Positions 1 to 64,000 of a DNA stretch of 64,000 nucleotides are shown one piece after another. The DNA comes from Thermoplasmatota archaeon. Lineage in GTDB: Archaea; Thermoplasmatota; E2; DHVEG-1. The stretch spans positions 906 to 64,905 of the forward strand of contig JAWABU010000004.1 of assembly GCA_038884455.1 (NCBI GenBank), in the 5' to 3' direction. Each line of letters starts with the position of its first letter. Positions within the stretch are counted from its first letter, which is position 1. The notes under the pieces were generated by a model. It was not told the origin of the DNA and made no database searches. It worked only from the letters and a program-made list of their open reading frames with translations. The position numbers were made by a program, and so were the translations under genes.

Positions 1-291
1 ATGTTATTGGTAAAAAAGAATGATCTTATTGTTAGAGTTTTGAAGATAAGAGAAAGCGGATAATCATCCCGAGGATGAAAATAAAGCTTAACGTTGCAAG
101 GTAAAATAAAGTCATTTCCCATTTTTTTTGGAGAACCAAACCCATCCATCTCACCGTTACAAACAGCTATTTTTTATTCTTTTTTATACTTTTCTTTGTT
201 TTCTTTCGGCAAATGACGATGCATGTACTAGGAGGGGCAATATGACACCTTTTTATGCTCCTAGTGAATACTGAATTGCAATACCAGACCG

Positions 292-762
292 ATGTGGTTT
301 TCGTACAAGCGAGGTGTGTATGAGATGCAAGTAAGTGAAATCATGACAAAAAATGTGGTTACTATTGAATGTGATCAAACTGTTGTCAAAGCCTGTGAGC
401 GATATAAGCAGATGGGTGTAGGATGTCTCGTGGTTATGAAGGGGAATTTGATTGTTGGCATTCTCACTGAACGGGATATTATCGAGCGTGTCATCCTTGA
501 AGGAAGGGATCCGTATACCACTTCAGTTGATGCAATCATGACAAAAAATATCAAAACTATTCATGCGTCTGCACCTGTTGAAAAAGCAGCTGAGATGATG
601 AAGAAATATAGAATCAAAAAACTTCCCGTGGTTTTGAACAATGAGATTGTCGGTATTGTAACAGTCACTGATCTTGCAAATGCCCTTCCGAATGTGACCA
701 AGAACATGTTCCGAAAACAAGAACCATATAAATATATTCAGATCACATCAGAATCCTACTAA
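292..762 (+). CDS. CBS domain pair protein
   Basis: Two tandem CBS-like motifs (VMTKNVVTI...GCLVV.. / IMTKNIKTI...KKLPVV). The more likely start is the internal Met at MQVSEIM. Confidence 0.75.
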   Translation: MWFSYKRGVYEMQVSEIMTKNVVTIECDQTVVKACERYKQMGVGCLVVMKGNLIVGILTERDIIERVILEGRDPYTTSVDAIMTKNIKTIHASAPVEKAAEMMKKYRIKKLPVVLNNEIVGIVTVTDLANALPNVTKNMFRKQEPYKYIQITSESY

Positions 763-808
763 CGAGAACCTAAAATACTATATGTTCTAAAAAACAATCC
801 TCGTTATA

Positions 809-1387
809 TTATTTGTTGGCGAATGCTTGATTTTTAGTATATTCCCAATCTTTGTACAGGAGTTCTCGTTTTGATGATACTTGGTTTTCATCAGTGGTTT
901 CTGAAGAGAGTGCGTCAATGATGATTCCTTCTATGTCACGAAGGATGATCTCACTTTCATCCTCAGTATAATCGGTGGTGTAAATCTGACCGTTTTTGTA
1001 AATGATACCTTCTTCCGAGTTATACACTGGTTTTTTTCCAATGAGTAACTCAGGGTCGTAATCTTGAATGTCTTCAAGTTTTTTTAACTGATAAGCATCA
1101 TCAGCCATGCCAATCATGGTTCGGTAGATCTGTTGTTTTTTTAGATCATTTTCTCCTTTCATGGCATCTTGAAGAGCAGAGATAATTGCTGGGATATCTT
1201 GGGTTTCAGCTTCGAGTAATATTTTATGCCAAAACCAGTTGTACAGTTTGCTGCCACGAGCGTTGATATGTTCTGGTTTTTTTGCAGGGTAGAGAATGAT
1301 ACGGCCGTTGAGGGTTCGATGTTTTTTCCTCCACTCAGTTCTCTTTCGGTCAAGTTCTTGTTTCCGTGGGCTACTTTGGGTCATACC
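809..1387 (-). CDS. hypothetical protein (ORF extends to 1561)
   Basis: The first ~58 codons of the long ORF have odd composition and overlap the divergent ABC gene, so the start is taken at the internal Met (MTQSSPRK). No family recognised. Confidence 0.45.
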   Translation of the reverse strand, partial: GMTQSSPRKQELDRKRTEWRKKHRTLNGRIILYPAKKPEHINARGSKLYNWFWHKILLEAETQDIPAIISALQDAMKGENDLKKQQIYRTMIGMADDAYQLKKLEDIQDYDPELLIGKKPVYNSEEGIIYKNGQIYTTDYTEDESEIILRDIEGIIIDALSSETTDENQVSSKRELLYKDWEYTKNQAFANK

Positions 1388-1513
1388 ATAGAACTTATGA
1401 TGTTTATTTGATATAAACCTTGTGGCAGATGTTTTCTGACATATTTGAAAAAAAGTGTTAGTATCGAATGGTTTATATGAGTTTGAACGATTTCTTGGTC
1501 TGGGGAGGTCGAA

Positions 1514-2242
1514 GTGGTGGTTGAGGTTATCACCGTTGATCATCTGACAAAATATCATCATACAACGTGTGTTCTACATGACCTTAGTTTTTCGGTTCAA
1601 TCTGGTGAAGTTTTTGGACTTCTTGGGCCCGATGGTGCCGGGAAGACAACTCTTTTGCGAACGTTGCTTGGTTTTCTGAAACCAGATACCGGATGTATTC
1701 GGCTGTTCGATCTTCAGGTTCCTAACCATAGTTCAGTAATTAACACCGACATCGGCTACATTTCAAATCAGGTTTCATTTTATCGCTATGTCACTGGATA
1801 TCAGATGCTGTCGTATCTGTCGAAACTCCGTGGCAATGCTCTGTATGCATTTGATGAACTCGTACATCTATTTGAAATTCCACTGCATGAAAAGATACAT
1901 CGATATCATCCAGAACTGAAACAAAAACTGAATATCATCCAAGCATTCATGCATGAACCTGCAGTTGTTCTTATGGATGATCCAGTACGTCTGCTCAACG
2001 ATGAAGATCGAAAAATCTTTTTTTCACTACTAGCTGAGCAAAAAAAGAAAGGAGCAACCATGGTTTTTGCCTCTGGAGATTTTGACGAACTCGCGCTGAT
2101 CTGTGATCGAATTGGGTTGTTGCACAATGGTGTATTGCTTGTTGTTGATACTGTAGAGGGGTTGAGAAAAACCAAAGATACTCTGCTTGCTCCTGGCAAA
2201 AATGATGGGCAGACGTGTTTGTCTGCAGGGGAACACGTATGA
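1514..2242 (+). CDS. ABC transporter ATP-binding protein
   Basis: Walker A motif GPDGAGKTTLL with an ABC signature/Walker B region. GTG start. Confidence 0.85.
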   Translation: MVVEVITVDHLTKYHHTTCVLHDLSFSVQSGEVFGLLGPDGAGKTTLLRTLLGFLKPDTGCIRLFDLQVPNHSSVINTDIGYISNQVSFYRYVTGYQMLSYLSKLRGNALYAFDELVHLFEIPLHEKIHRYHPELKQKLNIIQAFMHEPAVVLMDDPVRLLNDEDRKIFFSLLAEQKKKGATMVFASGDFDELALICDRIGLLHNGVLLVVDTVEGLRKTKDTLLAPGKNDGQTCLSAGEHV

Positions 2243-3042
2243 ACCGAGGACTCGTGGTGATGATCCAAACACTTCGTGATCACGCAGCATTTGTTTTAGT
2301 TCTCATCGTTCTTTTCGTAGGAATTGCTGGTGTCGTGTTGACTGCATATCCAACGTTTTTTCCCGTTGAGAATACCGCGTTTTTTTTAGAGGATGAACAG
2401 TATTTTGAGACTTTTGATCAGAATCCTACGTTGAACCGTTCCTTTCTTCGTTTTAGCAGCCTGTTTTTTTATCAATGGTTTCTCATGCTCATCGGCGGAT
2501 GTATCATTGGATATGCGGCGTCTTTGTTGTTATCGCAAGAATTCCAGAAAAACACCTTGGATGTGTTACTGGCAACACCGTTATCTCGGAAAGAATTTGC
2601 GGTGGGAAAATTTCTCGGTTTTTGCTCTGCTCTTTTTATCATCAATATCGTTCTCATTGTGAGTGTCATAGTGATTATCCGTAGTCTTGGTGAAATAGTT
2701 GATATCAGTCGTTTGATGGTGATGCATGGTGTTCTTCTTCTCTATTTTTTTGCAGCGGCATCACTTGGTTTCTTGATTGCTTTATTTGCTGATACTGCGC
2801 AGAAATCAGGGATGATTACTGTTGGGATTCTGAGTGGTATGTTTTGTTGTGAACTTCTGAGTCGGAGTTTTTCTGACGTATCATGGCTTGGTTATCTTTC
2901 GCTACACCATTATTGTAATCCTGATCTTCTGTTACTTGACACTCATCTTGATCTGATCAGTCTTATCGTCTTACTTGTCTTCACCGCTGAATGTATTCTC
3001 CTGAGTCTCGTTGTTTTTATGAAAAAGGACATCTGGCATTGA
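2239..3042 (+). CDS. ABC-2 family transporter permease
   Basis: Polytopic hydrophobic protein. Its ATG at 2239 overlaps the ATPase TGA stop (ATGA coupling). Confidence 0.75.
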   Translation: MNRGLVVMIQTLRDHAAFVLVLIVLFVGIAGVVLTAYPTFFPVENTAFFLEDEQYFETFDQNPTLNRSFLRFSSLFFYQWFLMLIGGCIIGYAASLLLSQEFQKNTLDVLLATPLSRKEFAVGKFLGFCSALFIINIVLIVSVIVIIRSLGEIVDISRLMVMHGVLLLYFFAAASLGFLIALFADTAQKSGMITVGILSGMFCCELLSRSFSDVSWLGYLSLHHYCNPDLLLLDTHLDLISLIVLLVFTAECILLSLVVFMKKDIWH

Positions 3043-3143
3043 AAAACCTTCTAATTTTCATAGAAGCATCTCTGTTTCCTCAGGTTTTTTGACCAAAAAT
3101 TTATAATATATCTTAAATATCTATTCGGTGGGGGTATCTACTC

Positions 3144-5015
3144 ATGATGATAGTAAAAAAATGTTTATCCATGCTGGTTTGTCTTTTGTTATGTGTGATT
3201 GCATTGACTCCAGGTCAGGCTCACATTACTTCTGGTGAAAAACGAACGCAGGGTGATATTCATGGCAATGTTCGTGAGGAGACACCTGGATGCGGATGTC
3301 AGGATGAAGGTATATCGGACAGTATGAATCAGCAGTATTCAGAACATCATCAGTATCGAACTGGGCTTCTTGTAGGTGGTGAACCACTACCTGAAGGGGA
3401 GATAATCCTGGGGGACCCACCAGCAGCATGGGATTGGCGGTCTGCAACGTATGAAGGAGTCACAGGCGATTGGACAACTGATGTTCATAATCAGGGAAAT
3501 TGCGGGAGTTGTTATGCATTTGGGTCACTGGCTGCATTTGAATCAGTTATTAATATGAAAAAGAAAAATCCAAATTATGATATTGATCTGTCTGAGCAGT
3601 TTATGGTTTCCTGTGGTACGGAGTGGATGTCTGGCATTGAAGGATGTGATGGTGCCTATGCAACGCCGACGTATAATTTTTTAAAGACGTATGGTGCGAT
3701 CCCTGAGTCTTGTTTTCCGTATACGAGCAGCTCTGGTTCGGTTCCATCATGTTCTCAGAAATGTAGCAATTGGCAAAACCTCGTCATCAAAATTGATAGT
3801 TGGCATACCATTGCTGCTGATCAAACTTCAATTAAAAATGCTTTGATTCAGTACGGCCCGTTATCTGCAGGTATGGCTGTGTATTCAGATTTTTATGATT
3901 ACGATGGTGGTGTCTATGAACATCCAGGGAGTGATCCTGATCCAATTAATCATATGGTGTGTATTGTTGGGTATAATGATGCGCAGGGTTGTTGGATTGT
4001 GAAAAACAGCTGGGGATCTTGGTGGGGTGAGAATGGTTGGTTCCGGATAAAATATGGCGAATGTAAAATCGAACAAGCAGTTGTCTATTTTACGTATACT
4101 GATGTTTCTGGTCCACAGCTGAAAATACAAATGCATCGGATCAAAGCGTTGGGAAATATTGAAAACTGGTTTGAGGGTGGAGCTGATTGGTCGTATCAAA
4201 TATCGGTGAATGCTGGTCAGGGTTGGGTTGATCAGGTGAATGATGCGTATTCATCAAATGTCGATGATCAAACCCAAGATGTTGTTCATTCATTTAATGC
4301 TCGCGTTGTTGAACCTGAGATTCGCATTAAAGTCTGGGATCGCGACTCCTTGAGTGGGCATGATCTTGCAGATGTGAGCGGCTATGTTGGTGGAGGTGTT
4401 GATAACGATATCAGTGATGTTCGAGGTGCGATTTTTTATGGGAAATATAATATTGTGACGAACTCCTTTATTCCAATAGACACCATTCAAATTGATGGAG
4501 GTTTTATCACAACTTCAGGTACGTATGCCCCAGATAACAGTGCCAATAGCGATGCTGAGAATGATGCAATGGTTTGGTTTAAGGTATCTGATACGTATAC
4601 GCCGCCGGCTCCAAATCTCATGGTTGCAGGTTCGTTAAATGCCAGTGTCAAGTATGGGACAACCCATTTTTACCTTGGGTCGTTTACCGTGAAAAACATT
4701 GGTGTTGATCCTGAGGGTCTGAGTGATTCGTATCTCAACTGGGAGGTAGCTGCATATCCAAGCTGGGGTGCGAACTGGGAGTTTCAACCAGCAAATGGCG
4801 TGAATCTGAAATCAGGACAGACAGTTACCGTGAAAGTCTATGTCGATGTACCAACAGAAATGAATACTTTCACTGGTTCAATAAAAGTCTGGAACACTGC
4901 TGATCATAGTGATTACGGAATTATCTCTATAACTCTCAAAACACCACGACTATTAGATGGTTCAGGTTTTTCATTTCTTCGTTTCTTATTTCAGTACCGT
5001 TTGATGAAACAATGA
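3144..5015 (+). CDS. secreted papain-like cysteine peptidase (family C1A) with ~300-aa C-terminal beta-rich extension
   Basis: Signal peptide. Active-site motifs are QGNCGSCYAFGS (Cys), NHMVCIVGY (His) and KNSWGSWWGENGWFRI (Asn/Trp). TATA-like box and GGTGGGGG RBS upstream. Confidence 0.9.
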   Translation: MMIVKKCLSMLVCLLLCVIALTPGQAHITSGEKRTQGDIHGNVREETPGCGCQDEGISDSMNQQYSEHHQYRTGLLVGGEPLPEGEIILGDPPAAWDWRSATYEGVTGDWTTDVHNQGNCGSCYAFGSLAAFESVINMKKKNPNYDIDLSEQFMVSCGTEWMSGIEGCDGAYATPTYNFLKTYGAIPESCFPYTSSSGSVPSCSQKCSNWQNLVIKIDSWHTIAADQTSIKNALIQYGPLSAGMAVYSDFYDYDGGVYEHPGSDPDPINHMVCIVGYNDAQGCWIVKNSWGSWWGENGWFRIKYGECKIEQAVVYFTYTDVSGPQLKIQMHRIKALGNIENWFEGGADWSYQISVNAGQGWVDQVNDAYSSNVDDQTQDVVHSFNARVVEPEIRIKVWDRDSLSGHDLADVSGYVGGGVDNDISDVRGAIFYGKYNIVTNSFIPIDTIQIDGGFITTSGTYAPDNSANSDAENDAMVWFKVSDTYTPPAPNLMVAGSLNASVKYGTTHFYLGSFTVKNIGVDPEGLSDSYLNWEVAAYPSWGANWEFQPANGVNLKSGQTVTVKVYVDVPTEMNTFTGSIKVWNTADHSDYGIISITLKTPRLLDGSGFSFLRFLFQYRLMKQ

Positions 5016-5384
5016 ACTATCTATCTTAGATGATGGAAAAAGTTAGGTACAATTCATATTAAAAAAAGAAATCAAGAAATCTATAGAATTTATCGATCAG
5101 ATAAAAAGGAATAGGATACACGAGGTGTTGCGGCCATAAAACACAGGTACTTCTATTTTTTTTTCAGAGAAAAAAACCAAATTAGATAAAAAGAACGTCA
5201 TAGGTTTTTCAGACAAACCCCTAAATCCTGCGATATCTTTAAATACTGTTTTTTATAATTAGTACAGTATCTACGGGGGATCTGTCTGAAATATATACCT
5301 GGTCTGTTTGGCATAGGAGTAGTTCTTCTCAGTGCGATTGCATCTGCGGTACATACTCAGCAAACCGTACCGCCAATTGTTGAA

Positions 5385-6146
5385 ATGCTTAATGATGACG
5401 TACCGATTTGGTCAGTTGGTGATAGTTGGACGTATACAGTTTCTTCGTTTACCGTAGATTATGATGCAAATGGACAACGAGTGTATTGCACAGGTCGTAT
5501 CGATGAGGTCACGTTGACTGTTTCCAGTACGAGTGGAACAAACTACGTTGTTGACGTTACTGGTAAGATAACCTGCGGGTATTCTATCCATGTACGTTCA
5601 TCATCCTTGACTTTAGATATGGTCGGTTCTCTGAAACCATCGACAACGAAATTGGTCGGTTCGATGGTGTTTTCTAAATCAAATCTTCAGCCTGTTGATG
5701 GGACTGCTGTGATTAAGGGTATTTCAATGGCAAAGATTTTGCCGCTTCCTTTTGCAGTACCGCTGCCGATAAAGATATCGCTGGATGGCGACCTTTCACA
5801 ACCATTTCCGTTATTTCAATTTCCGCTGTATACTCATAAATTCTGGGAGATGCCAGATCTCCGGATTCAATCTAACATTAAAGCAGGTGGCATCTTTGGT
5901 TTGATCCAAATTCCGGTAACATTTACTACTCAGTATTCTTGGTTGCCACTTGCGTTCCACTGTGTAGATAAACAATCAATAAGTGTTCCTGCTGGAACGT
6001 ATACTGCTTGGCATATCACATCGACATTCTTTGATATGTTTGATTATTATTATGCACCAGCGGTTGGAAATCTAGTTAAAATTGATGCGGTTCTTCCTAA
6101 CGGAGAAGTTCATGCAGTGTTGAAATCAACGACATATTCAATATAA
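5385..6146 (+). CDS. hypothetical beta-rich secreted protein
   Basis: ORF downstream of the C1A peptidase. In-frame upstream sequence (from 5259) encodes a signal-peptide-like hydrophobic stretch but has no canonical start codon. Confidence 0.5.
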   Translation: MLNDDVPIWSVGDSWTYTVSSFTVDYDANGQRVYCTGRIDEVTLTVSSTSGTNYVVDVTGKITCGYSIHVRSSSLTLDMVGSLKPSTTKLVGSMVFSKSNLQPVDGTAVIKGISMAKILPLPFAVPLPIKISLDGDLSQPFPLFQFPLYTHKFWEMPDLRIQSNIKAGGIFGLIQIPVTFTTQYSWLPLAFHCVDKQSISVPAGTYTAWHITSTFFDMFDYYYAPAVGNLVKIDAVLPNGEVHAVLKSTTYSI

Positions 6147-6216
6147 AAAATAGACACATGAAGTGTTTGGCTATTGATATGAATATAATGAGGTAGAGTA
6201 AGGGGAAAAGAGAATT

Positions 6217-8079
6217 ATGAAAAAAATTGGAGCAATACTCTTAACAGGTTTAGTCCTTATGAGTGGACTTGGTGCTGCTGTATCATTTTCAAAACAACCA
6301 TCAAACATTGTTGAAAATGTCGTTTTTCAAAACATGGTGATTTCTGAAACCGAAACTAATACGATTGTTTCTTTGGATGTATCAAACAGCTGGGTGAAAA
6401 ACCCGGGAAAACCATTACTTCCTATGGTTCAGAAAACATATATTTTTCCGTTTGGTACACAGATTAATAGTGTTGATGTAATATTTGTCAACCCTCAAAT
6501 AATCCAGTTTTCAAAAGAGATTATTCCAGCACCCCTGGCTCAAACAGTGGTTCATGGAAAATTGATTTCTCAACAGCAAGATCAGACAACGAATACTGCT
6601 TTGTATCCTGAAACACCGTTCAGCTATTCTGTCTATGCTGGCATTAAGGGGACAACCCATGTTCTGTTTCTTGTCGTCTACCTGTATCCTATTCGATGTG
6701 ACATCCAAGATAAGATCTTATTTTTTTCAGATGAAGCTGCTCTTCGTATATCATATACGTTACCAGTGCAGCCAGTTTTTACTTCAGATGATTATGATCT
6801 TGTGATTATCGCACCTGAGGTTTTTTCAGAAGCATTGCAACCATTAGTTGAACATAAAAATAGTCATGGTGTTTCAGCGTTTTTGAAGACTGTTGAATCA
6901 ATCTATGCTGAGTATACTGGTGTTGATGAACCTGAACAAATCAAGTATTTTATCAAAGATGCTGTTGAAACCATGGGTGTTGATTATGTGTTGCTTGTCG
7001 GTGGCCAAAAGGGGCAACGGCGATCGTGGTATGTTCCGGTTCGGTATGCAAATCTTGACGATAACTCAGATTTTGAAACTAGTTATGTAAGCGATTTGTA
7101 TTATGCTGATATCTATGATGCCGGTGGTAATTTTTCAAGCTGGGATCCTAATGGGAATGGAATTTTTGCTGAATGGAAAGATGGAACAAAAGAAATCCTT
7201 GATCTTGTTCCTGATGTGTATCTTGGTAGGATTCCCTGTCGTAGTGTGTACTTCGTGAAAATCATGGTTGATAAAATTATCACCTATGAGACGAATGCTG
7301 CTGGAAAATCCTGGTTTAATGATATGGTGGTTGTTGGTGGTGATTCAGCACCTGGAGACCTGTATTATGAGGGTGAAGAGGAAAATAAAAAAGCATTGGA
7401 GTACATGGATTTTTTTAATGGTGTTTCCTGTTGGACATCTGATGAGACATTAACTGGACCGCAAAGTGTTATTGATGCGGTATCTCAGGGTTGTGGTTTT
7501 CTGTTTTTTGATGGTCATGGGAATCCATCAGTGTGGTCAACGCATCCACCTAATAATGAAAGTGTGTGGATTACTGGTTTGAGTAATCGTGATATGCGCA
7601 AGCTTCGAAATGGCGATAAACTCCCGGTTTGTGTTGTTGGCGGGTGTCATAATGCTCAGTTTAATACAAGTTTGATGCGTATCCTTGAAGGTATTAAAAG
7701 TGAGGGTTTTAATTTTTTCAAACGTTCGTTTTATTATAAAGACTGGGTTCCTGAATGTTGGGCTTGGAAAATGGTGCAGGTAAAACGAGGTGGTGCAATT
7801 GCGGTCATGGGATATACTGGTCTTGACTGGTTTGCTACAGGTGATTATACTAGTGATGGCATTCCTGATTGTACCCAGTTTTTTTCAGGGTATGCAAATA
7901 CTCATTTTTTCAAAAACTATGGAGTAAATGATATCACTGTTCTGGGGCAGACACATACACAGACACTTGTTGATTATATCATCGATAACCCGCCGATGAG
8001 TGAACCGCTTGATTGTAAAACAGTTCAAGAATTCGTACTGCTTGGTGATCCAAGTCTTCAGATCGGTGGGTATGTTTAA
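6217..8079 (+). CDS. secreted clan CD cysteine peptidase (gingipain/C25-like)
   Basis: Signal peptide. Putative catalytic dyad FDGHGNP (His) ~45 aa before VCVVGGCHNAQF (Cys), typical clan CD spacing. Paralog of 16731..18620. Confidence 0.65.
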   Translation: MKKIGAILLTGLVLMSGLGAAVSFSKQPSNIVENVVFQNMVISETETNTIVSLDVSNSWVKNPGKPLLPMVQKTYIFPFGTQINSVDVIFVNPQIIQFSKEIIPAPLAQTVVHGKLISQQQDQTTNTALYPETPFSYSVYAGIKGTTHVLFLVVYLYPIRCDIQDKILFFSDEAALRISYTLPVQPVFTSDDYDLVIIAPEVFSEALQPLVEHKNSHGVSAFLKTVESIYAEYTGVDEPEQIKYFIKDAVETMGVDYVLLVGGQKGQRRSWYVPVRYANLDDNSDFETSYVSDLYYADIYDAGGNFSSWDPNGNGIFAEWKDGTKEILDLVPDVYLGRIPCRSVYFVKIMVDKIITYETNAAGKSWFNDMVVVGGDSAPGDLYYEGEEENKKALEYMDFFNGVSCWTSDETLTGPQSVIDAVSQGCGFLFFDGHGNPSVWSTHPPNNESVWITGLSNRDMRKLRNGDKLPVCVVGGCHNAQFNTSLMRILEGIKSEGFNFFKRSFYYKDWVPECWAWKMVQVKRGGAIAVMGYTGLDWFATGDYTSDGIPDCTQFFSGYANTHFFKNYGVNDITVLGQTHTQTLVDYIIDNPPMSEPLDCKTVQEFVLLGDPSLQIGGYV

Positions 8080-8085
8080 AACAGG

Positions 8086-10359
8086 GTGATTGCAATGAAC
8101 AAGAAAATAGTTCCCTTTATTCTTTTCTTTTTGCTTCTTTTTAGTTCTTGTGTTGGTGCAGGTTTTTTTTCGTTGCAGTCGTCAGATCCAACGATGTTAG
8201 TTCGAGTTGATCTGAGCATGCAACAGGTTGTGTTACCTCGGGGTGTGGAAATAGCAAGCATGGTTCCTGAGAGTTATGTTGATATTTTTATCCAACAGAG
8301 CCGTCTTTCAGAACTTCGAGAAAAAACATCAGCATATCGTGTTCTGATTGAAGATGTTGATCTGTATAGTAGTCAGTTTATTGGTCAGTATCACACCCTT
8401 GCACAAATCGAACAAATCCTTGCTGACACGGCTGCAAGCTACCCGTCGATCACCAAATTAACAAGTATTGGATCAACCTATGAGGGTCGAAATATTTATT
8501 GTCTTGAAATTTCTGATAATCCTGGTGTTGATGAAGACGAACCAGGTGTACTCTTTATGGGTTTGCACCATGCACGCGAATGGCCGACGGTTGAGATATG
8601 TTTGTATATTCTCAGTCAGTTAACTTCACAGTATGGAAGTGATTCGATGTTGACAAACCTGGTAGATACTCGTCGTGTTTGGATTGTTCCTTGTGTGAAT
8701 CCTGATGGGTATTACTACTGTCATGATCAGGGTCATGACTGGCGGAAAAACCGGCAGTATTTCTCCCAGTTTGGAACCATAGGTGTTGATCTGAATAGGA
8801 ATTATGATGGTACGTGTAATGGTGAACCTATGGGTGCATGGGGATCTGTGATGAATGGAGCAGCAACGCATTCACCTAATCAAGAAACCTATTGCGGTCC
8901 AGCTGCTTTTTCCGAGTATGAAACCCAAGCTATTAAAAACATGTTTCTAACCAATGATATTTGCGCTTCGATTAGCTGGCATACCTATTCTGAATTGGTT
9001 CTCTGGCCGTGGGGGTATGCAACCAACGAACAGACACCAGATAATACGTATCTGAAACAAGTTGGTCAGGGTATTGCTGCTCGTATCACCAAGCAATCTG
9101 GTTCTGGTACGTATACCCCGCAGCAAAGCGCAGCGTTGTATCCAACCACCGGTGATACTGATGACTGGGCATATGGCTATGCACATTATATTCAGGGAAG
9201 AAATACGTTTGCATATACAATTGAAGCTTGTTCTCAGTTTCAACCACCAGCCTCCAAGCTTGATCAGATATGTGCTGAGAATTTTGATGGTGCACTGTTT
9301 CTTCTAAAGGAAGCTGCAAATATAAGTGCACTGATCCCACGACCATTGCCACCGGTTCTCACTGTACCTTCGAGTGATCCTGATGGGAACTATCTTGTTT
9401 CATGGACTGAGCAGAACCCTTCTGCTGGTGTTGATTGTTTTCAGCTTGATGAACTCAGTCGTTTTCATGTTTTAGTTGATGATGCAGAATCATCAGAGAT
9501 TCAATGGACTTTGATTGGTTTTACCAAAAGTTCAGATCAGATGCATTCCGGTACACAAAGCTACAAAGCCAAGAATCAGAATAATTATGTTTCTTCAATG
9601 ACCAGTAACTATGCAATGCCGGTTACGAGTGGTATGATTTTGTCGTTTTGGACATGGTATAGCATTGAGAATCAATGGGATTATGCGTTTGTTGAGGTGA
9701 GCCGTGATGGGCGGAAGTATGACGTCCTTGATGCGTATACTGGTTCCTCATCAGGTTGGGTGCAGAAACAATATGATCTCAGTAGTTATGCTGATAACTC
9801 GGTTTTTATCAGGTTGCGATATACGACTGATGATGAAACGCTCGGGTCTGGTTTTTATGTTGATGATATCAGCCCGGTTCCAGTGTTTGACCAGAGTGTG
9901 ACGCTTTCTGATACTATTGGGGATACATCATTTGAGGTTTCTGGCAAAGCAAATGGGACGTATTACTATCGTGTCCGAGCTCATAATACTGTTCGTGGGT
10001 GGGGTGACTATAGCATGCTTCAAAAAATACTGGTTGGTAGTGGTGAGGATACCCAGCCGCCCAGTGTTCAGATCATGGTTCCTGCTGAGAAAAAACTGTA
10101 TCTTGGATCAAGGATGTTTCCGTTTTTTGTAACCCTTGTGATTGGGCGTATCACCGTTGAGGTTAGTGCTGTGGATGCATCTGGGATTGATCAGGTTGAG
10201 TTTTATCTAGATGGTATATTTGTTGGAAATGATACCGAGGAACCATATACCTATGCATGGGTGCAGAAAAGCTTTGGGAAACATGTTGTAGCAGTGATTG
10301 CTGTTGATACGTATGCAAATCAGGCTTCACAGGAAATAGCCGTGTGGAAGTTTTTCTGA
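8086..10359 (+). CDS. secreted zinc carboxypeptidase (peptidase M14) with C-terminal Ig-like domains
   Basis: M14 zinc-binding motif GLHHAREWPTVEI (HxxE). Signal peptide with SSC lipobox-like site. Only 6 nt after the upstream clan CD gene. Confidence 0.8.
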   Translation: MIAMNKKIVPFILFFLLLFSSCVGAGFFSLQSSDPTMLVRVDLSMQQVVLPRGVEIASMVPESYVDIFIQQSRLSELREKTSAYRVLIEDVDLYSSQFIGQYHTLAQIEQILADTAASYPSITKLTSIGSTYEGRNIYCLEISDNPGVDEDEPGVLFMGLHHAREWPTVEICLYILSQLTSQYGSDSMLTNLVDTRRVWIVPCVNPDGYYYCHDQGHDWRKNRQYFSQFGTIGVDLNRNYDGTCNGEPMGAWGSVMNGAATHSPNQETYCGPAAFSEYETQAIKNMFLTNDICASISWHTYSELVLWPWGYATNEQTPDNTYLKQVGQGIAARITKQSGSGTYTPQQSAALYPTTGDTDDWAYGYAHYIQGRNTFAYTIEACSQFQPPASKLDQICAENFDGALFLLKEAANISALIPRPLPPVLTVPSSDPDGNYLVSWTEQNPSAGVDCFQLDELSRFHVLVDDAESSEIQWTLIGFTKSSDQMHSGTQSYKAKNQNNYVSSMTSNYAMPVTSGMILSFWTWYSIENQWDYAFVEVSRDGRKYDVLDAYTGSSSGWVQKQYDLSSYADNSVFIRLRYTTDDETLGSGFYVDDISPVPVFDQSVTLSDTIGDTSFEVSGKANGTYYYRVRAHNTVRGWGDYSMLQKILVGSGEDTQPPSVQIMVPAEKKLYLGSRMFPFFVTLVIGRITVEVSAVDASGIDQVEFYLDGIFVGNDTEEPYTYAWVQKSFGKHVVAVIAVDTYANQASQEIAVWKFF

Positions 10360-10444
10360 AACAATCCTTTTTTCTTTTCTTCCATGTTAGTTTTTTCATT
10401 TTATGGTGTTGCAGTTTTTTTGTCGAATGGAGTATTTTTACTGC

Positions 10445-10498
10445 TTTTTCCGTCAAAACGATAAAAAAAACACGTTTTTTGGAATTTTGACGGAAAAA
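10445..10498. promoter_or_regulatory. 14-bp perfect inverted repeat (TTTTTCCGTCAAAA...TTTTGACGGAAAAA) with A/T-tract spacer
   Basis: Read directly from the sequence. Lies between the M14 gene end and the wHTH regulator gene. Could be a terminator hairpin or an operator. Confidence 0.5.
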
Positions 10499-10582
10499 AC
10501 CGTAGTAGGGTTTTATGTTTCTCTGAAATAATATTGTTTTTTATGGGACTACATTTGAAAACGAAACCTTGGAGGAATACCT

Positions 10583-11137
10583 ATGGAAAAAACTGCATAT
10601 ACGCTCTGCAGGATTCAGCAGCAGATTTCTGATTTTTTACGTTGTAATCCTGGTGCGCATTGCCGGGAGGTGTCTCGTAGGTTGAATATTCCGTTTAGTA
10701 CGGTACGATATCATCTGGTACGTCTTGAAAAACAAAACATACTGTATTGTGTTCGTGTTGGGAAGTATGCTCGATATTATGTATCTGGGATGATCGGTGT
10801 TGATGAACGGAGTATTGTGAGTGTGCTTCGGAATGCAACACAAAAGCAGATTATAGAGGTGTTATTAGTGAATGTTGCTGTGTCAAAAGAGGAGGTAGGT
10901 AATTGTTTGCGGAGGCATCCGACGACAATTATGTTTCATTTGAACCAGCTGCTTGAACGTGATATTATAACAACCCAGGGTTGTTCTGATGCTTTGGTTG
11001 GATCAAAAGAAAACCTGGGTTGTAGTTGTCAGACGAGTTCGAGAGCAAAGTTTAAACGGTATCGGTTAAAAAAACCTGATCTGGTAGCTCAAGTTATGCA
11101 GAAATATGCAGCAGATACTTGCTTAGGAGCTAAATAG
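10583..11137 (+). CDS. transcriptional regulator with two winged-helix (ArsR/MarR-like) domains
   Basis: Two wHTH-like segments (REVSRRLNIPFSTVRYHLVRLEKQNILY...; QIIEVLL...EEVGNCLRRHPTTIMFHLNQLLERDII). Confidence 0.6.
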   Translation: MEKTAYTLCRIQQQISDFLRCNPGAHCREVSRRLNIPFSTVRYHLVRLEKQNILYCVRVGKYARYYVSGMIGVDERSIVSVLRNATQKQIIEVLLVNVAVSKEEVGNCLRRHPTTIMFHLNQLLERDIITTQGCSDALVGSKENLGCSCQTSSRAKFKRYRLKKPDLVAQVMQKYAADTCLGAK

Positions 11138-11386
11138 TATCATGGTTGAATCTGGTTAATCGTCTTTATCGAATCGTATTTGAAATAAACTACGTATCAC
11201 CTCCTCTTCGAACGATATCTAATTTTGATTTATGATATTTTATCCAAAAATAATAGCTTGTTACTTATTTTTTTATACACAAAAAACAGCTAAAAAAGGA
11301 TGATTGATCTATAAAGTATAAATATTTGGATGATACTATGTTTTTTAAAGGCTTGATAAACTCAAGCAGAGAATGGAGGAAAAGAT

Positions 11387-12811
11387 TTGATGAAGAAAAT
11401 GAAAGGAAAAGATTTTTGTATCGGGGCTGTTGTTCTTATGGTACTACTTGCAATAGCACCCTCGATAAATGCTCATGGAATAAGTAATAAACTACCTGAT
11501 GGTGGAAACGGACCTTTTACAAAATATACTCAACCTCAACCACAAGCGGATGATGACGATAATTCCGTTTACGAAGTAGTTTGGGAAGATACTTATTATG
11601 GTGCGGGGATGGTACTTGATGTTGCAAGCGATTTTGATAATAATTATATTGTTGTTGGTGTCACTCATTCATTTGAGGGAGCAGTTGTAAAATATAACGG
11701 CGTCACTGGTGAAGTCATTTGGGATAATATTATTTCTGATTCAGTGATGTTACCATTTTATGAAGGAGAAACCTATCAACCAACTTCAGATATCAGCAGA
11801 TTCTATTGTATACGAAATCTTATGTTAGATGTTCACCAGCAACGATATGATTTTTCTCTCGACCCGACTGGAGCTTATTTTATACTAATTACAGGGGTTG
11901 ACATCTTTTCGAATGGAGATGTAGTTATTGTAGCTACAGCAATTGACAATACGAATGATAATGATCCATCTGATGTATATATTGCAAAATATAGTGGATT
12001 AACAGGAGAAGTGATATGGGAGAGGCTACTTGATTTATATGTTTGGGATTTTGGATATTCGGTAGCTGTGACAAGTAATGATAATGTGATTGTTGTTGGT
12101 GTCAGTGGGGGTTATGAAACCCATAATGGTCAATTACTCCCAATCATGGATGGATGGGTATACAAACTTGATGGAGATAATGAAGGTTGTACTCTTGATC
12201 AGAGTCATATTTTTGGGATTACCCAACCACTACCATACTATTTTGATGTTGCACTCGATTCAAATAATAATGTTTTTGCCACCGGTGCTTGTCTTATTAT
12301 TGATTGGAGTAATTTTCCAGAGATCACCGATGTGCAGACGGTTGTTGTGAATAGATATAGTGGAACTACTCTTAATTTACAGAAGTCATATTACGGGAAT
12401 CCAGCAATTTTCACATGGCTATGCACGATTACTATTGACACAGAAAATAAAATCTACGTTGGAGGACATATTAACAACCCTACTACAAACCGATATATAA
12501 TGAAGTTCACAAATAATTTAAACACAAGTTTATGGACCTTGCAAAACGTTCCAGGGGAAGTTGTATGTCTTGCAGCATCAAAAAATCCCAATGTTGATGA
12601 AATAGCTGCACAAATAGGAGGTAATGGTTTTATCACTGATCGTTTCACCTTCGCCGGGGCGTTTATCGCACCTGAAATCATTGAGCATTTAAATGAGGGA
12701 TGTGGAATGGCAATTGTTTATGACGGAAATAATGATATGGTCGTAACAGGGTCCATTGAAGGAGGTTGGGATGTATACATGCATACGATGAAGTACCACA
12801 TTTTCCGGTAA
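11387..12811 (+). CDS. secreted repeat protein (beta-propeller-like repeats)
   Basis: Signal peptide with GGAGG RBS. Repeated VVGV...GEVIW blocks. Confidence 0.55.
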   Translation: MMKKMKGKDFCIGAVVLMVLLAIAPSINAHGISNKLPDGGNGPFTKYTQPQPQADDDDNSVYEVVWEDTYYGAGMVLDVASDFDNNYIVVGVTHSFEGAVVKYNGVTGEVIWDNIISDSVMLPFYEGETYQPTSDISRFYCIRNLMLDVHQQRYDFSLDPTGAYFILITGVDIFSNGDVVIVATAIDNTNDNDPSDVYIAKYSGLTGEVIWERLLDLYVWDFGYSVAVTSNDNVIVVGVSGGYETHNGQLLPIMDGWVYKLDGDNEGCTLDQSHIFGITQPLPYYFDVALDSNNNVFATGACLIIDWSNFPEITDVQTVVVNRYSGTTLNLQKSYYGNPAIFTWLCTITIDTENKIYVGGHINNPTTNRYIMKFTNNLNTSLWTLQNVPGEVVCLAASKNPNVDEIAAQIGGNGFITDRFTFAGAFIAPEIIEHLNEGCGMAIVYDGNNDMVVTGSIEGGWDVYMHTMKYHIFR

Positions 12812-12943
12812 TAAAAATCAGTAAGAAGTATATCTCCCAAGGGAATCTTTTGGGAGAATCTTCAGCTTTCATATAATTTGTTAAGTTAATAAGGATATTT
12901 AATAGAAAATTTAATATAATATAATAAATATAATAATAAAGTA

Positions 12944-14014
12944 TTGCGGGGAAATGAAAATATGTTTAAAAAAAATATTATACCTCTTTTAATGATTAGT
13001 TTCTTATTTTTAACAACAACTATTTTTTTTGCATCTACAGTTCAATCAATTATTAAAAATGAGAAAATAATATCTGAACCACGAACGATCTACGTTGACG
13101 ATGATAACCATGCAGGTCCTTGGGATGGTACTCCTGAGCATCCATATGAGACAATAACACAAGCATATAACGTTGCTATCTCGGGAGATACAATCTTTTG
13201 TTTCTCTGGTGTTTACGGAATCAGGGACCAGCGTGATTGTTATATGATAATAAATAAATCAATCAACCTTATCGGTGAGAATAGAAGTAATACATATCTT
13301 TTTAAGAGAATTGGACCGGAATTCTATTACCTAATCGTCATTGATAATGTCAATATTTCTGGCTTTCATTTTACTGTCCATAGCTCATGTCATGTTATGA
13401 CGAAAATTTTTGTGAATGCTTCTGATCATTGCACTGTGACGAATAATGATTTTCAAGATGATTTTACGATGGTTGGGGCAACAGCAATCATAAAAATAAT
13501 TGACTCGGAAGACATCATAATTTCAGACAATATCATAGGTCGACCGAATCCACCGGTGAACATTATTGGTACTCAAGGAATCATTCTAGAAAATTCAAGC
13601 AATATACAAATTTACAATAATTGTATCGATGAATATTTTTACGGAATTGTAGGCAAGCATCTTACCAAGAGCAATATTACAAACAATCAGTTGTACACGC
13701 TTGGTGGGCTGCAACTTGTTGCATCATCTCATAATATAATTTCAAATAATGTCATTGAAAATGGTATTAATGGATATGGAATATATTTACTTAGATCCTC
13801 TGATAATTCTATTATCCAAAACAATTTTATAACTAATAGAATCAGAATTAGAAAAGCATTATTTTCTGATTGTACGAATACCTGGGATCAGAATTACTGG
13901 GGTAGGGCACGATTGCTTCCAAAAATAATTTTTGGTGAAAAAACCGTGAACAACAAAATAGTACCTGCATTTCAGATTGACTATCATCCTGCAAGAGACC
14001 CCATCTCGCTTTAA
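12944..14014 (+). CDS. right-handed parallel beta-helix repeat protein (NosD/pectate-lyase-fold like), membrane anchored
   Basis: N-terminal TM/signal. Repeated I/V-x-N-N blocks (ISDNIIG, IYNNCID, ITNNQLY, ISNNVIEN). Very AT-rich relative to its neighbours. Confidence 0.6.
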   Translation: MRGNENMFKKNIIPLLMISFLFLTTTIFFASTVQSIIKNEKIISEPRTIYVDDDNHAGPWDGTPEHPYETITQAYNVAISGDTIFCFSGVYGIRDQRDCYMIINKSINLIGENRSNTYLFKRIGPEFYYLIVIDNVNISGFHFTVHSSCHVMTKIFVNASDHCTVTNNDFQDDFTMVGATAIIKIIDSEDIIISDNIIGRPNPPVNIIGTQGIILENSSNIQIYNNCIDEYFYGIVGKHLTKSNITNNQLYTLGGLQLVASSHNIISNNVIENGINGYGIYLLRSSDNSIIQNNFITNRIRIRKALFSDCTNTWDQNYWGRARLLPKIIFGEKTVNNKIVPAFQIDYHPARDPISL

Positions 14015-14104
14015 ATAACTATACAACAAAAACGGCTTTGGTTCATAATTAATATCTAAGAATCGCATATCCTCCTGCGCGAGGGATGGGTATGCGAAAA
14101 ACAA

Positions 14105-14760
14105 ATTGGAAAATCTACGAGAAAGCAGAGGAGGAAGAATTCCGACTCTTCCTTGAAATTGGCAAAAAATTATCTGGGATCAACAACCACCACAATACTG
14201 GAGAACAAAGAAAAAGAGACCAGGAAGACCACCGGCATACGATTGGAAAGGATTGGTGATCCTCCTGCTCTTGAAGATGTTTTACCGATTGAAATTCCGA
14301 GAGATCACTTCATTTGCTAAAGGGTTTCCTGGTCTTCGAGAACTCTTAGAACTCAAGAAAACACCAAGCAGATCAACCCTCAACGGACCATGAAGAAATT
14401 GGATAAAGCTTGGTTACGAACAGTGAACGATGCCATTATTGCTGAGTTTAAAAAAAGCGGAAACACATCGGTATTGATTACAGCGGAGAAACAGTTAATC
14501 ACTACTCACCGTGGTACTGCTTAAGAACTAAGAAGAAAACCAGAAAACGCGATTTCAAAAAGATCCATGTCGCAATGGAAATTAAAGGCCCTGAAAAACC
14601 TATCTACTCCATCGAAGTGACTAAAGCAACACGACATGATTCTTCTCTTCTGATTCCGTTACTTGACCGGATCACTGGAAAGATCGGGGATGTCTGCGGT
14701 GATAAAGGACTCTCATCACGACGCAATGCACAATACATCCCGAGTTTCGCACGTGAATAA
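14105..14760 (+). pseudogene. IS5-family transposase, N-terminal part, multiple frameshifts
   Basis: Conserved IS5 motifs are spread over three reading frames. Only a 61-codon ORF (14575..14760) is intact. Confidence 0.6.
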
Positions 14761-14802
14761 AAGTTAAGTGCCTTCAGTGTTTGTATTTTTATTGGTGCAA
14801 AA

Positions 14803-16311
14803 ATGCAAACTGTACTGAAGACACCAAACCACATAAAGCTCAACAAGAATAAGACCTTTCCGATAGGAACAATCCAAACCGTCAAAACCATTTTCGAAAA
14901 ACTTCATCTTTCCCAACTCCTTGATGATCTCAAACACTGCGGCTATAGGCTCAGCGGACTCTCTACTGGGCTGGTCTCCTACAAAATGACCGAGAATTTC
15001 TCAATCAGCAGATGTCATCAATGGATGACATCCAATCCAATGCTTCTGGAATACCTCCAATTGTCTGCTTTTGAGGATGATGCCTTGTACCGTGGCCTTG
15101 CAATCCTTGGAGAGAATAAACACGTGATCCTCAGTCACCTTTTACACGTCCTCAAAGAAGAATACGGTGTGGGACTGGATATGGTGTTCATGGATTGGAG
15201 CACCGTGTACTTCGAAGCCAAACCAACAGAGTACATCAAATATGGACATACTCGTGATCATCGACCTGACAGGCCGTAGGTCGCCATAGGACTGGCACAA
15301 GACCAAGGAACTCAACTCCCTGTTGGACTGACCATTCAACCTGGGAACATAAACGATCAAAAACACTTCAAAGTCACTTACCAAAAGATCAAACCAGGAC
15401 TCAGAACTGGGAGTGTCCTGGTTTTTGATGCCGGTGTCACTGGCATCCCAAACTTCGATCTCCTTGGTTCGGACAAAATGAGGTATCTCTCCCGGATGAA
15501 ACTCAACACAAGCGACATTAAACACCATCTGAACACATTCAACAAGGAGGAATGGACACCTGTTGTCACCGGCAACAGGGACGAAGAGGTCTATGGGAAA
15601 CAGCTGGTGTTCCCCAGCAGGACCAAATACCTGTACTTCTCCCAGAACCTCTACGATAACACCATGAAAAACAGGAGAAAGCACCTGGAACAAGAGTACG
15701 ACGAAGCGCTAGACCTGCGGAAAACCATACAACAAGGGAAACGACCACGGAAGAAATACCGCAACAGCAACCACTTCCTGCAAACACACCTGTCCTACAC
15801 CTTCCCCCTCACCGGCCTCTCTCGTGAGCAGGCGATAGAGCGTGCATTACAGCTTTCCATTACCGGGAAAGAAGGATTTTTTGCACTCGTATCAAGCAAA
15901 GATTTCTCACTTCACGAAGCACTCCAATACTACCGTGAAAAGGATGGTGTGGAGAAGCTGTTCAACAGCATCAAAAATGAGCTTCATGTGCGACCTACAC
16001 GCTGCTGGACACAGGAGGCGATCGACGGATCCATCCTCATCGTCTACCTTGCTCAACTCGTCATAAGTTTACTCCGCTACAAACATGACAAGCTGCGTCA
16101 TCTTTCAACAAAATTCATCATGCAAAGCCTGAGCAATTTCGCACTTACCATCGTTGTGGGTAAAAATGGGGTGAAAAACCGTGTTTTTTCCAATTTTGAC
16201 TGGATCAATACCCTGGTTTTTTTTGTGGAAAAACACCAGGATCGTAGGTTTTTCAGCCTGTTTGGCTGGCTGAAAACGAGAAAATTGTGTCATGTGCGAA
16301 ATGTGTTCTAA
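14803..16311 (+). pseudogene. IS1634/IS4-like DDE transposase interrupted by a single in-frame TAG at 15277
   Basis: ORFs 14803..15279 and 15478..16311 are in the same frame. The sequence reads through as ..GHTRDHRPDRP*VAIGLAQDQ.. and the DHRPD motif resembles the IS1634 signature. Confidence 0.6.
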
Positions 16312-16312
16312 T

Positions 16313-16623
16313 CAATAAAAGATCAATCACCTGCGAAAGTCAGGATACATCGCCAAACGAGGCGGTACACCCTCCTCATGATGAAAAAGAACAGCATCAG
16401 CAAAAGCAAAGGATGCCCCGCCTGGCACAAGATGCACAAATCCCGAGAAAAGGACGAAAAAGCTTGGGACAAACATTATCACAAACGCTCCAATAGCGAA
16501 GCAGGATTCGGCTCATTCAAACAACAAACCAACTCCTATCTTTCCAGTAGAAACCGGGAAATGTCAAACCAACGAAATATGGCTAAAAACAATAGGATAC
16601 AACATACGACAATTGATCCATAG
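16313..16623 (+). pseudogene. IS5-family transposase C-terminal fragment
   Basis: ..RIHRQTRRY..KGCPAWHKMH..YHKRSNSEAGFGSFKQ.. matches the IS5 C-terminal region that carries the catalytic Glu. Confidence 0.5.
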
Positions 16624-16730
16624 AAAAATACGACTGGAGGTCACAAGAGGTGAATTATGAACCAAGGCCAAAAGCTCAAAAACATTTATATAGTGCACAG
16701 CTATAAATTAATTACGGGGATAGTTTACGT

Positions 16731-18620
16731 ATGAAGAATACAAAAACGTTGATGATCGTCAGTATGCTTCTTTGGAGTGGTTTTGGAGCTAGTATCATCC
16801 AAGCAACAAATAATCAAACCTATGAAACAATGCAGGTTGTTGTATCGTTTTCTCAGCCGATAGTTACCAATGGAAACGATGGGCTGTCGGTTTCTCTTGC
16901 TGAGGCAACATCTGTCTTAAATACACCTGGCGGGTATATGCTTCCTCAGGTTACCAAAGTTTTTAGTTTTCCGTTTCGCACACAAATCATTGGTATAGAC
17001 GTGGTTTTTTCCGATATAACAACACAACTACTACCACAAGAACCTGCTCGTGCAACTCAACCAGTCTCTGATCTTGGTTTTTCAGCACATATTGAAGAAA
17101 TAGATCTCTCAACATATACACTGTATCCTGAAAATCAGTATAGTTATTCACTTGCAACAGGTCGTCAGGGTGACAGTATCGTACTTTTTATTGTTGTACG
17201 GTTAACTCCTGTTCAGTTCAACCAGAAAGACATGCTGCTTACAACTGCAAAAACCGCTGATATTACCATTACTTATAGAGTACCAGAACATCCAACCATA
17301 CTTGCTGATACCTATGATTTACTTATCATTACTCCTGATGATTTTGCTGCTGCAGTAGAACCCTTGGTTGTTCATAAGAATGCGATGGGGGTTCAGACAA
17401 AACTGGTTACCCGATCTGAGATCTGCGCTGGAACCTATTTCCCTGCGCAGGGTCGTGATTGTGCTGAGGAGATGAAATATTTCATTAAATCTGCATTGGA
17501 ATCCTGGGGAATAAAATATGTTCTTTTGGTTGGCGGCCGGAAAGGAGGCGTTATGCAGGAGAAATGGTGGATGCCGGTTCGCTATTCAAATCTTGATGAT
17601 TCCTCTGGTTTTGAGGCAAGTTATCTGTCTGATTTGTATTTCGCTGATATCTATGATGCCTATGGAAATTTCTCAAGCTGGGATACAAATGAAAACGGTG
17701 TTTTTGCTGAATGGAAAGGTGCTACCAGGGATATTCTTGATATGTATCCTGATGTGTTTGTCGGTCGTCTTGCGTGTTTGAATACCCGTGAGGTGAAGCT
17801 TATGGTTGATAAGATTATTACCTATGAGACTGAAACATATGGGTCTGCATGGTTTAAGCGTTTTATTGGCGTTGCTGGTGATACCTATCCTGGGCCAACA
17901 GATCCGTATTATGAAGGGGAACGTGCGAATGAAGCTGCGTTTAATCTGCTTGAAAGTTCTGGTTTTACCGCAACTATGGTATGGACATCCAATGGTATAT
18001 TTACTGGAAAAAAGCCGGTGATTGATGCGTATAGTAAGGGTGCTGGTTTTGTGCATTTTTCAGGGCATGGTAATCCGAATGCATGGGGTAATCACCCACC
18101 GCATAATGATACGTTTATTAACGGACCGACGTCCTTTGAGATGGGGAAATTAAAGAATAAAGAAATGCAGCCGATTGTGATTGTTGGCGGATGTCACAAT
18201 GCTCAGTTTAATACAAGTTTGTTGAATATTGTAAAAGGTGTACTTACTGATGGCCTTCAGTATTTTAGTACAAAGTCTCCACTGGGAAAATACTGGTATC
18301 GGGAATGGGTTCCCCGATGTTGGGCTTGGGCGATGGCTGCACAGAAAAACGGCGGGTGTATTGCGATTATGGCAAATACTGGTCTTGGGTATGGACAACC
18401 TGGTGAGAATTGCTTAACGATGCGTGGGCGGTTCCTTGAAGTCTTATTTTTCCGGAGTTACAGTGAGGGAAAAACAGTACTTGGTGAAACTCATGGGCAA
18501 GATATGATCTATTACATGCATGAATATCCTCCGATGAGCAATGTGATTGATTGTAAGATTGTTCAGCAGTGGGCATTGCTTGGTGATCCAAGTCTTCAGA
18601 TTGGAGGATATCCAAATTAG
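16731..18620 (+). CDS. secreted clan CD cysteine peptidase (gingipain/C25-like), paralog of 6217..8079
   Basis: Signal peptide. FSGHGNPNAWGNH (His) and IVIVGGCHNAQFNTSL (Cys). Long stretches near-identical to the 620-aa paralog (VLLVGG.KG...VPVRY.NLDD...). TATAAATTA box at ~16703. Confidence 0.65.
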   Translation: MKNTKTLMIVSMLLWSGFGASIIQATNNQTYETMQVVVSFSQPIVTNGNDGLSVSLAEATSVLNTPGGYMLPQVTKVFSFPFRTQIIGIDVVFSDITTQLLPQEPARATQPVSDLGFSAHIEEIDLSTYTLYPENQYSYSLATGRQGDSIVLFIVVRLTPVQFNQKDMLLTTAKTADITITYRVPEHPTILADTYDLLIITPDDFAAAVEPLVVHKNAMGVQTKLVTRSEICAGTYFPAQGRDCAEEMKYFIKSALESWGIKYVLLVGGRKGGVMQEKWWMPVRYSNLDDSSGFEASYLSDLYFADIYDAYGNFSSWDTNENGVFAEWKGATRDILDMYPDVFVGRLACLNTREVKLMVDKIITYETETYGSAWFKRFIGVAGDTYPGPTDPYYEGERANEAAFNLLESSGFTATMVWTSNGIFTGKKPVIDAYSKGAGFVHFSGHGNPNAWGNHPPHNDTFINGPTSFEMGKLKNKEMQPIVIVGGCHNAQFNTSLLNIVKGVLTDGLQYFSTKSPLGKYWYREWVPRCWAWAMAAQKNGGCIAIMANTGLGYGQPGENCLTMRGRFLEVLFFRSYSEGKTVLGETHGQDMIYYMHEYPPMSNVIDCKIVQQWALLGDPSLQIGGYPN

Positions 18621-18679
18621 TCGGTTTTTCGTTTATAGACAATTAGTCAGGTGATGCAATGATATTTTAAGGTGCCTCT

Positions 18680-19969
18680 ATGAACCATGGCGCATATTTT
18701 GGAGTGATGCTTTGTTGTTTTCTATGCATCGGTGTTATCCAACAGCCGTATTATGTTCAATCCGCTGGTGCAACTAGTTCTGATCAAACAGAAGATATTC
18801 TTGAGATGATCAGTCAGGTTGATGAAGGACTTGTGCAAAACTATGTTACAAAGCTTTGTGCGTTTCGACCACGGTATACTGGAACTACGCTGTGTACTCT
18901 TGCAGCTCAGTATCTATTTGATGAGTTGAGTTCTATGGGTCTTGAAACTAGTTTTCATGAGTGGTTCTATAAGGGTTTTAGAAGTAGGAATGTGGTTGCA
19001 ACACTTCCTGGTACTGATCCAGAGAGTACTGCTGTTTTTATTATCTGCGGGCATTATGATACTGTGGAAGTATCACCAGGTGCTGATGATGATGCGTCTG
19101 GTGTTGCATCGGTGCTTGCCTGTGCTCGTATTATGAGTCAGTATTCTTTTCCTCATACGATACGTTTTATTGCTTTTTCTGGTGAAGAGGTTGGAACACT
19201 GGGGAGTTTTTCGTATGCACGTGATGCGTATCGGCAGGAAGACAATATTGTTGCAGTATTAAATCTTGATATGGTTGGATATGCAAACAGTGCTGAGGGT
19301 GGAAGCACTCTTCGGTTTTTTCCAGCACCGCGAGCACGGTGGATAGCAGATTTTGCAGAAAGCATCAGTGAAAAATACAAGGATATCATTGATATGAATG
19401 TTGAGATTCTTCCATGTTATATTGGTTCTGATGCGCAGCCTTTTATTGATTATGGGTATGATGGTGTATGGATTGCGCATCATGATGGGTATTCCTGGGG
19501 CCATTCAGCAGATGATGTTCCTGAGCATTTGAATTACACGTATCATGCAAAAGCAACTCGTTTTATGCTTGCGGTGCTTGCTGAGTTTGCGATTAAACCC
19601 CTACCGGTTCAGGTGATTATTAAAACACCGTTGGAAGGGTATGGGTATTTTTTTGATCGACCTACGATAAAACTTGATCTTGGTAAACAGTGGTATAAAG
19701 GCCTCCGGGGGATCACGATTGCCATCGGTCGTCCTGTTGTTCGGGTTGATGTTCTGAGCAGTGAACCGATTAAGTATGTTGTTTTTTGTGTTGATGGGAA
19801 TTTTATGTATTGGGATAGTCAAGCGCCGTTTGAATGGAAACTAGGAGGTTTGCATTATCCACTGGTTGGTCGACATACACTTCAGGTCTATGCGTATACA
19901 ACTGAGGGAAACAGTGCTGTAGATGAGATGCAAATTATTATACTCACATTTTCATGTCAGTATTCATAA
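18680..19969 (+). CDS. secreted M28 family aminopeptidase with C-terminal Ig-like module
   Basis: Signal peptide. M28 metal-site motifs HYDTV...GADDDASGVA...FSGEEVG. AAGGTG RBS. Confidence 0.8.
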   Translation: MNHGAYFGVMLCCFLCIGVIQQPYYVQSAGATSSDQTEDILEMISQVDEGLVQNYVTKLCAFRPRYTGTTLCTLAAQYLFDELSSMGLETSFHEWFYKGFRSRNVVATLPGTDPESTAVFIICGHYDTVEVSPGADDDASGVASVLACARIMSQYSFPHTIRFIAFSGEEVGTLGSFSYARDAYRQEDNIVAVLNLDMVGYANSAEGGSTLRFFPAPRARWIADFAESISEKYKDIIDMNVEILPCYIGSDAQPFIDYGYDGVWIAHHDGYSWGHSADDVPEHLNYTYHAKATRFMLAVLAEFAIKPLPVQVIIKTPLEGYGYFFDRPTIKLDLGKQWYKGLRGITIAIGRPVVRVDVLSSEPIKYVVFCVDGNFMYWDSQAPFEWKLGGLHYPLVGRHTLQVYAYTTEGNSAVDEMQIIILTFSCQYS

Positions 19970-19976
19970 AAGAACA

Positions 19977-20687
19977 ATGATACGTATGGCAAAAAGTATT
20001 GGTTTCCTTGCTGTTTTTCTGGTGACTTGTTCGTTTGCTTCATCGTATCATGTGGTATGTACAAATGAACTGATTATTTTTCCCTCTTCACCGGTTGTGC
20101 TGGTTACCGGTTTTGAGCCTTTTGCTGATTTTGATATTAATCCGTCGCAGATAATCGTTGAGGAACTCCAGAATCAAACAGTTCATGGTCTGCAGGTTGT
20201 TGGGGTGGTATTGCCAGTTAATTTTACTTCTGCTGATATGATACTTGTTCAGGTACTCCAGCACTATCAACCGTTTCTCATGATCAGTCTTGGTTTGTCA
20301 CCCAAGGCAACTACTCTTGAAGTTGAGACATGGGCTGTGAATATGAAACGATATCCGCTTGATTCAGGAAGGTGGTCGTTTCCTCGAAAAATAGAGCAGG
20401 ATGGTCCTTTGCTTCGTTTATCATCCCTCAATACCCGTGCGGTTATTCGGGAGTTGAAAAATCATGATATCCCATCGGAGCAGAGTTTTTTTGCTGGTAC
20501 GTATCTCTGTAATTATGTATTTTACCGAGCACAAAGCATTGTGAAAACAATGGATCTTTCTACTCATGTTGGTTTTATACATGTCCCCCTCCTTGATGTG
20601 CAAAGTCAACACGGTATGAAACTTCAAACTATGGTTGATGGCGTGAAAGTAGTCATTGGTTTGTACTCTACTTCAAACAGCATATGA
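19977..20687 (+). CDS. pcp: pyroglutamyl peptidase I (C15) with N-terminal signal/anchor
   Basis: VLVTGFEPFADFDINPSQ core and a conserved C-terminal region. N-terminus MIRMAKSIGFLAVFLVTCSFASS is hydrophobic. Start chosen downstream of the M28 stop. Confidence 0.75.
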   Translation: MIRMAKSIGFLAVFLVTCSFASSYHVVCTNELIIFPSSPVVLVTGFEPFADFDINPSQIIVEELQNQTVHGLQVVGVVLPVNFTSADMILVQVLQHYQPFLMISLGLSPKATTLEVETWAVNMKRYPLDSGRWSFPRKIEQDGPLLRLSSLNTRAVIRELKNHDIPSEQSFFAGTYLCNYVFYRAQSIVKTMDLSTHVGFIHVPLLDVQSQHGMKLQTMVDGVKVVIGLYSTSNSI

Positions 20688-20722
20688 AAAAGTTTTATAA
20701 AGAAATGAGTGCTTGACTTAGT

Positions 20723-20989
20723 GTGATGAGAGAGTTAACGAAAGCACGGTTGACAGTTGGTTTGTTAGCTTTTTTTGCGTCAGTCTGGATTGTCATCCGG
20801 AAGATCTTTATCTCTTTTGATCAGCTGTTTATAACATTTGGTTTTATTGTTTTGCTGTTGTTTGTTATTCTGATCCTGTCGGTTGTTATCCTTGGGATTT
20901 TAGAATGGGTGCATATTTTTGATTTGAGAACCAACTCGATTCTGACGTTGATTGTTGTGATTGTTATCAGCGTTTCAACTGTGTTATAA
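20723..20989 (+). CDS. small membrane protein (2 TM)
   Basis: Two hydrophobic helices. No family recognised. Confidence 0.4.
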   Translation: MMRELTKARLTVGLLAFFASVWIVIRKIFISFDQLFITFGFIVLLLFVILILSVVILGILEWVHIFDLRTNSILTLIVVIVISVSTVL

Positions 20990-21032
20990 CGGTGATATCA
21001 AAGTGTATTCTTTTTCCTTATGGGTTTTTGTT

Positions 21033-21941
21033 TTATCTGTTGAGTTCTCGCATGATATGAACTGAGCCGGTTACGATTCCTTGATCATTGATAATAGGTG
21101 ATGCTGATATTTGGAGTTTTTTACCGAGATGCTCATCAAAGAATTCCACGGTGATTGGTTTTTTGAGTTGTTGTACTTGTTGGCAAGGACAAGGTTGATG
21201 AACGTGGTTTGTTCCATGGAGAAGTGTATAGCATTTTTTTCCAATGCATTGGTCTGGTGAGAGGTTGAAAAAATCGGCAAATGATTTGTTTGCGCGGATG
21301 ATGGTGTTTTCGGCGTCATGGATTGAGATCATTTCGTTGACTGAGTTAAAAGTTGTTTCCCATTCATGGATGACTTGTCTCAGTTTTTTTTCAGTGTTTT
21401 TTCGTTCGGTGATGTCTTCAATGATCAGTGTTACTCCAGGTTCTCCATCGTCGAAGGTTGTTGGGATGTATTTCATGTTGAGATAGAATTTTTGTTGATT
21501 GGTTGCAAATTCGATTTCTGTAGTTGTATCAGAGCCGTCGAGTGCTTTTTGGACGTTGGTGGTGAAGTCAGTAATTTGAAAGAGTGGTATGAGAAGTGTA
21601 TCGATGGTTTTCCCGATGATGTCGTTTCGTGATGTTTTGAGAAATTCGAGGAGGTTTTCATTGATTTGGATGATTCTGTGGTCTTTGTCAATGAGCAGGA
21701 CGTAGTCGAGGGTGAAATTGAGTACTGCTGAAAGTGGTACTCGTCTGCTCGGGAAAAATACTTTTGCTGGGCCGAACGTGACCATTTCTGCATGGCCTGA
21801 GATAAGGAGGATGTCGAGGTATTTGGCAACTGAGTTGCGGTTAATGTTGATTTCTCGAGCGATGTCGGTAACGGTCATTCCTCGAGGATTGCTTTTGAGA
21901 ATGGTCCGTATTTGGGTGAGCTCTTTTTGGTAACTTTCCAC
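21033..21941 (-). CDS. HTH plus PAS-domain transcriptional regulator
   Basis: N-terminal HTH (GMTVTDIAREININRNSVAKYLDIL) followed by PAS-like repeats. Confidence 0.65.
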   Translation of the reverse strand: MESYQKELTQIRTILKSNPRGMTVTDIAREININRNSVAKYLDILLISGHAEMVTFGPAKVFFPSRRVPLSAVLNFTLDYVLLIDKDHRIIQINENLLEFLKTSRNDIIGKTIDTLLIPLFQITDFTTNVQKALDGSDTTTEIEFATNQQKFYLNMKYIPTTFDDGEPGVTLIIEDITERKNTEKKLRQVIHEWETTFNSVNEMISIHDAENTIIRANKSFADFFNLSPDQCIGKKCYTLLHGTNHVHQPCPCQQVQQLKKPITVEFFDEHLGKKLQISASPIINDQGIVTGSVHIMRELNR

Positions 21942-21960
21942 AGAGGCACATGGGTTGTAC

Positions 21961-22056
21961 GATATTTATGCATTTCGCTTTTGCCATGCAATTAAAGAAA
22001 AGTTTATATACTATATTATGCATTATAGTATTGCCTTGCATAATCGCATGGCGAAA
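21961..22056. promoter_or_regulatory. imperfect inverted repeat with reiterated ATGCA(T/A) motifs upstream of the HTH-PAS regulator gene
   Basis: TATGCATTTCGC...GCCATGCAAT // ATTGCCTTGCATAATCGCATGGCGAAATG, read directly from the sequence. Confidence 0.35.
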
Positions 22057-22410
22057 TGGTGAAGGGAAAAGATATGAAGAATCGTAACTCAGAACAACGA
22101 GTTTCGTCATCTTCGCGTACACAACACATCTCATCTACACATAACCCACAATATCATCTTCAACAAACGGGGGAGGTTGCCCACCATCATCCATCGCATC
22201 CTACAGAAGTTTCACACTTCTGTCTTCTCCCACACCGCTTCATCCTCCTCCATTCTCGGTATCAAAATGGACTGCCACCATCGTTTCCATTCCTCCTCAT
22301 CGGAACAGTAGGTACCTCTCGAAGATTATTTTCACGCATCCCATCTCCTTTTTTTTTAACCATCTCTTAAGAGAGGTACCCATCCCATCCTTCTTTCAAC
22401 AAATGCATCT

Positions 22411-23448
22411 TCACCAAAAATGACAGTACTCCATGATCTGAGTCTCATTTACCGATTCTTGTTGATCGGCAATTGAAATCGTACCAGTAACCAACATATG
22501 AAACCGCCAATACCGAAGCATTCCAAGCATATGAAAATCAATTGATTGCACAGAAAAACGAACAGCAACATCGATATCATCCTCATGAATTTCAAACATA
22601 GATTCAAGAGGAATCAATTTTCCATGATGATACTGATACTGAATGTGAGTAAGCTTGATATTTTCACGGTGAATGCTGGTGTAATTCAGAGTATCGCGAT
22701 TAATCATAACAAGGAAAAAATCTTCGCACCATCTGTTTTTCATATTTTGTGAAAAAATAATTGAAAAATGTGTCGATGAGAATTTTCCCCAAAACCAACT
22801 CTTATGAAAACGACGAACGTCAAACCCACGTTCTTGGTACCCTACTCCTTTAACCATGAAAATTGTATCATCCCATTGAAGTGTCCCAACAACCACAGCT
22901 CGTGGTACAGGACACCCCCAAATACCATGACCGGTGTATCCTTTCCAGCCCTGTATTTGACTAATAAATATGAGATTTGCAGATACTGTTTTAATTGACA
23001 GGTTGAGAGATACACAGAGATGGTTCTCAGCATCATAAAAGGTGCTGAGCAGTTCTTTTCCCTGCAGTTGTAATCGAGGTTCTGCTGGTGAAAACTGCAT
23101 CATCCTGAGAGGAATAACACGATGCAATCGTGCTACAATCGTAGCATGATCATACAAACTAATTCTAAGGAGGAAAAATCCTGTTTTTCCTTGGGTTCCT
23201 ATAGAAAGGATTCCGACATGGATGCTGTAGTTGTTAGTGAACAACGCATCAAAGTACCACCATTGCAGTGACCAGTACGACGTAATGTTATATGCATTAT
23301 CGAGAAGTGTGATATCTGTTGGTTCGTACCATCTCGGATCGTTGCTTTTCACTGCCGGTATTTGAAAAAGGGCTACCCCTACAGTGAGAATCATGCATAT
23401 AGAACATATAGTTTTCTTCATGGGTTTTATTAATATATAAAACATCAA
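22411..23448 (-). CDS. hypothetical secreted/lipo-protein
   Basis: N-terminal signal-like segment. No confident family assignment. Confidence 0.5.
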   Translation of the reverse strand: MMFYILIKPMKKTICSICMILTVGVALFQIPAVKSNDPRWYEPTDITLLDNAYNITSYWSLQWWYFDALFTNNYSIHVGILSIGTQGKTGFFLLRISLYDHATIVARLHRVIPLRMMQFSPAEPRLQLQGKELLSTFYDAENHLCVSLNLSIKTVSANLIFISQIQGWKGYTGHGIWGCPVPRAVVVGTLQWDDTIFMVKGVGYQERGFDVRRFHKSWFWGKFSSTHFSIIFSQNMKNRWCEDFFLVMINRDTLNYTSIHRENIKLTHIQYQYHHGKLIPLESMFEIHEDDIDVAVRFSVQSIDFHMLGMLRYWRFHMLVTGTISIADQQESVNETQIMEYCHFW

Positions 23449-23538
23449 TATTTATATAACTTTAGTAATAAGCGAATCCAAAACCTTTATAGAGATACAT
23501 TTATAAAATTAGACTGCTTATTATATATCCATGAAACC

Positions 23539-24864
23539 ATGAAACATATTCAAAAAACACAGATAACATCAAGTATTATTGTCTTCTGCTTTTTCGTTTC
23601 AGTACTACCTGCTGTTTCCTCTTCTTTTATCGGCGCACCACAATCACCGGGTGTTTCTCAGGATTCTACTCATCTCTCAACGGATTTATATAACCCAAAA
23701 GTTGCTGCAGCACTCAGTCAAATCACTGAGGGTCGTCTTCGTGAGATTCTTACAGTGCTTGTTGGTTTTTCTCCACGGTTTACAGGAACCTATGGATGCG
23801 AACAAGCAGCAAACTATATCTATGATTTTTTTCAGAGTAACCATCTTCAAACGCGGTACCACAACTGGAGCTCATGGGGGAACGAGTATCATCGACGGTT
23901 TTTTTCCAGCAGAAACATCGAAGCAACCATCCCTGGAACAGACAAGAAGAATACTGTTCTTTTGTTCAGTGCACACTATGATGGTGTGAAAAGTGCTCCT
24001 GCAGCTAATGATGATGGCAGCGGTACGGCGGCAGTTCTTCTTTCAGCTGCAGTTTTGAATCAATTTAGTTTTAACCATACTTTGAAGTTTGTAGCTTTTT
24101 CTGGTGAAGAAATTGGTTTGCTAGGTAGTCACGCTTATGCAAAAGAATCCTATGAAAATCATGAGAACATTTTGTTGAATATCAATGCAGATATGATTGG
24201 TCATGCCGAAACCAGTGAAGGCGGGAGCAGAATGGGTATTTCTTCATCAGAAGATCTAGCTTGGCTTTTTGATATTGCTGATAGTCTTTGTAGTATCTAT
24301 GATATTGATTTGACGATAAGTCGTGGTAGTATCAATCGTGATGGTCGCGGCTGGAGCGATTATTTTTCTTTTATTGAATACGGCTATGAGGCATTTGCCT
24401 GTTGGGGCGGAGAACATGATCCAAATATGCATACTTCAAAGGATGACCTAAACAATGTAAATTTTTCCTATCTTGTAAAAACCACTCGTTTGATTACAGC
24501 ACTGCTTGGAACACTGGCTGATTACGAGGATTTTTACCCCCAAGTGACAATTGCATCACCTCGAATTGGAAAGCTCTACATTGAAGGAAGAGAAAAACGT
24601 AGCATCGGTGATCTCAAAACTATAGTTCTTAATGATATCTGGATTTGGGCTGATGTTCGCTATGCTTCAGTGCCGATTCTCCGCGCTGAGTTTTATCTCG
24701 ATGATCGTCTCATGTATACTGATACGCAGGTCCCGTTCTCTTGGCAGTTCAATAAATTTTCAGTGGGGACCCACCGAGTGACGATACTTGTGTATGATGA
24801 ACTGGGGAGAAAATCTTCTGAGTATCGAGATATTCGTTTCATTAATCTTTTACTTAAAAAATAG
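23539..24864 (+). CDS. secreted M28 family peptidase with C-terminal Ig-like module
   Basis: Signal peptide. M28 motifs HYDGV...ANDDGSGTAA...FSGEEIG. C-terminal ~100 aa homologous to the C-termini of 18680..19969 and 8086..10359. Confidence 0.8.
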   Translation: MKHIQKTQITSSIIVFCFFVSVLPAVSSSFIGAPQSPGVSQDSTHLSTDLYNPKVAAALSQITEGRLREILTVLVGFSPRFTGTYGCEQAANYIYDFFQSNHLQTRYHNWSSWGNEYHRRFFSSRNIEATIPGTDKKNTVLLFSAHYDGVKSAPAANDDGSGTAAVLLSAAVLNQFSFNHTLKFVAFSGEEIGLLGSHAYAKESYENHENILLNINADMIGHAETSEGGSRMGISSSEDLAWLFDIADSLCSIYDIDLTISRGSINRDGRGWSDYFSFIEYGYEAFACWGGEHDPNMHTSKDDLNNVNFSYLVKTTRLITALLGTLADYEDFYPQVTIASPRIGKLYIEGREKRSIGDLKTIVLNDIWIWADVRYASVPILRAEFYLDDRLMYTDTQVPFSWQFNKFSVGTHRVTILVYDELGRKSSEYRDIRFINLLLKK

Positions 24865-24952
24865 GTTTTTCTGGGAGGAATATTTAAAAACCGGTTTGAT
24901 TTCTCCATTTGTACACTGCATCCTATTTTTGATGAAGGGAGAAAAGAAGAGT

Positions 24953-25966
24953 ATGAACAAGAGCAGGAAGATACTATCATATATGGAGGTATTCGTCATT
25001 TTGTTTTCAATGGGTTCCATGGTTCTCATTTCGTTTGATAGCCATGCACTACAGATTGGACCCGAAATAACAATTACCACTGATCAGCTAGAATATTATC
25101 CTGGTGAGCAGGTTTCCATTTCTGGTCGTATACTCAATGATGGTCAAGGAGTCCCCTCATCTCCTCTCTGTGTACACGTGAACGATTCTGAAGAAAACAT
25201 GATTTTTGGTACCTGCGGACTGTCAAATAATTATGGAAATTATACATTTACTTTTTCATTAGACGAATATGCACTGCTTGGTACCTATCATGCAGAAGCA
25301 CACTCATATCAGTTTGATATTAAAACGACAACTTCCTTTGAGGTCGTATCAACTGTAGTGATAGTTGAGATATCAGGACCTTGTAACGGTGTCACAGGTG
25401 TTCCTGTATCGTTCTTCGGCTCGGCAACTGGTGGCAAAAAACCGTATAGCTGGCTGTGGAATTTTGGAGATCAGCAGATCTCCGCTGAACAAAACCCACA
25501 TCATATCTATTCAACTCCTGGAAATTACACGGTTGTTCTCACAGTTACCGATACAGATGGTCATACCGGTACCGATCTGCTACTAATCACAATTCTACCT
25601 GGTGAAAATCAGACACCAAATCAGCCTATGATCTCGGGTCCGTCATCCGGAAAAATAAAAACTGAATATACCTACAATCTTTCAGCAGTTGATCCCGACG
25701 GAGATCAAGTGTATTTTTGGATTGAATGGTGTGAAAATTGTGTTGAGCCACAGTGGATTGGGCCATATGATTCTGGCGAAATCGTACCGGTACAGCACGC
25801 CTGGGAAAAGAAAGGAATGTATACCATCAGGTTGAAGGCAAAAGATACCATGGGTGCTGAGAGTGCATGGACAACGTTTGAAGTGAGCATGCCGAAGGAA
25901 AACCGTATCTTCCGCAGTATGTTTTTCTGGTTCTTGAAAAGTCGTTTTCCTCGTTTTTTTGGGTGA
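24953..25966 (+). CDS. secreted PKD-domain protein
   Basis: Signal peptide. PKD motif WLWNFGDQQISAEQNPHHIYSTPGNYTVVLTVTDTDGHTG. Start set at the internal Met after the M28 stop. Confidence 0.7.
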   Translation: MNKSRKILSYMEVFVILFSMGSMVLISFDSHALQIGPEITITTDQLEYYPGEQVSISGRILNDGQGVPSSPLCVHVNDSEENMIFGTCGLSNNYGNYTFTFSLDEYALLGTYHAEAHSYQFDIKTTTSFEVVSTVVIVEISGPCNGVTGVPVSFFGSATGGKKPYSWLWNFGDQQISAEQNPHHIYSTPGNYTVVLTVTDTDGHTGTDLLLITILPGENQTPNQPMISGPSSGKIKTEYTYNLSAVDPDGDQVYFWIEWCENCVEPQWIGPYDSGEIVPVQHAWEKKGMYTIRLKAKDTMGAESAWTTFEVSMPKENRIFRSMFFWFLKSRFPRFFG

Positions 25967-26063
25967 TTATACACTTTGTTGGTCGTATGACATGCCTTTC
26001 AATGTGCGATTTGTAGACATCCTATTCTTTTTTATTCTTTAAACCTATCTCTGTGTTGGTAGT

Positions 26064-28058
26064 ATGCAACGTGGGCTCTCAGCATTTGACCTCATGGTCG
26101 TCGTTCATGATCTTCAAAATAGTATTGGTAGCTATATTGAAAATATCTATCAGATAAGCCGTGATGAGATTCTGATCAAGATCACAAATAAAAATACGCA
26201 TGAAAAAGAAATCATTTTCATTAGAAATGAAGAACTTATCTGCATCACACAACAGAAATTCAACGTTCCTGAAAAACCATCAGTATTTGCGATGACGCTT
26301 CGGAAATATCTACAAAATGGGCGCATCACCAACATAACGCAACATATGTTTGATCGGATCATTTTTATTTCCATTGGTCGTGCTGATGGGGAATACACCT
26401 TAGTTGTTGAGTTAATCCCTAAGGGGAACATTATTCTGCTCAATTCAGAGTCAGTTATTCTTGCCTCGTTGATTCGTCAGCAATGGGCCCATCGAACCAT
26501 AAAAATACATGAAAAATATGTACTGCCGCCCTCGCAGATAAACCCTTTCGAACTATCGTATCAAGTATTTGCAGATCTTCTTAAAAGAAGTACGAAGGAT
26601 CTTGTTCGTTTTTTTGCTGTGAATCTGAATTTCGGTGGAGCCTATGCTGAGGAGTTATTATCGCGTATCGGTATGGATAAAACCATAAAACCTCACAATC
26701 TTTCTGAAGTAGATATTCAAAAACTTTTTGACGCCATGCAACAATTTTTAGACATCTTCCGCCAGAAACAATTTGAACCATATCAAGTTCGGAGAGATTC
26801 TGCGATTGTCGATGTGATCCCAATATTGTTTAAAAGCTACGCTGCTGAAAATTTAGAACTCTGTGGATGTTTCATTTCAGGCCTTGAAGCGCTGATTAGT
26901 CAAAGAAAACAAACTAAAAAAACAATAGCGACTTCTCTAGTAAAAAGAGAGGCGCTCCATCGGCAATTGCGACAACAGCAAGAATCAATTCAAGAATTTC
27001 AAAAAAGGATGCTAGAAAAACAAAAAGAAGGAGAGCTAATCTATCATTATCAGCAAGCTCTTGATCAAATTCTTACTACAGCGGTTGATGTTCTTAAACA
27101 AAAAGATAAAACCGAAGGTCTTGGACTTCTTAAAAAACATCAGATGGTTTCTGATGTCAATTTTGAGAATCAAACGATAACCGTCCTTCTTCGTGATACT
27201 GATAATACTGAATATCAAGTGATTTTAGATATCTATAAAAGCGTATCTGAGAATGCGCAAAATGCGTATGCTGAACGTAAAAAACTCTCAGAAAAAATTA
27301 AAGGTGCACTTGAAGCTGTTGAACAAACAAAAGCTGAACTAGCCAATCTTGAAAAACACATGCAACAAGAGGAACGAGAACAACATCGAGCGATCAGCAC
27401 AGAGAAAAAATCTGAAAAAACGTATTGGTTTGAACAGTTCCGCTGGTTTATCACTTCTGAAGGCAATGTAGTTGTCGGTGGAAAAGATGCAAAATCTAAT
27501 GAACTTGTGGTTAAAAAATATCTTCGCGATGGTGATCGGTATGTTCATGCCGATGTTCATGGAGCGCCCAGTGTTATTGTAAAAACAAAAAATATCCATG
27601 ATGAACACCTATCAATTTCTGAGAAAAGCCTTGAGGAAGCATGTATATATGCTGCTTCATTCTCAAAAGCATGGAATCAGTTTGCTGAAGCACAAGCATA
27701 CTGGGTGCATCCTGAGCAGGTGAGTAAAACACCGCAGAGTGGTGAATATGTTCCGAAAGGTGGTTTTATTATCCGGGGGAAACGGAATTACCAGCGGTGT
27801 ACGCTTGAACTTGCCGTGGGAAAAATCAATCTCGATGGTATCGAAAAACTCATGTGTGGACCCGAGCGTGCTGTACAAGCATATACTGATCGGTATCTTG
27901 TTGTGGTTCCGGGTGGCATGAAAAAGGCGATTGTGGCAAAAATCATAGCACGGACGTTTGCTGTATCTGTGGAATCAGTTGAGCAGATTCTTCCTCCGGG
28001 TAATATGCAGATCAGTCGCAGCGTTGGTCTGACCGTTGAAGAAGGTGATTACCCGTGA
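26064..28058 (+). CDS. NFACT-family protein (archaeal Rqc2/FbpA homolog)
   Basis: N-terminal NFACT-N-like region, a long coiled coil and a C-terminal NFACT-R-like region (..DRYVHADVHGAPSVIVK..). Confidence 0.7.
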   Translation: MQRGLSAFDLMVVVHDLQNSIGSYIENIYQISRDEILIKITNKNTHEKEIIFIRNEELICITQQKFNVPEKPSVFAMTLRKYLQNGRITNITQHMFDRIIFISIGRADGEYTLVVELIPKGNIILLNSESVILASLIRQQWAHRTIKIHEKYVLPPSQINPFELSYQVFADLLKRSTKDLVRFFAVNLNFGGAYAEELLSRIGMDKTIKPHNLSEVDIQKLFDAMQQFLDIFRQKQFEPYQVRRDSAIVDVIPILFKSYAAENLELCGCFISGLEALISQRKQTKKTIATSLVKREALHRQLRQQQESIQEFQKRMLEKQKEGELIYHYQQALDQILTTAVDVLKQKDKTEGLGLLKKHQMVSDVNFENQTITVLLRDTDNTEYQVILDIYKSVSENAQNAYAERKKLSEKIKGALEAVEQTKAELANLEKHMQQEEREQHRAISTEKKSEKTYWFEQFRWFITSEGNVVVGGKDAKSNELVVKKYLRDGDRYVHADVHGAPSVIVKTKNIHDEHLSISEKSLEEACIYAASFSKAWNQFAEAQAYWVHPEQVSKTPQSGEYVPKGGFIIRGKRNYQRCTLELAVGKINLDGIEKLMCGPERAVQAYTDRYLVVVPGGMKKAIVAKIIARTFAVSVESVEQILPPGNMQISRSVGLTVEEGDYP

Positions 28059-29098
28059 AAATCGTTTTTCAGGATCATAAAACCGGTGAACTGAAAATAA
28101 TCGCTGAAAATCTTGATGATCTCTGGCATTTGTATCATATCATTGAGGAAGGAGATTTGGTTCGTGGAGTCACATTTCGTACTGATGAACAGCCGGGTGA
28201 TAAACTTCGATCGAAAAAACCTGAGAAAAAAAGAATGAAGCTCGGCATCCGGGTTGAAAAGGTTCAGTTCCATGAGTTTTCTGATCGGCTTCGAATCCAA
28301 GGAGTTATTGAGGAAGGACCGCAGGATATAGGTTCGTATCACACGTTCAATATTGATGCCGAGAGTATGGAAGCGTTTTCGATTGTGAAGGATCAATGGA
28401 AGGAGCATCAGCTGGAACGCATTAATGAGGCGGTGAAGCAGCGCATGCAGCCAGTTCTTGTTTTTGTAAGTCTTGATGAAGATACTGCAACCGTTGCGAT
28501 TCTTCGGCAGAGTGGCGTGCAGTGGATTGCTGATGTTGATTCGAAACGATCTGGGAAGATGTATGAAAGTAAGGAAACAAGCTATGAGTATTTTGGTGAC
28601 ATTGTTGGTATTCTGAAAACCTATGTGACTAAAGAAACACCTCTCGTGGTGATTGGTCCTGGTTTTACTCGCGAACATTTTATAGCATTTGGTAAATCCA
28701 AGTATGCTGAGTTGTTTTCAAATGTTCAGACACATGCAACAAGTCATCCTGGAATGAATGGTATTCATGAGGCGTTAAAACTTGGTGTAGTTGAGCAGAT
28801 CACTAAGGATAATCGGGTGTCACTTGAGACACGTCTGGTTGAGAAACTTTTTGAGGAGATTAAAAAAGATGGATGTGTAACATATGGTGCTGCGGAGGTT
28901 GAGGATGCCTTGCATCGAGGTGCAGTTGAGCGATTGTTAATTTCCGATGTTTTTGTTCGCAGTAAGAAAGGAGAACAACTGTTAGAGCTTGCTCGGCAGA
29001 CCCGGAGTGATTTCACCATTATCAATTCATTACATGAAGCTGGGAGAAAATTTGAACATCTCGGTGGTGTTGCAGCGTTACTAAGGTTTAAAATTTAA
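28055..29098 (+). CDS. pelA: Pelota/Dom34 ribosome rescue factor
   Basis: Typical Pelota N-terminus (KIVFQDHKTGELKIIAENLDDLWHLYHII) and an eRF1-like C-terminal domain. GTG start overlaps the upstream TGA stop (GTGA). Confidence 0.85.
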   Translation: MKIVFQDHKTGELKIIAENLDDLWHLYHIIEEGDLVRGVTFRTDEQPGDKLRSKKPEKKRMKLGIRVEKVQFHEFSDRLRIQGVIEEGPQDIGSYHTFNIDAESMEAFSIVKDQWKEHQLERINEAVKQRMQPVLVFVSLDEDTATVAILRQSGVQWIADVDSKRSGKMYESKETSYEYFGDIVGILKTYVTKETPLVVIGPGFTREHFIAFGKSKYAELFSNVQTHATSHPGMNGIHEALKLGVVEQITKDNRVSLETRLVEKLFEEIKKDGCVTYGAAEVEDALHRGAVERLLISDVFVRSKKGEQLLELARQTRSDFTIINSLHEAGRKFEHLGGVAALLRFKI

Positions 29099-29116
29099 AT
29101 AAAAAAGATTTCGTTT

Positions 29117-29857
29117 TTAGATGTATCTGCTGCAGCCTGTTTTGAGAATCATCGAAAGATACGGAGGTTCCCAAGTATCATCCGTGTTGTAGGTATTTTG
29201 ATGTGTGTTTTTTGTTTCTTCTTTCGTTTCGCTGATCAATGCGTTAAAGTAGGTGTAGGTTATTTTTACGTCGAAATCGTTTCCTTTATCTCTGAGGTAT
29301 TTGAAGAATCTGAAGATTTTTTCACCGGTTTGTACTTTGACGTTAATAGTGAATGTTTCATCAGCGGTTTTATAGTAGTCTGCTTTGATGGCATCTTCTG
29401 CATCTGAGAGCGTTGATGCTTGTATAGTTGTAATCGTTGGAAGTGTGTTCATTCGGAACGTCAGAGTCATGGTACCGTTACCGGTTTGTTTTTCGGTTTT
29501 GGTTTGACCTTTTCCGGTTACATCAACCGTGAGGGTATCTAATCCTTTTTTCCTGAGGAGTCCATAGGTGTGATCATCAGTCCAGGAAAGCTCAATTGTT
29601 ACTTCGAGGAGGTTGTCTTGGGTAAGTGTAATTTCTTTGGAGTATGGTTTGTTTTTGCTCGTATAGAGCTCGTCGTTGAGCTGGTATGTCCCTGAAGAAG
29701 TCTGCCAGGCGACCTGGTATGTGGTTTCACCAGGTGGTGTATGTTCATTGTTTGTTTTCTCTGGTGGGACGTACACAGCGATACCGACACCGGCAATAAC
29801 AAGAACCAATACGCCGATAATAATAACTATTTTATCGTTTTTCTTTAAACTGACCAT
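29117..29857 (-). CDS. membrane-anchored hypothetical protein
   Basis: N-terminal TM segment (IVIIIGVLVLVIAGVGIAVYV) followed by a Thr-rich extracellular region. Confidence 0.5.
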   Translation of the reverse strand: MVSLKKNDKIVIIIGVLVLVIAGVGIAVYVPPEKTNNEHTPPGETTYQVAWQTSSGTYQLNDELYTSKNKPYSKEITLTQDNLLEVTIELSWTDDHTYGLLRKKGLDTLTVDVTGKGQTKTEKQTGNGTMTLTFRMNTLPTITTIQASTLSDAEDAIKADYYKTADETFTINVKVQTGEKIFRFFKYLRDKGNDFDVKITYTYFNALISETKEETKNTHQNTYNTDDTWEPPYLSMILKTGCSRYI

Positions 29858-30014
29858 AGTGATGTCACCTTACACGTTTGTTCAGAATGCAAGATATTTA
29901 TATATTTCTGCAGTATATTAGTATGCTTCCTGGTTTATTAAATTTTTCCATTATTTATATATTTTTATCTTTTTAATAATTATCCTGAGGGAGATGTTCC
30001 CACGGCTCTTGGTT

Positions 30015-31025
30015 TTAGTCAGAGATTATCGGAAGAATCGTCCCGCAATACATACATCGTTTATTGTTTACTCCTGTAAGTTGTATTGAGAACCCATGGC
30101 GTTCGATAACGGTTTTGTGGCAGATGGGGCATCTGGTGTTTTCGTAGGAACCATGAGCGATATTTCCAAGATATGCGTAGAGTAATCCTTGGTTTTGTGC
30201 ATGTGAATAAATAGTAATCATAGTTTCTTTCGGGGTTGCCGGTAGGTTTGTCATCTGGTGGTCTGGATGGAATCTGGTAAAATGAACCGGTGTTTCTCGA
30301 CCAAGTTTTTCAAGAACCCATCGGCAAAACTTGTTAATTTCATCTAACGTGTCATTGTATCCTGGGATTACAAGATATGTTAATTCGACATGAATTCCAA
30401 GATTTTTTGCAAGCTCACAAGTGTTTAGAACAGGTTCAAGTCGTGCGGTACAGATTTTGTGATAAAATGATTCCGTGAATGCTTTCGCATCAATATTCAT
30501 TGCATCTAAATACTGGGAGAGTTCCCTGAGCGGGTCTTCATTGATATATCCATTGGTTACATAGACGGTAGCAAGTCCTTGTCTTTTTGCATATTTCATT
30601 GTGTCATAGGCGTATTCATGCCAAATTGTTGGTTCGTTGTACGTCCATGCGATACCTCTACAGTTATGTTCTTGGGCGATTGCAACTGTTTGTTCAGGAG
30701 TAAGTTCTCGAAAAGGAAAATGATAGGGTTGTGCTGTTGAAATACTTGCATTCTGACAGTGAGCGCATTTCATGGTACAACCTACAGATCCGATCGATAA
30801 TACCAATGATCCTGGATAGAAATGATACAATGGTTTTTTTTCAATGGGGTCATCAGCAATCGATGAACAAGACCCATAAATCAGAGAAATCAGTTTTCCT
30901 TGCTTGTTTTCACGGACACCACAAATTCCGCGTCTTCCTGAAGGAATCGTACATTGATGTGGACATAATAAACATTGGACCTGTTGATTATCCAGGGGCC
31001 GCCAGAATTTTGCTTCATGATGCAT
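30015..31025 (-). CDS. AmmeMemoRadiSam-system radical SAM enzyme
   Basis: CxxxCxxC motif (GCTMKCAHCQN) with N- and C-terminal Cys clusters typical of the pyruvate-formate-lyase-activase-like AmmeMemoRadiSam family. Confidence 0.7.
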   Translation of the reverse strand: MHHEAKFWRPLDNQQVQCLLCPHQCTIPSGRRGICGVRENKQGKLISLIYGSCSSIADDPIEKKPLYHFYPGSLVLSIGSVGCTMKCAHCQNASISTAQPYHFPFRELTPEQTVAIAQEHNCRGIAWTYNEPTIWHEYAYDTMKYAKRQGLATVYVTNGYINEDPLRELSQYLDAMNIDAKAFTESFYHKICTARLEPVLNTCELAKNLGIHVELTYLVIPGYNDTLDEINKFCRWVLEKLGRETPVHFTRFHPDHQMTNLPATPKETMITIYSHAQNQGLLYAYLGNIAHGSYENTRCPICHKTVIERHGFSIQLTGVNNKRCMYCGTILPIISD

Positions 31026-31053
31026 TGCTGTTTTTCATACAAAAACAGTTTAT

Positions 31054-32364
31054 TTATGTTTCGCCAAGAATAAGCCCTTTTCGGTTTGTTACTCGATACG
31101 GATATTTGTCGTTGATTTGGGGCTCCATGGTTTTATATTCGGCAAACGCCTTATCGGTTCGTAGCATATATTTAGCATAATAAAATGCTTCTTCGACCGA
31201 TACTTTTCCATCTTTGAAGAGGTGTAACCGAGAAGGTACTCCTCGTTTGAGAAAACCTGGTTTGAAGCCATCAGCATCTCCTGTTTTGATACCCTCAAAC
31301 CAGAGTAAGGTAAACAGAGGGCCCTGAGTGGTGCTGGCGTATCCTTGTCTGAATTTACTGGTGCTTGAAATGACAATACGACCTGAACGTGGTATCCCTG
31401 ATTTGAACAGAAGTGATGTTGAAAAATCATAAATGGTTTTATCTGCAAAACCTCCACTATAGCAAGCGTCAACGATCAGTGTTGTTTTTTTAGATCGAAG
31501 TCCAAATAGCATTTTTCCCAAGTCACGATCACTCAGTAGTCCATCCCAGAGAAAGATCTGACTTCGTTCGAATAGTTTTCCACCGGTTGCTGAGTTGCTT
31601 GCATCTCCATATCCATGGTTGAAAATCCAGATGAACACTTCGCTATCGCGGTAGGAGTTTGCTTGGTTCACGAGATGGGTAACAACCTGGATGAACGTAT
31701 CTTTGGTTGCTGCTCCATAGGTAACCGCATAGCTATGCTTGCGTTGCTGCAAGGTTTCTATTCTTTCACCATAGCCGTTGTCTTTTCGAATCCATCCATC
31801 GTCAAAAAGAATCACAATGTTTTCTGTGGCATAGTTGTAGTGGGTGATGAAATATGCTGCCATTTCTTCAGCAAGGTATAATCCACCGTTGCCAAGTTTA
31901 CTTTCATTCTCTTTGGGAAAGTTTGCGGCTGCGACAAAGAGAGCCCATTTGTGGCCATCTGAAGAAACATTTTTCGGATTTTCTAAGGTAACGTTAATCG
32001 AAGAGATTTTTGAATACTGTTTACCATCATATGCTCGTACACTAATCATGTAGTCTGCATTTTTCTCAGAATATGCAATCCAGGTGTAGCTCCACTGGGT
32101 TAGACCACTTACATTGGTCCATGTTGTGTTGCCGATTTTAATTTCAACACTAACCAGCTCCTGATCTCCATCCGGGTCAGATGCAGTTCCACTGATCATA
32201 ACTAGTTGGGAGACCACAGCATGATCTGACGGATACACTATGGTGACAATTGGTTTTTTGTTAGCATGGTAGGGATCCCGGGTGCCTAGTGTAAAGTAGT
32301 ACACAATTCCTATAAGTATCAGAACTACGAGTACTGTGCATACAGTGATCAGCTTTTTGTTCAT
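31054..32364 (-). CDS. membrane-anchored clan CD cysteine peptidase (legumain/C13-like)
   Basis: N-terminal TM segment. Putative His in IFNHGYGD and Cys in LIVDACYSGGF (Ala-Cys motif), ~57 aa apart. Confidence 0.6.
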   Translation of the reverse strand: MNKKLITVCTVLVVLILIGIVYYFTLGTRDPYHANKKPIVTIVYPSDHAVVSQLVMISGTASDPDGDQELVSVEIKIGNTTWTNVSGLTQWSYTWIAYSEKNADYMISVRAYDGKQYSKISSINVTLENPKNVSSDGHKWALFVAAANFPKENESKLGNGGLYLAEEMAAYFITHYNYATENIVILFDDGWIRKDNGYGERIETLQQRKHSYAVTYGAATKDTFIQVVTHLVNQANSYRDSEVFIWIFNHGYGDASNSATGGKLFERSQIFLWDGLLSDRDLGKMLFGLRSKKTTLIVDACYSGGFADKTIYDFSTSLLFKSGIPRSGRIVISSTSKFRQGYASTTQGPLFTLLWFEGIKTGDADGFKPGFLKRGVPSRLHLFKDGKVSVEEAFYYAKYMLRTDKAFAEYKTMEPQINDKYPYRVTNRKGLILGET

Positions 32365-32452
32365 TCTTTCTCTAATAAAAAAAGTACTCTTGGTCCTTTA
32401 ATATCTTTATGGAACAATTGGTACCGGATTCTGAAGGAAGAATCGTGTTGTT

Positions 32453-33490
32453 TTACCACGTAATGTTTTTTTTAAAATGTTCATACCCTTTGTTCTCAAG
32501 AACTGTGGTATCACTCCCAGTATATAATAGAATTTTTTTTGTTTTTGTTACAGTTCCAATCGGATAGAGAGATACACCTTTTTTTCCTACGGCTTTTTTT
32601 GTTTTTTCAAACACAGTTGGCGGAATTGTAACAAGGAGTTCATAGTCACCACCGAAATGCAAAGAAACAGCAGGAACATCAAGGTTTTTTATTTTCTTTG
32701 CTACTGATCTGAGTTCTGGTGAAATCGGAAGTTTTTCTTGATCTATTTCAACCCCAATCTGGTTCATTTCTTGGAGTTGATACAGCGATGACGATAAACC
32801 ATCGGAAAGATCCATACAACTGGTAACATGATGCGTCTGAGCTAGTATTCTCCCTTCGTTGAGTCGAGGCCATGGTTCAAACAAGAATCGGCAGATTTTT
32901 CTGTCAGTAATGTTATGGCGGAGTGCATAGTATCCAGCTCCAGCTTTTCCGAGCGTTCCAGTGACTGCAACCACATCGCCAATCTGTGCTCCTCGACGTG
33001 CCATGAACTCATTTTTATTCACCCTGCCAAATGCAGTCCCTGAAAGTGTTATTTCTCGTGTTTCTTTGGTATCACCGCCAACGATTGTTGTTCCAAAACG
33101 AGTTGCACAGGTGTTTAAACCACGACTTACTTCTTTGAGAAATTGTTCTGAGGTTTCCGTAGGCAACCCCAGAGATACAACTAATCCAAGTGGTGTTCCT
33201 CCTTTTGCTGCAAGGTCACTGAGGTTGATTGCGCAGAGAAACCAACCAATCTGAAATGGTCTCATCTCCTGTGGTATGTGGGTTTTTTCAGAAATCATGT
33301 CGGTTGTTATGAGCAGATAGTCTTTTCCAAGATCAATCGCGGCGCAATCGTCGCCAAGACCAACCAGGCTAGTATCCTGAGTGAGTATCGATGTGATGAG
33401 TTGTATCGCTTTTCGTTCTCCGAGGTCTGAGAGTTTTTTCACAAATTGTTCAACACGTGGGGTATTCAAAAGGTTTATGATAAAAAACAT
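32453..33490 (-). CDS. thiL: thiamine-monophosphate kinase-like PurM-superfamily protein
   Basis: GLGDDCAAID motif and the general PurM/ThiL fold pattern. HypE-like proteins are not fully excluded. Confidence 0.6.
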   Translation of the reverse strand: MFFIINLLNTPRVEQFVKKLSDLGERKAIQLITSILTQDTSLVGLGDDCAAIDLGKDYLLITTDMISEKTHIPQEMRPFQIGWFLCAINLSDLAAKGGTPLGLVVSLGLPTETSEQFLKEVSRGLNTCATRFGTTIVGGDTKETREITLSGTAFGRVNKNEFMARRGAQIGDVVAVTGTLGKAGAGYYALRHNITDRKICRFLFEPWPRLNEGRILAQTHHVTSCMDLSDGLSSSLYQLQEMNQIGVEIDQEKLPISPELRSVAKKIKNLDVPAVSLHFGGDYELLVTIPPTVFEKTKKAVGKKGVSLYPIGTVTKTKKILLYTGSDTTVLENKGYEHFKKNITW

Positions 33491-33523
33491 GTTTTTCCCC
33501 TTGATGTATGCTGTAGGGAGTGA

Positions 33524-34561
33524 TTGATTTTGAAAAAAATGACGTATGCAGATAGCGGTGTTGATATTTATCAGAAAGAAGAAGCAATTACCTCGCTACT
33601 TTCAAGTATTACAACAAAAAGAACCGGGTTTGGCAAACCCTTAGGGGGGCACTATGCAGGTCTTATCGATTTTGGACCATATGCATTAGTCCTTTGTACT
33701 GATGGTGTTGGAACGAAAATCAAAATCGCTGAAGCATTGAACAAGTGGGATACTATTGGTATCGATTGTATCGCAATGAATGTCAATGATGCGATCTGTG
33801 TTGGTGCAGAACCGCTTGCATTTGTTGATTATCTAGCGGTAAACAACCCAGATGCTGAAATAACAAAGGAAATCGGTAAGGGGTTAAACAAGGGAGCAGA
33901 ACTTGCTCGAATATCAATTATTGGTGGTGAAACTGCTGATCTGCCTGAAATCATCAATGGTCTTGATCTTGCAGGAACGTGTCTAGCCTATGTGAAAAAA
34001 ACTGATATCGTGATGGGTGATCGTATTCGTCCTGGTGATATCATCATTGGCCTTTCAAGCACTGGAGTTCATTCTAATGGCTACACGCTTGCACGAAAAG
34101 TAGTTACTGAATCTGGTTTTGCATACACTGATCGATTTCCTGAGGGCTGGTATCCCGGGAAAACCATTGGTGAAATCATGCTTGAACCAACAAGAATCTA
34201 CGTTCGAGAAATCTTGCAGCTTCTTAAAAAAATCAAAGTCCATGGATTAGCTCATATCACCGGAAGCGGCCTTCGGAATCTCCCTCGATTAAAGAAACAG
34301 GTGAAATATGTACTTACCGATCCCTTTGCACCTCAGCCTATTTTTCAGTTTTTACAAACGTATGGAAACATCGAAGACGCAGAGATGTATCATACATTTA
34401 ACATGGGCATGGGATTTGCAGTAATCGTTGCAGAGCAAGATGCCGAAGAAACCGTCAAAATTCTTACAAAATATTCAGATGCAGAGGTACAGATCGTCGG
34501 AATGATCACGAAAGGATCTGGTGTTGAAGTCCCAAGTTTGAATATAGCGTTCCAACCATAG
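33524..34561 (+). CDS. purM: phosphoribosylformylglycinamidine cyclo-ligase (AIR synthetase)
   Basis: MTYADSGVDI N-terminus and conserved PurM blocks. Confidence 0.85.
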   Translation: MILKKMTYADSGVDIYQKEEAITSLLSSITTKRTGFGKPLGGHYAGLIDFGPYALVLCTDGVGTKIKIAEALNKWDTIGIDCIAMNVNDAICVGAEPLAFVDYLAVNNPDAEITKEIGKGLNKGAELARISIIGGETADLPEIINGLDLAGTCLAYVKKTDIVMGDRIRPGDIIIGLSSTGVHSNGYTLARKVVTESGFAYTDRFPEGWYPGKTIGEIMLEPTRIYVREILQLLKKIKVHGLAHITGSGLRNLPRLKKQVKYVLTDPFAPQPIFQFLQTYGNIEDAEMYHTFNMGMGFAVIVAEQDAEETVKILTKYSDAEVQIVGMITKGSGVEVPSLNIAFQP

Positions 34562-34590
34562 GTTTTTTTCTGAGTACGTATGTAGGGTAT

Positions 34591-35508
34591 ATGAAAATCG
34601 GAAATGTTGAAATCAAGAATCCTTTTGTTCTTGCTCCACTTGCAGGAGTGAGTTGTACCGCGTTTCGTTTGCTCTGCAAAGAGAACGGCGCAGGGCTTAT
34701 TTATACGCAGATGATTGATGCAGAACGTATCTCTGAGAAAAAACCTGAGGAGGTACAATCGTTTCTGAATATTCTGCCGCAGGAACGACCAGTAACCGTC
34801 CAACTTATTGGCAGTACCAAACAAACATTACTTCGTGCAGTACACGTAGTTGAACCATTTGCTGATATTATTGATTTGAATGTTGGCTGTATTGAGGAGG
34901 ATTATCTTTCGAAAGGATGCGGTGCAGCATTGCTTAAACATCTTGATCATCTTGAGACGCTCGTCAACGCGATGGTGAGTGCAACTGCAAAACCTATCAC
35001 GGCGAAAATACGGATTGGGTGGGACAACCAGCATATCAATGGTGTAGCAGTAGCACAACGTTTGGAAAACAACGGTCTTGCTGCTCTCTGCGTTCATGGG
35101 AGAACTGCTGATCAAAAATATGCGGGTAAGGTCAACTGGACGATCATGAAGCAAATTAAACAAAAACTTCACATCCCAGTTATTGCAAATGGAGATGTTA
35201 AAAGTTATACTGATGGTCTTGCAATGTTGGAAAAAACAGGATGTGACTTGGTGATGATCGGCAGAGAAGCTATGCACTGCCCGTGGGTATTCAGTCAAAA
35301 ACCAGTTGATATCAAGCAGCAGATTCTCCGATTTATTGATCTGTATCAACGTTATGAACAGCGCCAGTCAGTTGTAGAGATTAGTGATCATGTGTTTTGG
35401 ATGCTTCGTGATTTTCAAACAACTCAGGATACGAAGAAGGTTCATCTGTTATCTACGGTTGGTCAGATTCAGCGTTTTGTTGCTCGGTTAGATTCTCGTC
35501 TTGAGTAG
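34591..35508 (+). CDS. dus: tRNA-dihydrouridine synthase
   Basis: LAPLAGVSCTAFRLLC...GAGLIYTQMI Dus family N-terminus. TIM-barrel FMN enzyme pattern. Confidence 0.75.
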   Translation: MKIGNVEIKNPFVLAPLAGVSCTAFRLLCKENGAGLIYTQMIDAERISEKKPEEVQSFLNILPQERPVTVQLIGSTKQTLLRAVHVVEPFADIIDLNVGCIEEDYLSKGCGAALLKHLDHLETLVNAMVSATAKPITAKIRIGWDNQHINGVAVAQRLENNGLAALCVHGRTADQKYAGKVNWTIMKQIKQKLHIPVIANGDVKSYTDGLAMLEKTGCDLVMIGREAMHCPWVFSQKPVDIKQQILRFIDLYQRYEQRQSVVEISDHVFWMLRDFQTTQDTKKVHLLSTVGQIQRFVARLDSRLE

Positions 35509-37597
35509 ATTTCTTTTTTAATGACGATGGACGTTCTGTTTGTTTCGATGAGGTTGTAGTTCCATTGTTTTTTTTCTTAGGGCAAGCTGGGTTTAGACAG
35601 AGATCCCAATGTCGTTTACCTTTGAATTTCACCCGGATAATTGGTGTTTTACATTCAGGGCAGAGTTTATCGGTGAGGATCAAACCACCCTGCTGAGGAA
35701 GAGAATACGTGTTTTTACAGTCAGGATACCCGGTGCAACCAACAAATCGTTTCCCTTTTTTTGATGTGCGAACCATGAGATCTTTTCCGCATTGAGGACA
35801 TGAACCAATGTTATGCTGCTGACGGACTGCTTTGGTGATACTTTGTTTAATCTCCTCTTTTAGTGGTTCAAGATCTCTCATAACTTCTGTGAGCATCTGA
35901 CGAGATTCTGTGACCACTTCGATGAGTGTTTTCTTTCCTTCAGCGATGGCATCCATATCTTCTTCGAGACGAGCCGTCATAACTGGTTTGACGACATCGC
36001 AATGTCCAAGTGCTTCAACCACGGCGATTGCAGTTGCTGTGGGAACAGGGGGTGAACCATGGATATACTTCCTGCTGTACAGTTTACTAATGATTTCATG
36101 ACGGGTTGATTTTGTTCCAAGTTTTAGTTCCTCCATTTTTGCGATCAAAGATCCTTGAGAGTATCGCTGGGGAGGTTTCGTCGCATCTTCTTTTATCTCG
36201 ATATTCTCAACCTGGATTGATTCTCCTTGCGTAAGCTCAGGAAGTACTGTATGTTTTTCTTTGTAGTATGGATATACGTCACGCCAGTTTGATTCAAGAA
36301 GTTTGTAACCTTCTGCGTTGAATAGTTCGCCACCGATGTCAAGCTGTATTTTTGTTCGTTCTGCTACAGCGTTTTTTGTCAGGGTTGCAAGAAAACGGCG
36401 GCAGATTAATTCATAGATTTTTTTCTGTTCTGCTGAGAGTTTTTTGCTTGGTGCATCGACAGGATGTATTGGTGGATGATCGGTTGCTTGTTGTTTTCCC
36501 CGTGTTGGGTAGTCTCTGCTGTGCGTAAGGACGTAGTCAACTTCTTTTGAGAATTGAGATGTTTTCAGTTTTTCAAGAATACCTCGGATATTGAGTGAAT
36601 TTGGATACACGGTATTATCTGTTCGCGGGTATGAGGTTAATCCCATCATATAGAGTTCTTCAGCGATGTTCATTGCTTTGGCTGCTGAAAAACCAAGATA
36701 CGATGCTGCCTGAAGAAACGTTGTCGTGTTGAAAGGAGATGGCGGTGTTTCTTCTTCAATCTTTTTTATTATTTCTTTTACCGTTGCTTGGTGTACCTCT
36801 TTTATTTTTTCATAGATCTGTGTTGCATGTTGTTTTTCCCAGAAAAATTCTTCACTGTGATCTGCATCAAATGTGGTATTTTTTATCAGATGAGCAATAA
36901 TTTTCCAATATGGTGTTGGAATGAATTTTTTAATTTCTTTTTCTCGTTCAACAAGAAGCGCCATGGTTGGTGATTGCACTCTGCCGATAGAGAGAAAGTC
37001 TCGTCCAAGACGCCGTGAGGTCAATGAAATAAATCTCGTGAGAACAGCACCCCAGACAAGGTCAATGATCTGACGCGCCTCAGCAGCATTTGCTAAATTA
37101 TAATCAACCTCGACAAGATCAGAAAACGCTTTCGTAATTTCATATGGGGTTATGGCACTATACTTTGCTCGTTTGATTTGAACAATATTTTTATTATACT
37201 CTTTTAGGAGATCAACAACTTCAACACCGATCAGTTCTCCTTCACGATCATAGTCAGTTGCAACAATTAAAAATGGGTTTTTGTCAACAAGTGATTTCAA
37301 TGCTGCAGCAATACCTTTTTCATGAATTTTTTTAATTGGTTGTACCTCAATGAGTTCATGTGGTTGGATTTTCTGCCATTGGTTAAAATCAGTTGGATAA
37401 TCAAGGGTGATGATATGACCTTTTAAACCAATAACATCCCACGGTTCACCATCTTTTTCAAACTGATAGACAGGGATTTTTCCGATATGAGTACTTTTTG
37501 CAGTACCATTAGACAAAATATAGGCAATTCGTCGTGCAGCTATGTTTTTTTCGCAAATAACCAGTTTCATCGGGTGTTCACTATTTTTATTGTGCAA
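35453..37597 (-). CDS. topA: DNA topoisomerase I (type IA) with C-terminal zinc ribbons
   Basis: Toprim N-terminus (MKLVICEKNIAARRIAYIL), a type IA core and two C4 zinc ribbons followed by a low-complexity basic tail. Start may be the Met at 37570. Confidence 0.85.
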   Translation of the reverse strand: MHNKNSEHPMKLVICEKNIAARRIAYILSNGTAKSTHIGKIPVYQFEKDGEPWDVIGLKGHIITLDYPTDFNQWQKIQPHELIEVQPIKKIHEKGIAAALKSLVDKNPFLIVATDYDREGELIGVEVVDLLKEYNKNIVQIKRAKYSAITPYEITKAFSDLVEVDYNLANAAEARQIIDLVWGAVLTRFISLTSRRLGRDFLSIGRVQSPTMALLVEREKEIKKFIPTPYWKIIAHLIKNTTFDADHSEEFFWEKQHATQIYEKIKEVHQATVKEIIKKIEEETPPSPFNTTTFLQAASYLGFSAAKAMNIAEELYMMGLTSYPRTDNTVYPNSLNIRGILEKLKTSQFSKEVDYVLTHSRDYPTRGKQQATDHPPIHPVDAPSKKLSAEQKKIYELICRRFLATLTKNAVAERTKIQLDIGGELFNAEGYKLLESNWRDVYPYYKEKHTVLPELTQGESIQVENIEIKEDATKPPQRYSQGSLIAKMEELKLGTKSTRHEIISKLYSRKYIHGSPPVPTATAIAVVEALGHCDVVKPVMTARLEEDMDAIAEGKKTLIEVVTESRQMLTEVMRDLEPLKEEIKQSITKAVRQQHNIGSCPQCGKDLMVRTSKKGKRFVGCTGYPDCKNTYSLPQQGGLILTDKLCPECKTPIIRVKFKGKRHWDLCLNPACPKKKNNGTTTSSKQTERPSSLKKKSTQDENLTEQQNAESDQP

Positions 37598-37693
37598 TCA
37601 CGTCATTAACAACTCCTATAACTAGTTTGCGATACTCTAAAAAAGTTAGTTGAAACTATTTATATGAAGAGCATAATATCCTGGTGAGGTACT

Positions 37694-38140
37694 ATGAAAG
37701 TTCAAATTGTTATGGGATCAAAATCAGATATGCCGGTAGCAGAAAAAGCAAAAGAGATACTTACTGAGTTTGATGTTGAACATACGATTACTGTTGCTTC
37801 AGCGCATCGGACACCTGATGTCGTAAAAAATCTTGTCGAAAAAAGTGACGCTGATGTTTTTATTGGGATAGCTGGTCTTTCAGCAGCACTCCCTGGAGTC
37901 ATCGCTTCCCATACAACAAAACCAGTCATTGGAGTTCCAGTGAGCGGTAAAATCAATCTTGACGCGATTCTTTCGATTGTCCAAATGCCTCCAGGTGTTC
38001 CGGTTGGAGCAGTTGGTCTTGATCGGGGAGAAAATGCAGCGTTGCTTGCTGTTGAAATTCTTGCAGTTCATGATGAAAAATTAGAAAAAAAACTGGTTGA
38101 TTATCGGAAAAAAATGCGGGAAAAAGCACTTGCGCAATAG
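37694..38140 (+). CDS. purE: N5-carboxyaminoimidazole ribonucleotide mutase
   Basis: [19 protein letters not shown] with the PurE fold pattern. Confidence 0.85.
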
Positions 38141-38157
38141 AACCAAAGGTTGCTTTT

Positions 38158-39105
38158 ATGTTTCGTGCTGAAACCTTTATAAAAAAAACTGTTGAACAGC
38201 TCAAAGCAGACATTCGTGGAAAAGCTTTAATTGCGTTTTCAGGTGGTGTTGATAGTACCGTATGTGCTGCACTCGTCAACAAAGCAATCGGTGATCACCT
38301 CGTCGCGGTACATGTTGACACAGGATATATGCGAAAAAATGAATCAGCAACCGTCAAACAAATGATGGATTCGATGGCATTGAACAATCGATTTATTAAT
38401 GCAAGTCATGAGTTCTATTATGCATTGAAAAATGTTGAAGATCCTGAACAAAAACGAAAAATCATTGGGGAAAAATTTATCAGAATTTTTGAACGAGTCG
38501 CACGTGAGGAATGTATTCAATATTTGGTTCAAGGAACTATCGCCCCTGATTGGATTGAATCAGGTGGTGGTCTTCGTGATACGATTAAATCACATCATAA
38601 TGTCGGTGGCCTCCCAAAGGATATGAACCTAACCTTGGTTGAACCACTCCGTGATTTATACAAAGATGAGGTTCGTCAGGTAGCTCGTGCGTTACATCTG
38701 AACGTTTCAGAACGTCAGCCGTTTCCTGGTCCTGGTCTTGCAATTAGAATTATCGGAGAAGCATCCCCTGAGAGAACTGAAATAGTTCGTGAGGCGTGTT
38801 ATATTGTTGAGACAGAAATCGATGCAGCAGTCGCAAAAGGACGTATGGAACGCCCATGGCAGTATTTTGCAGTACTTATACCTATTAAAACTGTTGGTGT
38901 TCATGGTGATAAACGTGCTTATGGGAATACAATCGCGATTCGTGCAGTCCAGAGTGTAGATGCAATGACTTGTCAGTATAGTTCGATACCCCATGAGGTT
39001 TTGGATCAGATTTCAACAAAAATTACCAATACATTGAAAGATAGGGTGAATAGGGTTGTCTATGATATAACAAATAAACCTCCTGGGACTGTGGAGTGGG
39101 AATAA
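38158..39105 (+). CDS. guaAb: GMP synthase subunit B (PP-loop ATP pyrophosphatase)
   Basis: PP-loop motif AFSGGVDSTV and a conserved C-terminal GMP synthase dimerisation region. Confidence 0.85.
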   Translation: MFRAETFIKKTVEQLKADIRGKALIAFSGGVDSTVCAALVNKAIGDHLVAVHVDTGYMRKNESATVKQMMDSMALNNRFINASHEFYYALKNVEDPEQKRKIIGEKFIRIFERVAREECIQYLVQGTIAPDWIESGGGLRDTIKSHHNVGGLPKDMNLTLVEPLRDLYKDEVRQVARALHLNVSERQPFPGPGLAIRIIGEASPERTEIVREACYIVETEIDAAVAKGRMERPWQYFAVLIPIKTVGVHGDKRAYGNTIAIRAVQSVDAMTCQYSSIPHEVLDQISTKITNTLKDRVNRVVYDITNKPPGTVEWE

Positions 39106-39111
39106 TATACT

Positions 39112-39690
39112 ATGGTTAAAATCTATGTTGTTGACAATGGTGGTCAGTGGACGCATCGTGAATGGAGGACCCTTCGTGATCTTGATGTTGAAACAAAAAT
39201 AGTACCAAACACGATTTCCTTTGATGAGCTTCAACAGGAAGAAGTTGATGGCTTAGTTTTGTCTGGTGGCGCACCTCGGATCGGGTTGGAGTCAACGCTT
39301 GGCAATTGTGATGAATATCTGAAAAAAGCTTCCTTTCCGATTCTTGGTATTTGTGCGGGTCACCAGTATATGGCACGGTTTTTTGGTGGAGATGCTCAGC
39401 CGTCAAAAATTCCTGAGTTCGGGAAGATAGAACTTCATCTTCTCAGGGATAATGAAGAGTTGTTTCAACATGTTCCTCAGAAGTCGATTGTATGGGAATC
39501 CCATAACGATGAAGTAACCAAACTTCCAAAAGATTTTGTGCATCTCGCTGAGAGTGAATATTGTAAAATCCAGGCAATGCGACATACGAAAAAACCTTTC
39601 TTTGGTCTTCAATTTCATCCTGAGGTCGAACACACTGAATATGGTGAACAAATCTTTCAAAATTTTGTCGCTCTTTGTAAACAATACTAA
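39112..39690 (+). CDS. guaAa: GMP synthase subunit A (glutamine amidotransferase)
   Basis: Class I GATase catalytic motif GICAGHQ and an HPE triad region. Confidence 0.85.
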   Translation: MVKIYVVDNGGQWTHREWRTLRDLDVETKIVPNTISFDELQQEEVDGLVLSGGAPRIGLESTLGNCDEYLKKASFPILGICAGHQYMARFFGGDAQPSKIPEFGKIELHLLRDNEELFQHVPQKSIVWESHNDEVTKLPKDFVHLAESEYCKIQAMRHTKKPFFGLQFHPEVEHTEYGEQIFQNFVALCKQY

Positions 39691-39691
39691 A

Positions 39692-40207
39692 CTATGGTAT
39701 CAACATTTTTTTGATTTTTTTGAGGAAATATTCAAAGATAACAATGACAAACAGAATTGCAATACTCGTTACAACAAACAAAAGGAAACTATACAGAATT
39801 GCTCCTTCAACACCATACGAGGTTACCAGAGTTGATATACTTAGGATAATCCAGATGCCGGCAAGGATCATGGAAAGTATAATTTCAGCACCCCATCCTT
39901 TTTTTGCCGTAAACGTTTCCTCAATGTGGTTTATCTCTTCTTCAGTATCTTTGATGATTTTTTTAACTTCGTCAGAATCGTCTTCAGGGCCGAATGGCTC
40001 TGCTTTTTCATCCTGTTCGTTTTTTTTCTTCAGAGTATCAAGAAAATTTTTATAACAATCCTCAGAATCGAAAAGGAGCGGCTCACCTTGATATCCACAG
40101 TCTTTGCAGATGCTTTTCCATGAGGTGATACCAAAAAGTATGCCTGCATTCATGGTCCCTGCATCAATGCGTCTACTTCCGCAGTTTGGGCATGCCTGAA
40201 TATCCAT
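39692..40207 (-). CDS. zinc-ribbon protein fused to C-terminal 2-TM domain
   Basis: CPNCGS...CKDCGYQG zinc ribbon, an acidic linker and two TM helices. The ribbon is paralogous to ORF 60407..60610. Confidence 0.55.
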   Translation of the reverse strand: MDIQACPNCGSRRIDAGTMNAGILFGITSWKSICKDCGYQGEPLLFDSEDCYKNFLDTLKKKNEQDEKAEPFGPEDDSDEVKKIIKDTEEEINHIEETFTAKKGWGAEIILSMILAGIWIILSISTLVTSYGVEGAILYSFLLFVVTSIAILFVIVIFEYFLKKIKKMLIP

Positions 40208-40260
40208 AATATGATACCAGCTAATTTTTTGTTATGATCATCCGATGTTTTTAGGTGGTA

Positions 40261-40827
40261 CTACTCCCAACGGCGAAACAAGGTATGACGTATGCTGAGT
40301 TGGTCAAGGATTTTTCCAACAATAAAATTAACTAAATCATCAATCGTTTCCGGTTTCTGATAAAACGCTGGCATTGCCGGGAGAATAACTGCTCCTGCTT
40401 CTCGTGCTGCCACCATGTTTCGTAAACCAGGGAGATCCAAAGGAGTTTCTCTGATGACCAGAACCAATTTTCGTCCTTCCTTCAGACAGCAACTTGCCGC
40501 CCGAGCTGTGAGTGTGGTGCTGTACCCTTGTGCGATTGCAGACAGCGTTTTCATACTGCAGGGGACAATAATCATACCGTCGAGATGAAATGAACCACTG
40601 GCAGGACCTGCAGCAAGATCATTATTGTCGTAATATGTGTCTGCAAGTTTCTGAAGATTCTTTGCAGAATATCCTGTTTCATGCTCGAGGATTTTTTTTC
40701 CACCATTGCTAATAATTAAATGAATTTCATGCTTTGTTTTTTTTAATTCTTCAAGAAGACGGATGCCGTAGATACTTCCTGAAGCACCAGTCATACTCAC
40801 CAAATATTTCATACAGTACACCTTCAA
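40261..40827 (-). CDS. ubiX: UbiX-family flavin prenyltransferase
   Basis: SMTGASGSIYGIRLLEEL N-terminus. Flavoprotein fold pattern. Confidence 0.8.
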   Translation of the reverse strand: MKVYCMKYLVSMTGASGSIYGIRLLEELKKTKHEIHLIISNGGKKILEHETGYSAKNLQKLADTYYDNNDLAAGPASGSFHLDGMIIVPCSMKTLSAIAQGYSTTLTARAASCCLKEGRKLVLVIRETPLDLPGLRNMVAAREAGAVILPAMPAFYQKPETIDDLVNFIVGKILDQLSIRHTLFRRWE

Positions 40828-41561
40828 CTCTCTAAAGAAGCAATTAGATCAGTTAATGTTTGTTTCAAATTTTTTTCTTGTTCAAGAGCTGTACCCGTGA
40901 TAAGTATGTTTGCCCCTGCCATTGCTTTTTGCCGTGCTGTTGCCGCATCTCTGATTCCACCGCCGACAAGCAAGGTGATCTTAGTGTTTTTTTTCACACC
41001 AGTGATCAACGCATCTGATACAGGATAGGGTGCACCTGAACCTGCTTCGAGATAAAAAAACTGCATGCCGAGATACTGAGCTGCAAGAGCATAGTTCACG
41101 GCTTGTTGAACATCATCTTTACCGATGAGATCAGCTTCACCGACACGGCCAACAGTCATTCCCGGCTCAACAATAACATATCCCATAGAGAGCGGTTCTA
41201 ATCCTGATTGTTGAACAAACGGTGCCCCTCGGACGTGCTCTCTGATGACGAAATTTAGATTTCGAGAATTGAGTAAACTCATGAAAAAAACCGCATCAGC
41301 GTATTTACTGAGGTATTGTGCACCTGATGGAAAGAGAATGACCGGAAGATCTGAGTTTTTTTTAATTGCAAGTACCGTTTCATCAACTTGCTGGTGTGAA
41401 AGAATGGTTGATCCGCCAACCATGATTGCACTGCTCCCAGCATTGGTGACTATTTGAGCGATTTTTCCTGCGGTTTCTGGTTTCTGTTTATCTGGATCAA
41501 GTAGTGAAAAATGGAGTGTTTTCTTTTTTGACTTTCTGATAAATTGCTGCGCAAGCGTCAT
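40824..41561 (-). CDS. geranylgeranylglyceryl phosphate synthase (PcrB family)
   Basis: LHFSLLDPDK motif. TIM-barrel GGGPS pattern with a C-terminal GGGIR motif. Confidence 0.75.
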   Translation of the reverse strand: MTLAQQFIRKSKKKTLHFSLLDPDKQKPETAGKIAQIVTNAGSSAIMVGGSTILSHQQVDETVLAIKKNSDLPVILFPSGAQYLSKYADAVFFMSLLNSRNLNFVIREHVRGAPFVQQSGLEPLSMGYVIVEPGMTVGRVGEADLIGKDDVQQAVNYALAAQYLGMQFFYLEAGSGAPYPVSDALITGVKKNTKITLLVGGGIRDAATARQKAMAGANILITGTALEQEKNLKQTLTDLIASLES

Positions 41562-41606
41562 TATTTCTCACATCCTCTTGTGTCCTATTTAAAATTTTTG
41601 TACATA

Positions 41607-42386
41607 TTATTGCAACAGATCATGGATGATTTTTTCTGAGCCTGCAACAAGAATATTTGTTCGTTCTTGAAGTGAAAACTCCATATCTAAAATATCTCCT
41701 GCAAGATTGTACACAAAACCTCCTGCTTCACGAACAACAAGTGTTGCTGCCGCAATATCGGTAACTCGAAGGTAGTTACGTTCAACCATATAATAGTCAA
41801 AACCACCTGTTGCGACATAGCACATTTCAAGCGACGAACAGCCAAATGCTCGAACATAGTTTTGAGTTCCAAGATGTGTAGTTTTGATATCGGCGTGTTT
41901 TCCTAAAGCTAAGCAGGAGAGAAGTTCGTTTGCCGGGATTTCTGGAACCATGATACGATGCTTGTTCAGGTAGGCTCCTTTTCCTTTTTCAGCGATAAAA
42001 ACATCTCCTGTTGGAATATGTTGTACAATGCCATATTCAACATCAGAGATTGTTTTTTGTCCAACAGCAAGTGACACTGCATAAAACGGTATTCCCCGAA
42101 CTGCGTTCCGTGTACCATCAACAGGATCAAGAACAAAGGTATATGGTGCATGATGATCGATGAATCCTGCTTCTTCAGAGAGAACATTTATCTTCATTCC
42201 AGATTTTTTAATACAGCGAAGTGCAGCGTCCTCAGCGATTTTGTCAAGATATTTTGTTGGGGTGCCATCTGCACCGATACCAATGTTTTTTCCCATTGCA
42301 TGAAACTCATGAGTTAGGGCTTTTTTGACGGTTCGATGAATGGTTTCAACAGTTTTTAATGCAAGTTGTTTTATTTCTTCATGCAT
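41607..42386 (-). CDS. inositol monophosphatase / fructose-1,6-bisphosphatase family protein
   Basis: DPVDGT motif and a WVLDPIDGT-like region. Confidence 0.8.
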   Translation of the reverse strand: MHEEIKQLALKTVETIHRTVKKALTHEFHAMGKNIGIGADGTPTKYLDKIAEDAALRCIKKSGMKINVLSEEAGFIDHHAPYTFVLDPVDGTRNAVRGIPFYAVSLAVGQKTISDVEYGIVQHIPTGDVFIAEKGKGAYLNKHRIMVPEIPANELLSCLALGKHADIKTTHLGTQNYVRAFGCSSLEMCYVATGGFDYYMVERNYLRVTDIAAATLVVREAGGFVYNLAGDILDMEFSLQERTNILVAGSEKIIHDLLQ

Positions 42387-42401
42387 ATTTATATCACGGT
42401 G

Positions 42402-42890
42402 TTAAATGTTTACTCCAAAGTAGATCAACAAGGATCGGATGTAGACCGTCATTACAATCATACAAAGAGAAGCAAGAACAATGCCACAAAAAATGGTGAT
42501 TAATGATTTTATATTGTTCAGCTGAAAGAGGTATGCGATCAGGGCGCCAGTCCACGCACCGGTAAATGGAATCGGGATTGCAACAAAAATAAAAAGACCA
42601 ACATATTGATACTTGCTGATATGACGATCTGCTTTTCGTCGTGTACGAGCAAATAACCAATCCATGAGTTTACACCAAAAGGAATAGTTTCGCAGGAATT
42701 TTTCAACTCGGTGAAAAAATACCAGGATGAACGGTATCGGAAGAAAATTCCCAAGAACTGCAAGTGGAAACGCCTGCCACCACATCCATTCTAGTTGAAT
42801 CATTGCATAAGGGATAGTATATCGTGCTTCAACCCACGGAAACATGGAAAAAAGAAAGATCTGGGCCCATTCAGGAATGTTTGAAATCAT
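42402..42890 (-). CDS. membrane protein, unknown function
   Basis: 4-5 TM helices. 4-nt overlap with the upstream dihydroorotase-like gene. Confidence 0.5.
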   Translation of the reverse strand: MISNIPEWAQIFLFSMFPWVEARYTIPYAMIQLEWMWWQAFPLAVLGNFLPIPFILVFFHRVEKFLRNYSFWCKLMDWLFARTRRKADRHISKYQYVGLFIFVAIPIPFTGAWTGALIAYLFQLNNIKSLITIFCGIVLASLCMIVMTVYIRSLLIYFGVNI

Positions 42891-44179
42891 CGTTGAGGTT
42901 CACCTATACATGTTCCATAGCCTGGTTTTCCAACCAAGGTGTAGTCATCGATAATCTGTTCTCCTCTGACAAAGACATGTAGGGGAAAGAGAGCAGGCAT
43001 TCCTTCAAATGGAGTCCAACCGCATTTCGAATGAAGAGCGTCCGCATGTATTGTTTGCAGTTTTTTAAAGTCAATGACAATAAAATCTGCGTCTCTGCCG
43101 ATTTCAATTTTACCTTTCGGAATGCCAAGAATCTGTGCCGGCCGTTCACAGAGAAGTGATATCATCTGCCGAAATGAAAGAGCATCTTTTTTAACCTCGG
43201 CAAGCAGTAACGGATACATGGTTTCAACACCAGGGATTCCTGAAGGTGCTTTGTCAAACTCAGTTTCTTTTTCAGTAAGCGTATGTGGTGCATGATCTGA
43301 TTCAAGAACATCGATACTATTATTTTTTATGCCATACCAGAGCGTTTCTCGATCGAATCCTGATCGAAGCGGCGGATTCACTTTATACCACGTTTCATTA
43401 CCCGAGATAGTATCGCAGTCAAAGTAGAGATGATGGGGTGTTACGCCAACGGTGATATGTGCAGGTCGTCTGCGGAGAAGTTCAAATCCTTCAAGAGATG
43501 ATAAATGGCAGATATGAACCGGTGTTGTGATCTGTTTTGCATGCGTGAGGATATTTTTTATCGCCGTAACTTCGCATTCTGAAGGGCGCGCCTGTACATG
43601 ATCCTTTAAATTTCGTTCTACAATCGTATGTTGTTGCAAGCAGGTTTCTGATTCTGCGTGGATCAGGGTTACTTTTTTAGTATGCATAATTTCTTCAAAT
43701 GCGACCTGGAGATTACGTTCATTGAGGTGTAGCGTATTTGTACTCGCTCCTAAAAATATTTTAAAACCATTGCAAACCGAACCAAGTTCTTGTGCCTGGT
43801 TGATGTTCGTATCAGTTATTGCTGCATAGAGGCCAAAATCAACATAGCTTTTTTTCTCAGCAAGTTTTTTCTTCTCACGTATTGCTTCAACAGTGATTGT
43901 CTGAGGATTCGTGTTTGGCATATCATACACACACGATATTCCTCCGTAAGCTGCTGCTTTTGATCCTGAAGAAAAATCTTCTTTTTTTGGAAATCCTGGG
44001 TCGCGGAAATGAACATGCAGGTCGATACCAGCGGGAAGAATAAGTTTTGAGCCGAAGCTGATATGATCATCTGATTTCAAGGTTTTTTTAATCTCACTGA
44101 TCTTTCCCTGTGTAATGCCAAGGCAGCATGATTCAAACGTGCCGTTGATGTAGATTTTTCCTTCAATTGTGCGATCCAT
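42887..44179 (-). CDS. pyrC: dihydroorotase-like cyclic amidohydrolase
   Basis: DLHVHFRDPG metal-binding motif and an amidohydrolase fold. Start set at the internal Met (MDRTIEGKIYINGTF) to avoid overlap with AMMECR1. Confidence 0.75.
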   Translation of the reverse strand: MDRTIEGKIYINGTFESCCLGITQGKISEIKKTLKSDDHISFGSKLILPAGIDLHVHFRDPGFPKKEDFSSGSKAAAYGGISCVYDMPNTNPQTITVEAIREKKKLAEKKSYVDFGLYAAITDTNINQAQELGSVCNGFKIFLGASTNTLHLNERNLQVAFEEIMHTKKVTLIHAESETCLQQHTIVERNLKDHVQARPSECEVTAIKNILTHAKQITTPVHICHLSSLEGFELLRRRPAHITVGVTPHHLYFDCDTISGNETWYKVNPPLRSGFDRETLWYGIKNNSIDVLESDHAPHTLTEKETEFDKAPSGIPGVETMYPLLLAEVKKDALSFRQMISLLCERPAQILGIPKGKIEIGRDADFIVIDFKKLQTIHADALHSKCGWTPFEGMPALFPLHVFVRGEQIIDDYTLVGKPGYGTCIGEPQR

Positions 44180-44786
44180 CGAGTTTTTTCTCCTGTATTG
44201 TTCCTTTCGGTGTTTGTTCAGCAAAAATCTGACCGGTGAATTTTGAAATTCGTATGTCTTTATCAAACCAAGCATCTGGGAGAAGTCCCGCTTTCATGCA
44301 GGTTTGTGAAAGGAATTCTTCGGTATCCCAGCCTTGTTCGACGGGAACCTGCGGGAGGAGCAGACCTGCAAAGAACCCTTGTTCAACAATAAGACCGTCT
44401 CGTCCGATTTTGATATGTTGAGGATATTCTGATGGTTTTGAGACAGTAATGAGTTCTGGTTTTGTCAGAATAGTTACTTCGACAACAATGCTGTCGAGTT
44501 CTTCTTTTCTGAGTGGGGGAAAGCGTGGATCATGGGTTGCTGAGACCGCTGCATCGGTGATCGCGTGTTTGAGTTGCTTGACCGGGAGAGGTATCCCGAT
44601 GCATCCTCTCAGTTGATATTCTGGGTAGGTGTGAATAGTAACGAAAACTCCATGTTTTTCAGAAAATGTTGCTGGAAGGTTTTGTACTTCAAGTTTTTGA
44701 TGTTGAACGTGTTGTTCGATGGTTGTTCGTGCAAGACGAACTGCTTGAATTCCATCTTCTTGTGATAGCATCATAGCAAGAACCAC
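44163..44786 (-). CDS. AMMECR1-domain protein
   Basis: Conserved AMMECR1 block ..LRGCIGIP... Confidence 0.75.
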   Translation of the reverse strand: MVLAMMLSQEDGIQAVRLARTTIEQHVQHQKLEVQNLPATFSEKHGVFVTIHTYPEYQLRGCIGIPLPVKQLKHAITDAAVSATHDPRFPPLRKEELDSIVVEVTILTKPELITVSKPSEYPQHIKIGRDGLIVEQGFFAGLLLPQVPVEQGWDTEEFLSQTCMKAGLLPDAWFDKDIRISKFTGQIFAEQTPKGTIQEKKLDGSHN

Positions 44787-44852
44787 CTCATCTTTTTCTG
44801 CTGTGCACTTTTGTAGAAAGAAATAAACAAGAAGAATAAAAACAATATTTTT

Positions 44853-47800
44853 TTATCCTTCTATCTCTCGGAGTAGGATAATATCGTAAGTTCTGGCGAT
44901 GTCAACTTCGTCTTCTCGTAGGTCGAGATATCCAGCAAAACGATACGTTACGTTTTGACCGAGTTCTTGTCTAGTTTCTTCAACGGTCACATTGTAGCGT
45001 CCTGGTTTAAGTTCAACGGTATATCGACCATGTTCATCTGATCTTTTTGATGCATATTGTGCGGTGTTATTTTCGTCAGAATAATCAGGTATAAAGTCGA
45101 TTGAGATGTTAGCTGTTGGTAAACCGTTGTACAGCGTTTTACCTTGGATGGTTACTGATTTTTTAAGAAGTGCAATATTATAGGTTGCAACACCTTGGCC
45201 GATTGGTATATCCAGAGCTCCAGTAAAGCTGTAGAATCCTTGTTCACCATCGTAATTCACCGTGACGTTGTATGAACCTGGTTGGAGTTGTACAGAATAC
45301 ATACCAGTTTCATCAGTAGTTGCAGATGTGCTCTGAGCAGTATTATTCTTCACAGATCTGTTCGCAGTAAATTGTATAGGTATGTTACCAAGAGGTGTCG
45401 TTCTATGTTGAGTTGATCCTGTGACCGTAATTGGTGCGTAGGTGATTGAGATATTTTGAACCTTTGTTTTGTTTGCCTCAAGGTTGATGGTTTGTTCTTT
45501 TGCATAATCAAGATATTTTGTGGTACTGTTGCGTTTGGTGACATTGAGGACATAATTCCCAGGTATAATAGAGCTAAATGAGTATGAACCATCAGCACCG
45601 GTAATCATCGTGTTGACGACTTTTCGATCAGTTTCTGTATAAATCAGTTCAACAGTGACATCAGGCATTTCTTCTCCATGGTCAACTTTGTTGTTTTTGT
45701 TTGCATCAAAGTAGACGATACCGTTGACTGCAGCTGGTTGTGGTTTTGACATGTTATACGTGTTGTTCCCCGGGTAGATAAACACATAGTTTTCATGGAT
45801 TCTGAAATCGTCATATACTGCTTGGATTAGATAGATACCAGGCATGAGATCTGATGCCTGGTAGTATCCATGTTCATCAGTGGTGAGTTGTCGTAGATTT
45901 TCATAACCATATTCTTTTGGCTGACCAGGACGTGTTGGGTCATTGAGGGGGTAGAATTCTTTGATTTCTATGAGCGTAATTGAAGCATTATGAAGCGGTG
46001 TATCGATCGATGTATTATAGGATTCATCATAGTCGTTGTTTGCATATACGTAGCCTTGGATAACTCCGGGTATAACTTCGATGTTGAGCGTCCGTTCGTA
46101 GTTTGTTCCTTGTTTTCGCATTGCTTCATCATCGGTAATGGGTGCTTGTTCTGGATCAGTTTCACTGTTGAAATGAACGGCTTTTATGGGAAATGCATTC
46201 ATCCCGAGCTCTGGATTTCGCCGTAACTCAAGAGTTATGTTTCCTGCAGGTGCAATGACTTGGAACATGCCGTTAGCTGCTTTTGTAGTATCATGATCAA
46301 TTCCAAGAGATGTTCCATATAATGAAATGTTTTTCCGTACAACTACTTGGACGTCCAATGGTTCACCTTTGTACGTTATTGTTCCGTTGATTTTTGCTCC
46401 TTCATAATATTTTGCAATTACGACCGAAACAAATCCTTGAGTTCCCGGGTAGGGTAATGTTGAAACGTAATCTGCGGTGAAATGTTTTAGACCCCAACAG
46501 GGGACTTGAAGGAGCTGATTTTTTACAGTTTCTAAAACTGTACTCTCCCCAAGATAGGTTCGATAGAACATCGTATTGTTATACGCAGGTTTTGATACAA
46601 CTGCAGTATCGGTGATTGAAATACTTCTTCGTTCAGATGCGGACATGGCGTTGAGTTGTGCAGCAGTCCAGGTTTGTTCAGATCCGATCTGCTGGCCGGT
46701 TTGAGGATTGACTTTATAGCCTTTGTATCGTACCTGGATGAAATCATCTTCGGCATTGTGAAACCGTTCACTACTTGCGGTTCGTAATGCATGTAACACT
46801 AGGCTTTTATCACCAAGGAAACCAAAGATGTTGAAAATGTCACGGTCATATCCTTCGGCGCCATAATATCGAATACTTCGTCCGGTTGCTTCTTGGAGAT
46901 CATGGTATAACCAGGTTACTTGCTCTTCAGTTAATGTATGGTTTAAAACCGCGGTGATATCATGATAATACACATTTTCGATAAATTGTTCACCGACAAC
47001 AAGATCTTTACTTAATTCTTTATCATATTCTGATCCGATTGGTTTTAAATATGATGGTGCTTTTTGTGGTTTTTCAATCCAGGAAAGGAGATCAGAATAG
47101 GTAATATTTACATAGGTTACGTTTTTCACGGTAAATGGATCATGGGTGATATTGCTGAGATGTTTTTGAAGCACTGCTACAGTTGTCGGTGAAAATGATT
47201 TTTCATGCTGTTGGAAATCGCCTTCAAGGAGGCGAATGATGAAGACGATGACTGCTTCTTTTTCACTAGTTGCCGTATGGAGGTTAGCTGCAGGTGGTAT
47301 ACCATCTTGGAAGTTGTCAGCAACGGTTGGATGATCACCAACTGCTACTTCATAAAACCCGTAATCCCACCATGAGATGAACGCAGGTCGATCAACTGGA
47401 TTTTCGATATGTGTGTCTTGTTGTTTGAGCCATGAGAAAGCATCAACCCAGTATTGTTCTTTATATGAACTTGAGCCAAATGCTCCTGAAAAGTTTTTTC
47501 CGAAGTAATCGATTTTAAAATTACTCGTTTTATTTTTAGATGCTGCGTAGGGTACTGCTGCATCAAGTGATAAGAAGACATTTGGCATCATAATTAAAAA
47601 GAAGATAAATAAAACGCCAAGAACCTGATACATTTTGATTCCTTTTCTGAGACTTCGGAGTCCACCACCAGCATGTCGAATGTTTTTAATCATGCTGCTG
47701 TAGTTTACTTTTTCAATGAGATACCAGATGACAAAACCTGCAAGGAGTGCAACAACCGGGACAACATCATTGAGGAAACGACCTGCGGTCCCCGCAAGCC

Positions 47801-49136
47801 AGATATTGATTAAGAAGAGCATAATGATGAATAAGTGTTCTCGTTTTTTCTGCCGGTAGAATCTGATGAGTACAAGAATAAATCCAATCCAGGCAAGCGC
47901 AAGCAGTGCAGGACCATAGGACATCCATGATCTGCTGATATTGTAGGTTCCTGCTTCTGCGATAGTCAGATCAACTTTCGATCCGTAGATACCAGCGGTT
48001 CCATAGAGAATTCCTGAGATTCGACCAAGTGGTTTTAGAAAAGGATACGTTTCTGTTAAATCAGGAACGAAAAACAGAAAGATTGCGAAAGCTGCTGCGG
48101 TGATAGCAAGTAATGAAAATGAAAGAACCCAAGGTATTTTCTTCTTGTCAATTATGTAACAGAAAACTCCCAGTGCAGCAATGAGTATACAGATCATGAG
48201 TTGGTTTTCAAAATAGAATTGTTCCATTCTCGTTATTCGTACTGGCAGGGATATGAAATATCCGACAAAAAGAATGATTGCCATATTTTGTGCAAATCCT
48301 TGATTGATTTTTTTCGTGAAGATGTCAATGAGGATTTGAGCAATCACATAAATTCCGATGATGACAAAGAGGAATTGTGCTTCGACCCATACAAGTGAAA
48401 GACCTGCAACGCAAAGACCAGCAAGAAATGCATAGACCATCGAGTTGATTCTGTCTTTCTCAGTAATACTTTTCACCAGAAACATAAAGGTGAGGAAGAA
48501 GAGTAGCAAGTTTAATGAGTCATGATCGAACAGGCCATATGCTGAACCGTGACCAGATGCGATATGGATTGGGATGATTGCGATAAGTAGGGCAGCAATG
48601 ATTCCTTCTTTTCGTCCAAATAATGTTTTTCCTATATAATAGATGGGGATAATGAGTAACGCGCCGAATAATGCTGGGACAAATTGCATAGAATACCCAA
48701 GTGCATCAGATTGGCTCATAAACGGTGTGAGGAGGTTACTAAATCCAATTGCAAGCATGTTGAGGAGTGGTGCTCGACCTCCGCTTCTACCGATAGGGTA
48801 ATTTAATAATGGGTCGTTTTCAGAATAGTAGGGATATCGTCCTGTTTGTACGGTTTCTTCAACAAGACGCATGTTGTAATACGGGTCAGGACCAGAGAGA
48901 TAAAATTTTTCATCAAGTGTTGTTCCTTCTGGATTGAGATTAACATCAGAGATGAAGTTAAAATAGGTATTCATCAGTAAAACAAGACAAAAAATACCGA
49001 TTAGCGTAACTGTAGTCCATGAGTTTTTTTTCAATTTAATGAAATGTCGTTCTGGTTTGACTTCTTTTGTTGTTGATTCACTAGATGGTGATGATGAGGT
49101 GGTTGTTTCCATTTTAAATTGGGCTCGTTTCCGCAT
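44853..49136 (-). CDS. aglB: archaeal oligosaccharyltransferase AglB (STT3 family) with long C-terminal extension
   Basis: WWDYG motif (ISWWDYGFYE) and a 13-TM N-terminal domain. About 600 aa C-terminal with four CarboxypepD_reg-like repeats (..DEHGYYQ..PGIYL.., ..ADGSYSF..PGNYVL.., ..DETGMYS..PGSYNV.., ..DEHGRYT..PGRYNV..). Confidence 0.9.
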   Translation of the reverse strand: MRKRAQFKMETTTSSSPSSESTTKEVKPERHFIKLKKNSWTTVTLIGIFCLVLLMNTYFNFISDVNLNPEGTTLDEKFYLSGPDPYYNMRLVEETVQTGRYPYYSENDPLLNYPIGRSGGRAPLLNMLAIGFSNLLTPFMSQSDALGYSMQFVPALFGALLIIPIYYIGKTLFGRKEGIIAALLIAIIPIHIASGHGSAYGLFDHDSLNLLLFFLTFMFLVKSITEKDRINSMVYAFLAGLCVAGLSLVWVEAQFLFVIIGIYVIAQILIDIFTKKINQGFAQNMAIILFVGYFISLPVRITRMEQFYFENQLMICILIAALGVFCYIIDKKKIPWVLSFSLLAITAAAFAIFLFFVPDLTETYPFLKPLGRISGILYGTAGIYGSKVDLTIAEAGTYNISRSWMSYGPALLALAWIGFILVLIRFYRQKKREHLFIIMLFLINIWLAGTAGRFLNDVVPVVALLAGFVIWYLIEKVNYSSMIKNIRHAGGGLRSLRKGIKMYQVLGVLFIFFLIMMPNVFLSLDAAVPYAASKNKTSNFKIDYFGKNFSGAFGSSSYKEQYWVDAFSWLKQQDTHIENPVDRPAFISWWDYGFYEVAVGDHPTVADNFQDGIPPAANLHTATSEKEAVIVFIIRLLEGDFQQHEKSFSPTTVAVLQKHLSNITHDPFTVKNVTYVNITYSDLLSWIEKPQKAPSYLKPIGSEYDKELSKDLVVGEQFIENVYYHDITAVLNHTLTEEQVTWLYHDLQEATGRSIRYYGAEGYDRDIFNIFGFLGDKSLVLHALRTASSERFHNAEDDFIQVRYKGYKVNPQTGQQIGSEQTWTAAQLNAMSASERRSISITDTAVVSKPAYNNTMFYRTYLGESTVLETVKNQLLQVPCWGLKHFTADYVSTLPYPGTQGFVSVVIAKYYEGAKINGTITYKGEPLDVQVVVRKNISLYGTSLGIDHDTTKAANGMFQVIAPAGNITLELRRNPELGMNAFPIKAVHFNSETDPEQAPITDDEAMRKQGTNYERTLNIEVIPGVIQGYVYANNDYDESYNTSIDTPLHNASITLIEIKEFYPLNDPTRPGQPKEYGYENLRQLTTDEHGYYQASDLMPGIYLIQAVYDDFRIHENYVFIYPGNNTYNMSKPQPAAVNGIVYFDANKNNKVDHGEEMPDVTVELIYTETDRKVVNTMITGADGSYSFSSIIPGNYVLNVTKRNSTTKYLDYAKEQTINLEANKTKVQNISITYAPITVTGSTQHRTTPLGNIPIQFTANRSVKNNTAQSTSATTDETGMYSVQLQPGSYNVTVNYDGEQGFYSFTGALDIPIGQGVATYNIALLKKSVTIQGKTLYNGLPTANISIDFIPDYSDENNTAQYASKRSDEHGRYTVELKPGRYNVTVEETRQELGQNVTYRFAGYLDLREDEVDIARTYDIILLREIEG

Positions 49137-49222
49137 AGATATTCACCTAAAGAATAACGAGAACCGTAAATCTGTGGTCTTATAAATATCTATCTCATAG
49201 CAGGGTTTGTTTTTTCTCGATA

Positions 49223-50095
49223 TTACATGACCTGTTTTTTGAGCAGCTCAGCAATACATGGTGCAACTGATACCGTACTATAGTTACTCTGTATTGTATC
49301 GGTTGCGATAATTTCGTCGCATCCTGCTGTTGTAAGTTTTTGTTGTGCATCACCGATAAACAGCCCATGGGTACAGGCTACAGTTACTCTGTTTGCTTTT
49401 TGTCGTTTGAGTTCTCGTATTGATTGCGCCATGGTGCCCCCAGTTGATATGATATCATCGATAATTGCAACGTTTTTTCCTTTTGCATCGAGATGTTTTG
49501 GTTTCATGGTGACGGTTGTTCCATCGATTCTGGTTTTTTCGATATAATCATAGTCACATCCAATGATTTTCGCTGCATGTTTCGCTCGGTTTTTCGCTCC
49601 TTTGTCTGGCGCTAAGATAAAATCAATATCTTTCTTTTTGAGATATGTGGCTATTTCTGCAACAGCACTACATCCATACGCGGGAACCGTAAAAAATTGC
49701 AAGAGGTGATCTTTATGGGGATCAACTGTTATAATTGTTGACGCGTTGATGCTGATGAGCTGTGCAAGTGCTTGTGCACTGATCGGTTCTCCTGGTTCAA
49801 ATTTTTTGTCTTGTCGGTTATACCCAAAATACGGTATGACAACTGTTATTTTTTTCCCGCCAGCTTCATGGACAGCATTTTGCATAATGAACAGTTCGAC
49901 AAGGTTTGGATCTGGATAGGTTGTTTGCACGATGATGATGTGTTCATTGGTGATATCATCGTGGATCCGGATGTAAAATTCAGTATCTGGAAAACGTTTT
50001 GTTGTTCTAGTAAGTAATGGTTCGTGGAGAATTTCTGCGATTTTTTGTGCAAGGGGTTCAGATGCAGTTCCTGCAAGTATTGGCATGTTAATCAA
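49223..50095 (-). CDS. prs: ribose-phosphate pyrophosphokinase
   Basis: PRPP synthetase pattern, including the PRPP-binding loop (DDIISTGGT). Confidence 0.85.
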   Translation of the reverse strand: MINMPILAGTASEPLAQKIAEILHEPLLTRTTKRFPDTEFYIRIHDDITNEHIIIVQTTYPDPNLVELFIMQNAVHEAGGKKITVVIPYFGYNRQDKKFEPGEPISAQALAQLISINASTIITVDPHKDHLLQFFTVPAYGCSAVAEIATYLKKKDIDFILAPDKGAKNRAKHAAKIIGCDYDYIEKTRIDGTTVTMKPKHLDAKGKNVAIIDDIISTGGTMAQSIRELKRQKANRVTVACTHGLFIGDAQQKLTTAGCDEIIATDTIQSNYSTVSVAPCIAELLKKQVM

Positions 50096-50180
50096 AGACC
50101 CGTTATCCTTGATGATGTTTTTAGGGGTTTCGTAAGAAAGTTTTTATAAGTGTTTTTCGCTTCGTATTTTTATAACGGAT

Positions 50181-52445
50181 GTGGATGGTATGCGTATCAG
50201 GAATCAACGGAAGACTTCTTTTTTCATAGTTATGATAAGTATTTTTTTTGTAGGTTCATATATGCAGGTTTCAACGGTTTCTGCGCAGCAGGATCAAAAA
50301 AATGTTATTTCTGCCCAGTTCGACATTCGTATGGTTTCAGGGACTGTATTTCATGTGAATGTGTCGATGGATGTTGAGAAGATTATTTTGACGTCAAGTA
50401 TTAGTTATACAAAAAGTGATATACAACTCTTAATTGCAAGTACTGAACGTGCAGATATTGAGATGGTTGGTGCATTGAAATTAAAGCTTCGAGATCTCCT
50501 CGAAGATCAGATACGGAACTCATTTTCTCAAGCGCGCATTACCGAGAACCGAGTGTTACCAATATATCAGAATGCTGTTTTTTATGATGAGTATACGGTT
50601 ACTTTGACACCCGAATTTTTTACCATGTCATCATCGTATGAAATTGCACCGTTAGTTGATGGTATTCTTGATATGGGTGGTGTTGTTACCTATTCTTTTT
50701 TACTGCACGCGGCATATGGTTGGAATAATACGTATACCTTTATCCTTCCAGAGTATCTTGGTTTGAAATTTTCAAACACTGCAAATGTGAACACCCAACA
50801 GAACCGTATCACGTGGATGGTATTGAACTGGAACAGTCAGCTGAAAACAGAGCAAGCGCAATTATCAATTACTGAAAAAAAACCAACAACATCTGCATCA
50901 TCTGAAGATATTGCTCTTGCGTTCTCATTAGATACCACACCCATAGTGACAAATCGGTTGCAGCTTGCAGTTGATATAAACGTTTTAAATATTCGAGACT
51001 ATGCAATTCTTCCCTCTTTTGTTAGTGATTTATCTGCTATTCCTGCTGATGGCGTTCGTCTTTTTGTAAAATATGGGTTGATGTCGTGGGATGCTCTTTA
51101 TGAAAAAACCGTGAAAGCGGTTGCACAAAGTACTATAGCTATGATTGAGATTTCACGGTTAAATCAAAGTCTTAATATGAGTTTTTCCTGGGATGATACG
51201 TCAGCTGCTAACTGTTCAACGCCGTTTAATAGTTCTCAGATGGATTCAAATCCTCCGGTTCGAGCAGAGTTTGTTGATGATGATGTTGATCTTCGTTTTT
51301 GCGGTATGTCGTCTCGCGCGTTCTTTGGGTTAATTAATGCCGGTGCTCGCGCGCAGGTCTCTGCCGATGATATTAATTTTGGTGATAAACTTAACAAACT
51401 TGATTATCGGTATGATGTCTACGTATATTTACCTGAGAAAATCTTTTTGAATGGATTCAATGTGTTTCATTGGAACAGCAGCAATCCGTTTTCAGGAAAA
51501 TTTACCTCTGAATATCAACCAAAATCATCTTATTCGCAAGAACAGATCTCTACGTATGTTGAGGTTGATATCAAAAAAATGGAACTGAATTTATTTAGCT
51601 TTTTCTCCGGGAAAACAGAGCTTACTGCAACTGCGCATATCAAAGAAGTTGAAAATATCTATGTCGGTAAACTTCCGAAAGAATTTTCACTGTCGAAAAA
51701 ATTGAATCTATCGTTTTTGAATTCAGATGCATATAGAATCTGTATCGAGGAAGGTGTTTTTACGCAGGATCAGATTGAATCATATCTTACGAATAAAACA
51801 GTGATGTTCCAGCGTCATCTCGCAAAAGTTCTTCGTGGATTATCGGTCGTTGGTATTGTTGATCGAACTGCTTTTCTTGATTCGTTACGTTGGGATAAAG
51901 ACATTATGGTTATGGATGCTCATGATCCTGTGGTTTTTTCTGCATATGCGGATCAGATTCTGCCGGTGAACATTACATTATCTATTGCACCACCAAGTAT
52001 TTCAATTTCTGAACAAACATTTTTGTTGTCGAGTCTAGGAAATCAAAATGTGACGTATCGTTTTATCTTTCCGCAGGGTATTGCTATTAAAACTGCAAAT
52101 AGCAGTCTTGTTTCAGCGGTTAAAGATCGATTGAGTACTGGTCAAGAATTTGTCGAGGTTTTTTTTATTGGCAGTAGTAGTGGAGATATTTCAGATGTTC
52201 TCAGCTGTGTTTTAGATCCTTCGCCGATTTTTGTACTCAGTCTTTTCTTACCTTGTATTTTAAGCTTTGTGCTGCTGATTATTCTTATTATTATTGTATA
52301 TTTAATCCGTCGGAAGCGGCGATTTGGTGCTGGCCCAACGATAAAAAAACCAAAAAAGAGTAAGAGAAAAGAGGCTGAGGAGGAAGCTACTGGATACGAA
52401 GGTGAGGATTTTTATATTCCACCCCCACCGCCCTCTTCTCGGTAA
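50181..52445 (+). CDS. large secreted surface protein with C-terminal TM anchor and basic/Pro-rich tail
   Basis: Signal peptide and a long extracellular region with many N-x-S/T sites. C-terminal TM (FVLSLFLPCILSFVLLIILIIIVYLI) followed by RRKRR...PPPPPSSR. Confidence 0.6.
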   Translation: MDGMRIRNQRKTSFFIVMISIFFVGSYMQVSTVSAQQDQKNVISAQFDIRMVSGTVFHVNVSMDVEKIILTSSISYTKSDIQLLIASTERADIEMVGALKLKLRDLLEDQIRNSFSQARITENRVLPIYQNAVFYDEYTVTLTPEFFTMSSSYEIAPLVDGILDMGGVVTYSFLLHAAYGWNNTYTFILPEYLGLKFSNTANVNTQQNRITWMVLNWNSQLKTEQAQLSITEKKPTTSASSEDIALAFSLDTTPIVTNRLQLAVDINVLNIRDYAILPSFVSDLSAIPADGVRLFVKYGLMSWDALYEKTVKAVAQSTIAMIEISRLNQSLNMSFSWDDTSAANCSTPFNSSQMDSNPPVRAEFVDDDVDLRFCGMSSRAFFGLINAGARAQVSADDINFGDKLNKLDYRYDVYVYLPEKIFLNGFNVFHWNSSNPFSGKFTSEYQPKSSYSQEQISTYVEVDIKKMELNLFSFFSGKTELTATAHIKEVENIYVGKLPKEFSLSKKLNLSFLNSDAYRICIEEGVFTQDQIESYLTNKTVMFQRHLAKVLRGLSVVGIVDRTAFLDSLRWDKDIMVMDAHDPVVFSAYADQILPVNITLSIAPPSISISEQTFLLSSLGNQNVTYRFIFPQGIAIKTANSSLVSAVKDRLSTGQEFVEVFFIGSSSGDISDVLSCVLDPSPIFVLSLFLPCILSFVLLIILIIIVYLIRRKRRFGAGPTIKKPKKSKRKEAEEEATGYEGEDFYIPPPPPSSR

Positions 52446-53642
52446 TCATTCTTTTTTCTTTGTGATGAGTGCGTGAGGAATATATTTCAAGAAGGTAGGT
52501 ATTTTTTTGAGCAGCGGAAGTGCTAGTTTTGAGGGATAATCAATATCTCCAAATTGATTGATGATCTCAATACTTTTTTGTGAAGATAGTTTTTGGCAGA
52601 TATTGTTGAGTTGCTGGTCGTTGAGTTTTTTGTAGATGTTTCGAAATCGCATGCCGATTGCTAATTCCTTTCCGATGTCGCGGGTCCATGTAGTGTGATA
52701 TTTTTTCAGAAATGCATCTGTGAAATCTTGGGTTTCGAGTGCCTCAGCTGCAACAGTTGCACATTGTGTAGCACAGAGCAATGCAGGGTAGATTCCTCCA
52801 CCTGATGTCGGTTTGACGTGACCTGCCGCATCTCCAACAAGCATGACGTTATCTGTTGTTGTTTTCGTGAGCGGGCCAAGTGGTATGATACCACCGATGC
52901 GATGTTCGATGTCTATGTCTTTGAGTTCTTGTTGTTTGAGGAGTTGATTGAAATAATAGGTGAGTGGTTGTGTTGTTGTTCTGGTGGTACACAGGCCGAT
53001 CCGTGCTTTTGTTCCGTCTTTGTTTATAGGTATAATCCAGGCAAAGAAACCTGGTGCAATGTGTTGTCCGATGAAGATATGAACAAAAGTAGGATCAAGT
53101 GATGTATTAGTTATCTCAGCGCCAACAGCATTGAGGGTTTCTTTTGGTTGAGGAAAAGAGAACATTGTTCGAACAAGTGACTGTGGTCCATCGGCACCGA
53201 TCAGTAGTTTTGTTGTAAACGTTCTTCGTTTTTTTTTATAACGTGTTGTTATAGTTAGTTGGCCATTTTTCTTTTCTATATTTGTGACCTTGTTTTCTAA
53301 AATAAGAGATGCACCATTTTTTTCTGCTGATGCTGCAAGGTATTCATCAAACACCGGGCGATTGATAACGAGTGCATGGCTGGTGTCGCCACCGATGGTA
53401 AAGGTTTCTCCTGATGGTGAATGGATGATCGCTCCGGAGATACTGTTTTGAATGATAGATGCTGGCAGGAGTGTTGTGTAGTTGAAAATGCGTGAGCTGA
53501 CCAGTCCTGCACAGCTGAGCGGGAGTCCAATTTTTTTGTGTTCTTCTAAAACAGCAATAGTATATCCTTTTTTTGCAAGGTTGTCTGCAACAGTTGCACC
53601 TGCTGGTCCACACCCGACAATAACTGCATCGTACGAGGTCAT
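52446..53642 (-). CDS. geranylgeranyl reductase family FAD-dependent oxidoreductase
   Basis: FAD-binding motif YDAVIVGCGPAGATVA. GGR/ChlP-like length. Confidence 0.8.
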   Translation of the reverse strand: MTSYDAVIVGCGPAGATVADNLAKKGYTIAVLEEHKKIGLPLSCAGLVSSRIFNYTTLLPASIIQNSISGAIIHSPSGETFTIGGDTSHALVINRPVFDEYLAASAEKNGASLILENKVTNIEKKNGQLTITTRYKKKRRTFTTKLLIGADGPQSLVRTMFSFPQPKETLNAVGAEITNTSLDPTFVHIFIGQHIAPGFFAWIIPINKDGTKARIGLCTTRTTTQPLTYYFNQLLKQQELKDIDIEHRIGGIIPLGPLTKTTTDNVMLVGDAAGHVKPTSGGGIYPALLCATQCATVAAEALETQDFTDAFLKKYHTTWTRDIGKELAIGMRFRNIYKKLNDQQLNNICQKLSSQKSIEIINQFGDIDYPSKLALPLLKKIPTFLKYIPHALITKKKE

Positions 53643-53698
53643 ACGAAACGTTGTATGTCACCAAAGATTTATAATAAAACCGGTGATACGGATGTCCT

Positions 53699-54040
53699 AT
53701 GATGTTGAGTATTTGGTTCTTGCAGTTCTGTCAGTTTTTTGGCAATTTTTTTTCATTTTCTAAAAAAGATAAAAAAGACCAACAGCAAATAAAAGTATCT
53801 GACAAGAAAAATCTGTTATGTCGTTTTGTCCTTGATAGTTCTGGGAAAAAAGTTGGGGAGACGGTTGCGGTTGTTGATGAAGATATTCTTATTATTAAAT
53901 CAGGTTGTCAGTTTCTTGGTGTTCCTTTGAAACATGTTGAGGAAAATGGAAAAACTATTTTAGTTAAAGGTTTGATTGATTATACGAAAGCCTGTGAGCT
54001 TGGGGAGACCTGGCGGGAAACCGCTACTCGTGATGCATGA
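53699..54040 (+). CDS. PRC-barrel-like small protein
   Basis: Pattern G..VG.V.D...d...lvvk..g, plus an N-terminal hydrophobic segment. Confidence 0.45.
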   Translation: MMLSIWFLQFCQFFGNFFSFSKKDKKDQQQIKVSDKKNLLCRFVLDSSGKKVGETVAVVDEDILIIKSGCQFLGVPLKHVEENGKTILVKGLIDYTKACELGETWRETATRDA

Positions 54041-54426
54041 AGGTTTGTATGAGCAAGGAAAACAGTATCGATTTTGAATATAAGATGGTTCTCATCTCTC
54101 GAAAAGATCTACCACTTTCACCGGGAAAGTTAGCTGTTCAGGTTGCTCATGCTGCTGTTGAATGTACGCTTCTTACAAAACAACATAAATCAGTATGGTT
54201 TTCAAAGTGGCATCGTGAAGGTGGAAAAAAAGTCGTTGTAAAAGTTGATTGTTTAGATGATTTTTTTAAATTAAAAAATGATGCAGAAAAATTAGGGATT
54301 GCAGCAGTGATTATTACTGATGCAGGGCTCACTGAAATCCCTGAGGGTACACAGACTGTTCTTGGTCTTGGTCCCGCTCCTGCGGCGTTACTCGACCGAA
54401 TTACAGGTTCGCTTTCGTTGTTATGA
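54037..54426 (+). CDS. pth2: peptidyl-tRNA hydrolase PTH2
   Basis: KMVLISRKDLPLSPGKLAVQVAHAAV matches the PTH2 N-terminal signature. The ATG overlaps the upstream stop (ATGA). The true start may be the Met at 54085. Confidence 0.8.
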   Translation: MKVCMSKENSIDFEYKMVLISRKDLPLSPGKLAVQVAHAAVECTLLTKQHKSVWFSKWHREGGKKVVVKVDCLDDFFKLKNDAEKLGIAAVIITDAGLTEIPEGTQTVLGLGPAPAALLDRITGSLSLL

Positions 54427-54491
54427 ATCGGCAGTGTATATCTTTTCTTTGTGGAAAAAAACATTAACTACGACGCTGTTTATGGCGTGGA

Positions 54492-55850
54492 GTGTTGTTT
54501 ATGGAAAATCCTGTGTGTCCTCTTGAATATCGGTATGGTCGGAAAGAAGTAAAAGATATTTTTGGTGAGACAAGTAAACTTCAGTTTTATCTTGATGTGG
54601 AGGCCGCTCTTGCTCGTGCTCATGCTGCTGTTGGGAATATTCCGAAAAAAGCTGCTGATGAGATTTCGAGAAAAGCATCAGTAAAGTTTGTTACTGTTGA
54701 TCGAGTAAAACAAATTGAACAGGAAACCAGGCATGATTTGATGGCGGTTACAAAAGCACTCAGCGAGGTTTGTGAAGGGGACGCCGGGAATTATGTGCAT
54801 CTTGGAGCAACAAGTTATGATATTGTTGATACAGCAAATGCTCTTCAATTTTCCTTAGCGGCAGACTACCTCTCCAAAGAAGTAAAAGAACTGCGGCAAA
54901 CACTCGTCGGGCTTGCTCAGAAATATAAGAAGACGATTATGCTTGGTCGAACCCATGGTCAGTTTTCTATTCCTATTACGTTTGGTTTGAAGATGGCAGT
55001 CTATGCCATGGAAGTTGATCGTCATCTTGAACGTCTCCATGAATGTAAATCTCGGGTTTTAGTTGGTAAGATGTCTGGTGCGGTTGGTACTGGTGCAGCG
55101 ATGGGACCACATGTGTTAAAAATCCAGGAACTAGTCATGAAGGATTTGCGACTTGGGATTGAAGAAGCAGCAACGCAAATCGTTGGTAGAGATCGATATA
55201 TCGAACTGATCTCAGTTCTTGCAAATATCGCAGCAAGTATTGAAAAATTTGCCACAGAGATCAGGAATCTACAGCGGAGTGAGATTGGCGAGGTTTCAGA
55301 AGCATTTGAGTCAAAAAAGCAGGTTGGCTCCTCGACGATGCCGCAGAAACGTAATCCAATTGTTTGTGAGCAAATATGCGGTCTTGCTCGGGTAATTCGA
55401 AGTTTGATTATTCCTACCTATGAAAACGCACTGCAATGGCATGAACGTGATTTATGTAATTCATCCTCTGAGCGTTTTATTTTACCCCATGCATTGATAT
55501 TGACTGATTGGATTGTTTTTCAGATGAATAAAGTGTTTTCTGGTCTTCAGGTGTATCCTGAAAACATGGAGCGGAATATACAGCGATCTCTTGGTTTGCC
55601 GATGGCTGAAGCAGTGATGACAAAACTTGTTGAGAAAGGGCTTGGTCGAGGGCAGGCTCATGAAATCGTCCGTATGTGTTCACATAGAGCTTTTGAACAG
55701 CATCGTTCACTTCAAGAAATTTTATCGAAGGATCAGCAGGTTTCAACATTGTTGACTGACCGAGAGCTTGCAGAGGTACTTGATCCACAGCAGTATCTTG
55801 GTGTTAGTGAAGAGATTGTGGATCGTGTGGTGAAAAAACTTACCCGGTAA
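54492..55850 (+). CDS. purB: adenylosuccinate lyase
   Basis: Fumarate-lyase signature GSSTMPQKRNP. Confidence 0.9.
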   Translation: MLFMENPVCPLEYRYGRKEVKDIFGETSKLQFYLDVEAALARAHAAVGNIPKKAADEISRKASVKFVTVDRVKQIEQETRHDLMAVTKALSEVCEGDAGNYVHLGATSYDIVDTANALQFSLAADYLSKEVKELRQTLVGLAQKYKKTIMLGRTHGQFSIPITFGLKMAVYAMEVDRHLERLHECKSRVLVGKMSGAVGTGAAMGPHVLKIQELVMKDLRLGIEEAATQIVGRDRYIELISVLANIAASIEKFATEIRNLQRSEIGEVSEAFESKKQVGSSTMPQKRNPIVCEQICGLARVIRSLIIPTYENALQWHERDLCNSSSERFILPHALILTDWIVFQMNKVFSGLQVYPENMERNIQRSLGLPMAEAVMTKLVEKGLGRGQAHEIVRMCSHRAFEQHRSLQEILSKDQQVSTLLTDRELAEVLDPQQYLGVSEEIVDRVVKKLTR

Positions 55851-55868
55851 CAAAAGGAGATAGAAGAT

Positions 55869-56909
55869 ATGGATTCCTATGAATTGATTGTACGCAATGC
55901 TGTTGAGGTTGTTACCCATGATGAACTGCGTGGAGTATTGCAAAAAGATAGTCCAAAGATGTATATTGGTTTTGAACCGTCAGGTTCAGTTCATCTTGGT
56001 TGGATGATTTGCATTCAAAAAATGAAAGATTTTCTAAGCGCTGGATTTGAATGTATCATTTTGCTTGCTGATTGGCATGCGTATATTAATGATAAACTCG
56101 GTGGCAATCTTGAGAAAATTCAGCTCTGTGGAACGTATATGGAGCATTGTTTTGCTGCACTTGGTCTTGATACGTCAAAGATTCGTTTTGTATATGCTCA
56201 TGAGTATGTTGGTGATTCGAAATACTGGGAGTTAGTTTTGAAAACCGCGAAGGCAACGTCGGTTGCTCGGGTGAAGCGTGCGATGGATATCATGGGTCGA
56301 AAAGAGGAGGATATGGAGAAAGATTTGAGTAAGTTGTTGTATCCGGTTATGCAGGTTTCTGATATTTTTTATCTTGATGTCGATGTTGCATTTGGAGGTA
56401 TGGATCAACGTCATGCACACATGCTTGCTCGTGATGTTGCACGAAAGTTGAATCGAAAATCCCCGGTTGCTGTTCATACACCGCTTCTGAGTGGTTTGCA
56501 GGCTGGTAGTCGGATGGATCCTATTGAGTCGAAGATGAGTAAAAGTAAGCCTGATTCTATGATTTCGATTCATGATTCATCGGAGACTGTAAAACGAAAA
56601 TTAGGTAAAGCGTTTTGTCCGGAGAAGCAGGTTGAGGGTAACCCGGTTTTGGAGCTCTGCAAGTATGTTATTTTTCCTTGGTTAGATGGTGCTGTTTTTG
56701 TGATCGAACGTCCTGAGAAGTTTGGCGGTAATCTTGAGTTTGACAGGTATGATGCTTTAGAAAATGCGTTTCTGCAGGGGATTCATCCGTTGGATTTGAA
56801 AAATGCTGTTGCGACGTATATAACTCAGATGCTTGAACCGGTTCATAGGTATTTTCAACAGCATCAAGAGGTTCTTGAAAAGATGAGAAGTATTGGTATT
56901 ATTCAGTGA
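55869..56909 (+). CDS. tyrS: tyrosyl-tRNA synthetase (archaeal type)
   Basis: KMSKS motif (KMSKSKP) and a class I HIGH-like region GFEPSGSVHLG. Confidence 0.85.
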   Translation: MDSYELIVRNAVEVVTHDELRGVLQKDSPKMYIGFEPSGSVHLGWMICIQKMKDFLSAGFECIILLADWHAYINDKLGGNLEKIQLCGTYMEHCFAALGLDTSKIRFVYAHEYVGDSKYWELVLKTAKATSVARVKRAMDIMGRKEEDMEKDLSKLLYPVMQVSDIFYLDVDVAFGGMDQRHAHMLARDVARKLNRKSPVAVHTPLLSGLQAGSRMDPIESKMSKSKPDSMISIHDSSETVKRKLGKAFCPEKQVEGNPVLELCKYVIFPWLDGAVFVIERPEKFGGNLEFDRYDALENAFLQGIHPLDLKNAVATYITQMLEPVHRYFQQHQEVLEKMRSIGIIQ

Positions 56910-57211
56910 ACCTCTTTGTTTGCCTGCGTTGTTTTTGGTGATTGTTCAACGATGTGGTCAATTATTTTTTTGGTTTGTCTGCGGATTTCTGCGATTTCTT
57001 TTGGGACGAATTGGTATTGTTTCATGACAACTTCTGAAGTGAAGATGAGTGTATGAAGAAAGATGGCTGGATTCCATTGTTCTTGTTCTGCTAGTTTGAA
57101 GACTTTATTGACGTTGTTGAGAACGTCCTGGGTTGTATAGCTTTGTGGTTGTTGGTTTTGATGTTCTGGGTTTTGGTTCATAGAATCACGCAGACCAGAG
57201 CAATCAACCAT
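56903..57211 (-). CDS. hypothetical protein
   Basis: No family recognised. 7-nt convergent overlap with the tyrS stop. Confidence 0.4.
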   Translation of the reverse strand: MVDCSGLRDSMNQNPEHQNQQPQSYTTQDVLNNVNKVFKLAEQEQWNPAIFLHTLIFTSEVVMKQYQFVPKEIAEIRRQTKKIIDHIVEQSPKTTQANKEVH

Positions 57212-57352
57212 ATTTAGGTCTTTCTGTGGAATAAAAGATTCTGAATGGTCGAACCATTTTTCACGTTATTTTTCTTCTAAATTTATATCACATATGATAC
57301 AATTTTTTGGTTTGTATTCTGCTCTGTGACCGAGTTTATATGATGGGTTGTG

Positions 57353-57832
57353 TTATCGGCGCTGGAATGTATTTTTCTTCAATATCAAGTTATCAATATC
57401 TTTATGAATATCTGGCGTCTGATCAATAATTTTTGGCATGGGAAGTTGCCGTGTCTGTTCGAGTGTCGAAAAGCGATAAATTTGTCCATGGAGGCGGGTC
57501 ATCTCACGATCAATTTGCTCTTGGAGTCTGAGATTTTGCTCTCTGAGTTCTTTGATCTCTTCTTTTAAATGAAGGATATAATCTTGGATAATAGGGTTTA
57601 CGTCTTCCTCCTGAACCATTTGGTTTACTTGCAGGTTTCCCTCTAACGACTGCTGGTTTACCCTGGTTGAGTGTACCTCTTGGTTTCCCACAGGGCATTT
57701 TATATCTTCAAGGTAATGCCAGAGTGCCTCTCTGAGAATTTCACTGTTGCTTTTTCCTTGTTTGTGAAGCTGGTCTATGATTCCTTCCTCTTGATGGGTT
57801 AGTTTCATCGCAATTGTTCTACCCATATGCAT
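57353..57832 (-). CDS. ribbon-helix-helix (CopG-like) protein with coiled-coil C-terminus
   Basis: RHH motif MKLTHQEEGIIDQLHKQGKSNSEILREALWHYLE and a heptad-rich C-terminal region. Confidence 0.6.
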   Translation of the reverse strand: MHMGRTIAMKLTHQEEGIIDQLHKQGKSNSEILREALWHYLEDIKCPVGNQEVHSTRVNQQSLEGNLQVNQMVQEEDVNPIIQDYILHLKEEIKELREQNLRLQEQIDREMTRLHGQIYRFSTLEQTRQLPMPKIIDQTPDIHKDIDNLILKKNTFQRR

Positions 57833-57964
57833 TCCATCCTAGTTACAAAAGGTAAACATATTTCCGGCATATAAATGTTGATGTCTTGATTAGTTTTTGA
57901 TGTATTGATCACAATGATTTGACGAGTGTTAGGCTAAAAAGATCTTGCAGTATTCGTTTGTTTT

Positions 57965-58807
57965 CTACATACGATACATCTTGAATACCCACCCCTTTTT
58001 TGGTTTCTTTTGCTGATCTTTTGGTCCGGGGATGTTTGGTATGGTTGTTTCAACATGGGATTCAAGAGAGTGGTGTATCTGATGGTCGTGGATGCTTGGT
58101 TTTCGTGTTTCTTCAAGATAAAACATAATACGATCGAATTTATCATCGAGTCGTTTAATGGAATCTTTGACTTGTGTATAATACTCGGTCTGGAATGTAG
58201 TGTAGGTATCTCTGAGATATTGCTCTTGGGCAGTGTATCTCTTTTTCCACTCTTGAAGTTCTTCTTCGAGTTGTTTGGTGCGAAGTGATAATTCATTGAT
58301 ATATTGATTGAGATAGTCATGCGGTACGTTTATTGGTTGTTGGCCTGTGTGGTATACCGGTTTCTCCTCCTGTTGGTATACCACTTTCTCCTGATTTTGG
58401 TATACCGGTATACCAGGTTGGTATACCGTTTTCTCCTGATTTTGGTATACCGCTGTATCATTTTGGTATACCTTTTTCTCATTTTTCTCCTGTTGTTTTT
58501 GGTATACCGGTTGGTATACCGTTTTCTCCTGATTTTGGTATACCGGTATACCAGGTTGGTATACCGCTTCACCGATTTTCTCCTGTTGTTTTTGGTATAC
58601 CGGTTGGTATACCGAGCTAAAATAATTTATGAGTGCTTCGCGCATAAGTGTAGTCGGTGAAATGCCTTGTTTTAAAATGCGATTTACGATTTCTTCTTCT
58701 TCAGCAGTAAGTTTTAATGAGAGAACTTTTTTCATATTCTTTTTCCCTCGCGATTTTGGAAAGTACATGCAGAGAATTGACTCTGCAATCATCTGGTTTT
58801 TCGTCAA
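57965..58807 (-). CDS. ribbon-helix-helix protein with VYQ tandem-repeat region and coiled-coil C-terminus
   Basis: RHH motif LSLKLTAEEEEIVNRILKQGISPTTLMREALINYF. Repeats VYQP/VYQN/VYQK about 14x. Likely start is the Met at 58735. Confidence 0.6.
   Translation of the reverse strand: MTKNQMIAESILCMYFPKSRGKKNMKKVLSLKLTAEEEEIVNRILKQGISPTTLMREALINYFSSVYQPVYQKQQEKIGEAVYQPGIPVYQNQEKTVYQPVYQKQQEKNEKKVYQNDTAVYQNQEKTVYQPGIPVYQNQEKVVYQQEEKPVYHTGQQPINVPHDYLNQYINELSLRTKQLEEELQEWKKRYTAQEQYLRDTYTTFQTEYYTQVKDSIKRLDDKFDRIMFYLEETRKPSIHDHQIHHSLESHVETTIPNIPGPKDQQKKPKKGWVFKMYRM
58330..58620. repeat. array of about 14-15 copies of the palindromic octamer GGTATACC (higher-order ~135-bp duplication) inside the RHH gene
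   Basis: Direct reading: GGTATACC occurs every 12-30 bp. It encodes the VYQ repeats on the minus strand. Confidence 0.85.
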
Positions 58808-58925
58808 AATTCTTATTTTTTGAATTCTGAAGGTCTTACTTATAGTTTATTCCCTGTTGTCGGTACTTTTTTGATCACTTTCCGAGTACTCGAGAGGACC
58901 TAGAATAGAACAAGGAGTGAGATTT

Positions 58926-59138
58926 TTACTGCTGAACCATAAATATGAAGAGAGTTCCTAGGATCATAAGGAGAACGAAACATAGGGTAAATGGAATCTT
59001 GATAGTATATGTACAAAATGATCCAATAATTCCTGTAGTTATACCTCCAATCCAAAATAATGCTGCTGTTGGTTGTTGAGGATATATGATAACTGCTAAA
59101 AAAATGATGATGCCGATCCCAAACAGCACCTCATACAT
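58926..59138 (-). CDS. small membrane protein (2 TM)
   Basis: Two hydrophobic helices. Confidence 0.45.
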   Translation of the reverse strand: MYEVLFGIGIIIFLAVIIYPQQPTAALFWIGGITTGIIGSFCTYTIKIPFTLCFVLLMILGTLFIFMVQQ

Positions 59139-59437
59139 ATGTTGTCATCATCCTTGGTTGATATCTCCTCATGGTATATCTTTCTTATTTATTGTATTTA
59201 TACATTTTGAAGCAAAATGTCACAAAGATATGTAAAATTTTTAAAGGAAAAATTGTACGTTTTTAGTTCGTCTTTACTTTGGTACTCGAGCTGAGGAGAT
59301 TGTTTATGAAGAGCAACGAGGTTCCCTGTTTCACCAACGCAGAAGTGCCGGGGGAAGTCGTATTCCAATATATTTATATATGAAATCAGTATATACGCAT
59401 ATAAACACGTTTTAATACGTGTTGATAGGTGAAAGAT

Positions 59438-59680
59438 ATGAAAAAAGCGCAAATCCTAGGTTTGATACTTCTTATAGCGGGGATACTCCTTGTAGCACTC
59501 TCTTCAATGTTTGAAAGTTTACAAAAACTGGATCTTTTGACGATACCCGTACTTATGCTCTTCGCAGGCACAATCATCATTATCGGAGTTATTGTACTAC
59601 TTTTATCAATTATTTTTGAACAAACACGTGATATGAACAAAAGAAAACAAGAGATCAAAAAGGAGGATTTTGAACCATGA
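59438..59680 (+). CDS. small membrane protein (2 TM), first gene of YbjQ operon
   Basis: GGTGA RBS 6 nt upstream of the ATG. Two TM helices. The stop overlaps the next gene's start (ATGA). Confidence 0.55.
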   Translation: MKKAQILGLILLIAGILLVALSSMFESLQKLDLLTIPVLMLFAGTIIIIGVIVLLLSIIFEQTRDMNKRKQEIKKEDFEP

Positions 59681-59979
59681 TACTCTCAAACACTGATTTT
59701 ATCCCTGGGAAAGAAGTAGCTGAAGTTCTTGGCTTAGTCCGGGGAAACACCGTCCAGGCAAAAGTATTCTATAAAGACATTGCAGCTGGTTTTAGAAACT
59801 TTGTCGGCGGCGAAATCAAAGAATACACCGAGATGCTCTCAGAGGCACGTGAAATTGCATTAAAACGCATGGAGCAGAAAGCAGAAAAACTTGGTGCTGA
59901 TGCCATCATCAATGTTCGTTTTATGACCTCTGCAATCATGGCAAGTGCTGCAGAAATTTTGCCTATGGAACCGCAGTGA
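59677..59979 (+). CDS. YbjQ/UPF0145 family protein
   Basis: Matches along its full length (ILSNTDFIPGKEV..VLGLVRGN.V......KDI.AG.RN.VGGE...Y.....AR..A..RM...A..LGADAII..R). Confidence 0.8.
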   Translation: MILSNTDFIPGKEVAEVLGLVRGNTVQAKVFYKDIAAGFRNFVGGEIKEYTEMLSEAREIALKRMEQKAEKLGADAIINVRFMTSAIMASAAEILPMEPQ

Positions 59980-59997
59980 AACTCAAATAGGATACGT

Positions 59998-60189
59998 ATG
60001 GGGATCACGAATCTTATCATTTTCATCTCAGGACTTCTAGTGACTCTCATCGGTCTTGGTGCGTTTATCAATCCAAATCTTGCTCGTTGGATCAATGCAC
60101 CAGGAGCTCCAATCATCAAAGCAATCATTGCACTGATCATTGGTATCATCATGATTGCACTGAGCGTCTTCATCCAATTCCCAGGATAA
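59998..60189 (+). CDS. small membrane protein (2 TM)
   Basis: Two hydrophobic helices. Confidence 0.5.
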   Translation: MGITNLIIFISGLLVTLIGLGAFINPNLARWINAPGAPIIKAIIALIIGIIMIALSVFIQFPG

Positions 60190-60204
60190 AGGAGTGCAAA
60201 AAAC

Positions 60205-60420
60205 ATGCCGAAAGTTACCATAACATTAAGCGATGACATTTGGACTTGGTGGAAAAAAAATCCATGGATTAATCTTTCACAGCTTGCAGAACGAGAACTT
60301 CACAGAATTAGAATGCTTGAAGAACGCGTGCTTGGGAATTGTCCAAGCTGTGGAAATACAAAGCTGCGTTTTGATGGAAAAACATATTGTTGCTCAAAGT
60401 GCGGATATGTCTATGAATAG
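60205..60420 (+). CDS. zinc-ribbon protein
   Basis: CPSCG...(17)...CSKCGY C4 ribbon. Confidence 0.55.
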   Translation: MPKVTITLSDDIWTWWKKNPWINLSQLAERELHRIRMLEERVLGNCPSCGNTKLRFDGKTYCCSKCGYVYE

Positions 60421-60610
60421 AAAGTCACAACGATTCTGTCCTGAATGCGGATCAACTAATATCGACTGGGTGTTACCACAGCTCTGGTCAAAATGGCAAT
60501 GTAAAGATTGTGGGTATCAGGGTGCACTCATCGTTGAAGATGGAAAGATCGGTGATGAAATCAGAAGAGAATATCTTAAAAAGAACAAATTCAATACTAC
60601 TGGAAGGTAA
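60407..60610 (+). CDS. zinc-ribbon protein
   Basis: CPECGS...CKDCGYQG ribbon. The ATG at 60407 overlaps the previous stop by 14 nt. The six-frame ORF 60233..60610 was trimmed to this internal Met. Confidence 0.5.
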   Translation: MSMNRKSQRFCPECGSTNIDWVLPQLWSKWQCKDCGYQGALIVEDGKIGDEIRREYLKKNKFNTTGR

Positions 60611-60930
60611 TGCGTATGCTTGTTACAACAACTGATTCGATTCCTGGTAGAGACGTCAAAGAGGTTCTTGGGGTTGTATTTGGATCATGTGTTCAAACTA
60701 AACATATCGGGAAAGACATCAGAGCAGGACTGCGAAATGTTATTGGTGGGGAGGCTAAGAGTTATACTGAACTTCTTGAGGAGGCACGGCGAACCGCGAT
60801 GCAACGGATGATTGATGATGCAAAAAAACTTGGTGCTGATGCAATTATTGGTATGCGATACGCAACGGCGCAGACTATGGTTGGCGCTGCAGAACTTATC
60901 GCATTTGGTACCGCTGTAAAAACATATTAA
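60610..60930 (+). CDS. YbjQ/UPF0145 family protein (second copy)
   Basis: Same family pattern as 59677..59979. The ATG overlaps the upstream TAA (TAATG). Confidence 0.8.
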   Translation: MRMLVTTTDSIPGRDVKEVLGVVFGSCVQTKHIGKDIRAGLRNVIGGEAKSYTELLEEARRTAMQRMIDDAKKLGADAIIGMRYATAQTMVGAAELIAFGTAVKTY

Positions 60931-60971
60931 AACAATAATGAATGTTGACCACAAGAAAGAGAGGATGGCTT

Positions 60972-61688
60972 ATGTCTGTTATTGAGGTAAAAAATCTGAA
61001 AAAAAATTACGGACGCATTACAGCAGTTAGAGGAGTTTCTTTTTCAGTGAATCAAGGAGAGATTTTTGGTTTGATCGGACCGAATGGTGCCGGGAAAACA
61101 ACGATTCTTCGAATTATTGCAACACTTCTAAAAATTAGTGAAGGATCTGTCTCGATCATGGGTTTTGATTGCACTCGAGAGGCAGATGAGATCCGAAAAA
61201 TCATTAGTTATCTTCCTGAGGATGCTGGCGCGTATAAGAACCTCTCAGGAATTCAGTATCTCCGCTTCATTAGTAACTTTTTTGATACGCAAAATAAACA
61301 AGCCATGATCCAGCGAGGAGTTGAAATCGCAGATCTTGGTGATCGGATCAATGATCGAGTTGATACGTATAGTAAAGGAATGATGCGTAGACTTCTTGTT
61401 GGTCGAGCGTTGATGATTAATCCAAAACTAGCGATTCTTGATGAACCTACCTCAGGTCTTGATGTGATCAATGCACAACAGATCAGAAAAATCATTCAAA
61501 CCACTGCAAAAAATGGTACAACCATTCTTCTCTCAAGTCATAATATGCTCGAAGTTGAATTTCTCTGTGATCGTATCGCGTTGATAACCGATGGTCGGAT
61601 TGTTGAGGAAGGAACGCCAAAATCGTTACTGCAGAAATATGCTGCGAACAACATTGAGGATGTGTTTGTTAAGGTGGTGAAACCATGA
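60972..61688 (+). CDS. ABC transporter ATP-binding protein
   Basis: Walker A motif GPNGAGKTT, a signature/Walker B region (ILDEPTSGLD) and an H-loop. Confidence 0.85.
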   Translation: MSVIEVKNLKKNYGRITAVRGVSFSVNQGEIFGLIGPNGAGKTTILRIIATLLKISEGSVSIMGFDCTREADEIRKIISYLPEDAGAYKNLSGIQYLRFISNFFDTQNKQAMIQRGVEIADLGDRINDRVDTYSKGMMRRLLVGRALMINPKLAILDEPTSGLDVINAQQIRKIIQTTAKNGTTILLSSHNMLEVEFLCDRIALITDGRIVEEGTPKSLLQKYAANNIEDVFVKVVKP

Positions 61689-62974
61689 CTGCTTTGGGAA
61701 ATATTTTGAAAAAGGAGATCAGAGAGCTTCTCACGCCTGCAACATTTCTTCCTATCATCATCGTCGCGTTCTTGTTTGGAACGATGGGGAGTTCACTCCA
61801 GGGTATCCAGGAGGAAGCAAAGCAACCACCGATTATTGGTGTCATCACTGCTGATTCTGGCGTGTTTGCACAGACAGCAACAGCGATTTTTTCCCAATAT
61901 GCAAATGTTACATTTACTGGGTCTTCCCTTGCTGAGAAAGAAATCGGTTTTACGGTCCTTAAAGAAAATCATGGTGCTGCTCTAATTTATATCCCTGAAA
62001 ATTTCACGAGCAATATTCTCTTAGGACAACCAGGGTATGTTGAGATTTTCTGGGTGATGCAGGGTACGGGCATCATGGATGCCATTCCATCAGCAGCTGT
62101 TGGTTTTCTCATCCAAAAGATCGATATGAATATTTCTCAAACACTCATTCAACAGAACAGTTCGATGAATGCTTCAGTTGTTCTTGCGCCAACACAGCGT
62201 TTTGAAACCACATATTTTAAAGGGAAAGAATTCACCGGTATTTCTCCGGATACGATCATTAGTTTACTTTCCTCACAATCAATGTTGATCCCGATTGTTA
62301 TTATGATGATTATTATCATGGCAGGGGGTATTGTTATTACCTCGATGGCGTTAGAAAAAGAAAACAAAACCCTTGAAACATTACTTACGTTGCCGGTTAA
62401 ACGTACGAGTATTGTTACGGGAAAACTGATCGCAAGTGCAGTCATCGGTCTTCTCTTGTCAATTATTTATATGATTGGGATGAGTTATTATTTTCAAGGT
62501 TTTTCAATGTCTCAAGAGGGTAATCTTGCGATGTTCGGATTGACGCTTTCAATACCTGATTTTCTCTTGATTGGTGTATCGATGTTTGTGGCATTAATTG
62601 CTGGACTTGCGTTATGCATGTTGCTTGGCACCTTTGCAAAAAACTACAAGAGTGCACAGACGTTGACATTCCCGATAACCATGTTTGCTATGATTCCAAT
62701 GTTTATTGCGATGTTTGCTGATTTTGACACACTTCCGTTACTGCTGAAGGTTTTTGTTTTTGCGATACCTTTTTCTCATCCTATGCTTGCACCACGAGCA
62801 CTGCTTTTTGATGACTATCTATTGGTTGTTGGTGGGATCGTCTATGTTCTCATTTTTGCTCTTATTACGATTGGCATTGTTGTCTGGATTTTTAAAACTG
62901 ATCGACTTTTAACTGGAAGTTTACGGAAAAAAAAGACCAAGGGTTTTATGTTTGTGAACCGGCGTAGCTTCTAA
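61685..62974 (+). CDS. ABC-2 family transporter permease
   Basis: N-terminal TM, a large extracytoplasmic loop and 5 C-terminal TM helices. ATGA overlap with the ATPase gene. Confidence 0.75.
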   Translation: MTALGNILKKEIRELLTPATFLPIIIVAFLFGTMGSSLQGIQEEAKQPPIIGVITADSGVFAQTATAIFSQYANVTFTGSSLAEKEIGFTVLKENHGAALIYIPENFTSNILLGQPGYVEIFWVMQGTGIMDAIPSAAVGFLIQKIDMNISQTLIQQNSSMNASVVLAPTQRFETTYFKGKEFTGISPDTIISLLSSQSMLIPIVIMMIIIMAGGIVITSMALEKENKTLETLLTLPVKRTSIVTGKLIASAVIGLLLSIIYMIGMSYYFQGFSMSQEGNLAMFGLTLSIPDFLLIGVSMFVALIAGLALCMLLGTFAKNYKSAQTLTFPITMFAMIPMFIAMFADFDTLPLLLKVFVFAIPFSHPMLAPRALLFDDYLLVVGGIVYVLIFALITIGIVVWIFKTDRLLTGSLRKKKTKGFMFVNRRSF

Positions 62975-62984
62975 TTTTTTTCTC

Positions 62985-64000
62985 TTATTTTTTTACCCTA
63001 AGATACATAAAGAATAGATGTCCTTCAGCTTTCTTTGATACGGTTTGTACGCCGTCAACCGTGATTGTTATCGTAATGGTAACCGGGCCGATACCACGGA
63101 TTGAGGTCATTGCGATGTGCTGTGTTGCTCCGGCTTTAAGACAGGAGATACTTCCACTCTTTTTCATATGAATTGAATCAAAGAGACCGCCGGTGACCGT
63201 AATGCTCCATTCAATATTAAATGCGTCATCACCGAGGTTTTTCAGCTCAGCTGAGACTTTTCCTTGTTTCAACAATCCACCCCATCCACCGGTGATCTTC
63301 CCAATGACGACCTGTGGATCTATGATACGGATCGTGAGTGGTTCAGACCAAGTGCTCTTTTTGTGGAGGATATCTACAGCGTAGATTCTGATACTGTAGG
63401 TTCCTACGGTATCCCATGAATGATTGACGATGACTTGCTCTCCTGAATTCAGTGGTCCAACCCAAGTCCATGTATCATCTCCCCAATCCCAATAATACAA
63501 TATGTTGTGTCCTTCAGGATCAGAGGAAACTGTAGAGAACGTATAGTTAACATCTGGTAATCCAACGGTTGGTCCATTTGGCTGATCTGGCTGCTCAGGT
63601 GGTAGATTTGCTCCAAAACAGAAAATCATACCTTCGCTGTTCATAACGTAGAGATCACCGTCGGCGAGAGCTGGTGCGCAAGAAAAACCAAACGTGAATT
63701 CTTTTGACCATTGCTGTTCTCCTGTAGATGCATTGAGGCAGTACACATTTCCTTTGAGATCAACGAAATAGACAAAACCATTTCCGGAGAGTACTGGTGG
63801 AGCAACCACTCCATCTTGCGTTTGATAACTCCAAACCAAATCATAGGTGGCGCTACTTGGATCATCGATGCCTTCATCAATTCCATCGGATGGGTCTGCA
63901 TCAAAACAATACATCTCTCCAGTGATAGGAGGAACATATCCATTGTATGCTCTGTAGGAACCGATGTAGATTCGGTCATTGAAGACCGCAGGGGAAGATA
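62985..64000 (-). CDS. secreted PQQ-like beta-propeller plus PKD-like domain protein (5' end beyond window)
   Basis: PQQ-type repeats (..DGDLYVMNSEGMIFCF.., ..GNVYCLNASTGEQQW..) and a PKD-like segment (YYWDWGDDTWTWVGP...HSWDTVGTYSIRIYAVD). The reading frame stays open to the window edge. Confidence 0.6.
   Translation of the reverse strand, partial: SSPAVFNDRIYIGSYRAYNGYVPPITGEMYCFDADPSDGIDEGIDDPSSATYDLVWSYQTQDGVVAPPVLSGNGFVYFVDLKGNVYCLNASTGEQQWSKEFTFGFSCAPALADGDLYVMNSEGMIFCFGANLPPEQPDQPNGPTVGLPDVNYTFSTVSSDPEGHNILYYWDWGDDTWTWVGPLNSGEQVIVNHSWDTVGTYSIRIYAVDILHKKSTWSEPLTIRIIDPQVVIGKITGGWGGLLKQGKVSAELKNLGDDAFNIEWSITVTGGLFDSIHMKKSGSISCLKAGATQHIAMTSIRGIGPVTITITITVDGVQTVSKKAEGHLFFMYLRVKK

Follow-up and report, generated by a model that had tools for sequence, protein, structure and literature searches.

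Background

Extracellular peptidases are said to be a feature of the MBG-D archaea (Marine Benthic Group D), their repertoire reportedly having been described by Lloyd and colleagues in Nature in 2013. The C25, C1A, M14 and M28 families are listed among the extracellular peptidases of the Thermoprofundales (Zhou et al. 2019, PMC6461988), and in White Oak River sediment C25 accounts for 41-45% of the signal-peptide peptidase genes, Arg-specific endopeptidase substrates being hydrolysed fastest there (Steen et al. 2019, PMC6752024). The locus described here comes from the same phylum and carries the same families (C25 gingipain-like, C1A, M14, M28), predicted to be exported, and the degradation of detrital protein is the role proposed for both; M11B2D_scaffold_792_1, an orthologue of our C25a, is among the peptidases published as highly transcribed, its TPM in a metatranscriptome from mangrove sediment being 23,848 (PMC6461988). 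However, the literature that we examined gives peptidases genome by genome and describes no conserved gene cluster: neither "gene cluster" nor C15 or "pyroglutamyl" occurs in the text of PMC6461988.

The gingipains of Porphyromonas gingivalis (RgpB, Kgp) share with our C25 enzymes the catalytic domain, the His/Cys dyad, an acidic residue that aligns with the Arg-binding Asp163 and a long region before the catalytic domain (weak Propeptide_C25 matches exist in archaeal orthologues), and in both organisms a C25 endopeptidase is found alongside an exported M14 carboxypeptidase with Ig-like or PKD-like domains. The similarity is nevertheless remote (E 1e-10 with a single sequence). The C25 of our locus has neither the C-terminal domain of type IX secretion nor a haemagglutinin/adhesin domain, and it belongs to an archaeon, in which type IX secretion is presumably lacking. 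In P. gingivalis the genes of the gingipains and of the M14 carboxypeptidase CPG70, which is also involved in surface-protein processing, are dispersed, whereas the C25 and M14 genes are adjacent in the archaeon.

Carboxypeptidase T of Thermoactinomyces vulgaris (CPT; M14A, PDB 1obr) is the best solved relative of our M14 (9e-56), which keeps its zinc ligands and catalytic Glu, and also the Asp of the S1' pocket that corresponds to CPT Asp260. Our enzyme differs by extra MAM-like and Big_7 domains and by an Asp (YPTTGDTDDW) at the position of carboxypeptidase B Asp255 and carboxypeptidase A Ile255, a position taken by Ile, Thr, Val, Leu or Cys in its orthologues. Pyroglutamyl peptidase I (C15, e.g. 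1a2z of Thermococcus litoralis) belongs to a cytosolic family. The C15 of our locus has the same catalytic domain and Glu-Cys-His triad, but a hydrophobic segment, a signal or an anchor, lies before the first strand, where the solved enzymes begin, and its gene is coupled to that of a predicted exported M28.

Seven peptidases in one cluster

The stretch of DNA that we analysed ("the window", 64,000 nucleotides) comes from a Thermoplasmatota MAG; "Candidatus Thermoplasmatota archaeon" is also the label borne by the exact C25 protein. Between 3144 and 25966 we found the following features.

3144-5015, plus strand: C1, papain-family cysteine peptidase, predicted exported (623 aa; Peptidase_C1 PF00112, E 2e-49)
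5286-6146, plus strand: conserved all-beta protein, predicted exported, no assigned function (286 aa from CTG 5286)
6217-8079, plus strand: C25a, gingipain-family (C25, clan CD) cysteine peptidase, predicted exported (620 aa; PF01364, E 6e-61)
8086-10359, plus strand: M14, zinc carboxypeptidase of carboxypeptidase-T type, predicted exported (PF00246, E 1e-73)
10377-16715, no strand: strain-specific 6.3-kb insertion in the M14-C25b spacer (from sister-strain alignment)
10583-11137: wHTH gene in the insertion
11387-12811: 474-aa protein in the insertion, predicted exported
12944-14014: NosD-like beta-helix protein in the insertion, predicted exported
14034-16669, no strand: nested decayed insertion sequences (IS), 24-nt imperfect inverted repeats on the outer element
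16731-18620, plus strand: C25b, second gingipain-family peptidase, predicted exported (629 aa; PF01364, E 2e-51)
18680-19969, plus strand: M28a, aminopeptidase-type metallopeptidase, predicted exported (429 aa; PF04389, E 3e-37)
19977-20687, plus strand: C15, pyroglutamyl peptidase, predicted exported or membrane-anchored (PF01470, E 1e-35)
21033-21941, minus strand: one-component regulator, HTH and two PAS (302 aa; PAS_4, PAS_9, PAS; weak HTH_11/HTH_24)
22411-23448, minus strand: AttH/CrtC-like double beta-barrel protein, predicted exported, not a peptidase (345 aa)
23539-24864, plus strand: M28b, second M28 metallopeptidase, predicted exported (441 aa; PF04389, E 3e-33)
24953-25966, plus strand: MG2 and PKD surface protein, predicted exported, not a peptidase (PKD_4 E 6e-22; MG2 4e-9)

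The initial annotation had counted eight peptidases of five families, all with signal peptides. The five families (C1, two C25, M14, two M28 and C15) stand where it had placed them, and the Pfam profile search that it had called for confirms every one; the peptidases are however seven, the PKD/MG2 protein having no peptidase domain. All seven have intact catalytic residues. By a hydrophobicity heuristic, which is not SignalP and may count uncleaved membrane anchors among its N-terminal segments, export-like segments are carried by all seven peptidases, as had been claimed, and by five neighbouring proteins, namely PKD/MG2 and four further non-peptidase proteins. A single N-terminal hydrophobic segment is observed in 12 of the 14 non-IS products against 3 of the 36 other genes of the window (Fisher p = 3e-7), and 7 of these 14 products are peptidases, compared with 0 of the other 36 (p = 3e-5). 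The cluster is confirmed as a real group of seven peptidases of an uncultured sediment-type archaeon, predicted from hydrophobicity to be exported.

One could imagine that the clustering is due to chance or to annotation, unrelated neighbours or decayed peptidase pseudogenes having been taken for a group, and the gene at 5286-6146 indeed lacks a canonical start codon. This idea, to which we give next to no credence, is refuted by the enrichment in peptidases and by the conservation of gene order across species (see below); every ORF is moreover full length, with intact catalytic motifs.

The enzymes and their neighbours

The closest solved relatives of the C1 peptidase are the catalytic domains of cathepsin C/DPP1 and cathepsin L (1e-35), and the motifs of Gln/Cys (NQGNCGSCYAF), His (NHMVCIVGY) and Asn/Trp (NSWGSWWGENG) are kept. 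Its N-terminal segment is MMIVKKCLSMLVCLLLCVIALTPGQA; no I29 propeptide was matched in it, and a beta-rich C-terminal extension of about 300 aa and a degenerate C-terminal tail complete the protein, whose orthologues lie immediately upstream of C25a at seven loci. For the all-beta gene, the longest ORF opening with ATG, GTG or TTG, which is also the NCBI call, is 5385-6146 (253 aa), without the signal peptide.

In C25a (signal peptide by the heuristic: MKKIGAILLTGLVLMSGLGAAVS) a region of about 190 aa precedes the Pfam C25 match, and no domain follows the catalytic region, the match reaching residue 615 of 620. His434 (DGHGNP) and Cys477 (GGCHNAQF), invariant in 24 homologues, are aligned to His211 and Cys244 of RgpB, and the invariant Glu385 to the Arg-binding Asp163. 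C25b is 45% identical to C25a with the same invariant His/Cys motifs, and is its old paralogue; the TATA-like AACATTTATATAG ahead of it, present also in the sister strain, is retained just right of the IS, and a C25b-type orthologue followed by M28a is found at 13 loci.

M14 starts 6 nt past the stop of C25a and is therefore probably co-transcribed with it; it lies immediately downstream of a C25a orthologue in 20 of the 27 loci with enough sequence. The motifs HHARE, WRKNR, DLNRNY, SWHTYSE and YTIEAC are all retained in orthologues. As the S1' residue varies among these (Asp, Ile, Thr, Val, Leu, Cys), the sequences do not support a fixed functional coupling of M14 to Arg/Lys-specific cleavage. 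Its C-terminal domains are an InhA-like MAM (PF20773) and a Big_7 (PF17957); C-terminal anchors are swapped among M14 orthologues.

M28a can be aligned with 1amp, a leucyl aminopeptidase from bacteria (7e-19), and retains GHYD, GADDDASG, GEEVG and LNLDM, its last zinc-binding His (HSADD) being read straight off the sequence rather than from the alignment. The C15 ORF opens at 19923 (19923-20687), with a likely start at Met19 or Met22, that is 7-16 nt past the M28a stop, and C15 follows M28a in all nine loci extending far enough. Among solved structures it matches 1a2z, a pyrrolidone carboxyl peptidase (2e-29), whose catalytic Glu (here in VETWAVN), Cys (in YLCNYV) and His (in GFIHVP) it retains, and in eight of nine orthologues (the ninth is unclear) a hydrophobic N-terminal segment stands directly before VLVTGFEPF. 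The cluster genes other than the closely spaced M14 and C15 are preceded by TATA-like and Shine-Dalgarno-like elements.

The HTH-PAS gene, which lies on the opposite strand, is also conserved as part of the cluster: it has the same position at six loci (41-69% identity), where M28b orthologues come after it. M28b has a C-terminal Big_7 domain (PF17957) and, by the heuristic, the signal peptide MKHIQKTQITSSIIVFCFFVSVLPAVSS. The PKD/MG2 ORF opens at 24788, the start being placed at Met56, in agreement with the gene call of the sister strain (337 aa); at one other locus this gene is absent and NFACT directly follows M28b. Its C-terminus EVSMPKENRIFRSMFFWFLKSRFPRFFG matches the HMM of the "MPK tail" (E 3e-13), a conserved unannotated tail that forms the very C-terminal end of many exported proteins in these genomes, including C1 and PKD/MG2 here.

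The cluster could serve the maturation of the cell surface instead of feeding, C25 and M14 processing or attaching the cell's own exported proteins, possibly those with the "MPK tail". PorU, a C25-family sortase, and the gingipains of P. gingivalis are a precedent, weak PorU-like matches exist (NF033707 E 1e-20, far below the cut-off; PorU 6za2 2e-4), and both the tail and the exchange of anchors among M14 orthologues agree with it. However, the C25 profile is much nearer to gingipain R (2e-17) than to PorU (only 2e-4), the many C25 paralogues per genome, some very highly transcribed, fit digestive enzymes better than a sortase, and aminopeptidases or a pyroglutamyl peptidase have no obvious sorting role. 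We regard this reading as unlikely.

Conservation of the cluster and its insertion

The order is CBS, 250-aa gene, (C1), (286-aa gene), C25a, M14, C25b, M28a, C15, PAS (minus strand), M28b, NFACT, followed by Pelota. This order and this position between the same housekeeping genes are kept in at least 12 other species-level genomes; therefore, the cluster is conserved core synteny and not an accessory island. The order recurs at 12 loci, that of the sister strain included, and is spread over separate contigs in M11B2D and SMAG_U13117. C25a identity across syntenic loci is 47 to 75%, the C25a of the window's species being only 47-60% identical to that of the species-representative genomes found. 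Around the cluster lie housekeeping genes: those of NFACT, Pelota, a topoisomerase, purine synthesis, AglB and GGGP synthase. An ABC system next to it (1514-3042) is of the ABC-2 exporter type and absent at this position in other species, and no peptide or amino-acid importer was found in the locus. Orthologous clusters in the recognised Thermoprofundales (MBG-D) MAGs SM1-50 and M11B2D bear out the link first drawn with sediment archaea having gingipain-like genes. Such co-localisation, initially thought unusual for an archaeal genome, is the rule in the lineage and not the oddity of one genome.

The only accessory part of the stretch is 10377-16715. In the sister strain (GCA_038740275.1) about 55 nt take its place, the sides aligning at 97.3% and 98.7%, and it is likewise missing in a further genome, L001. 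It is foreign in composition, with a GC of 0.348 (cargo) and 0.444 (IS) against 0.402 for the window, and its tetranucleotide correlations to the rest of the window (0.83 for the cargo, 0.81 for the IS) are lower than those of all control windows of the same size; it is a separate recent insertion. The inverted repeats of the outer IS (14034-14057 and 16646-16669) are 83% complementary, and the inner element (ORFs 14803-15279 and 15478-16311) interrupts the DDE transposase gene of the outer one: residues 88-180 of the L001 transposase match 14452-14739 and residues 189-251 match 16375-16563. The DDE_Tnp_1 matches are weak (17-21 bits for a Pfam gathering cut-off of 23) and the transposase genes fragmented; no second copy of the IS exists within the window. 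The wHTH, PAS and IS elements described as interspersed are all present, but wHTH and IS are confined to this single strain-specific insertion, and so are not interspersed regulators of the cluster.

The IS remnants and the foreign block might suggest that the whole 23-kb stretch is a horizontally acquired, IS-mobilised island which added protein scavenging to the genome, the "accessory" "island" of the initial annotation. The tetranucleotide signature of part A (3144-10376) is also somewhat atypical (correlation 0.908; minimum of same-size housekeeping controls 0.951), and one published study assigns C25 genes to predicted plasmid contigs in 27 Thermoprofundales genomes (PMC9585477). Against this, the order and flanks are the same in all these species at the C25a identities given above, the IS block is missing from the cluster of the sister strain, GC is that of the window (0.408 vs 0.402), no tRNA, integrase or direct repeat lies at the borders 3144 and 25966, and the amino-acid composition of beta-rich exported proteins can account for the signature of part A. 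Given the synteny, the acquired island is largely refuted and we hold it to be very improbable: the cluster is an old and conserved chromosomal feature, not a recent acquisition. The comparison of synteny and composition proposed at the outset shows a conserved cluster of normal GC, with 10377-16715 strongly atypical and part A somewhat so. Core synteny without secretion signals had been named as one contrary outcome; the core synteny was found, together with export-like segments.

Discussion

We conclude, with a probability of roughly 0.75, that the cluster is chromosomal, was inherited vertically in a Thermoplasmatota lineage and encodes an exported proteolytic toolkit, 10377-16715 being a separate recent insertion. 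The families, the catalytic residues, the hydrophobic N-terminal segments, the spacing of the genes and their conserved order and position are what we observed; secretion itself, substrate specificities, co-regulation and a nutritional role are what we infer, in the following way. The toolkit would consist of three endopeptidases (one papain-family C1, two gingipain-family C25) and four exopeptidases (the carboxypeptidase-T-like M14, two aminopeptidase-type M28 and the pyroglutamyl peptidase C15), exported by the Sec pathway. The C25 and C1 enzymes would make internal cuts in detrital proteins, M14, co-transcribed with C25a, would trim the new C-termini, and C15 would remove the blocking N-terminal pyroglutamate, so that trimming from the N-terminal side by the M28 co-transcribed with it could proceed; expression would probably be controlled by the conserved HTH-PAS protein.

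Finally we must note that the extracellular C25, C1A, M14 and M28 peptidases of the lineage were already published. Relative to the literature that we examined, what is new is that the cluster has a fixed place on the chromosome, that C25 is paired with M14 and M28 with C15, that an HTH-PAS gene is conserved with them, and that the C15 is predicted to be exported. The two pairs are the tightest conserved ones, and suggest a toolkit of endopeptidases and exopeptidases for the breakdown of extracellular protein.

Gene content of the cluster

The cluster at 3144-25966 runs from the first codon of a papain-family gene to the stop codon of a PKD-domain gene. It contains the following genes.

Genes of the cluster (window coordinates; Pfam scores in bits)
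3144-5015, Peptidase_C1 (Pfam, 169 bits)
6217-8079 and 16731-18620, Peptidase_C25, genes C25a and C25b (Pfam PF01364, 207 and 176 bits against a cut-off of 23)
8086-10359, Peptidase_M14 with MAM-like and Big_7 domains (Pfam)
10583-11137, wHTH gene
12944-14014, NosD-like beta-helix gene
18680-19969 and 23539-24864, Peptidase_M28, genes M28a and M28b (Pfam, 129 and 116 bits)
19923-20687, Peptidase_C15 (Pfam PF01470, 124 bits)
21033-21941, minus strand, gene with an HTH and two PAS domains
24788-25966, PKD and MG2 domains, without a peptidase domain (Pfam)
Three further ORFs within 3144-25966, without Pfam match

Each peptidase family named in the initial annotation was found by Pfam, with scores far over the curated cut-offs. 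The count of eight peptidases has to be lowered, however: seven peptidases in five families stand, while the eighth protein (PKD/MG2) has no peptidase domain. Neither of the two unknown genes of the cluster is a peptidase, and the Pfam matches of the DDE-transposase fragments within it are weak. Peptidases account for 7 of the 14 non-IS genes of the cluster against none of the 36 other genes of the window (p = 3e-5). The remainder of the window is archaeal housekeeping in character (NFACT, Pelota, topoisomerase, purine synthesis, GGGP synthase, AglB, geranylgeranyl reductase, TyrRS/TrpRS).

Predicted export and start codons

Predicted export was judged by a Kyte-Doolittle scan for N-terminal hydrophobic segments. 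All seven peptidases have a single segment of this kind, mostly behind a Lys or an Arg, and the secretion signals previously claimed for them are borne out as far as this heuristic goes. The segment is also present on the 286-aa, 474-aa, NosD-like, 345-aa and PKD proteins, which brings the count to 12/14 non-IS cluster genes, compared to 3/36 other window genes (p = 3e-7). By sequence, the set is one of three endopeptidase-type and four exopeptidase-type enzymes, each with a predicted export-type N-terminus.

The ORF 5385-6146 appears without a signal peptide because no ATG, GTG or TTG start lies upstream of it in frame. Reading in frame from the CTG at 5286 gives KYIPGLFGIGVVLLSAIASA, preceded by a GGGGGAT motif, and the 285-288-aa orthologues of this 286-aa gene have a Met at exactly the position of that CTG. 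The public annotation of the gene (QXL17_01245, 253 aa) and the mechanical ORF both begin 33 codons late and omit the signal peptide. Either translation starts at this CTG or the start codon has recently mutated. For the PKD gene, the likeliest start is Met56, as called in the sister strain GCA_038740275.1.

Outside the cluster, further proteins of exported or surface type are a Big_7 protein (31054-32364, minus strand), a 754-aa protein without Pfam match (50181-52445, plus strand) and a protein with a PQQ-like beta-propeller and PKD (62985-63914, minus strand), although the scan detected no N-terminal hydrophobic segment on the last. The AglB oligosaccharyltransferase (44853-49136, minus strand) is unusually long, with 1427 aa and C-terminal CarboxypepD_reg/prealbumin-like domains.

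Conserved gene order

An NCBI protein from a MAG named 'Candidatus Thermoplasmatota archaeon' has the same sequence as C25a (100% identity), and among the more than 3,000 homologues found those with a named source are all labelled Thermoplasmatota, Thermoplasmatales or Thermoplasmata. With the C25 alignment as query against one genome for each prokaryotic species, more than 586 stretches matched; the top 80 all lie in MAGs labelled either Thermoplasmatota or with older or unspecific archaeal names (Euryarchaeota, Methanobacteriota, 'archaeon'). The gene order at those loci was read by tblastn with all the proteins of the window. Where a C25a orthologue is present (47-75% identity), the order is

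CBS - 250-aa gene(-) - [C1] - [286-aa] - C25a - M14 - C25b - M28a - C15 - HTH-PAS(-) - [345-aa] - M28b - NFACT

Orthologous loci
L006, C1-C25a-M14-C25b-M28a-C15-PAS-M28b
L026, CBS through M28b
L022, 250-aa gene through NFACT
L001, the relative with 75% identity
L010, Thermoplasmatales archaeon SM1-50
L014 and L036, M11B2D, the cluster being divided over two contigs

M14 immediately follows C25a at 20 of the 27 loci with sufficient sequence, C15 follows M28a at 9/9 loci, and the PAS gene follows C15 at 6/7. The cluster occupies the same site in the sister strain, in L001 and in at least ten species. SM1-50 and M11B2D are Thermoprofundales (MBG-D) MAGs according to Zhou et al. (PMC6461988). Since the same order is found between the same flanks across species, we concluded that the cluster is old and has a fixed location on the chromosome. 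It had first been read as an accessory island; the synteny comparison put forward along with that reading was run, and it refutes it, the cluster being syntenic across the lineage. Only for 10377-16715 is there same-site absence in close relatives, and within the cluster this block alone is accessory. No tRNA gene and no Rfam match turned up when the window was scanned, hence no tRNA-linked integration site is present; neither an integrase nor a border repeat was found at the cluster borders, and the IS sits inside the cluster and not at a border.

Two differences concern the ends of the locus. Between M28b and NFACT, the window and the sister strain both have the PKD/MG2 gene (24953-25966), whereas L022 lacks it (19996-20105), so it is a variable cluster edge. 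An ABC-2 type transporter pair (ATPase and permease, 1514-3042) separates the 250-aa gene from C1 in this window only, the 250-aa gene directly adjoining C1 in L005, L007, L009, L013 and L025; this pair may be a second lineage-specific insertion.

The insertion block and local composition

The sister strain aligns to the window over 6193-10376 at 97.3% identity and over 16716-33388 at 98.7%, with about 55 nt in place of 10377-16715. This 6.3-kb block contains the wHTH gene, the 474-aa protein and the NosD-like protein (GC 0.348), together with a 2.6-kb nested IS remnant (GC 0.444) whose imperfect inverted repeats of 24 nt lie at 14034-14057 and 16646-16669. In the outer IS, the DDE transposase gene is interrupted by a second element. 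The tetranucleotide correlations of the two parts of the block with the rest of the window, 0.83 and 0.81, are under those of all the control windows of the same size. The insertion left the TATA-like box of C25b intact, having landed between it and the stop codon of M14. The M14-C25b spacer is variable elsewhere too, with 2-4 kb extra in L004, L008 and L010. At L001 (3-863), an intact DDE transposase gene lies at the contig end, a short way upstream of the 286-aa gene; it is of the same family as the decayed outer IS of the window, and judging from these sequences the locus seems to be a repeated target of this IS family.

A check of GC and tetranucleotides had also been proposed for the supposed island, and it does not single out the cluster: its GC is 0.408, that of the window 0.402, and only part A (3144-10376), itself of normal GC, is mildly deviant in its k-mers, with a tetranucleotide correlation to the housekeeping part of 0.908 against a same-size control minimum of 0.951. 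Part B (16716-25966) is near the controls (0.959 against a minimum of 0.965). As part A keeps its synteny from one species to the next, we tentatively put its deviation down to an unusual amino-acid make-up of beta-rich proteins destined for export.

Catalytic features of the peptidases

In C25a, His434 (DGHGNP) and Cys477 (GGCHNAQF) are invariant across 24 aligned C25 homologues, and in the profile of this alignment the His-then-Cys dyad aligns to His211 and Cys244 of RgpB, a C25 peptidase of P. gingivalis. The profile matches gingipain R with an E value of 2e-17, compared to 2e-4 for the PorU sortase. The invariant Glu385 is aligned with the Arg-binding S1 residue Asp163 of RgpB, in a profile alignment of low identity. 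The catalytic domain is preceded by about 190 aa, with weak Propeptide_C25 matches in the orthologues only. The type IX secretion C-terminal domain is absent from C25a: the match reaches residue 615 of 620 and the protein then ends. That domain is a feature of bacterial gingipains and not part of the MEROPS definition of family C25. As an analogy in function the gingipain/CPG70/PorU system of P. gingivalis is helpful, though the relationship to it is remote. In the C1 protein, the Gln, Cys, His and Asn are kept and the motifs align to the catalytic domains of cathepsin C and cathepsin L; the I29-type inhibitory propeptide typical of C1A was not found in it, and only about 65 residues separate signal peptide and catalytic domain.

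The closest solved relative of M14 is carboxypeptidase T (9e-56). Its zinc ligands, its Arg/Asn-Arg/Tyr substrate binders and its catalytic Glu are kept (HHARE, WRKNR, DLNRNY, SWHTYSE, the Tyr of YPTTGD, YTIEAC), and these motifs are retained in the window and in at least 19 orthologues. Within residues 352-361 (YPTTGDTDDW, window 9139-9168), the position of Ile255 of carboxypeptidase A and of Asp255 of carboxypeptidase B is Asp in the window, L001 and L002, and Ile, Thr, Val, Leu or Cys in other species (mostly Ile, Thr or Val); the adjoining Asp, equivalent to Asp260 of carboxypeptidase T, is invariant among the syntenic orthologues. The preference of M14 for the C-terminal residue may thus differ between species. 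A role of M14 as a carboxypeptidase-B-like partner, removing Arg/Lys ends left by the gingipain-like enzymes, was dropped as a general rule, the residue equivalent to Asp255 not being Asp in most orthologues.

Both M28 proteins retain the co-catalytic zinc ligands, in the order His, Asp, Glu, Asp and His, and the catalytic Glu. In M28a, the motifs GHYD, GADDDASG, GEEVG and LNLDM align to 1amp; the last zinc-binding His, read directly from the sequence, is in HSADD in M28a and in HTSKDD in M28b.

The Glu-Cys-His triad of C15 is present, aligned to 1a2z. This protein is a divergent member of its family, as its NCBIfam equivalog scores (131-139 bits) are under the cut-offs of 199-274. While the solved pyroglutamyl peptidases start at the first strand (VLITGFEPF), a hydrophobic segment precedes this strand in the window and in 8 of 9 orthologues (the ninth was not resolved), and the likeliest start is probably Met19 or Met22. 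C15 is thus, from its sequence features, a family member by its catalytic domain and predicted to be atypical in its location, the family being expected in the cytosol.

A recurrent C-terminal tail

Exported PKD, C1-like, C25, M14 and NosD-like proteins share at their extreme C-terminus a tail, here called the MPK tail, which reads '...W..L.V[TS]MP[KR]' followed by about 30 aa of the pattern '...FL..FP..FPILR..LGL', for example 'NKAFNMNLLFLRFLEQHPxMFPILRxMLGL'.

Occurrences of the MPK tail
Window, 25880-25966 (C-terminus of the PKD protein) and 4930-5015 (C-terminus of C1)
L002, 627-2003, 6175-8823 (minus strand) and 11961-14339
L078, 1018-2178, 3488-4594, 4913-6004, 11948-13267 and 15888-16685
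M14 genes of L017, L019 and L024; also L053 and L056

An HMM built from 10 tails found further copies, every one at the end of an ORF (E down to 4e-17 outside the training set). Neither Pfam nor NCBIfam yielded a credible match to the C-terminal tails, and the MPK tail may be an unrecognised sorting or anchoring signal. That it is a sorting signal recognised and cleaved by the abundant C25-family enzymes, or by a subset such as C25a/C25b, is in our opinion a long shot; if true, these archaea would have an equivalent of the PorU-CTD system found in bacterial type IX secretion, and the locus would be more than a set of digestive enzymes.

Among M14 of the window (8086-10359) and its orthologues in L001-L026, L036 and L042, the C-termini are of three kinds according to species: Big_7 ending in ...WKFF, a short hydrophobic segment ...GTVLLIFVIGVK, or PKD with the MPK tail. 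The NCBIfam 'choice-of-anchor J' domain gave a sub-threshold match on M14. These differing ends look like a swapping of anchors.

Proposed regulation and function

C25a and M14 are separated by 6 nt, M28a and C15 by 7-16 nt. Each of the other genes of the cluster is preceded, at 35-50 nt, by a TATA-like box of its own, and they show Shine-Dalgarno-like motifs; the one-component HTH-PAS gene belongs to the conserved content of the cluster. Following export by the Sec pathway, the C25 and C1 enzymes would cut proteins internally, perhaps once their N-terminal pro-region has been removed; M14 would trim the C-termini, C15 would strip the pyroglutamate caps and M28 would then trim the N-termini, while the PAS protein would adjust expression to some signal. 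Pyroglutamate caps, which arise spontaneously from N-terminal Gln or Glu, block aminopeptidases. On a more speculative reading, to which we give little probability, the predicted exported C15-M28 pair would serve specifically for 'de-blocking' old detrital peptides that end in pyroglutamate.

The reading of the locus as a degradome for extracellular protein is well supported at the sequence level. The proposed breakdown fits the White Oak River sediment, where C25 makes up 41-45% of the signal-peptide peptidase genes and substrates of Arg-specific endopeptidases are hydrolysed fastest (PMC6752024), and M11B2D, where the C25a orthologue (scaffold_792_1, our L014) reaches a TPM of 23,848 (PMC6461988). 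A simple feeding role is another matter. Bacterial PULs join enzymes and sensor to a dedicated importer; the cluster has none, no Opp/Dpp-type or amino-acid transporter being found in window 1-30000, where the ABC-2 pair, missing from the orthologous loci, is the sole transporter. Uptake of protein carbon by Thermoprofundales was not detected by isotope probing (PMC9123169). The missing importer, the S1' residue of M14 which varies by species and this null result all speak against such a simple role.

Discussion

Thermoprofundales-type archaea rank with the most abundant cells of marine sediments, and it is still disputed whether buried protein is what they live on: studies of genomes and enzyme assays speak for it, but isotope probing has failed to show it (PMC9123169). 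For that debate the cluster offers a compact and well-defined target, its peptidases forming a single conserved unit whose chromosomal position is fixed and which includes two closely spaced enzyme pairs and a regulator of sensor type, itself conserved.

Of what has been described, the extracellular peptidase repertoire of MBG-D/Thermoprofundales comes closest, and its families and proposed ecology match the cluster. The accounts of it consulted here mention no conserved cluster, C15 enzyme, C25-M14 pair or M28-C15 pair, and in the literature on these archaea we found no described peptidase gene cluster or extracellular pyroglutamyl peptidase. The cluster is hence a well-organised new example of an already known kind of peptidase repertoire. 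It leaves the picture of these archaea unchanged and adds detail to it, namely the gene organisation, a predicted exported pyroglutamyl peptidase and a candidate sorting tail; the unit can be tracked in metatranscriptomes, used as a lineage marker and expressed in heterologous hosts.

What the first reader, a model, noticed from the sequence alone, without database searches (positions are those of the whole stretch)
6217..20687. Duplicated endo+exopeptidase module: clan CD endopeptidase followed by exopeptidases, twice
6217..8079 and 16731..18620 are near-identical paralogs (long identical stretches such as VLLVGG.KG...VPVRY.NLDD...LMVDKIITYET). The first is followed 6 nt later by an M14 carboxypeptidase. 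The second is followed 60 nt later by an M28 aminopeptidase and then a pyroglutamyl peptidase whose start abuts the M28 stop. This suggests operons coupling an endopeptidase to C-terminal or N-terminal trimming, including removal of blocked pyroGlu N-termini. It would be a modular processive extracellular proteolysis system.
Basis: partly seen in the sequence, partly recalled or inferred. Interest (0 to 1): 0.65.

Follow-up and report, generated by a model that had tools for sequence, protein, structure and literature searches.

The report
Conserved secreted peptidase gene array, Thermoplasmatota
This stretch of an uncultured sediment-type archaeon (Thermoplasmatota) carries a conserved row of secreted protein-cutting enzymes: two old gingipain-like paralogues, one followed by a carboxypeptidase and the other by an aminopeptidase plus a secreted pyroglutamyl peptidase. 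The enzyme families are already known from these archaea, so this is a tidy but fairly ordinary example.

Summary
6217..8079 and 16731..18620 are full-length C25 (gingipain, clan CD) paralogues with the His/Cys dyad intact. They are followed by M14, and by M28 then C15. They are not near-identical: identity is 44%.

The window matches a Candidatus Thermoplasmatota MAG. In about 15-20 other species-level Thermoplasmatota genomes the same genes form one compact co-directional array: C1 papain, an unknown secreted protein, C25-A, M14, C25-B, M28, C15, a small membrane protein, then a convergent PAS-HTH regulator and a second M28. In this window a 6.4 kb lineage-specific insert, including an IS element, splits the array.

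Only C25-A/M14 looks operon-like, with gaps of -4 to 36 nt in 15 loci. Conserved oligo-T tracts and TATA-like boxes precede C25-B and M28. Only the endopeptidase is duplicated, not a whole module.

All the peptidases carry signal peptides, including the normally cytosolic pyroglutamyl peptidase. An endo-plus-exo division of labour on extracellular protein is plausible but untested.

Extracellular C25, M14, M28 and C1 genes in Thermoprofundales/MBG-D archaea are well documented. The conserved array and the secreted C15 clade are modest additions.

The parts
809..1561 (-). Conserved divergent left neighbour (250 aa, no Pfam). It marks the left edge of the syntenic locus.
   Evidence: tblastn finds it immediately upstream of the array in 13 loci at 52-68% identity. 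No Pfam match.
3144..5015 (+). Secreted papain-family (C1) cysteine peptidase with a ~300 aa C-terminal extension. It is the first gene of the conserved array.
   Evidence: Pfam Peptidase_C1 E 2e-49. Signal-peptide-like N-terminus and the CGSC / NHMV / NSWG catalytic motifs are visible in the sequence. Orthologues sit upstream of C25-A in L002-L006, L010 and L022.
5286..6146 (+). Secreted all-beta protein of unknown function. It is annotated from ATG 5385 (253 aa); the probable true start is CTG 5286 (286 aa).
   Evidence: An in-frame signal peptide (KYIPGLFGIGVVLLSAIASA) lies upstream of 5385, with GGGGGAT 5 nt before CTG 5286. Orthologues are 286-294 aa with signal peptides. The family has about 100 clusters; every source name shown is a Thermoplasmatota archaeon, and none has a Pfam domain. 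AF2 pLDDT is 92.5 and there is no significant PDB fold match. It sits before C25-A in L001, L005, L013, L015 and L081.
6217..8079 (+). C25-A: gingipain-like clan CD cysteine endopeptidase precursor, made of signal peptide, prodomain and catalytic domain.
   Evidence: Pfam C25 E 6e-61. His434/Cys477 align with RgpB His211/Cys244. The AF2 model (pLDDT 84) matches the RgpB and Kgp catalytic domains (E 4.5e-18, 3e-16). Its N-terminal domain separately matches the RgpB and Kgp prodomains (E 5e-8, 8e-7).
8095..10359 (+). Secreted M14 zinc carboxypeptidase (carboxypeptidase-T-like) with InhA-like MAM and Big_7 domains. It is tightly coupled to C25-A.
   Evidence: Pfam M14 E 1e-73, MAM E 6e-18, Big_7 E 3e-12. 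The best PDB match is carboxypeptidase T, 1obr, E 9e-56. The gap to C25-A is -4 to 36 nt in 15 loci. A T-rich tract follows its stop.
10360..16730 (.). Lineage-specific 6.4 kb insert that splits the array. It holds an HTH regulator (10583..11137), a secreted unknown (11387..12811), a secreted NosD/beta-helix protein (12944..14014) and an IS element (14034..16669).
   Evidence: The insert is absent from the closest relative L081 (176 nt gap) and from L003, L004 and L009 (~90 nt). The inverted repeats 14034-14057 / 16646-16669 are 24 nt and 83% complementary. There is a weak DDE_Tnp_1 match (E 4e-4, below the Pfam cut-off).
16685..16692 (+). TATA-like box (TTTATATA) about 40 nt upstream of C25-B, followed by GGGGAT. 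It is the putative promoter and ribosome-binding site of C25-B.
   Evidence: It is conserved in position and sequence in L003, L004, L009 and L081. In the window it lies 15 nt downstream of the IS right end.
16731..18620 (+). C25-B: second gingipain-like endopeptidase precursor and an old paralogue of C25-A.
   Evidence: Pfam C25 E 2e-51. It is 44% identical to C25-A over its full length. Its orthologues form a clade that is sister to the A clade in an NJ tree.
18680..19969 (+). Secreted M28 aminopeptidase (M28a) with a ~130 aa C-terminal beta domain.
   Evidence: Pfam M28 E 3e-37. The best PDB match is Vibrio/Aeromonas leucyl aminopeptidase 1amp, E 7e-19, with the GH.D, GADDDASG, EEVG and LDM metal-ligand motifs aligned. 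It follows C25-B in 9-10 loci.
19977..20687 (+). Secreted pyroglutamyl peptidase I (C15).
   Evidence: Pfam C15 E 1e-35. The best PDB match is Thermococcus litoralis PCP 1a2z, E 1e-29, with the Glu/Cys/His motifs (VETWAVN, GTYLCNY, GFIHVP) aligned. At least 111 of the 120 nearest homologues carry an N-terminal signal peptide. It follows M28a in 9 loci.
20723..20989 (+). Small membrane protein (88 aa, 3-4 predicted TM segments) conserved after C15. Its function is unknown.
   Evidence: Hydropathy is. Orthologues share the LLEWV.VFDLKTN motif in L003, L007, L010, L019, L023 and L024. No Pfam match.
21033..21941 (-). HTH plus two PAS domains: a candidate regulator, convergent with the array.
   Evidence: Pfam PAS_4 E 7e-21; the HTH_11 match is weak, E 5e-4 and below the Pfam cut-off. 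It holds the same position in L003, L010, L019, L023 and L081.
23539..24864 (+). Second secreted M28 peptidase (M28b) with a Big_7 domain, at the right end of the conserved locus.
   Evidence: Pfam M28 E 3e-33. It is conserved in L003, L010, L019, L023 and L081.

Best explanation
This is a vertically inherited chromosomal locus of a Thermoplasmatota archaeon. The conserved array occurs in MAGs that the literature assigns to Thermoprofundales/MBG-D.

It encodes a set of Sec-exported peptidases:
- a papain-like C1 enzyme;
- two anciently duplicated gingipain-like C25 endopeptidase zymogens;
- a carboxypeptidase-T-like M14;
- two M28 aminopeptidases;
- a signal-peptide-bearing pyroglutamyl peptidase I.

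Proposed mechanism:
1. The C25 and C1 endopeptidases cut extracellular protein into peptides, after their prodomains are removed.
2. The M14 enzyme, co-transcribed with C25-A, trims the new C-termini.
3. The M28 enzyme trims N-termini.
4. The secreted C15 enzyme removes pyroglutamate caps, which form spontaneously from N-terminal Gln/Glu and would otherwise block the aminopeptidase.

Shown here: gene content, catalytic residues, the gingipain prodomain-plus-catalytic fold (on a predicted model), signal-peptide-like N-termini, conserved gene order, and conserved intergenic motifs.

Inferred only: export itself, substrate specificities, sequential co-operation, and the nutritional purpose.
For: - Families and active sites.
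- Fold: the C25-A model matches RgpB/Kgp catalytic domains and, separately, their prodomains.
- Export signals sit on all seven peptidases and on orthologues. At least 111 of 120 nearest C15 homologues have a classic n/h/c signal peptide directly before the catalytic domain. Solved PGP-I structures align from residue 2-6 in 19 of 21 entries and so show no such extension.
- Synteny: the order C1-(unknown)-C25A-M14-C25B-M28-C15-orf88 / PAS-HTH / M28b recurs in L003, L004, L005, L007, L009, L010, L019, L023, L039 and L081.
- C25A is followed by M14 in 17 of 20 other loci that have enough downstream DNA. The gap is -4 to 36 nt in all 15 loci (window included) where both ORFs are complete.
- The A and B clades are sisters, and each keeps its own neighbour.
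- The flanks (o250, NFACT) are conserved and the rest of the window is housekeeping genes, so the locus is chromosomal.
- Acidic residues invariant in the 58-sequence alignment (D376, E387) align with RgpB Glu152 and the S1 residue Asp163. This is compatible with Arg/Lys specificity.
- The M14 keeps the equivalent of CPT Asp260. CPT removes hydrophobic and, less efficiently, basic C-terminal residues (PMC6937156).
- Literature: exported C25, M14, M28 and C1 genes are abundant and transcribed in Thermoprofundales. M11B2D_scaffold_792_1, which is the C25-A orthologue on L011, reached TPM 23,848 (PMC6461988). Gingipain-type substrates are hydrolysed quickly in such sediments (PMC6752024).
Against: - No activity, export or transcript data exist for this locus.
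- Conserved oligo-T tracts plus TATA-like boxes lie between M14 and C25-B and between C25-B and M28. This argues for several transcripts, so 'coupling' beyond C25-A/M14 is neighbourhood, not operon.
- The alignment that places E387 on RgpB Asp163 has only moderate posterior probability.
- S1' residues of CPT-like enzymes are poor predictors of specificity (PMC6937156). The extra Asp at the CPT Thr262 position occurs in this window only.
- No peptide uptake system is encoded in the 64 kb window.
- In a 13C-protein SIP study, Thermoprofundales did not incorporate label despite encoding such peptidases (PMC9123169).
- Signal peptides were judged by hydropathy and motif inspection, not by a trained predictor.
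Confidence: 0.6

Rival explanations
1. A co-located or co-regulated secretome island without pairwise functional coupling. On this view the peptidases act independently on whatever substrates they meet. They cluster only because secreted-hydrolase genes share regulation, for example by the adjacent PAS-HTH protein, or share evolutionary history.
For: - Conserved terminator-like T-tracts and TATA-like boxes lie before C25-B and before M28a, and TATA-like motifs lie before C15 and orf88.
- The array also holds a C1 peptidase and a second M28 that do not fit an endo/exo pairing.
- The M14/C25-B junction tolerates unrelated inserts: BNR protein, IS elements, a transporter, and HTH/NosD genes.
Against: - The C25-A/M14 junction is -4 to 36 nt with only an SD-like motif. 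This holds in 15 loci whose proteins have diverged to 47-60% identity, which suggests selection for co-transcription.
- The order M28 then C15 is kept in all 9 loci that extend far enough.
Confidence: 0.25
2. The C25 paralogues are dedicated maturases or processing enzymes rather than bulk-protein degraders. They would activate the neighbouring zymogens or process cell-envelope proteins, as the C25 member PorU does. The locus would then serve envelope or secretome maturation.
For: - PorU is detected as a distant structural and sequence relative.
- The M14 has a ~70 aa segment between signal peptide and catalytic domain whose pattern (...YRVLIEDVDL) recalls M14 activation peptides. This comes from my reading; there is no Pfam support.
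- The SIP study found no protein-carbon assimilation by Thermoprofundales (PMC9123169).
Against: - The proteins are far closer to RgpB and Kgp than to PorU (E 2e-18 vs 1e-3; fold E 4.5e-18 vs 4e-7).
- There is no Arg/Lys in the window's M14 pro/mature linker (LYSSQFIGQYHT), where an Arg/Lys-specific activator would have to cut.
- Published counts give 6-15 predicted extracellular C25 genes per Thermoprofundales MAG, with very high transcript levels (PMC6461988). That fits bulk hydrolysis better.
Confidence: 0.1
3. An artefact: an assembly duplication or chimeric contig produces a false 'twice' pattern.
For: The window comes from a metagenome-assembled genome. An IS element lies between the two halves.
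Against: - The paralogues are only 44% identical.
- The same two-paralogue order occurs in independent assemblies from many studies.
- Flanking synteny is conserved.
Confidence: 0.02

Closest known systems
Gingipains RgpB and Kgp of Porphyromonas gingivalis (MEROPS C25, clan CD)
   Same: - Signal peptide, then N-terminal prodomain, then caspase-like catalytic domain.
- The His/Cys dyad and the Glu152-equivalent acidic residue are conserved.
- The fold matches both the catalytic domain and the prodomain.
   Different: - Only 15-19% identity in the structural alignment.
- No T9SS C-terminal domain.
- The region after the catalytic core is predicted helical rather than the Ig-like domain.
- The host is an archaeon using Sec-type export.
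- P1 specificity is untested.
Extracellular peptidase repertoire of Thermoprofundales/MBG-D and other sediment archaea (Lloyd et al. 2013, cited from memory and via PMC6461988, PMC9585477 and PMC6752024)
   Same: - Same organism group and the same families: C25, C1A, M14 and M28 predicted to be exported.
- The loci found here include MAGs used in those papers: SM1-50 is L007, and M11B2D is L011, L033 and L070.
- The C25-A orthologue of M11B2D is among the most highly transcribed genes there.
   Different: - In the passages I searched, those papers count families per genome and do not describe the conserved gene order, the A/B paralogue split or the intergenic elements.
- One extracellular C15 appears only as a count for SM1-50 in a supplementary table.
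Carboxypeptidase T of Thermoactinomyces vulgaris (M14A)
   Same: - It is the best solved relative of the M14 catalytic domain (E 9e-56).
- The HxxE / H zinc ligands, Tyr255 and the Asp260 equivalent are all present.
   Different: - The archaeal enzyme carries extra MAM-like and Ig-like domains.
- The window's copy has Asp at the CPT Thr262 / CPB Asp255 position; orthologues have I, T, V, L or C there.
Pyroglutamyl peptidase I of Thermococcus and Pyrococcus (C15)
   Same: The catalytic domain and the Glu-Cys-His triad motifs are shared (E 1e-29).
   Different: - The solved enzymes begin directly with the catalytic domain.
- This clade has a Sec-type signal peptide and sits in a secreted-peptidase array.
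Vibrio/Aeromonas proteolytica leucyl aminopeptidase (M28)
   Same: It is a secreted di-zinc aminopeptidase, and the metal-ligand motifs align.
   Different: - There is an extra ~130 aa C-terminal beta domain.
- Specificity is unknown.

Membership tests
MEROPS C25 / gingipain family (clan CD) | Significant match to the family profile over the catalytic domain. | tested here: met
   PF01364 matches at E 6e-61 (residues 196-615) and 2e-51 (198-623), covering profile positions 2-373 of 374.
MEROPS C25 / gingipain family (clan CD) | Catalytic His (in a His-Gly motif) followed by catalytic Cys, in clan CD order. | tested here: met
   H434-G435 (FDGHGNP) and C477 (VGGCHNAQF) align with RgpB H211 and C244. 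Both are invariant in the 58-sequence alignment and conserved in 85 of 86 locus ORFs.
MEROPS C25 / gingipain family (clan CD) | Caspase-like alpha/beta catalytic fold plus an N-terminal inhibitory prodomain. | tested here: met
   The AF2 model (pLDDT 84.1) matches 4ief_D and 1cvr (E ~5e-18, TM 0.65 on the target) and 6i9a. The prodomain chains 4ief_A/C/E/G match at E ~5e-8, and 5mun at E 8e-7 and 1e-6. This rests on a predicted model, not an experimental one.
MEROPS C25 / gingipain family (clan CD) | Arg- or Lys-specific endopeptidase activity. | not testable with these tools
   There is only an alignment hint: invariant E387 aligns with RgpB Asp163 at moderate posterior probability.
MEROPS C25 / gingipain family (clan CD) | T9SS C-terminal sorting domain (a feature of the Bacteroidota gingipains, not of the peptidase family as such). 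| tested here: not met
   The proteins end at ...GDPSLQIGGY directly after the C25 profile. No further domain is found.
M14 metallocarboxypeptidase, CPT-like | HxxE...H zinc ligands, a catalytic Glu and a Tyr248/255 equivalent, with a profile match. | tested here: met
   PF00246 matches at E 1e-73. LHHAREW, SWHTYSE, LY and TIEAC align with CPT.
M28 aminopeptidase | Co-catalytic zinc ligands (H, D, E, D, H) and a profile match. | tested here: met
   PF04389 matches at E 3e-37. GHYD, GADDDASG, GEEVG and LNLDM align with 1amp. The last His lies outside the printed alignment. Whether the enzyme is an aminopeptidase or a carboxypeptidase was not tested.
C15 pyroglutamyl peptidase I | Glu-Cys-His triad and a profile match. 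| tested here: met
   PF01470 matches at E 1e-35. The triad motifs align with 1a2z.
C15 pyroglutamyl peptidase I | Cytosolic location, with no export signal (the usual description of PGP-I; from general knowledge). | tested here: not met
   A signal-peptide-like N-terminus is present here and in at least 111 of 120 nearest homologues. This was judged by hydropathy and motif only.
Operon (single transcription unit) joining endopeptidase and exopeptidase | Same strand, with an intergenic gap too short for a promoter or terminator, conserved across genomes. | tested here: met
   This holds for C25-A/M14 only: gaps are -4 to 36 nt in 15 loci. No transcript data were available.
Operon (single transcription unit) joining endopeptidase and exopeptidase | The same criterion applied to C25-B/M28. 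| tested here: inconclusive
   Gaps are mostly 59-106 nt (17 nt in L004, where an upstream start was called). They hold a conserved oligo-T tract and a conserved AAATATTTATATAAT element. That suggests a separate promoter, although read-through is possible.

The most novel reading that the evidence does not exclude
The locus is a hard-wired extracellular proteolysis cascade specific to one clade of sediment Thermoplasmatota. After an ancient tandem duplication, one gingipain-like paralogue became transcriptionally fused to a C-terminal trimmer. The other became fixed next to an N-terminal trimmer plus a secreted pyroglutamyl peptidase, a location not usually described for this enzyme. The secreted C15 enzyme would then be an adaptation to aged, N-terminally cyclised detrital peptides. 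That would give a directly testable enzymatic explanation for how slow-growing subsurface archaea use degraded protein.
Probability: 0.3. Interest if true: 0.5.

Novelty: new member of a known kind. Interest (0 to 1): 0.3.

Why it matters
Extracellular peptidases of benthic archaea are thought to control part of the breakdown of buried organic nitrogen and carbon. Their real substrates and co-operation remain unknown, and a SIP study has questioned whether Thermoprofundales catabolise protein at all.

A conserved array gives a defined, small set of genes to express together: C25-A with M14, and C25-B with M28 and a secreted pGlu-peptidase. It also yields a concrete prediction, namely pGlu-AMC hydrolysis in sediment porewater and synergy on pGlu-blocked peptides.

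Beyond that, the families, their export and their abundance in these archaea are already established. The finding refines existing knowledge rather than changing it.

Tried and rejected
- Near-identity or recent duplication: rejected. Identity is 44%, and the A and B clades are sisters that predate the species splits.
- tRNA and Rfam scans of the window found nothing.
- Pfam prodomain models (Propeptide_C25, Propep_M14) on the N-terminal segments gave no hits at E<=1. The C25 prodomain was recovered only by fold comparison.
- A carboxypeptidase-B-like (basic) specificity for M14, inferred from Asp at the CPT Thr262 / CPB Asp255 position, was dropped as a general claim. The residue is unique to this window, and CPT S1' swaps do not transfer specificity (PMC6937156).
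- The unknown secreted protein 5286..6146 gave a confident all-beta model but no PDB match. The best hit had E 8e-3 and TM 0.33, to generic beta-barrels.
- Co-expression from Zhou et al. supplementary tables: only the C25-A orthologue of M11B2D is listed, not its neighbour.
- Lloyd et al. 2013 could not be read.
- Literature searches for a description of this gene order, or of secreted archaeal PGP-I, found none. The library is incomplete, so prior description cannot be excluded.
- The bacterial sigma-70 promoter / intrinsic-terminator scan was not used, because the organism is an archaeon. Intergenic motifs were compared across orthologous loci instead.
- A plasmid location, as reported for some Thermoprofundales C25 genes (PMC9585477), is unlikely here. 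The flanks are housekeeping genes and are syntenic.


Full report
**Observation**

- 6217..8079 (620 aa) and 16731..18620 (629 aa) align end to end (BLASTP 523 bits, E=0), but at 44% identity and 62% similarity. They are not 'near-identical'.
- Both match Pfam Peptidase_C25 across the whole profile (E 6e-61 and 2e-51).
- The downstream genes are as described. An M14 carboxypeptidase with MAM-like and Big_7 domains starts 6 nt after C25-A (GTG 8086) or 15 nt after (ATG 8095). An M28 peptidase starts 59 nt after C25-B.
- A C15 pyroglutamyl peptidase follows. Its longest ORF overlaps M28, but its likely start (ATG 19977, MIRMAKS...) is 7 nt past the M28 stop.
His434 and Cys477 of C25-A align with the catalytic His211 and Cys244 of gingipain RgpB. 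They are conserved in 85 of 86 related ORFs and invariant in a 58-sequence alignment.

**Organism and wider locus**

- C25-A is 100% identical to a protein annotated 'C25 family cysteine peptidase [Candidatus Thermoplasmatota archaeon]'.
- The rest of the window is archaeal housekeeping: NFACT, Pelota-like, topoisomerase, purine synthesis, PcrB, an STT3/AglB oligosaccharyltransferase, geranylgeranyl reductase and aminoacyl-tRNA synthetase. No tRNA or Rfam match was found.
- The finding's coordinates are too narrow. The same neighbourhood also holds a secreted papain-family C1 peptidase (3144..5015), an unknown secreted protein (5385..6146 as annotated) and a small membrane protein (20723..20989).
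- It further holds a convergent HTH-PAS-PAS protein (21033..21941), a second M28 with Big_7 (23539..24864) and an MG2/PKD protein.

**Comparative evidence**

A scan of one genome per GTDB species returned 586 C25 relatives. The best 80 loci are all Thermoplasmatota-type MAGs. tblastn and ORF-level BLASTP of the window's proteins against these loci, plus the closest relative L081 (75% identity), show one recurring co-directional array:

o250(-) | C1 - (unknown secreted) - C25-A - M14 - C25-B - M28a - C15 - orf88 | PAS-HTH(-) - unknown(-) - M28b - ... NFACT.

- C25-A orthologues are followed by M14 in 17 of 20 other loci with enough downstream DNA. L008, L019 and L020 are the exceptions.
- C25-B orthologues are followed by M28a in about 9 of 11. 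C15 follows M28a in all 9 loci that extend far enough.
- The gap between M14 and C25-B is only about 90 nt in L003, L004 and L009, and 176 nt in L081.
- In this window that gap is 6.37 kb (10360..16730). It holds an HTH gene, a secreted unknown, a NosD-like beta-helix protein and an IS element bounded by 24-nt inverted repeats at 14034-14057 and 16646-16669.
- Other lineages carry different inserts at the same junction: a BNR-repeat protein in L005 and L007, an rve-integrase IS in L005, and a transporter plus Usp in L001.
- So the 'two modules' are ancestrally one array, and the separation seen here is secondary.
- More distant C25 paralogues (L026-L080, about 40% identity) lack these neighbours.
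- An NJ tree of 86 C25 ORFs places the M14-linked (A) and M28-linked (B) genes as sister clades inside a large Thermoplasmatota C25 radiation (no bootstrap).
- Only the endopeptidase was duplicated, long ago. The exopeptidases belong to unrelated families.

**Transcription units (inferred from sequence)**

- The C25-A/M14 gap is -4 to 36 nt in 15 loci, window included. It contains only an SD-like GGAGG/GGTG motif. This pair is very likely co-transcribed.
- After M14 there is a conserved oligo-T tract. It is followed, about 40 nt before C25-B, by a conserved TTTATATA box and GGGGAT. In the window this promoter-like element survives 15 nt downstream of the IS end.
- The C25-B/M28a spacer likewise has an oligo-T tract and a strongly conserved AAATATTTATATAAT element.
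- M28a/C15/orf88 gaps are 10-48 nt or overlapping.
- The most economical map is therefore [C1], [(unknown)-C25-A-M14], [C25-B], [M28a-C15-(orf88)]. No transcript data were available. One C25-A orthologue (M11B2D_scaffold_792_1, which is L011) is among the most highly transcribed genes in a mangrove sediment (TPM 23,848; PMC6461988).

**The proteins**

- C25-A: an AlphaFold model (58-sequence alignment, pLDDT 84) matches the RgpB and Kgp catalytic domains (E 4.5e-18 and 3e-16). Its N-terminal about 170 residues independently match the RgpB and Kgp prodomains (E ~5e-8 and 8e-7). These are gingipain-type zymogens.
- They lack the T9SS C-terminal domain, and the part after the catalytic core is predicted helical.
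- In the profile alignment, invariant D376 and E387 fall on RgpB Glu152 and the S1 residue Asp163. This hints at basic-P1 specificity, but alignment confidence there is only moderate.
- M14: closest to carboxypeptidase T (1obr, E 9e-56). Tyr255 and Asp260 equivalents are conserved in all orthologues. CPT removes hydrophobic and, less well, basic residues (PMC6937156).
- The window's M14 uniquely has Asp at the CPT Thr262 / CPB Asp255 position. Because that paper reports that S1' swaps do not transfer specificity, I draw no conclusion from it.
- M28a aligns with secreted Vibrio/Aeromonas leucyl aminopeptidase, with the metal ligands in place.
- C15 aligns with Thermococcus and Pyrococcus PGP-I, with the triad motifs intact.

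**Export**

- All seven peptidases begin with a basic n-region followed by a hydrophobic segment, and so do their orthologues.
- At least 111 of the 120 nearest C15 homologue clusters have such a signal peptide immediately before the VVLVTGFEPF start of the catalytic domain. Most of the remainder failed only my motif search or are truncated.
- Nineteen of the 21 solved PGP-I chains align from residue 2-6 and so lack any extension.
- A supplementary table of PMC6461988 counts one 'extracellular' C15 in SM1-50, which is L007. The feature has therefore been tabulated, but I found no discussion of it.
- Signal peptides were judged by hydropathy and inspection only.

**Interpretation**

The best-supported reading is a vertically inherited locus for exported peptidases with an endo/exo division of labour:
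1. The C25 and C1 endopeptidases generate peptides.
2. M14, co-transcribed with C25-A, trims C-termini.
3. M28 trims N-termini.
4. The secreted C15 removes pyroglutamate caps that would block M28.

The last step is inference from enzyme chemistry. N-terminal Gln/Glu cyclise spontaneously, which matters in slowly turning-over detritus.

Caveats:
- There is no biochemical evidence.
- There are probably several transcripts.
- No peptide transporter is encoded in the window.
- Thermoprofundales did not assimilate 13C from protein in one SIP study, whose authors warn that exported peptidase genes do not prove protein catabolism (PMC9123169).

Rivals:
- An uncoupled secretome island or regulon (0.25).
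- A maturase or processing role for the C25 enzymes (0.1).
- Assembly artefact (effectively excluded).

**Comparison with what is known, and novelty**

- Exported C25, C1A, M14 and M28 genes are a documented hallmark of Thermoprofundales/MBG-D and other sediment archaea (PMC6461988, PMC9585477, PMC6752024; Lloyd et al. 2013 as cited there, which I could not read).
- The NCBI record already names the protein a C25 peptidase.
- I did not find the following described or 43: the conserved gene order, the A/B paralogue split with fixed partners, the conserved intergenic elements, and the breadth of the signal-peptide-bearing C15 clade.
- These are incremental. I rate the finding as a new member of a known kind, interest about 0.3.

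**Side observations**

- The unknown secreted protein probably starts at CTG 5286. It belongs to a family of about 100 clusters; all named members are Thermoplasmatota and none has a Pfam domain.
- It has a confident all-beta model with no solved structural relative.
- A conserved 88-aa membrane protein follows C15.

Noticed in passing
window 14034..16669: A probable IS element is bounded by 24-nt imperfect inverted repeats (GGCTTTGGTTCATAATTAATATCT / ...GAATTATGAACCAAGGCC). It has fragmented ORFs, one of which weakly matches DDE_Tnp_1 (15478..16311, E 4e-4, below the Pfam cut-off). G+C is higher (0.445) and GC skew is reversed. It sits 15 nt upstream of the conserved TATA-like box of C25-B. 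No clear target-site duplication was seen.
   Followed up: partly
window 5259..5387: The unknown secreted protein is annotated from ATG 5385, but an in-frame signal peptide lies upstream. The only plausible start is CTG 5286, preceded by GGGGGAT. Orthologues are 286-294 aa with ATG starts. This could be a rare CTG start, a mutated start codon or a sequencing error.
   Followed up: partly
window 5385..6146 and homologues P0121-P0223: A family of ~286-aa secreted proteins, about 100 clusters in all. Every source name shown is a Thermoplasmatota archaeon, and none has a Pfam domain. It often sits directly upstream of C25-A. The AF2 model is confident (pLDDT 92.5) and all-beta with long antiparallel strands. 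There is no significant PDB match (best E 8e-3, TM 0.33).
   Followed up: partly
window 19977..20687; P0224-P0343: A whole clade of pyroglutamyl peptidase I homologues carries Sec-type signal peptides (at least 111 of 120 nearest clusters). This contrasts with the extension-less solved archaeal and bacterial enzymes.
   Followed up: yes
window 20723..20989: An 88-aa protein with 3-4 predicted membrane segments and a conserved LLEWV.VFDLKTN motif always follows C15 in related loci. It has no family assignment and its function is unknown.
   Followed up: partly
window 809..1561 (-): A 250-aa hydrophilic protein without Pfam match is the conserved divergent left neighbour of the peptidase array in 13 loci. 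In this window an ABC-2 type transporter pair (1514..3042) lies between it and C1; its ATPase ORF as listed overlaps the o250 start by 48 nt on the opposite strand.
   Followed up: no
L005 12811..16030; L007 14529..16229; L001 14234..18283: The M14/C25-B junction is a variable spot. It holds a secreted BNR-repeat protein in L005 and L007, an HTH+rve integrase (IS) in L005, and a Na/sulfate-symporter-family transporter, a Usp protein and a secreted unknown in L001.
   Followed up: partly
window 8095..10359, motif QQSAALYPTTGDTDDW: The window's M14 has Asp at the position equivalent to CPT Thr262 / CPB Asp255. Orthologues in 14 other loci have I, T, V, L or C there. This may be a lineage-specific shift towards basic C-terminal residues, but the literature warns that such predictions are unreliable.
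   Followed up: partly
window 3144..5015, 23539..24864, 24788..25966 (C-termini): Several secreted proteins of the locus end in short aromatic/basic tails (…GFSFLRFLFQYRLMKQ; …RFINLLLKK; …FRSMFFWFLKSRFPRFFG). I did not test whether these are a sorting or anchoring signal.
   Followed up: no
window 44853..49136 (-): A 1427-aa protein combines an STT3/AglB oligosaccharyltransferase N-terminal domain with C-terminal CarboxypepD_reg / prealbumin-like repeats. This is an unusually long architecture for an archaeal AglB.
   Followed up: no
window 10439..10504: A 30-nt inverted repeat with flanking A/T runs (80% complementary, 6-nt loop) lies downstream of M14 and upstream of the inserted HTH gene. 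One half also recurs at 81% identity inside the IS (16174..16200).
   Followed up: no

Follow-up and report, generated by a model that had tools for sequence, protein, structure and literature searches.

Why should the gene for an NFACT-family protein lie directly in front of the gene for Pelota, and even overlap it, in the genome of a Thermoplasmatota archaeon? The question bears on ribosome-associated quality control (RQC). RQC is well documented for eukaryotes and Bacillus, but in archaea, from which the eukaryotic system arose, it is still essentially untested. The two genes, here referred to as rqcH and pelota, were analyzed in a stretch of 64,000 nucleotides (the window) and in related loci. 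The features of the locus are given in Table 1.

Table 1. Features of the rqcH-pelota locus, in positions of the window.
Feature	Position	Strand	Remarks
TATA-like box TCTTTTTTAT	26026..26035	+	3' edge 28 nt upstream of the rqcH ATG; candidate promoter
rqcH, first cistron	26064..28058	+	ATG start, 664 aa; archaeal RqcH (NFACT/Rqc2/NEMF family)
Shine-Dalgarno-like AGGTGAT	28043..28049	+	in the 3'-terminal part of rqcH; 5 nt separate it from the pelota GTG
GTGA stop/start overlap (-4 junction)	28055..28058	+	read in the sequence
pelota (aPelota/Dom34 orthologue), second cistron	28055..29098	+	GTG start, 347 aa
Gap between convergent stop codons	29099..29119	.	18 nt; A6 run 29101-29106, T5 run 29114-29118
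246-aa membrane-anchored gene	29117..29857	-	convergent with pelota, position conserved in 66 loci

The original prediction assigned the first cistron to the NFACT family, and profile searches bear this out. Pfam places NFACT_N (PF05833) at residues 8-446 (E 1e-62) and NFACT-R_1 (PF05670) at residues 459-572 (E 7e-34), in the same N to R order as in the family. The NCBIfam equivalog model RqcH_arch (NF041120) reaches 588 bits for a cutoff of 400, and positions 1-644 of its 645 align to residues 6-650, i.e. over its full length. In sequence the window RqcH matches eukaryotic NEMF (1e-51) better than it matches B. subtilis RqcH (6e-11). Its D9 and D97-R98 align with the D9 and the DR motif of NEMF and Rqc2, and also with the corresponding D and DR of PavA. 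All three residues are invariant across 20 homologues, and R98 is invariant also in 28 diverse archaeal representatives. We take them to be the residues mutated in the tailing-deficient variants of Rqc2 and RqcH; one of the PDB entries matched by the structural model, 7ope, bears the name “RqcH DR variant”.

The AF2 model of RqcH (pLDDT 83) begins with a lobe rich in beta structure, has long helices spanning 286-344 and 394-445, and shows an NFACT-R fold. Its best Foldseek matches are NEMF (9gy4_Z, 3e-39), Rqc2 (8aaf_a, 4e-29) and B. subtilis RqcH (7aqc_R, 2e-23). The global TM-scores against these proteins are low (0.34-0.38), a range to be expected of a flexible multidomain protein. At the C-terminus, Pfam NFACT-C, the domain that ends archaeal and eukaryotic family members and has a conserved PG motif, matches neither the whole protein nor residues 572-664. 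This end is nevertheless within the coverage of the RqcH_arch profile; it is modelled with a pLDDT of 88-92 over residues 581-650, and the domain of about 90 aa that it forms (residues ~573-664) contains an invariant L643-P644-P645-G646 in the alignment of homologues. A weak match of the last 93 aa to Ribosomal_L23 (E 0.011) was taken as noise. Judged by its sequence, the 664-aa protein is an ordinary orthologue of the known RqcH family.

The downstream gene had been called Pelota, and this identification also holds. The TIGR00111 pelota model covers the protein over its full length with 289.7 bits (cutoff 177.65), whereas the aRF1 model reaches only 50.5 bits (cutoff 234.7). Because positions 1-351 of TIGR00111 align to residues 1-347, the GTG at 28055 is the true start. 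Pfam finds eRF1_1 at residues 1-127 (1e-30) and eRF1_3 at 258-347 (9e-20), both above cutoff, while eRF1_2 at residues 137-248 remains below it (20.7 vs 27.1). Among PDB entries, P. furiosus Pelota (3j15_A, 3e-73) matches best. The window Pelota aligns end to end with the solved archaeal Pelota structures and has their three-domain eRF1-like architecture, and no GGQ tripeptide occurs anywhere in its translation. These matches class the second-cistron protein as an ordinary Pelota orthologue, of the non-hydrolytic rescue factor type.

The proposed overlap can be read directly: positions 28050-28059 are tacccGTGAa, in which the GTG (28055-28057) and the TGA (28056-28058) share 4 nt. Overlaps of 4 nt occur in the window between at least four further pairs of same-strand ORFs (40824/40827, 42887/42890, 54037/54040 and 61685/61688). 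The overlap in itself is ordinary; what stands above chance is the identity of the paired genes and the breadth of their conservation.

Signals for transcription and translation are distributed unequally between the two genes. A TCTTTTTTAA-type box at equal spacing (~30 nt before the rqcH ATG) is present in 74 of 75 homologous loci, where the A/T content reaches 92-98% at -34..-29 of the rqcH start; before pelota a TATA-like box is found in 12 loci out of 78. With the box of the window 28 nt before the ATG, the rqcH transcript is expected to start leaderless or with a very short leader. Conversely, a Shine-Dalgarno-like motif (GGTG, GGAG, GAGG or AGGT, scored for pelota at -16..-4 of the start) precedes pelota in 65/78 loci vs rqcH in 2/75. 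A promoter internal to rqcH for pelota was judged unlikely, the 70 nt before its start being coding-like and devoid of a conserved A/T box. A TATA-like box before rqcH and a Shine-Dalgarno-like motif before pelota, together with the pairing itself, indicate one bicistronic operon, in which the two genes would be co-transcribed. The 4-nt overlap and the Shine-Dalgarno-like motif suggest in addition that translation of pelota is coupled to that of rqcH. Oligo-T termination is known from archaea, and on this basis the A6 and T5 runs after pelota are probably the terminators of both converging transcripts. In Haloferax volcanii -4 overlaps support termination-reinitiation, which a spacing of ~20 nt abolishes (PMC6728339; PMC10666635).

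Related loci were found with an alignment of RqcH as query; a single RqcH sequence gave no relatives in the genome contigs. In all 77 related Thermoplasmatota species genomes with room downstream, pelota lies directly 3' of rqcH on the same strand, and the pair appears again in five metagenome contigs of the same clade. In one divergent Thermoplasmatota the two genes are not adjacent. The junction is a -4 overlap (ATGA, GTGA or TTGA) in 28 of the 77, and nearly all other gaps range from 0 to +16 nt. Since 49/77 relatives have a spacer instead of an overlap, coupling by strict termination-reinitiation is not a conserved trait. The aligned start codon of pelota, in 78 homologous junctions, is ATG in 51, GTG in 23 and TTG in 4. 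An apparent fusion of the two genes in loci L028 and L040 (gap “-1044”) is an artefact, the tblastn alignment having run past the stop codon; the true spacing of the two genes is +3.

The pair also occurs outside this clade, in other euryarchaeal lineages: in Methanocella sp. (gap +96), in a Methanosarcinales MAG (L084, -4), in a contig of group 12 (L089, -4) and in a MAG of group 11 (L091, +73). Lineage groups were labelled by their nearest named reference, and labels such as “Methanobacteria-like” are approximate. The flanks of the pair in these four loci are entirely unlike those of the window clade, and in L084 and L091 the gene for ABCE1, the ribosome-splitting ATPase, lies divergently upstream. 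In group 10 pelota is found 1.1-1.6 kb downstream of rqcH; where the interval was inspected (two loci), it holds one ERCC4-SAP gene on the opposite strand. No adjacency was detected in 32 Methanobacteria-like, 7 Thermococci-like and 19 group 9 loci, nor in the sampled loci of groups 3, 6 and 13, and in Pyrococcus pelota does not adjoin rqcH. The pairing is thus no peculiarity of one genome. The adjacency is lineage-restricted, not pan-archaeal: it is absent from most other sampled euryarchaeal lineages, and it is therefore not required for function.

Could the adjacency be merely the inherited synteny of two housekeeping translation genes, with no selected meaning and with incidental co-transcription? 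Much of the 77/77 could indeed reflect shared ancestry. The block downstream of pelota is kept almost as well as the pair (the 246-aa membrane protein in 63/66 loci, a Big_7 protein in 51/56 and the radical SAM (rSAM) enzyme in 43/62), so that conservation within the clade alone is no proof of selection; the gaps in distribution listed above and the commonness of -4 overlaps in the window point the same way. But as a full account this seems unlikely. The pair survives down to 37% RqcH identity, a range over which its upstream neighbours vary and the rSAM gene disappears (0/6 loci below 43% identity). Beyond the clade the pair is seen again in four or more lineages among entirely different flanks, twice together with ABCE1, which belongs to the same pathway as a third factor, and the division of labour between promoter and Shine-Dalgarno motif is conserved.

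Two further readings concern the proteins themselves, and we regard both as very improbable. RqcH and Pelota might form a physical complex, or hand the ribosome directly from one to the other, the overlap serving co-translational 1:1 assembly; the -4 junctions of 28 relatives, L084 and L089 would agree with this. Solved complexes, however, place Pelota in the A site of the intact ribosome and RqcH/NEMF on the interface of the free large subunit after splitting. With such binding sites the two act on different particles, and most relatives have spacers of +3 to +16 nt rather than overlaps. Alternatively the NFACT protein might be an RNA-modifying or -processing enzyme and not a tailing factor, in which case its link to Pelota would concern RNA damage handling at stalled ribosomes. 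Such an RNA-modification role was hypothesized from the Fpg/Nei-like fold of the N-terminal domain (PMC4075521; PMC6514570), and Foldseek does match the RqcH model to Fpg glycosylase structures (E ~3e-4). The matches to ribosome-bound NEMF, Rqc2 and RqcH are far stronger, in sequence as in structure, and the presumed tailing residues D9 and D97-R98 are conserved. Moreover the Mut7-C and AMMECR1 neighbours that prompted the idea are not adjacent to rqcH here: no Mut7-C domain was found among the scanned ORFs of the window, AMMECR1 lies at 44163-44786, 15 kb from the pair, and neither is among the conserved clusters of 80 related loci.

We therefore favour, as the probable reading, a two-gene rqcH-pelota operon in this sediment-type Thermoplasmatota archaeon, with one promoter, pelota as internal cistron, and roles in ribosome rescue and RQC. 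A single TATA-box promoter ~30 nt before the rqcH ATG would give a leaderless or short-leader bicistronic mRNA, from which pelota would be translated as an internal cistron by means of the Shine-Dalgarno motif in the 3' end of rqcH and the GTGA overlap. This arrangement permits termination-reinitiation, and we propose that both proteins are thereby made together in a fixed ratio. The functions of both proteins in this organism are assumed from those of their families. When a ribosome stalls on an mRNA that is truncated or obstructed, Pelota, brought by aEF1-alpha, would enter the empty A site and recruit ABCE1, which would split the ribosome. RqcH would then bind the resulting 50S subunit still bearing peptidyl-tRNA and, if it acts as bacterial RqcH and eukaryotic Rqc2/NEMF do, recruit charged tRNA for a template-free C-terminal tail and mark the nascent chain for release and degradation. 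In the literature searched we found no demonstration of archaeal RqcH activity, 50S-peptidyl-tRNA binding or tailing, and a study of 2022 still describes archaeal RQC as only “suggested” (PMC9540759).

A wider proposal is more tentative, and we hold it as rather doubtful: Pelota/ABCE1 splitting would be the dedicated entry to RqcH tailing, and the operon, with ABCE1 and EMC6_arch reading away from rqcH and pelota in some lineages, would form a compact prokaryotic RQC module under common regulation and would represent the core from which eukaryotic RQC descended. Through the recurrent EMC6_arch neighbour the module might also be tied to the quality control of membrane-protein synthesis.

Compared with bacterial RqcH (B. 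subtilis YloA, which acts with RqcP/YlmH in Ala-tailing on 50S-peptidyl-tRNA), the window protein has the same NFACT-N, HhH, coiled-coil/M and NFACT-R architecture and the same DR motif, and its predicted fold matches 7aqc, 7as8 and 8s1u. Both operate in a prokaryotic setting without ubiquitin. But bacterial RqcH lacks the ~90-aa C-terminal domain with the invariant L-P-P-G, and the splitter upstream of B. subtilis RqcH is reported to be MutS2, not Pelota/ABCE1 (PMC10897456). Bacterial rqcH has no conserved gene neighbourhood (PMC4075521). Eukaryotic Rqc2/NEMF is the best match of the window RqcH in sequence and structure and shares D9 and the DR motif; it acts after splitting, which can occur via Dom34/Pelota-Hbs1-ABCE1. 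It differs in size (1038-1076 aa against 664 aa), in the Listerin, Rqc1 and ubiquitin system of eukaryotic RQC, none of which is present here, and in that the Rqc2/NEMF and Pelota genes are unlinked.

The window Pelota is for its part a full-length orthologue of the factor known from archaeal Pelota-aEF1alpha-ABCE1 rescue and recycling (P. furiosus 3J15, A. pernix 3WXM). In the structurally studied archaea, as shown for Pyrococcus, pelota is not beside rqcH, whereas in the window it follows rqcH as the distal cistron of the operon. The same NFACT family was treated by Burroughs & Aravind in 2014, who likewise argued from operon context for a role connected with RNA or the ribosome and described an archaeal neighbourhood of a Mut7-C RNase with a Zn-ribbon, and AMMECR1 (PMC4075521). 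The window lacks this arrangement beside its NFACT gene, the partner being Pelota, a name that does not occur in the main text of that paper.

The module had been presented as little studied. This is right for archaeal RQC; the two gene families themselves, however, are well known and already have names in NCBIfam and UniProt. Our search of the literature on NFACT/RqcH with Pelota or ABCE1 in archaea retrieved no description of an rqcH-pelota operon. The operon link is thus modestly new; it brings no new protein family or mechanism and is a generator of hypotheses. A conserved rqcH-pelota operon is direct genomic evidence linking the trigger of splitting to the handling of the split subunit in archaea, and with ABCE1 nearby in some lineages it points to Pelota/ABCE1 as the upstream splitter and not to a factor like RQT or MutS2. 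The prediction can be tested in those carriers that are cultivable, e.g. Methanocella.

Around the pair, neither ABCE1 nor EMC6_arch nor Mut7-C was found in the window when sought beside it, and EMC6_arch was ruled out as the identity of an 89-aa antisense ORF at 25705-25974. The window contains no tRNA genes and no Rfam families. The neighbours of the pair encode an M28 peptidase, a PKD protein, the 246-aa membrane protein and a radical SAM enzyme.

The 664-aa product of rqcH carries the Pfam domains NFACT_N (residues 8–446, E 1e-62) and NFACT-R_1 (residues 459–572, E 7e-34), as the original prediction expected, and matches over its whole length the NCBIfam equivalog "ribosome rescue protein RqcH" of archaeal type (NF041120; 588 bits vs a cutoff of 400). 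In a sequence comparison with the PDB, which contains no archaeal NFACT structure, B. subtilis RqcH is a more distant match (6e-11) than human NEMF (1e-51) or yeast Rqc2 (9e-23). The best structural matches of its AlphaFold2 model (mean pLDDT 83) are ribosome-bound NEMF (3e-39), Rqc2 (4e-29) and RqcH (2e-23). In the window protein, D9 and D97-R98 do not vary among 20 close homologues; they correspond in alignment to the D and the DR motif found in NEMF, Rqc2 and PavA. The C-terminal ~90 residues, which receive no NFACT-C label from Pfam, form a confidently folded domain in the model, with an L-P-P-G invariant among homologues. The top homologue in the protein collection searched is only 65% identical; thus the source organism is not in this collection.

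The product of the second ORF passes TIGR00111 (pelota) over residues 1–347 (289.7 bits vs a cutoff of 177.65) and aligns end to end with solved archaeal Pelota structures (3j15_A at 3e-73), which bears out its predicted identity. This full-length profile alignment supports the GTG at 28055 as the true start. An aRF1 identity was rejected as the aRF1 profile failed; GGQ is absent from the translation. RqcH and Pelota are both ordinary orthologues of known families.

Features of the window and of homologous loci (L-numbers, loci outside the window)
Feature	Position (strand)	Description
Predicted secreted peptidases	3144-10359, 16731-20687, 23539-25966	dense set
TATA-like box TCTTTTTTAT	26026-26035	5' of rqcH; box conserved at related loci
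rqcH	26064..28058 (+)	ATG start, 664 aa
SD-like AGGTGAT	28043-28049	5 nt before pelota GTG; read in window sequence
Junction tacccGTGAa	28050-28059	rqcH TGA and pelota GTG share 4 nt
pelota	28055..29098 (+)	GTG start, 347 aa
Intergenic 18 nt between the stop codons (A6 run, T5 run)		3' of pelota, then convergent gene; read in window sequence
246-aa protein gene	29117-29857 (-)	converges on pelota
Radical SAM gene	30015-31025 (-)	AmmeMemoRadiSam system
AMMECR1 gene	44163-44786 (-)
STT3/AglB-like gene	44853-49136 (-)	1427 aa
DUF5749 and archaeal PTH2 genes	53699-54426 (+)	4-nt overlap (54037-54040)
EMC6_arch loci	L084:1831-3941, L091:1792-3977, L085:3698-3979	also metagenome loci L092-L154
ERCC4-SAP nuclease gene	L092:7059-8222 (-), L106:6938-8056 (-)	group 10
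P0160 and relatives	L172:4001-6220	divergent RqcH
Pyrococcus abyssi 148-aa gene	L081:5947-6393 (+)	3' of rqcH, 4-nt overlap

Both ORFs and their overlap lie exactly where the original prediction had placed them. Such overlaps are commonplace: at least four more pairs of same-strand ORFs in the window share 4 nt. The junction was compared in 80 loci from species-representative genomes, found with an alignment of homologues; all are Thermoplasmatota MAGs, with an RqcH 37–52% identical to that of the window. pelota lies directly 3' of rqcH on the same strand in 77/77 loci whose contig continues past rqcH. The junction is -4 in 28 loci and 0 to +16 nt in nearly all others, with outlying gaps of -17 and +34 (one case each); most relatives have short spacers, not overlaps. 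An apparent read-through in two loci was a tblastn artefact.

A TCTTTTTTAA-type box ends ~27–28 nt 5' of the rqcH ATG in 74/75 loci; A/T content is 92–98% at -34..-29 (75 loci), and a second A/T-rich patch follows the box at about -18..-10. A box at this distance is as expected for an archaeal TATA box, and transcription would start at the ATG or a few nt before it. SD-like motifs precede rqcH in 2/75 loci vs 65/78 for pelota, and TATA-like boxes are found before pelota in only 12/78. This division of promoter and SD signals thus fits the pattern of one bicistronic operon, in which rqcH would be a leaderless first cistron and pelota an SD-dependent internal cistron. In Haloferax volcanii, experiments showed termination-reinitiation at such -4 junctions and its loss at a spacing of ~20 nt (PMC6728339; PMC10666635). 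Translational coupling by this route is plausible at the -4 junction of the window.

The 77/77 adjacency is partly shared synteny, because the genes 3' of pelota (those of the 246-aa membrane-anchored protein, the AmmeMemoRadiSam radical SAM enzyme and a Big_7 protein, and AIR-synthase-like genes) are nearly as conserved within the clade as the pair itself. Beyond the clade, 1.8 billion representative proteins were searched, with a diverse alignment and inspection of the contigs of named homologues, and metagenome contigs were also scanned (80 more loci); Pelota ≤150 nt downstream of RqcH was scored as a pair, and each lineage takes its label from the closest reference that has a name. The pair is present in 4/4 Thermoplasmatota-like metagenome contigs and one more short contig, in Methanocella sp. 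(gap +96), in a Methanosarcinales MAG (L084, -4), in a euryarchaeal MAG of group 11 (L091, +73) and in one group 12 contig (L089, -4) but not another (L107). It is absent from Methanobacteria-like (0/32) and Thermococci-like loci (0/7, including Pyrococcus abyssi), from groups 9 (0/19) and 10 (0/8), from the single loci of groups 3, 6 and 13, and from a divergent Thermoplasmatota RqcH with an N-terminal extension (P0160). The adjacency is therefore not unique to this genome, but the pair is lineage-restricted. P0160 and its relatives are 720–750 aa long, with an extension of ~70–115 aa, and have no Pelota neighbour.

Pelota is found 1.1–1.6 kb downstream of rqcH in three loci of group 10. In the two that were inspected, the only gene between them is an ERCC4-SAP nuclease gene on the opposite strand, apparently inserted into an older neighbourhood of rqcH and pelota. 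Drift alone would hardly explain the recurrence of the pair, since it recurs over phylum-level distances, with different flanks, and twice beside a third pathway factor. In L084 and L091, EMC6_arch then ABCE1 are the divergent genes upstream of rqcH. ABCE1 is an ATPase and acts with Pelota in ribosome splitting.

Many euryarchaeal loci outside the Thermoplasmatota carry a small membrane-protein gene of the EMC6_arch family (PF19094) in divergent orientation, 20–450 nt upstream of rqcH: 10/10 in group 10, 18/32 Methanobacteria-like and 4/7 Thermococci-like (weak matches). This association is broader than that of Pelota with rqcH; it is absent in the window's clade, and we found no published EMC6_arch-RqcH link in the literature.

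The original reading of the pair as a rescue and quality-control operon is supported, with caveats on its coupling, distribution and synteny. Pelota and aEF1-alpha would detect a stalled ribosome with an empty A site and ABCE1 would split it, as established for archaeal and eukaryotic Pelota/Dom34 (matched solved structures). RqcH would bind the 50S-peptidyl-tRNA product, recruit charged tRNA through NFACT-N (D9, D97, R98) and drive extension of the nascent chain without mRNA; this binding and extension are known from bacterial RqcH and from Rqc2/NEMF of eukaryotes (matched solved structures). The tailed chain would be released, then degraded. For this organism we infer all these steps. A shared mRNA would balance the supply of the maker of obstructed 50S subunits and of their clearer. 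The PTH2 peptidyl-tRNA hydrolase is a candidate for freeing tailed chains from tRNA; its gene is a housekeeping gene 26 kb from the operon, and nothing in the window links the two.

Burroughs and Aravind (2014) described a pan-archaeal NFACT neighbourhood of Mut7-C RNase and AMMECR1, without mention of Pelota in the main text (PMC4075521). Their 2019 release-factor paper treats Dom34 and Rqc2 separately and gives the archaeal Rqc2 role as an avenue for future work (PMC6514570); in a 2022 Pyrococcus study archaeal RQC is still only suggested (PMC9540759). Targeted full-text searches, which covered few subscription papers, turned up no account of an rqcH-pelota operon. For this reason, and because the adjacency would be visible in gene-context databases, we do not claim priority for it. 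As genomic context, the conserved operon is modestly new, and so is the wider ABCE1/EMC6_arch/RqcH/Pelota neighbourhood. The operon makes one archaeal RQC hypothesis concrete and testable, with Pelota/ABCE1 as the splitter feeding RqcH.

The radical SAM gene, two genes downstream of pelota, is kept there in 46 related loci, and AMMECR1 lies 13 kb beyond it. As AMMECR1 is a published archaeal NFACT neighbour, the two may be what is left of that neighbourhood after dispersal. The 148-aa gene of Pyrococcus abyssi has no Pfam match and may be the Mut7-C-type partner reported in 2014. The 246-aa protein has an N-terminal membrane anchor and only a weak DUF7510 match (E 0.002), without family assignment; its gene is kept beside pelota in 66 related loci. 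The very long STT3/AglB-like oligosaccharyltransferase ends in C-terminal CarboxypepD_reg/SdrD-like beta-sandwich repeats. The predicted secreted peptidases are a C1 papain-like, two C25 gingipain-like, an M14 carboxypeptidase, two M28 and a C15 pyroglutamyl peptidase; the window also encodes PKD/Big_7 surface proteins, a set typical of protein-degrading sediment Thermoplasmatota.
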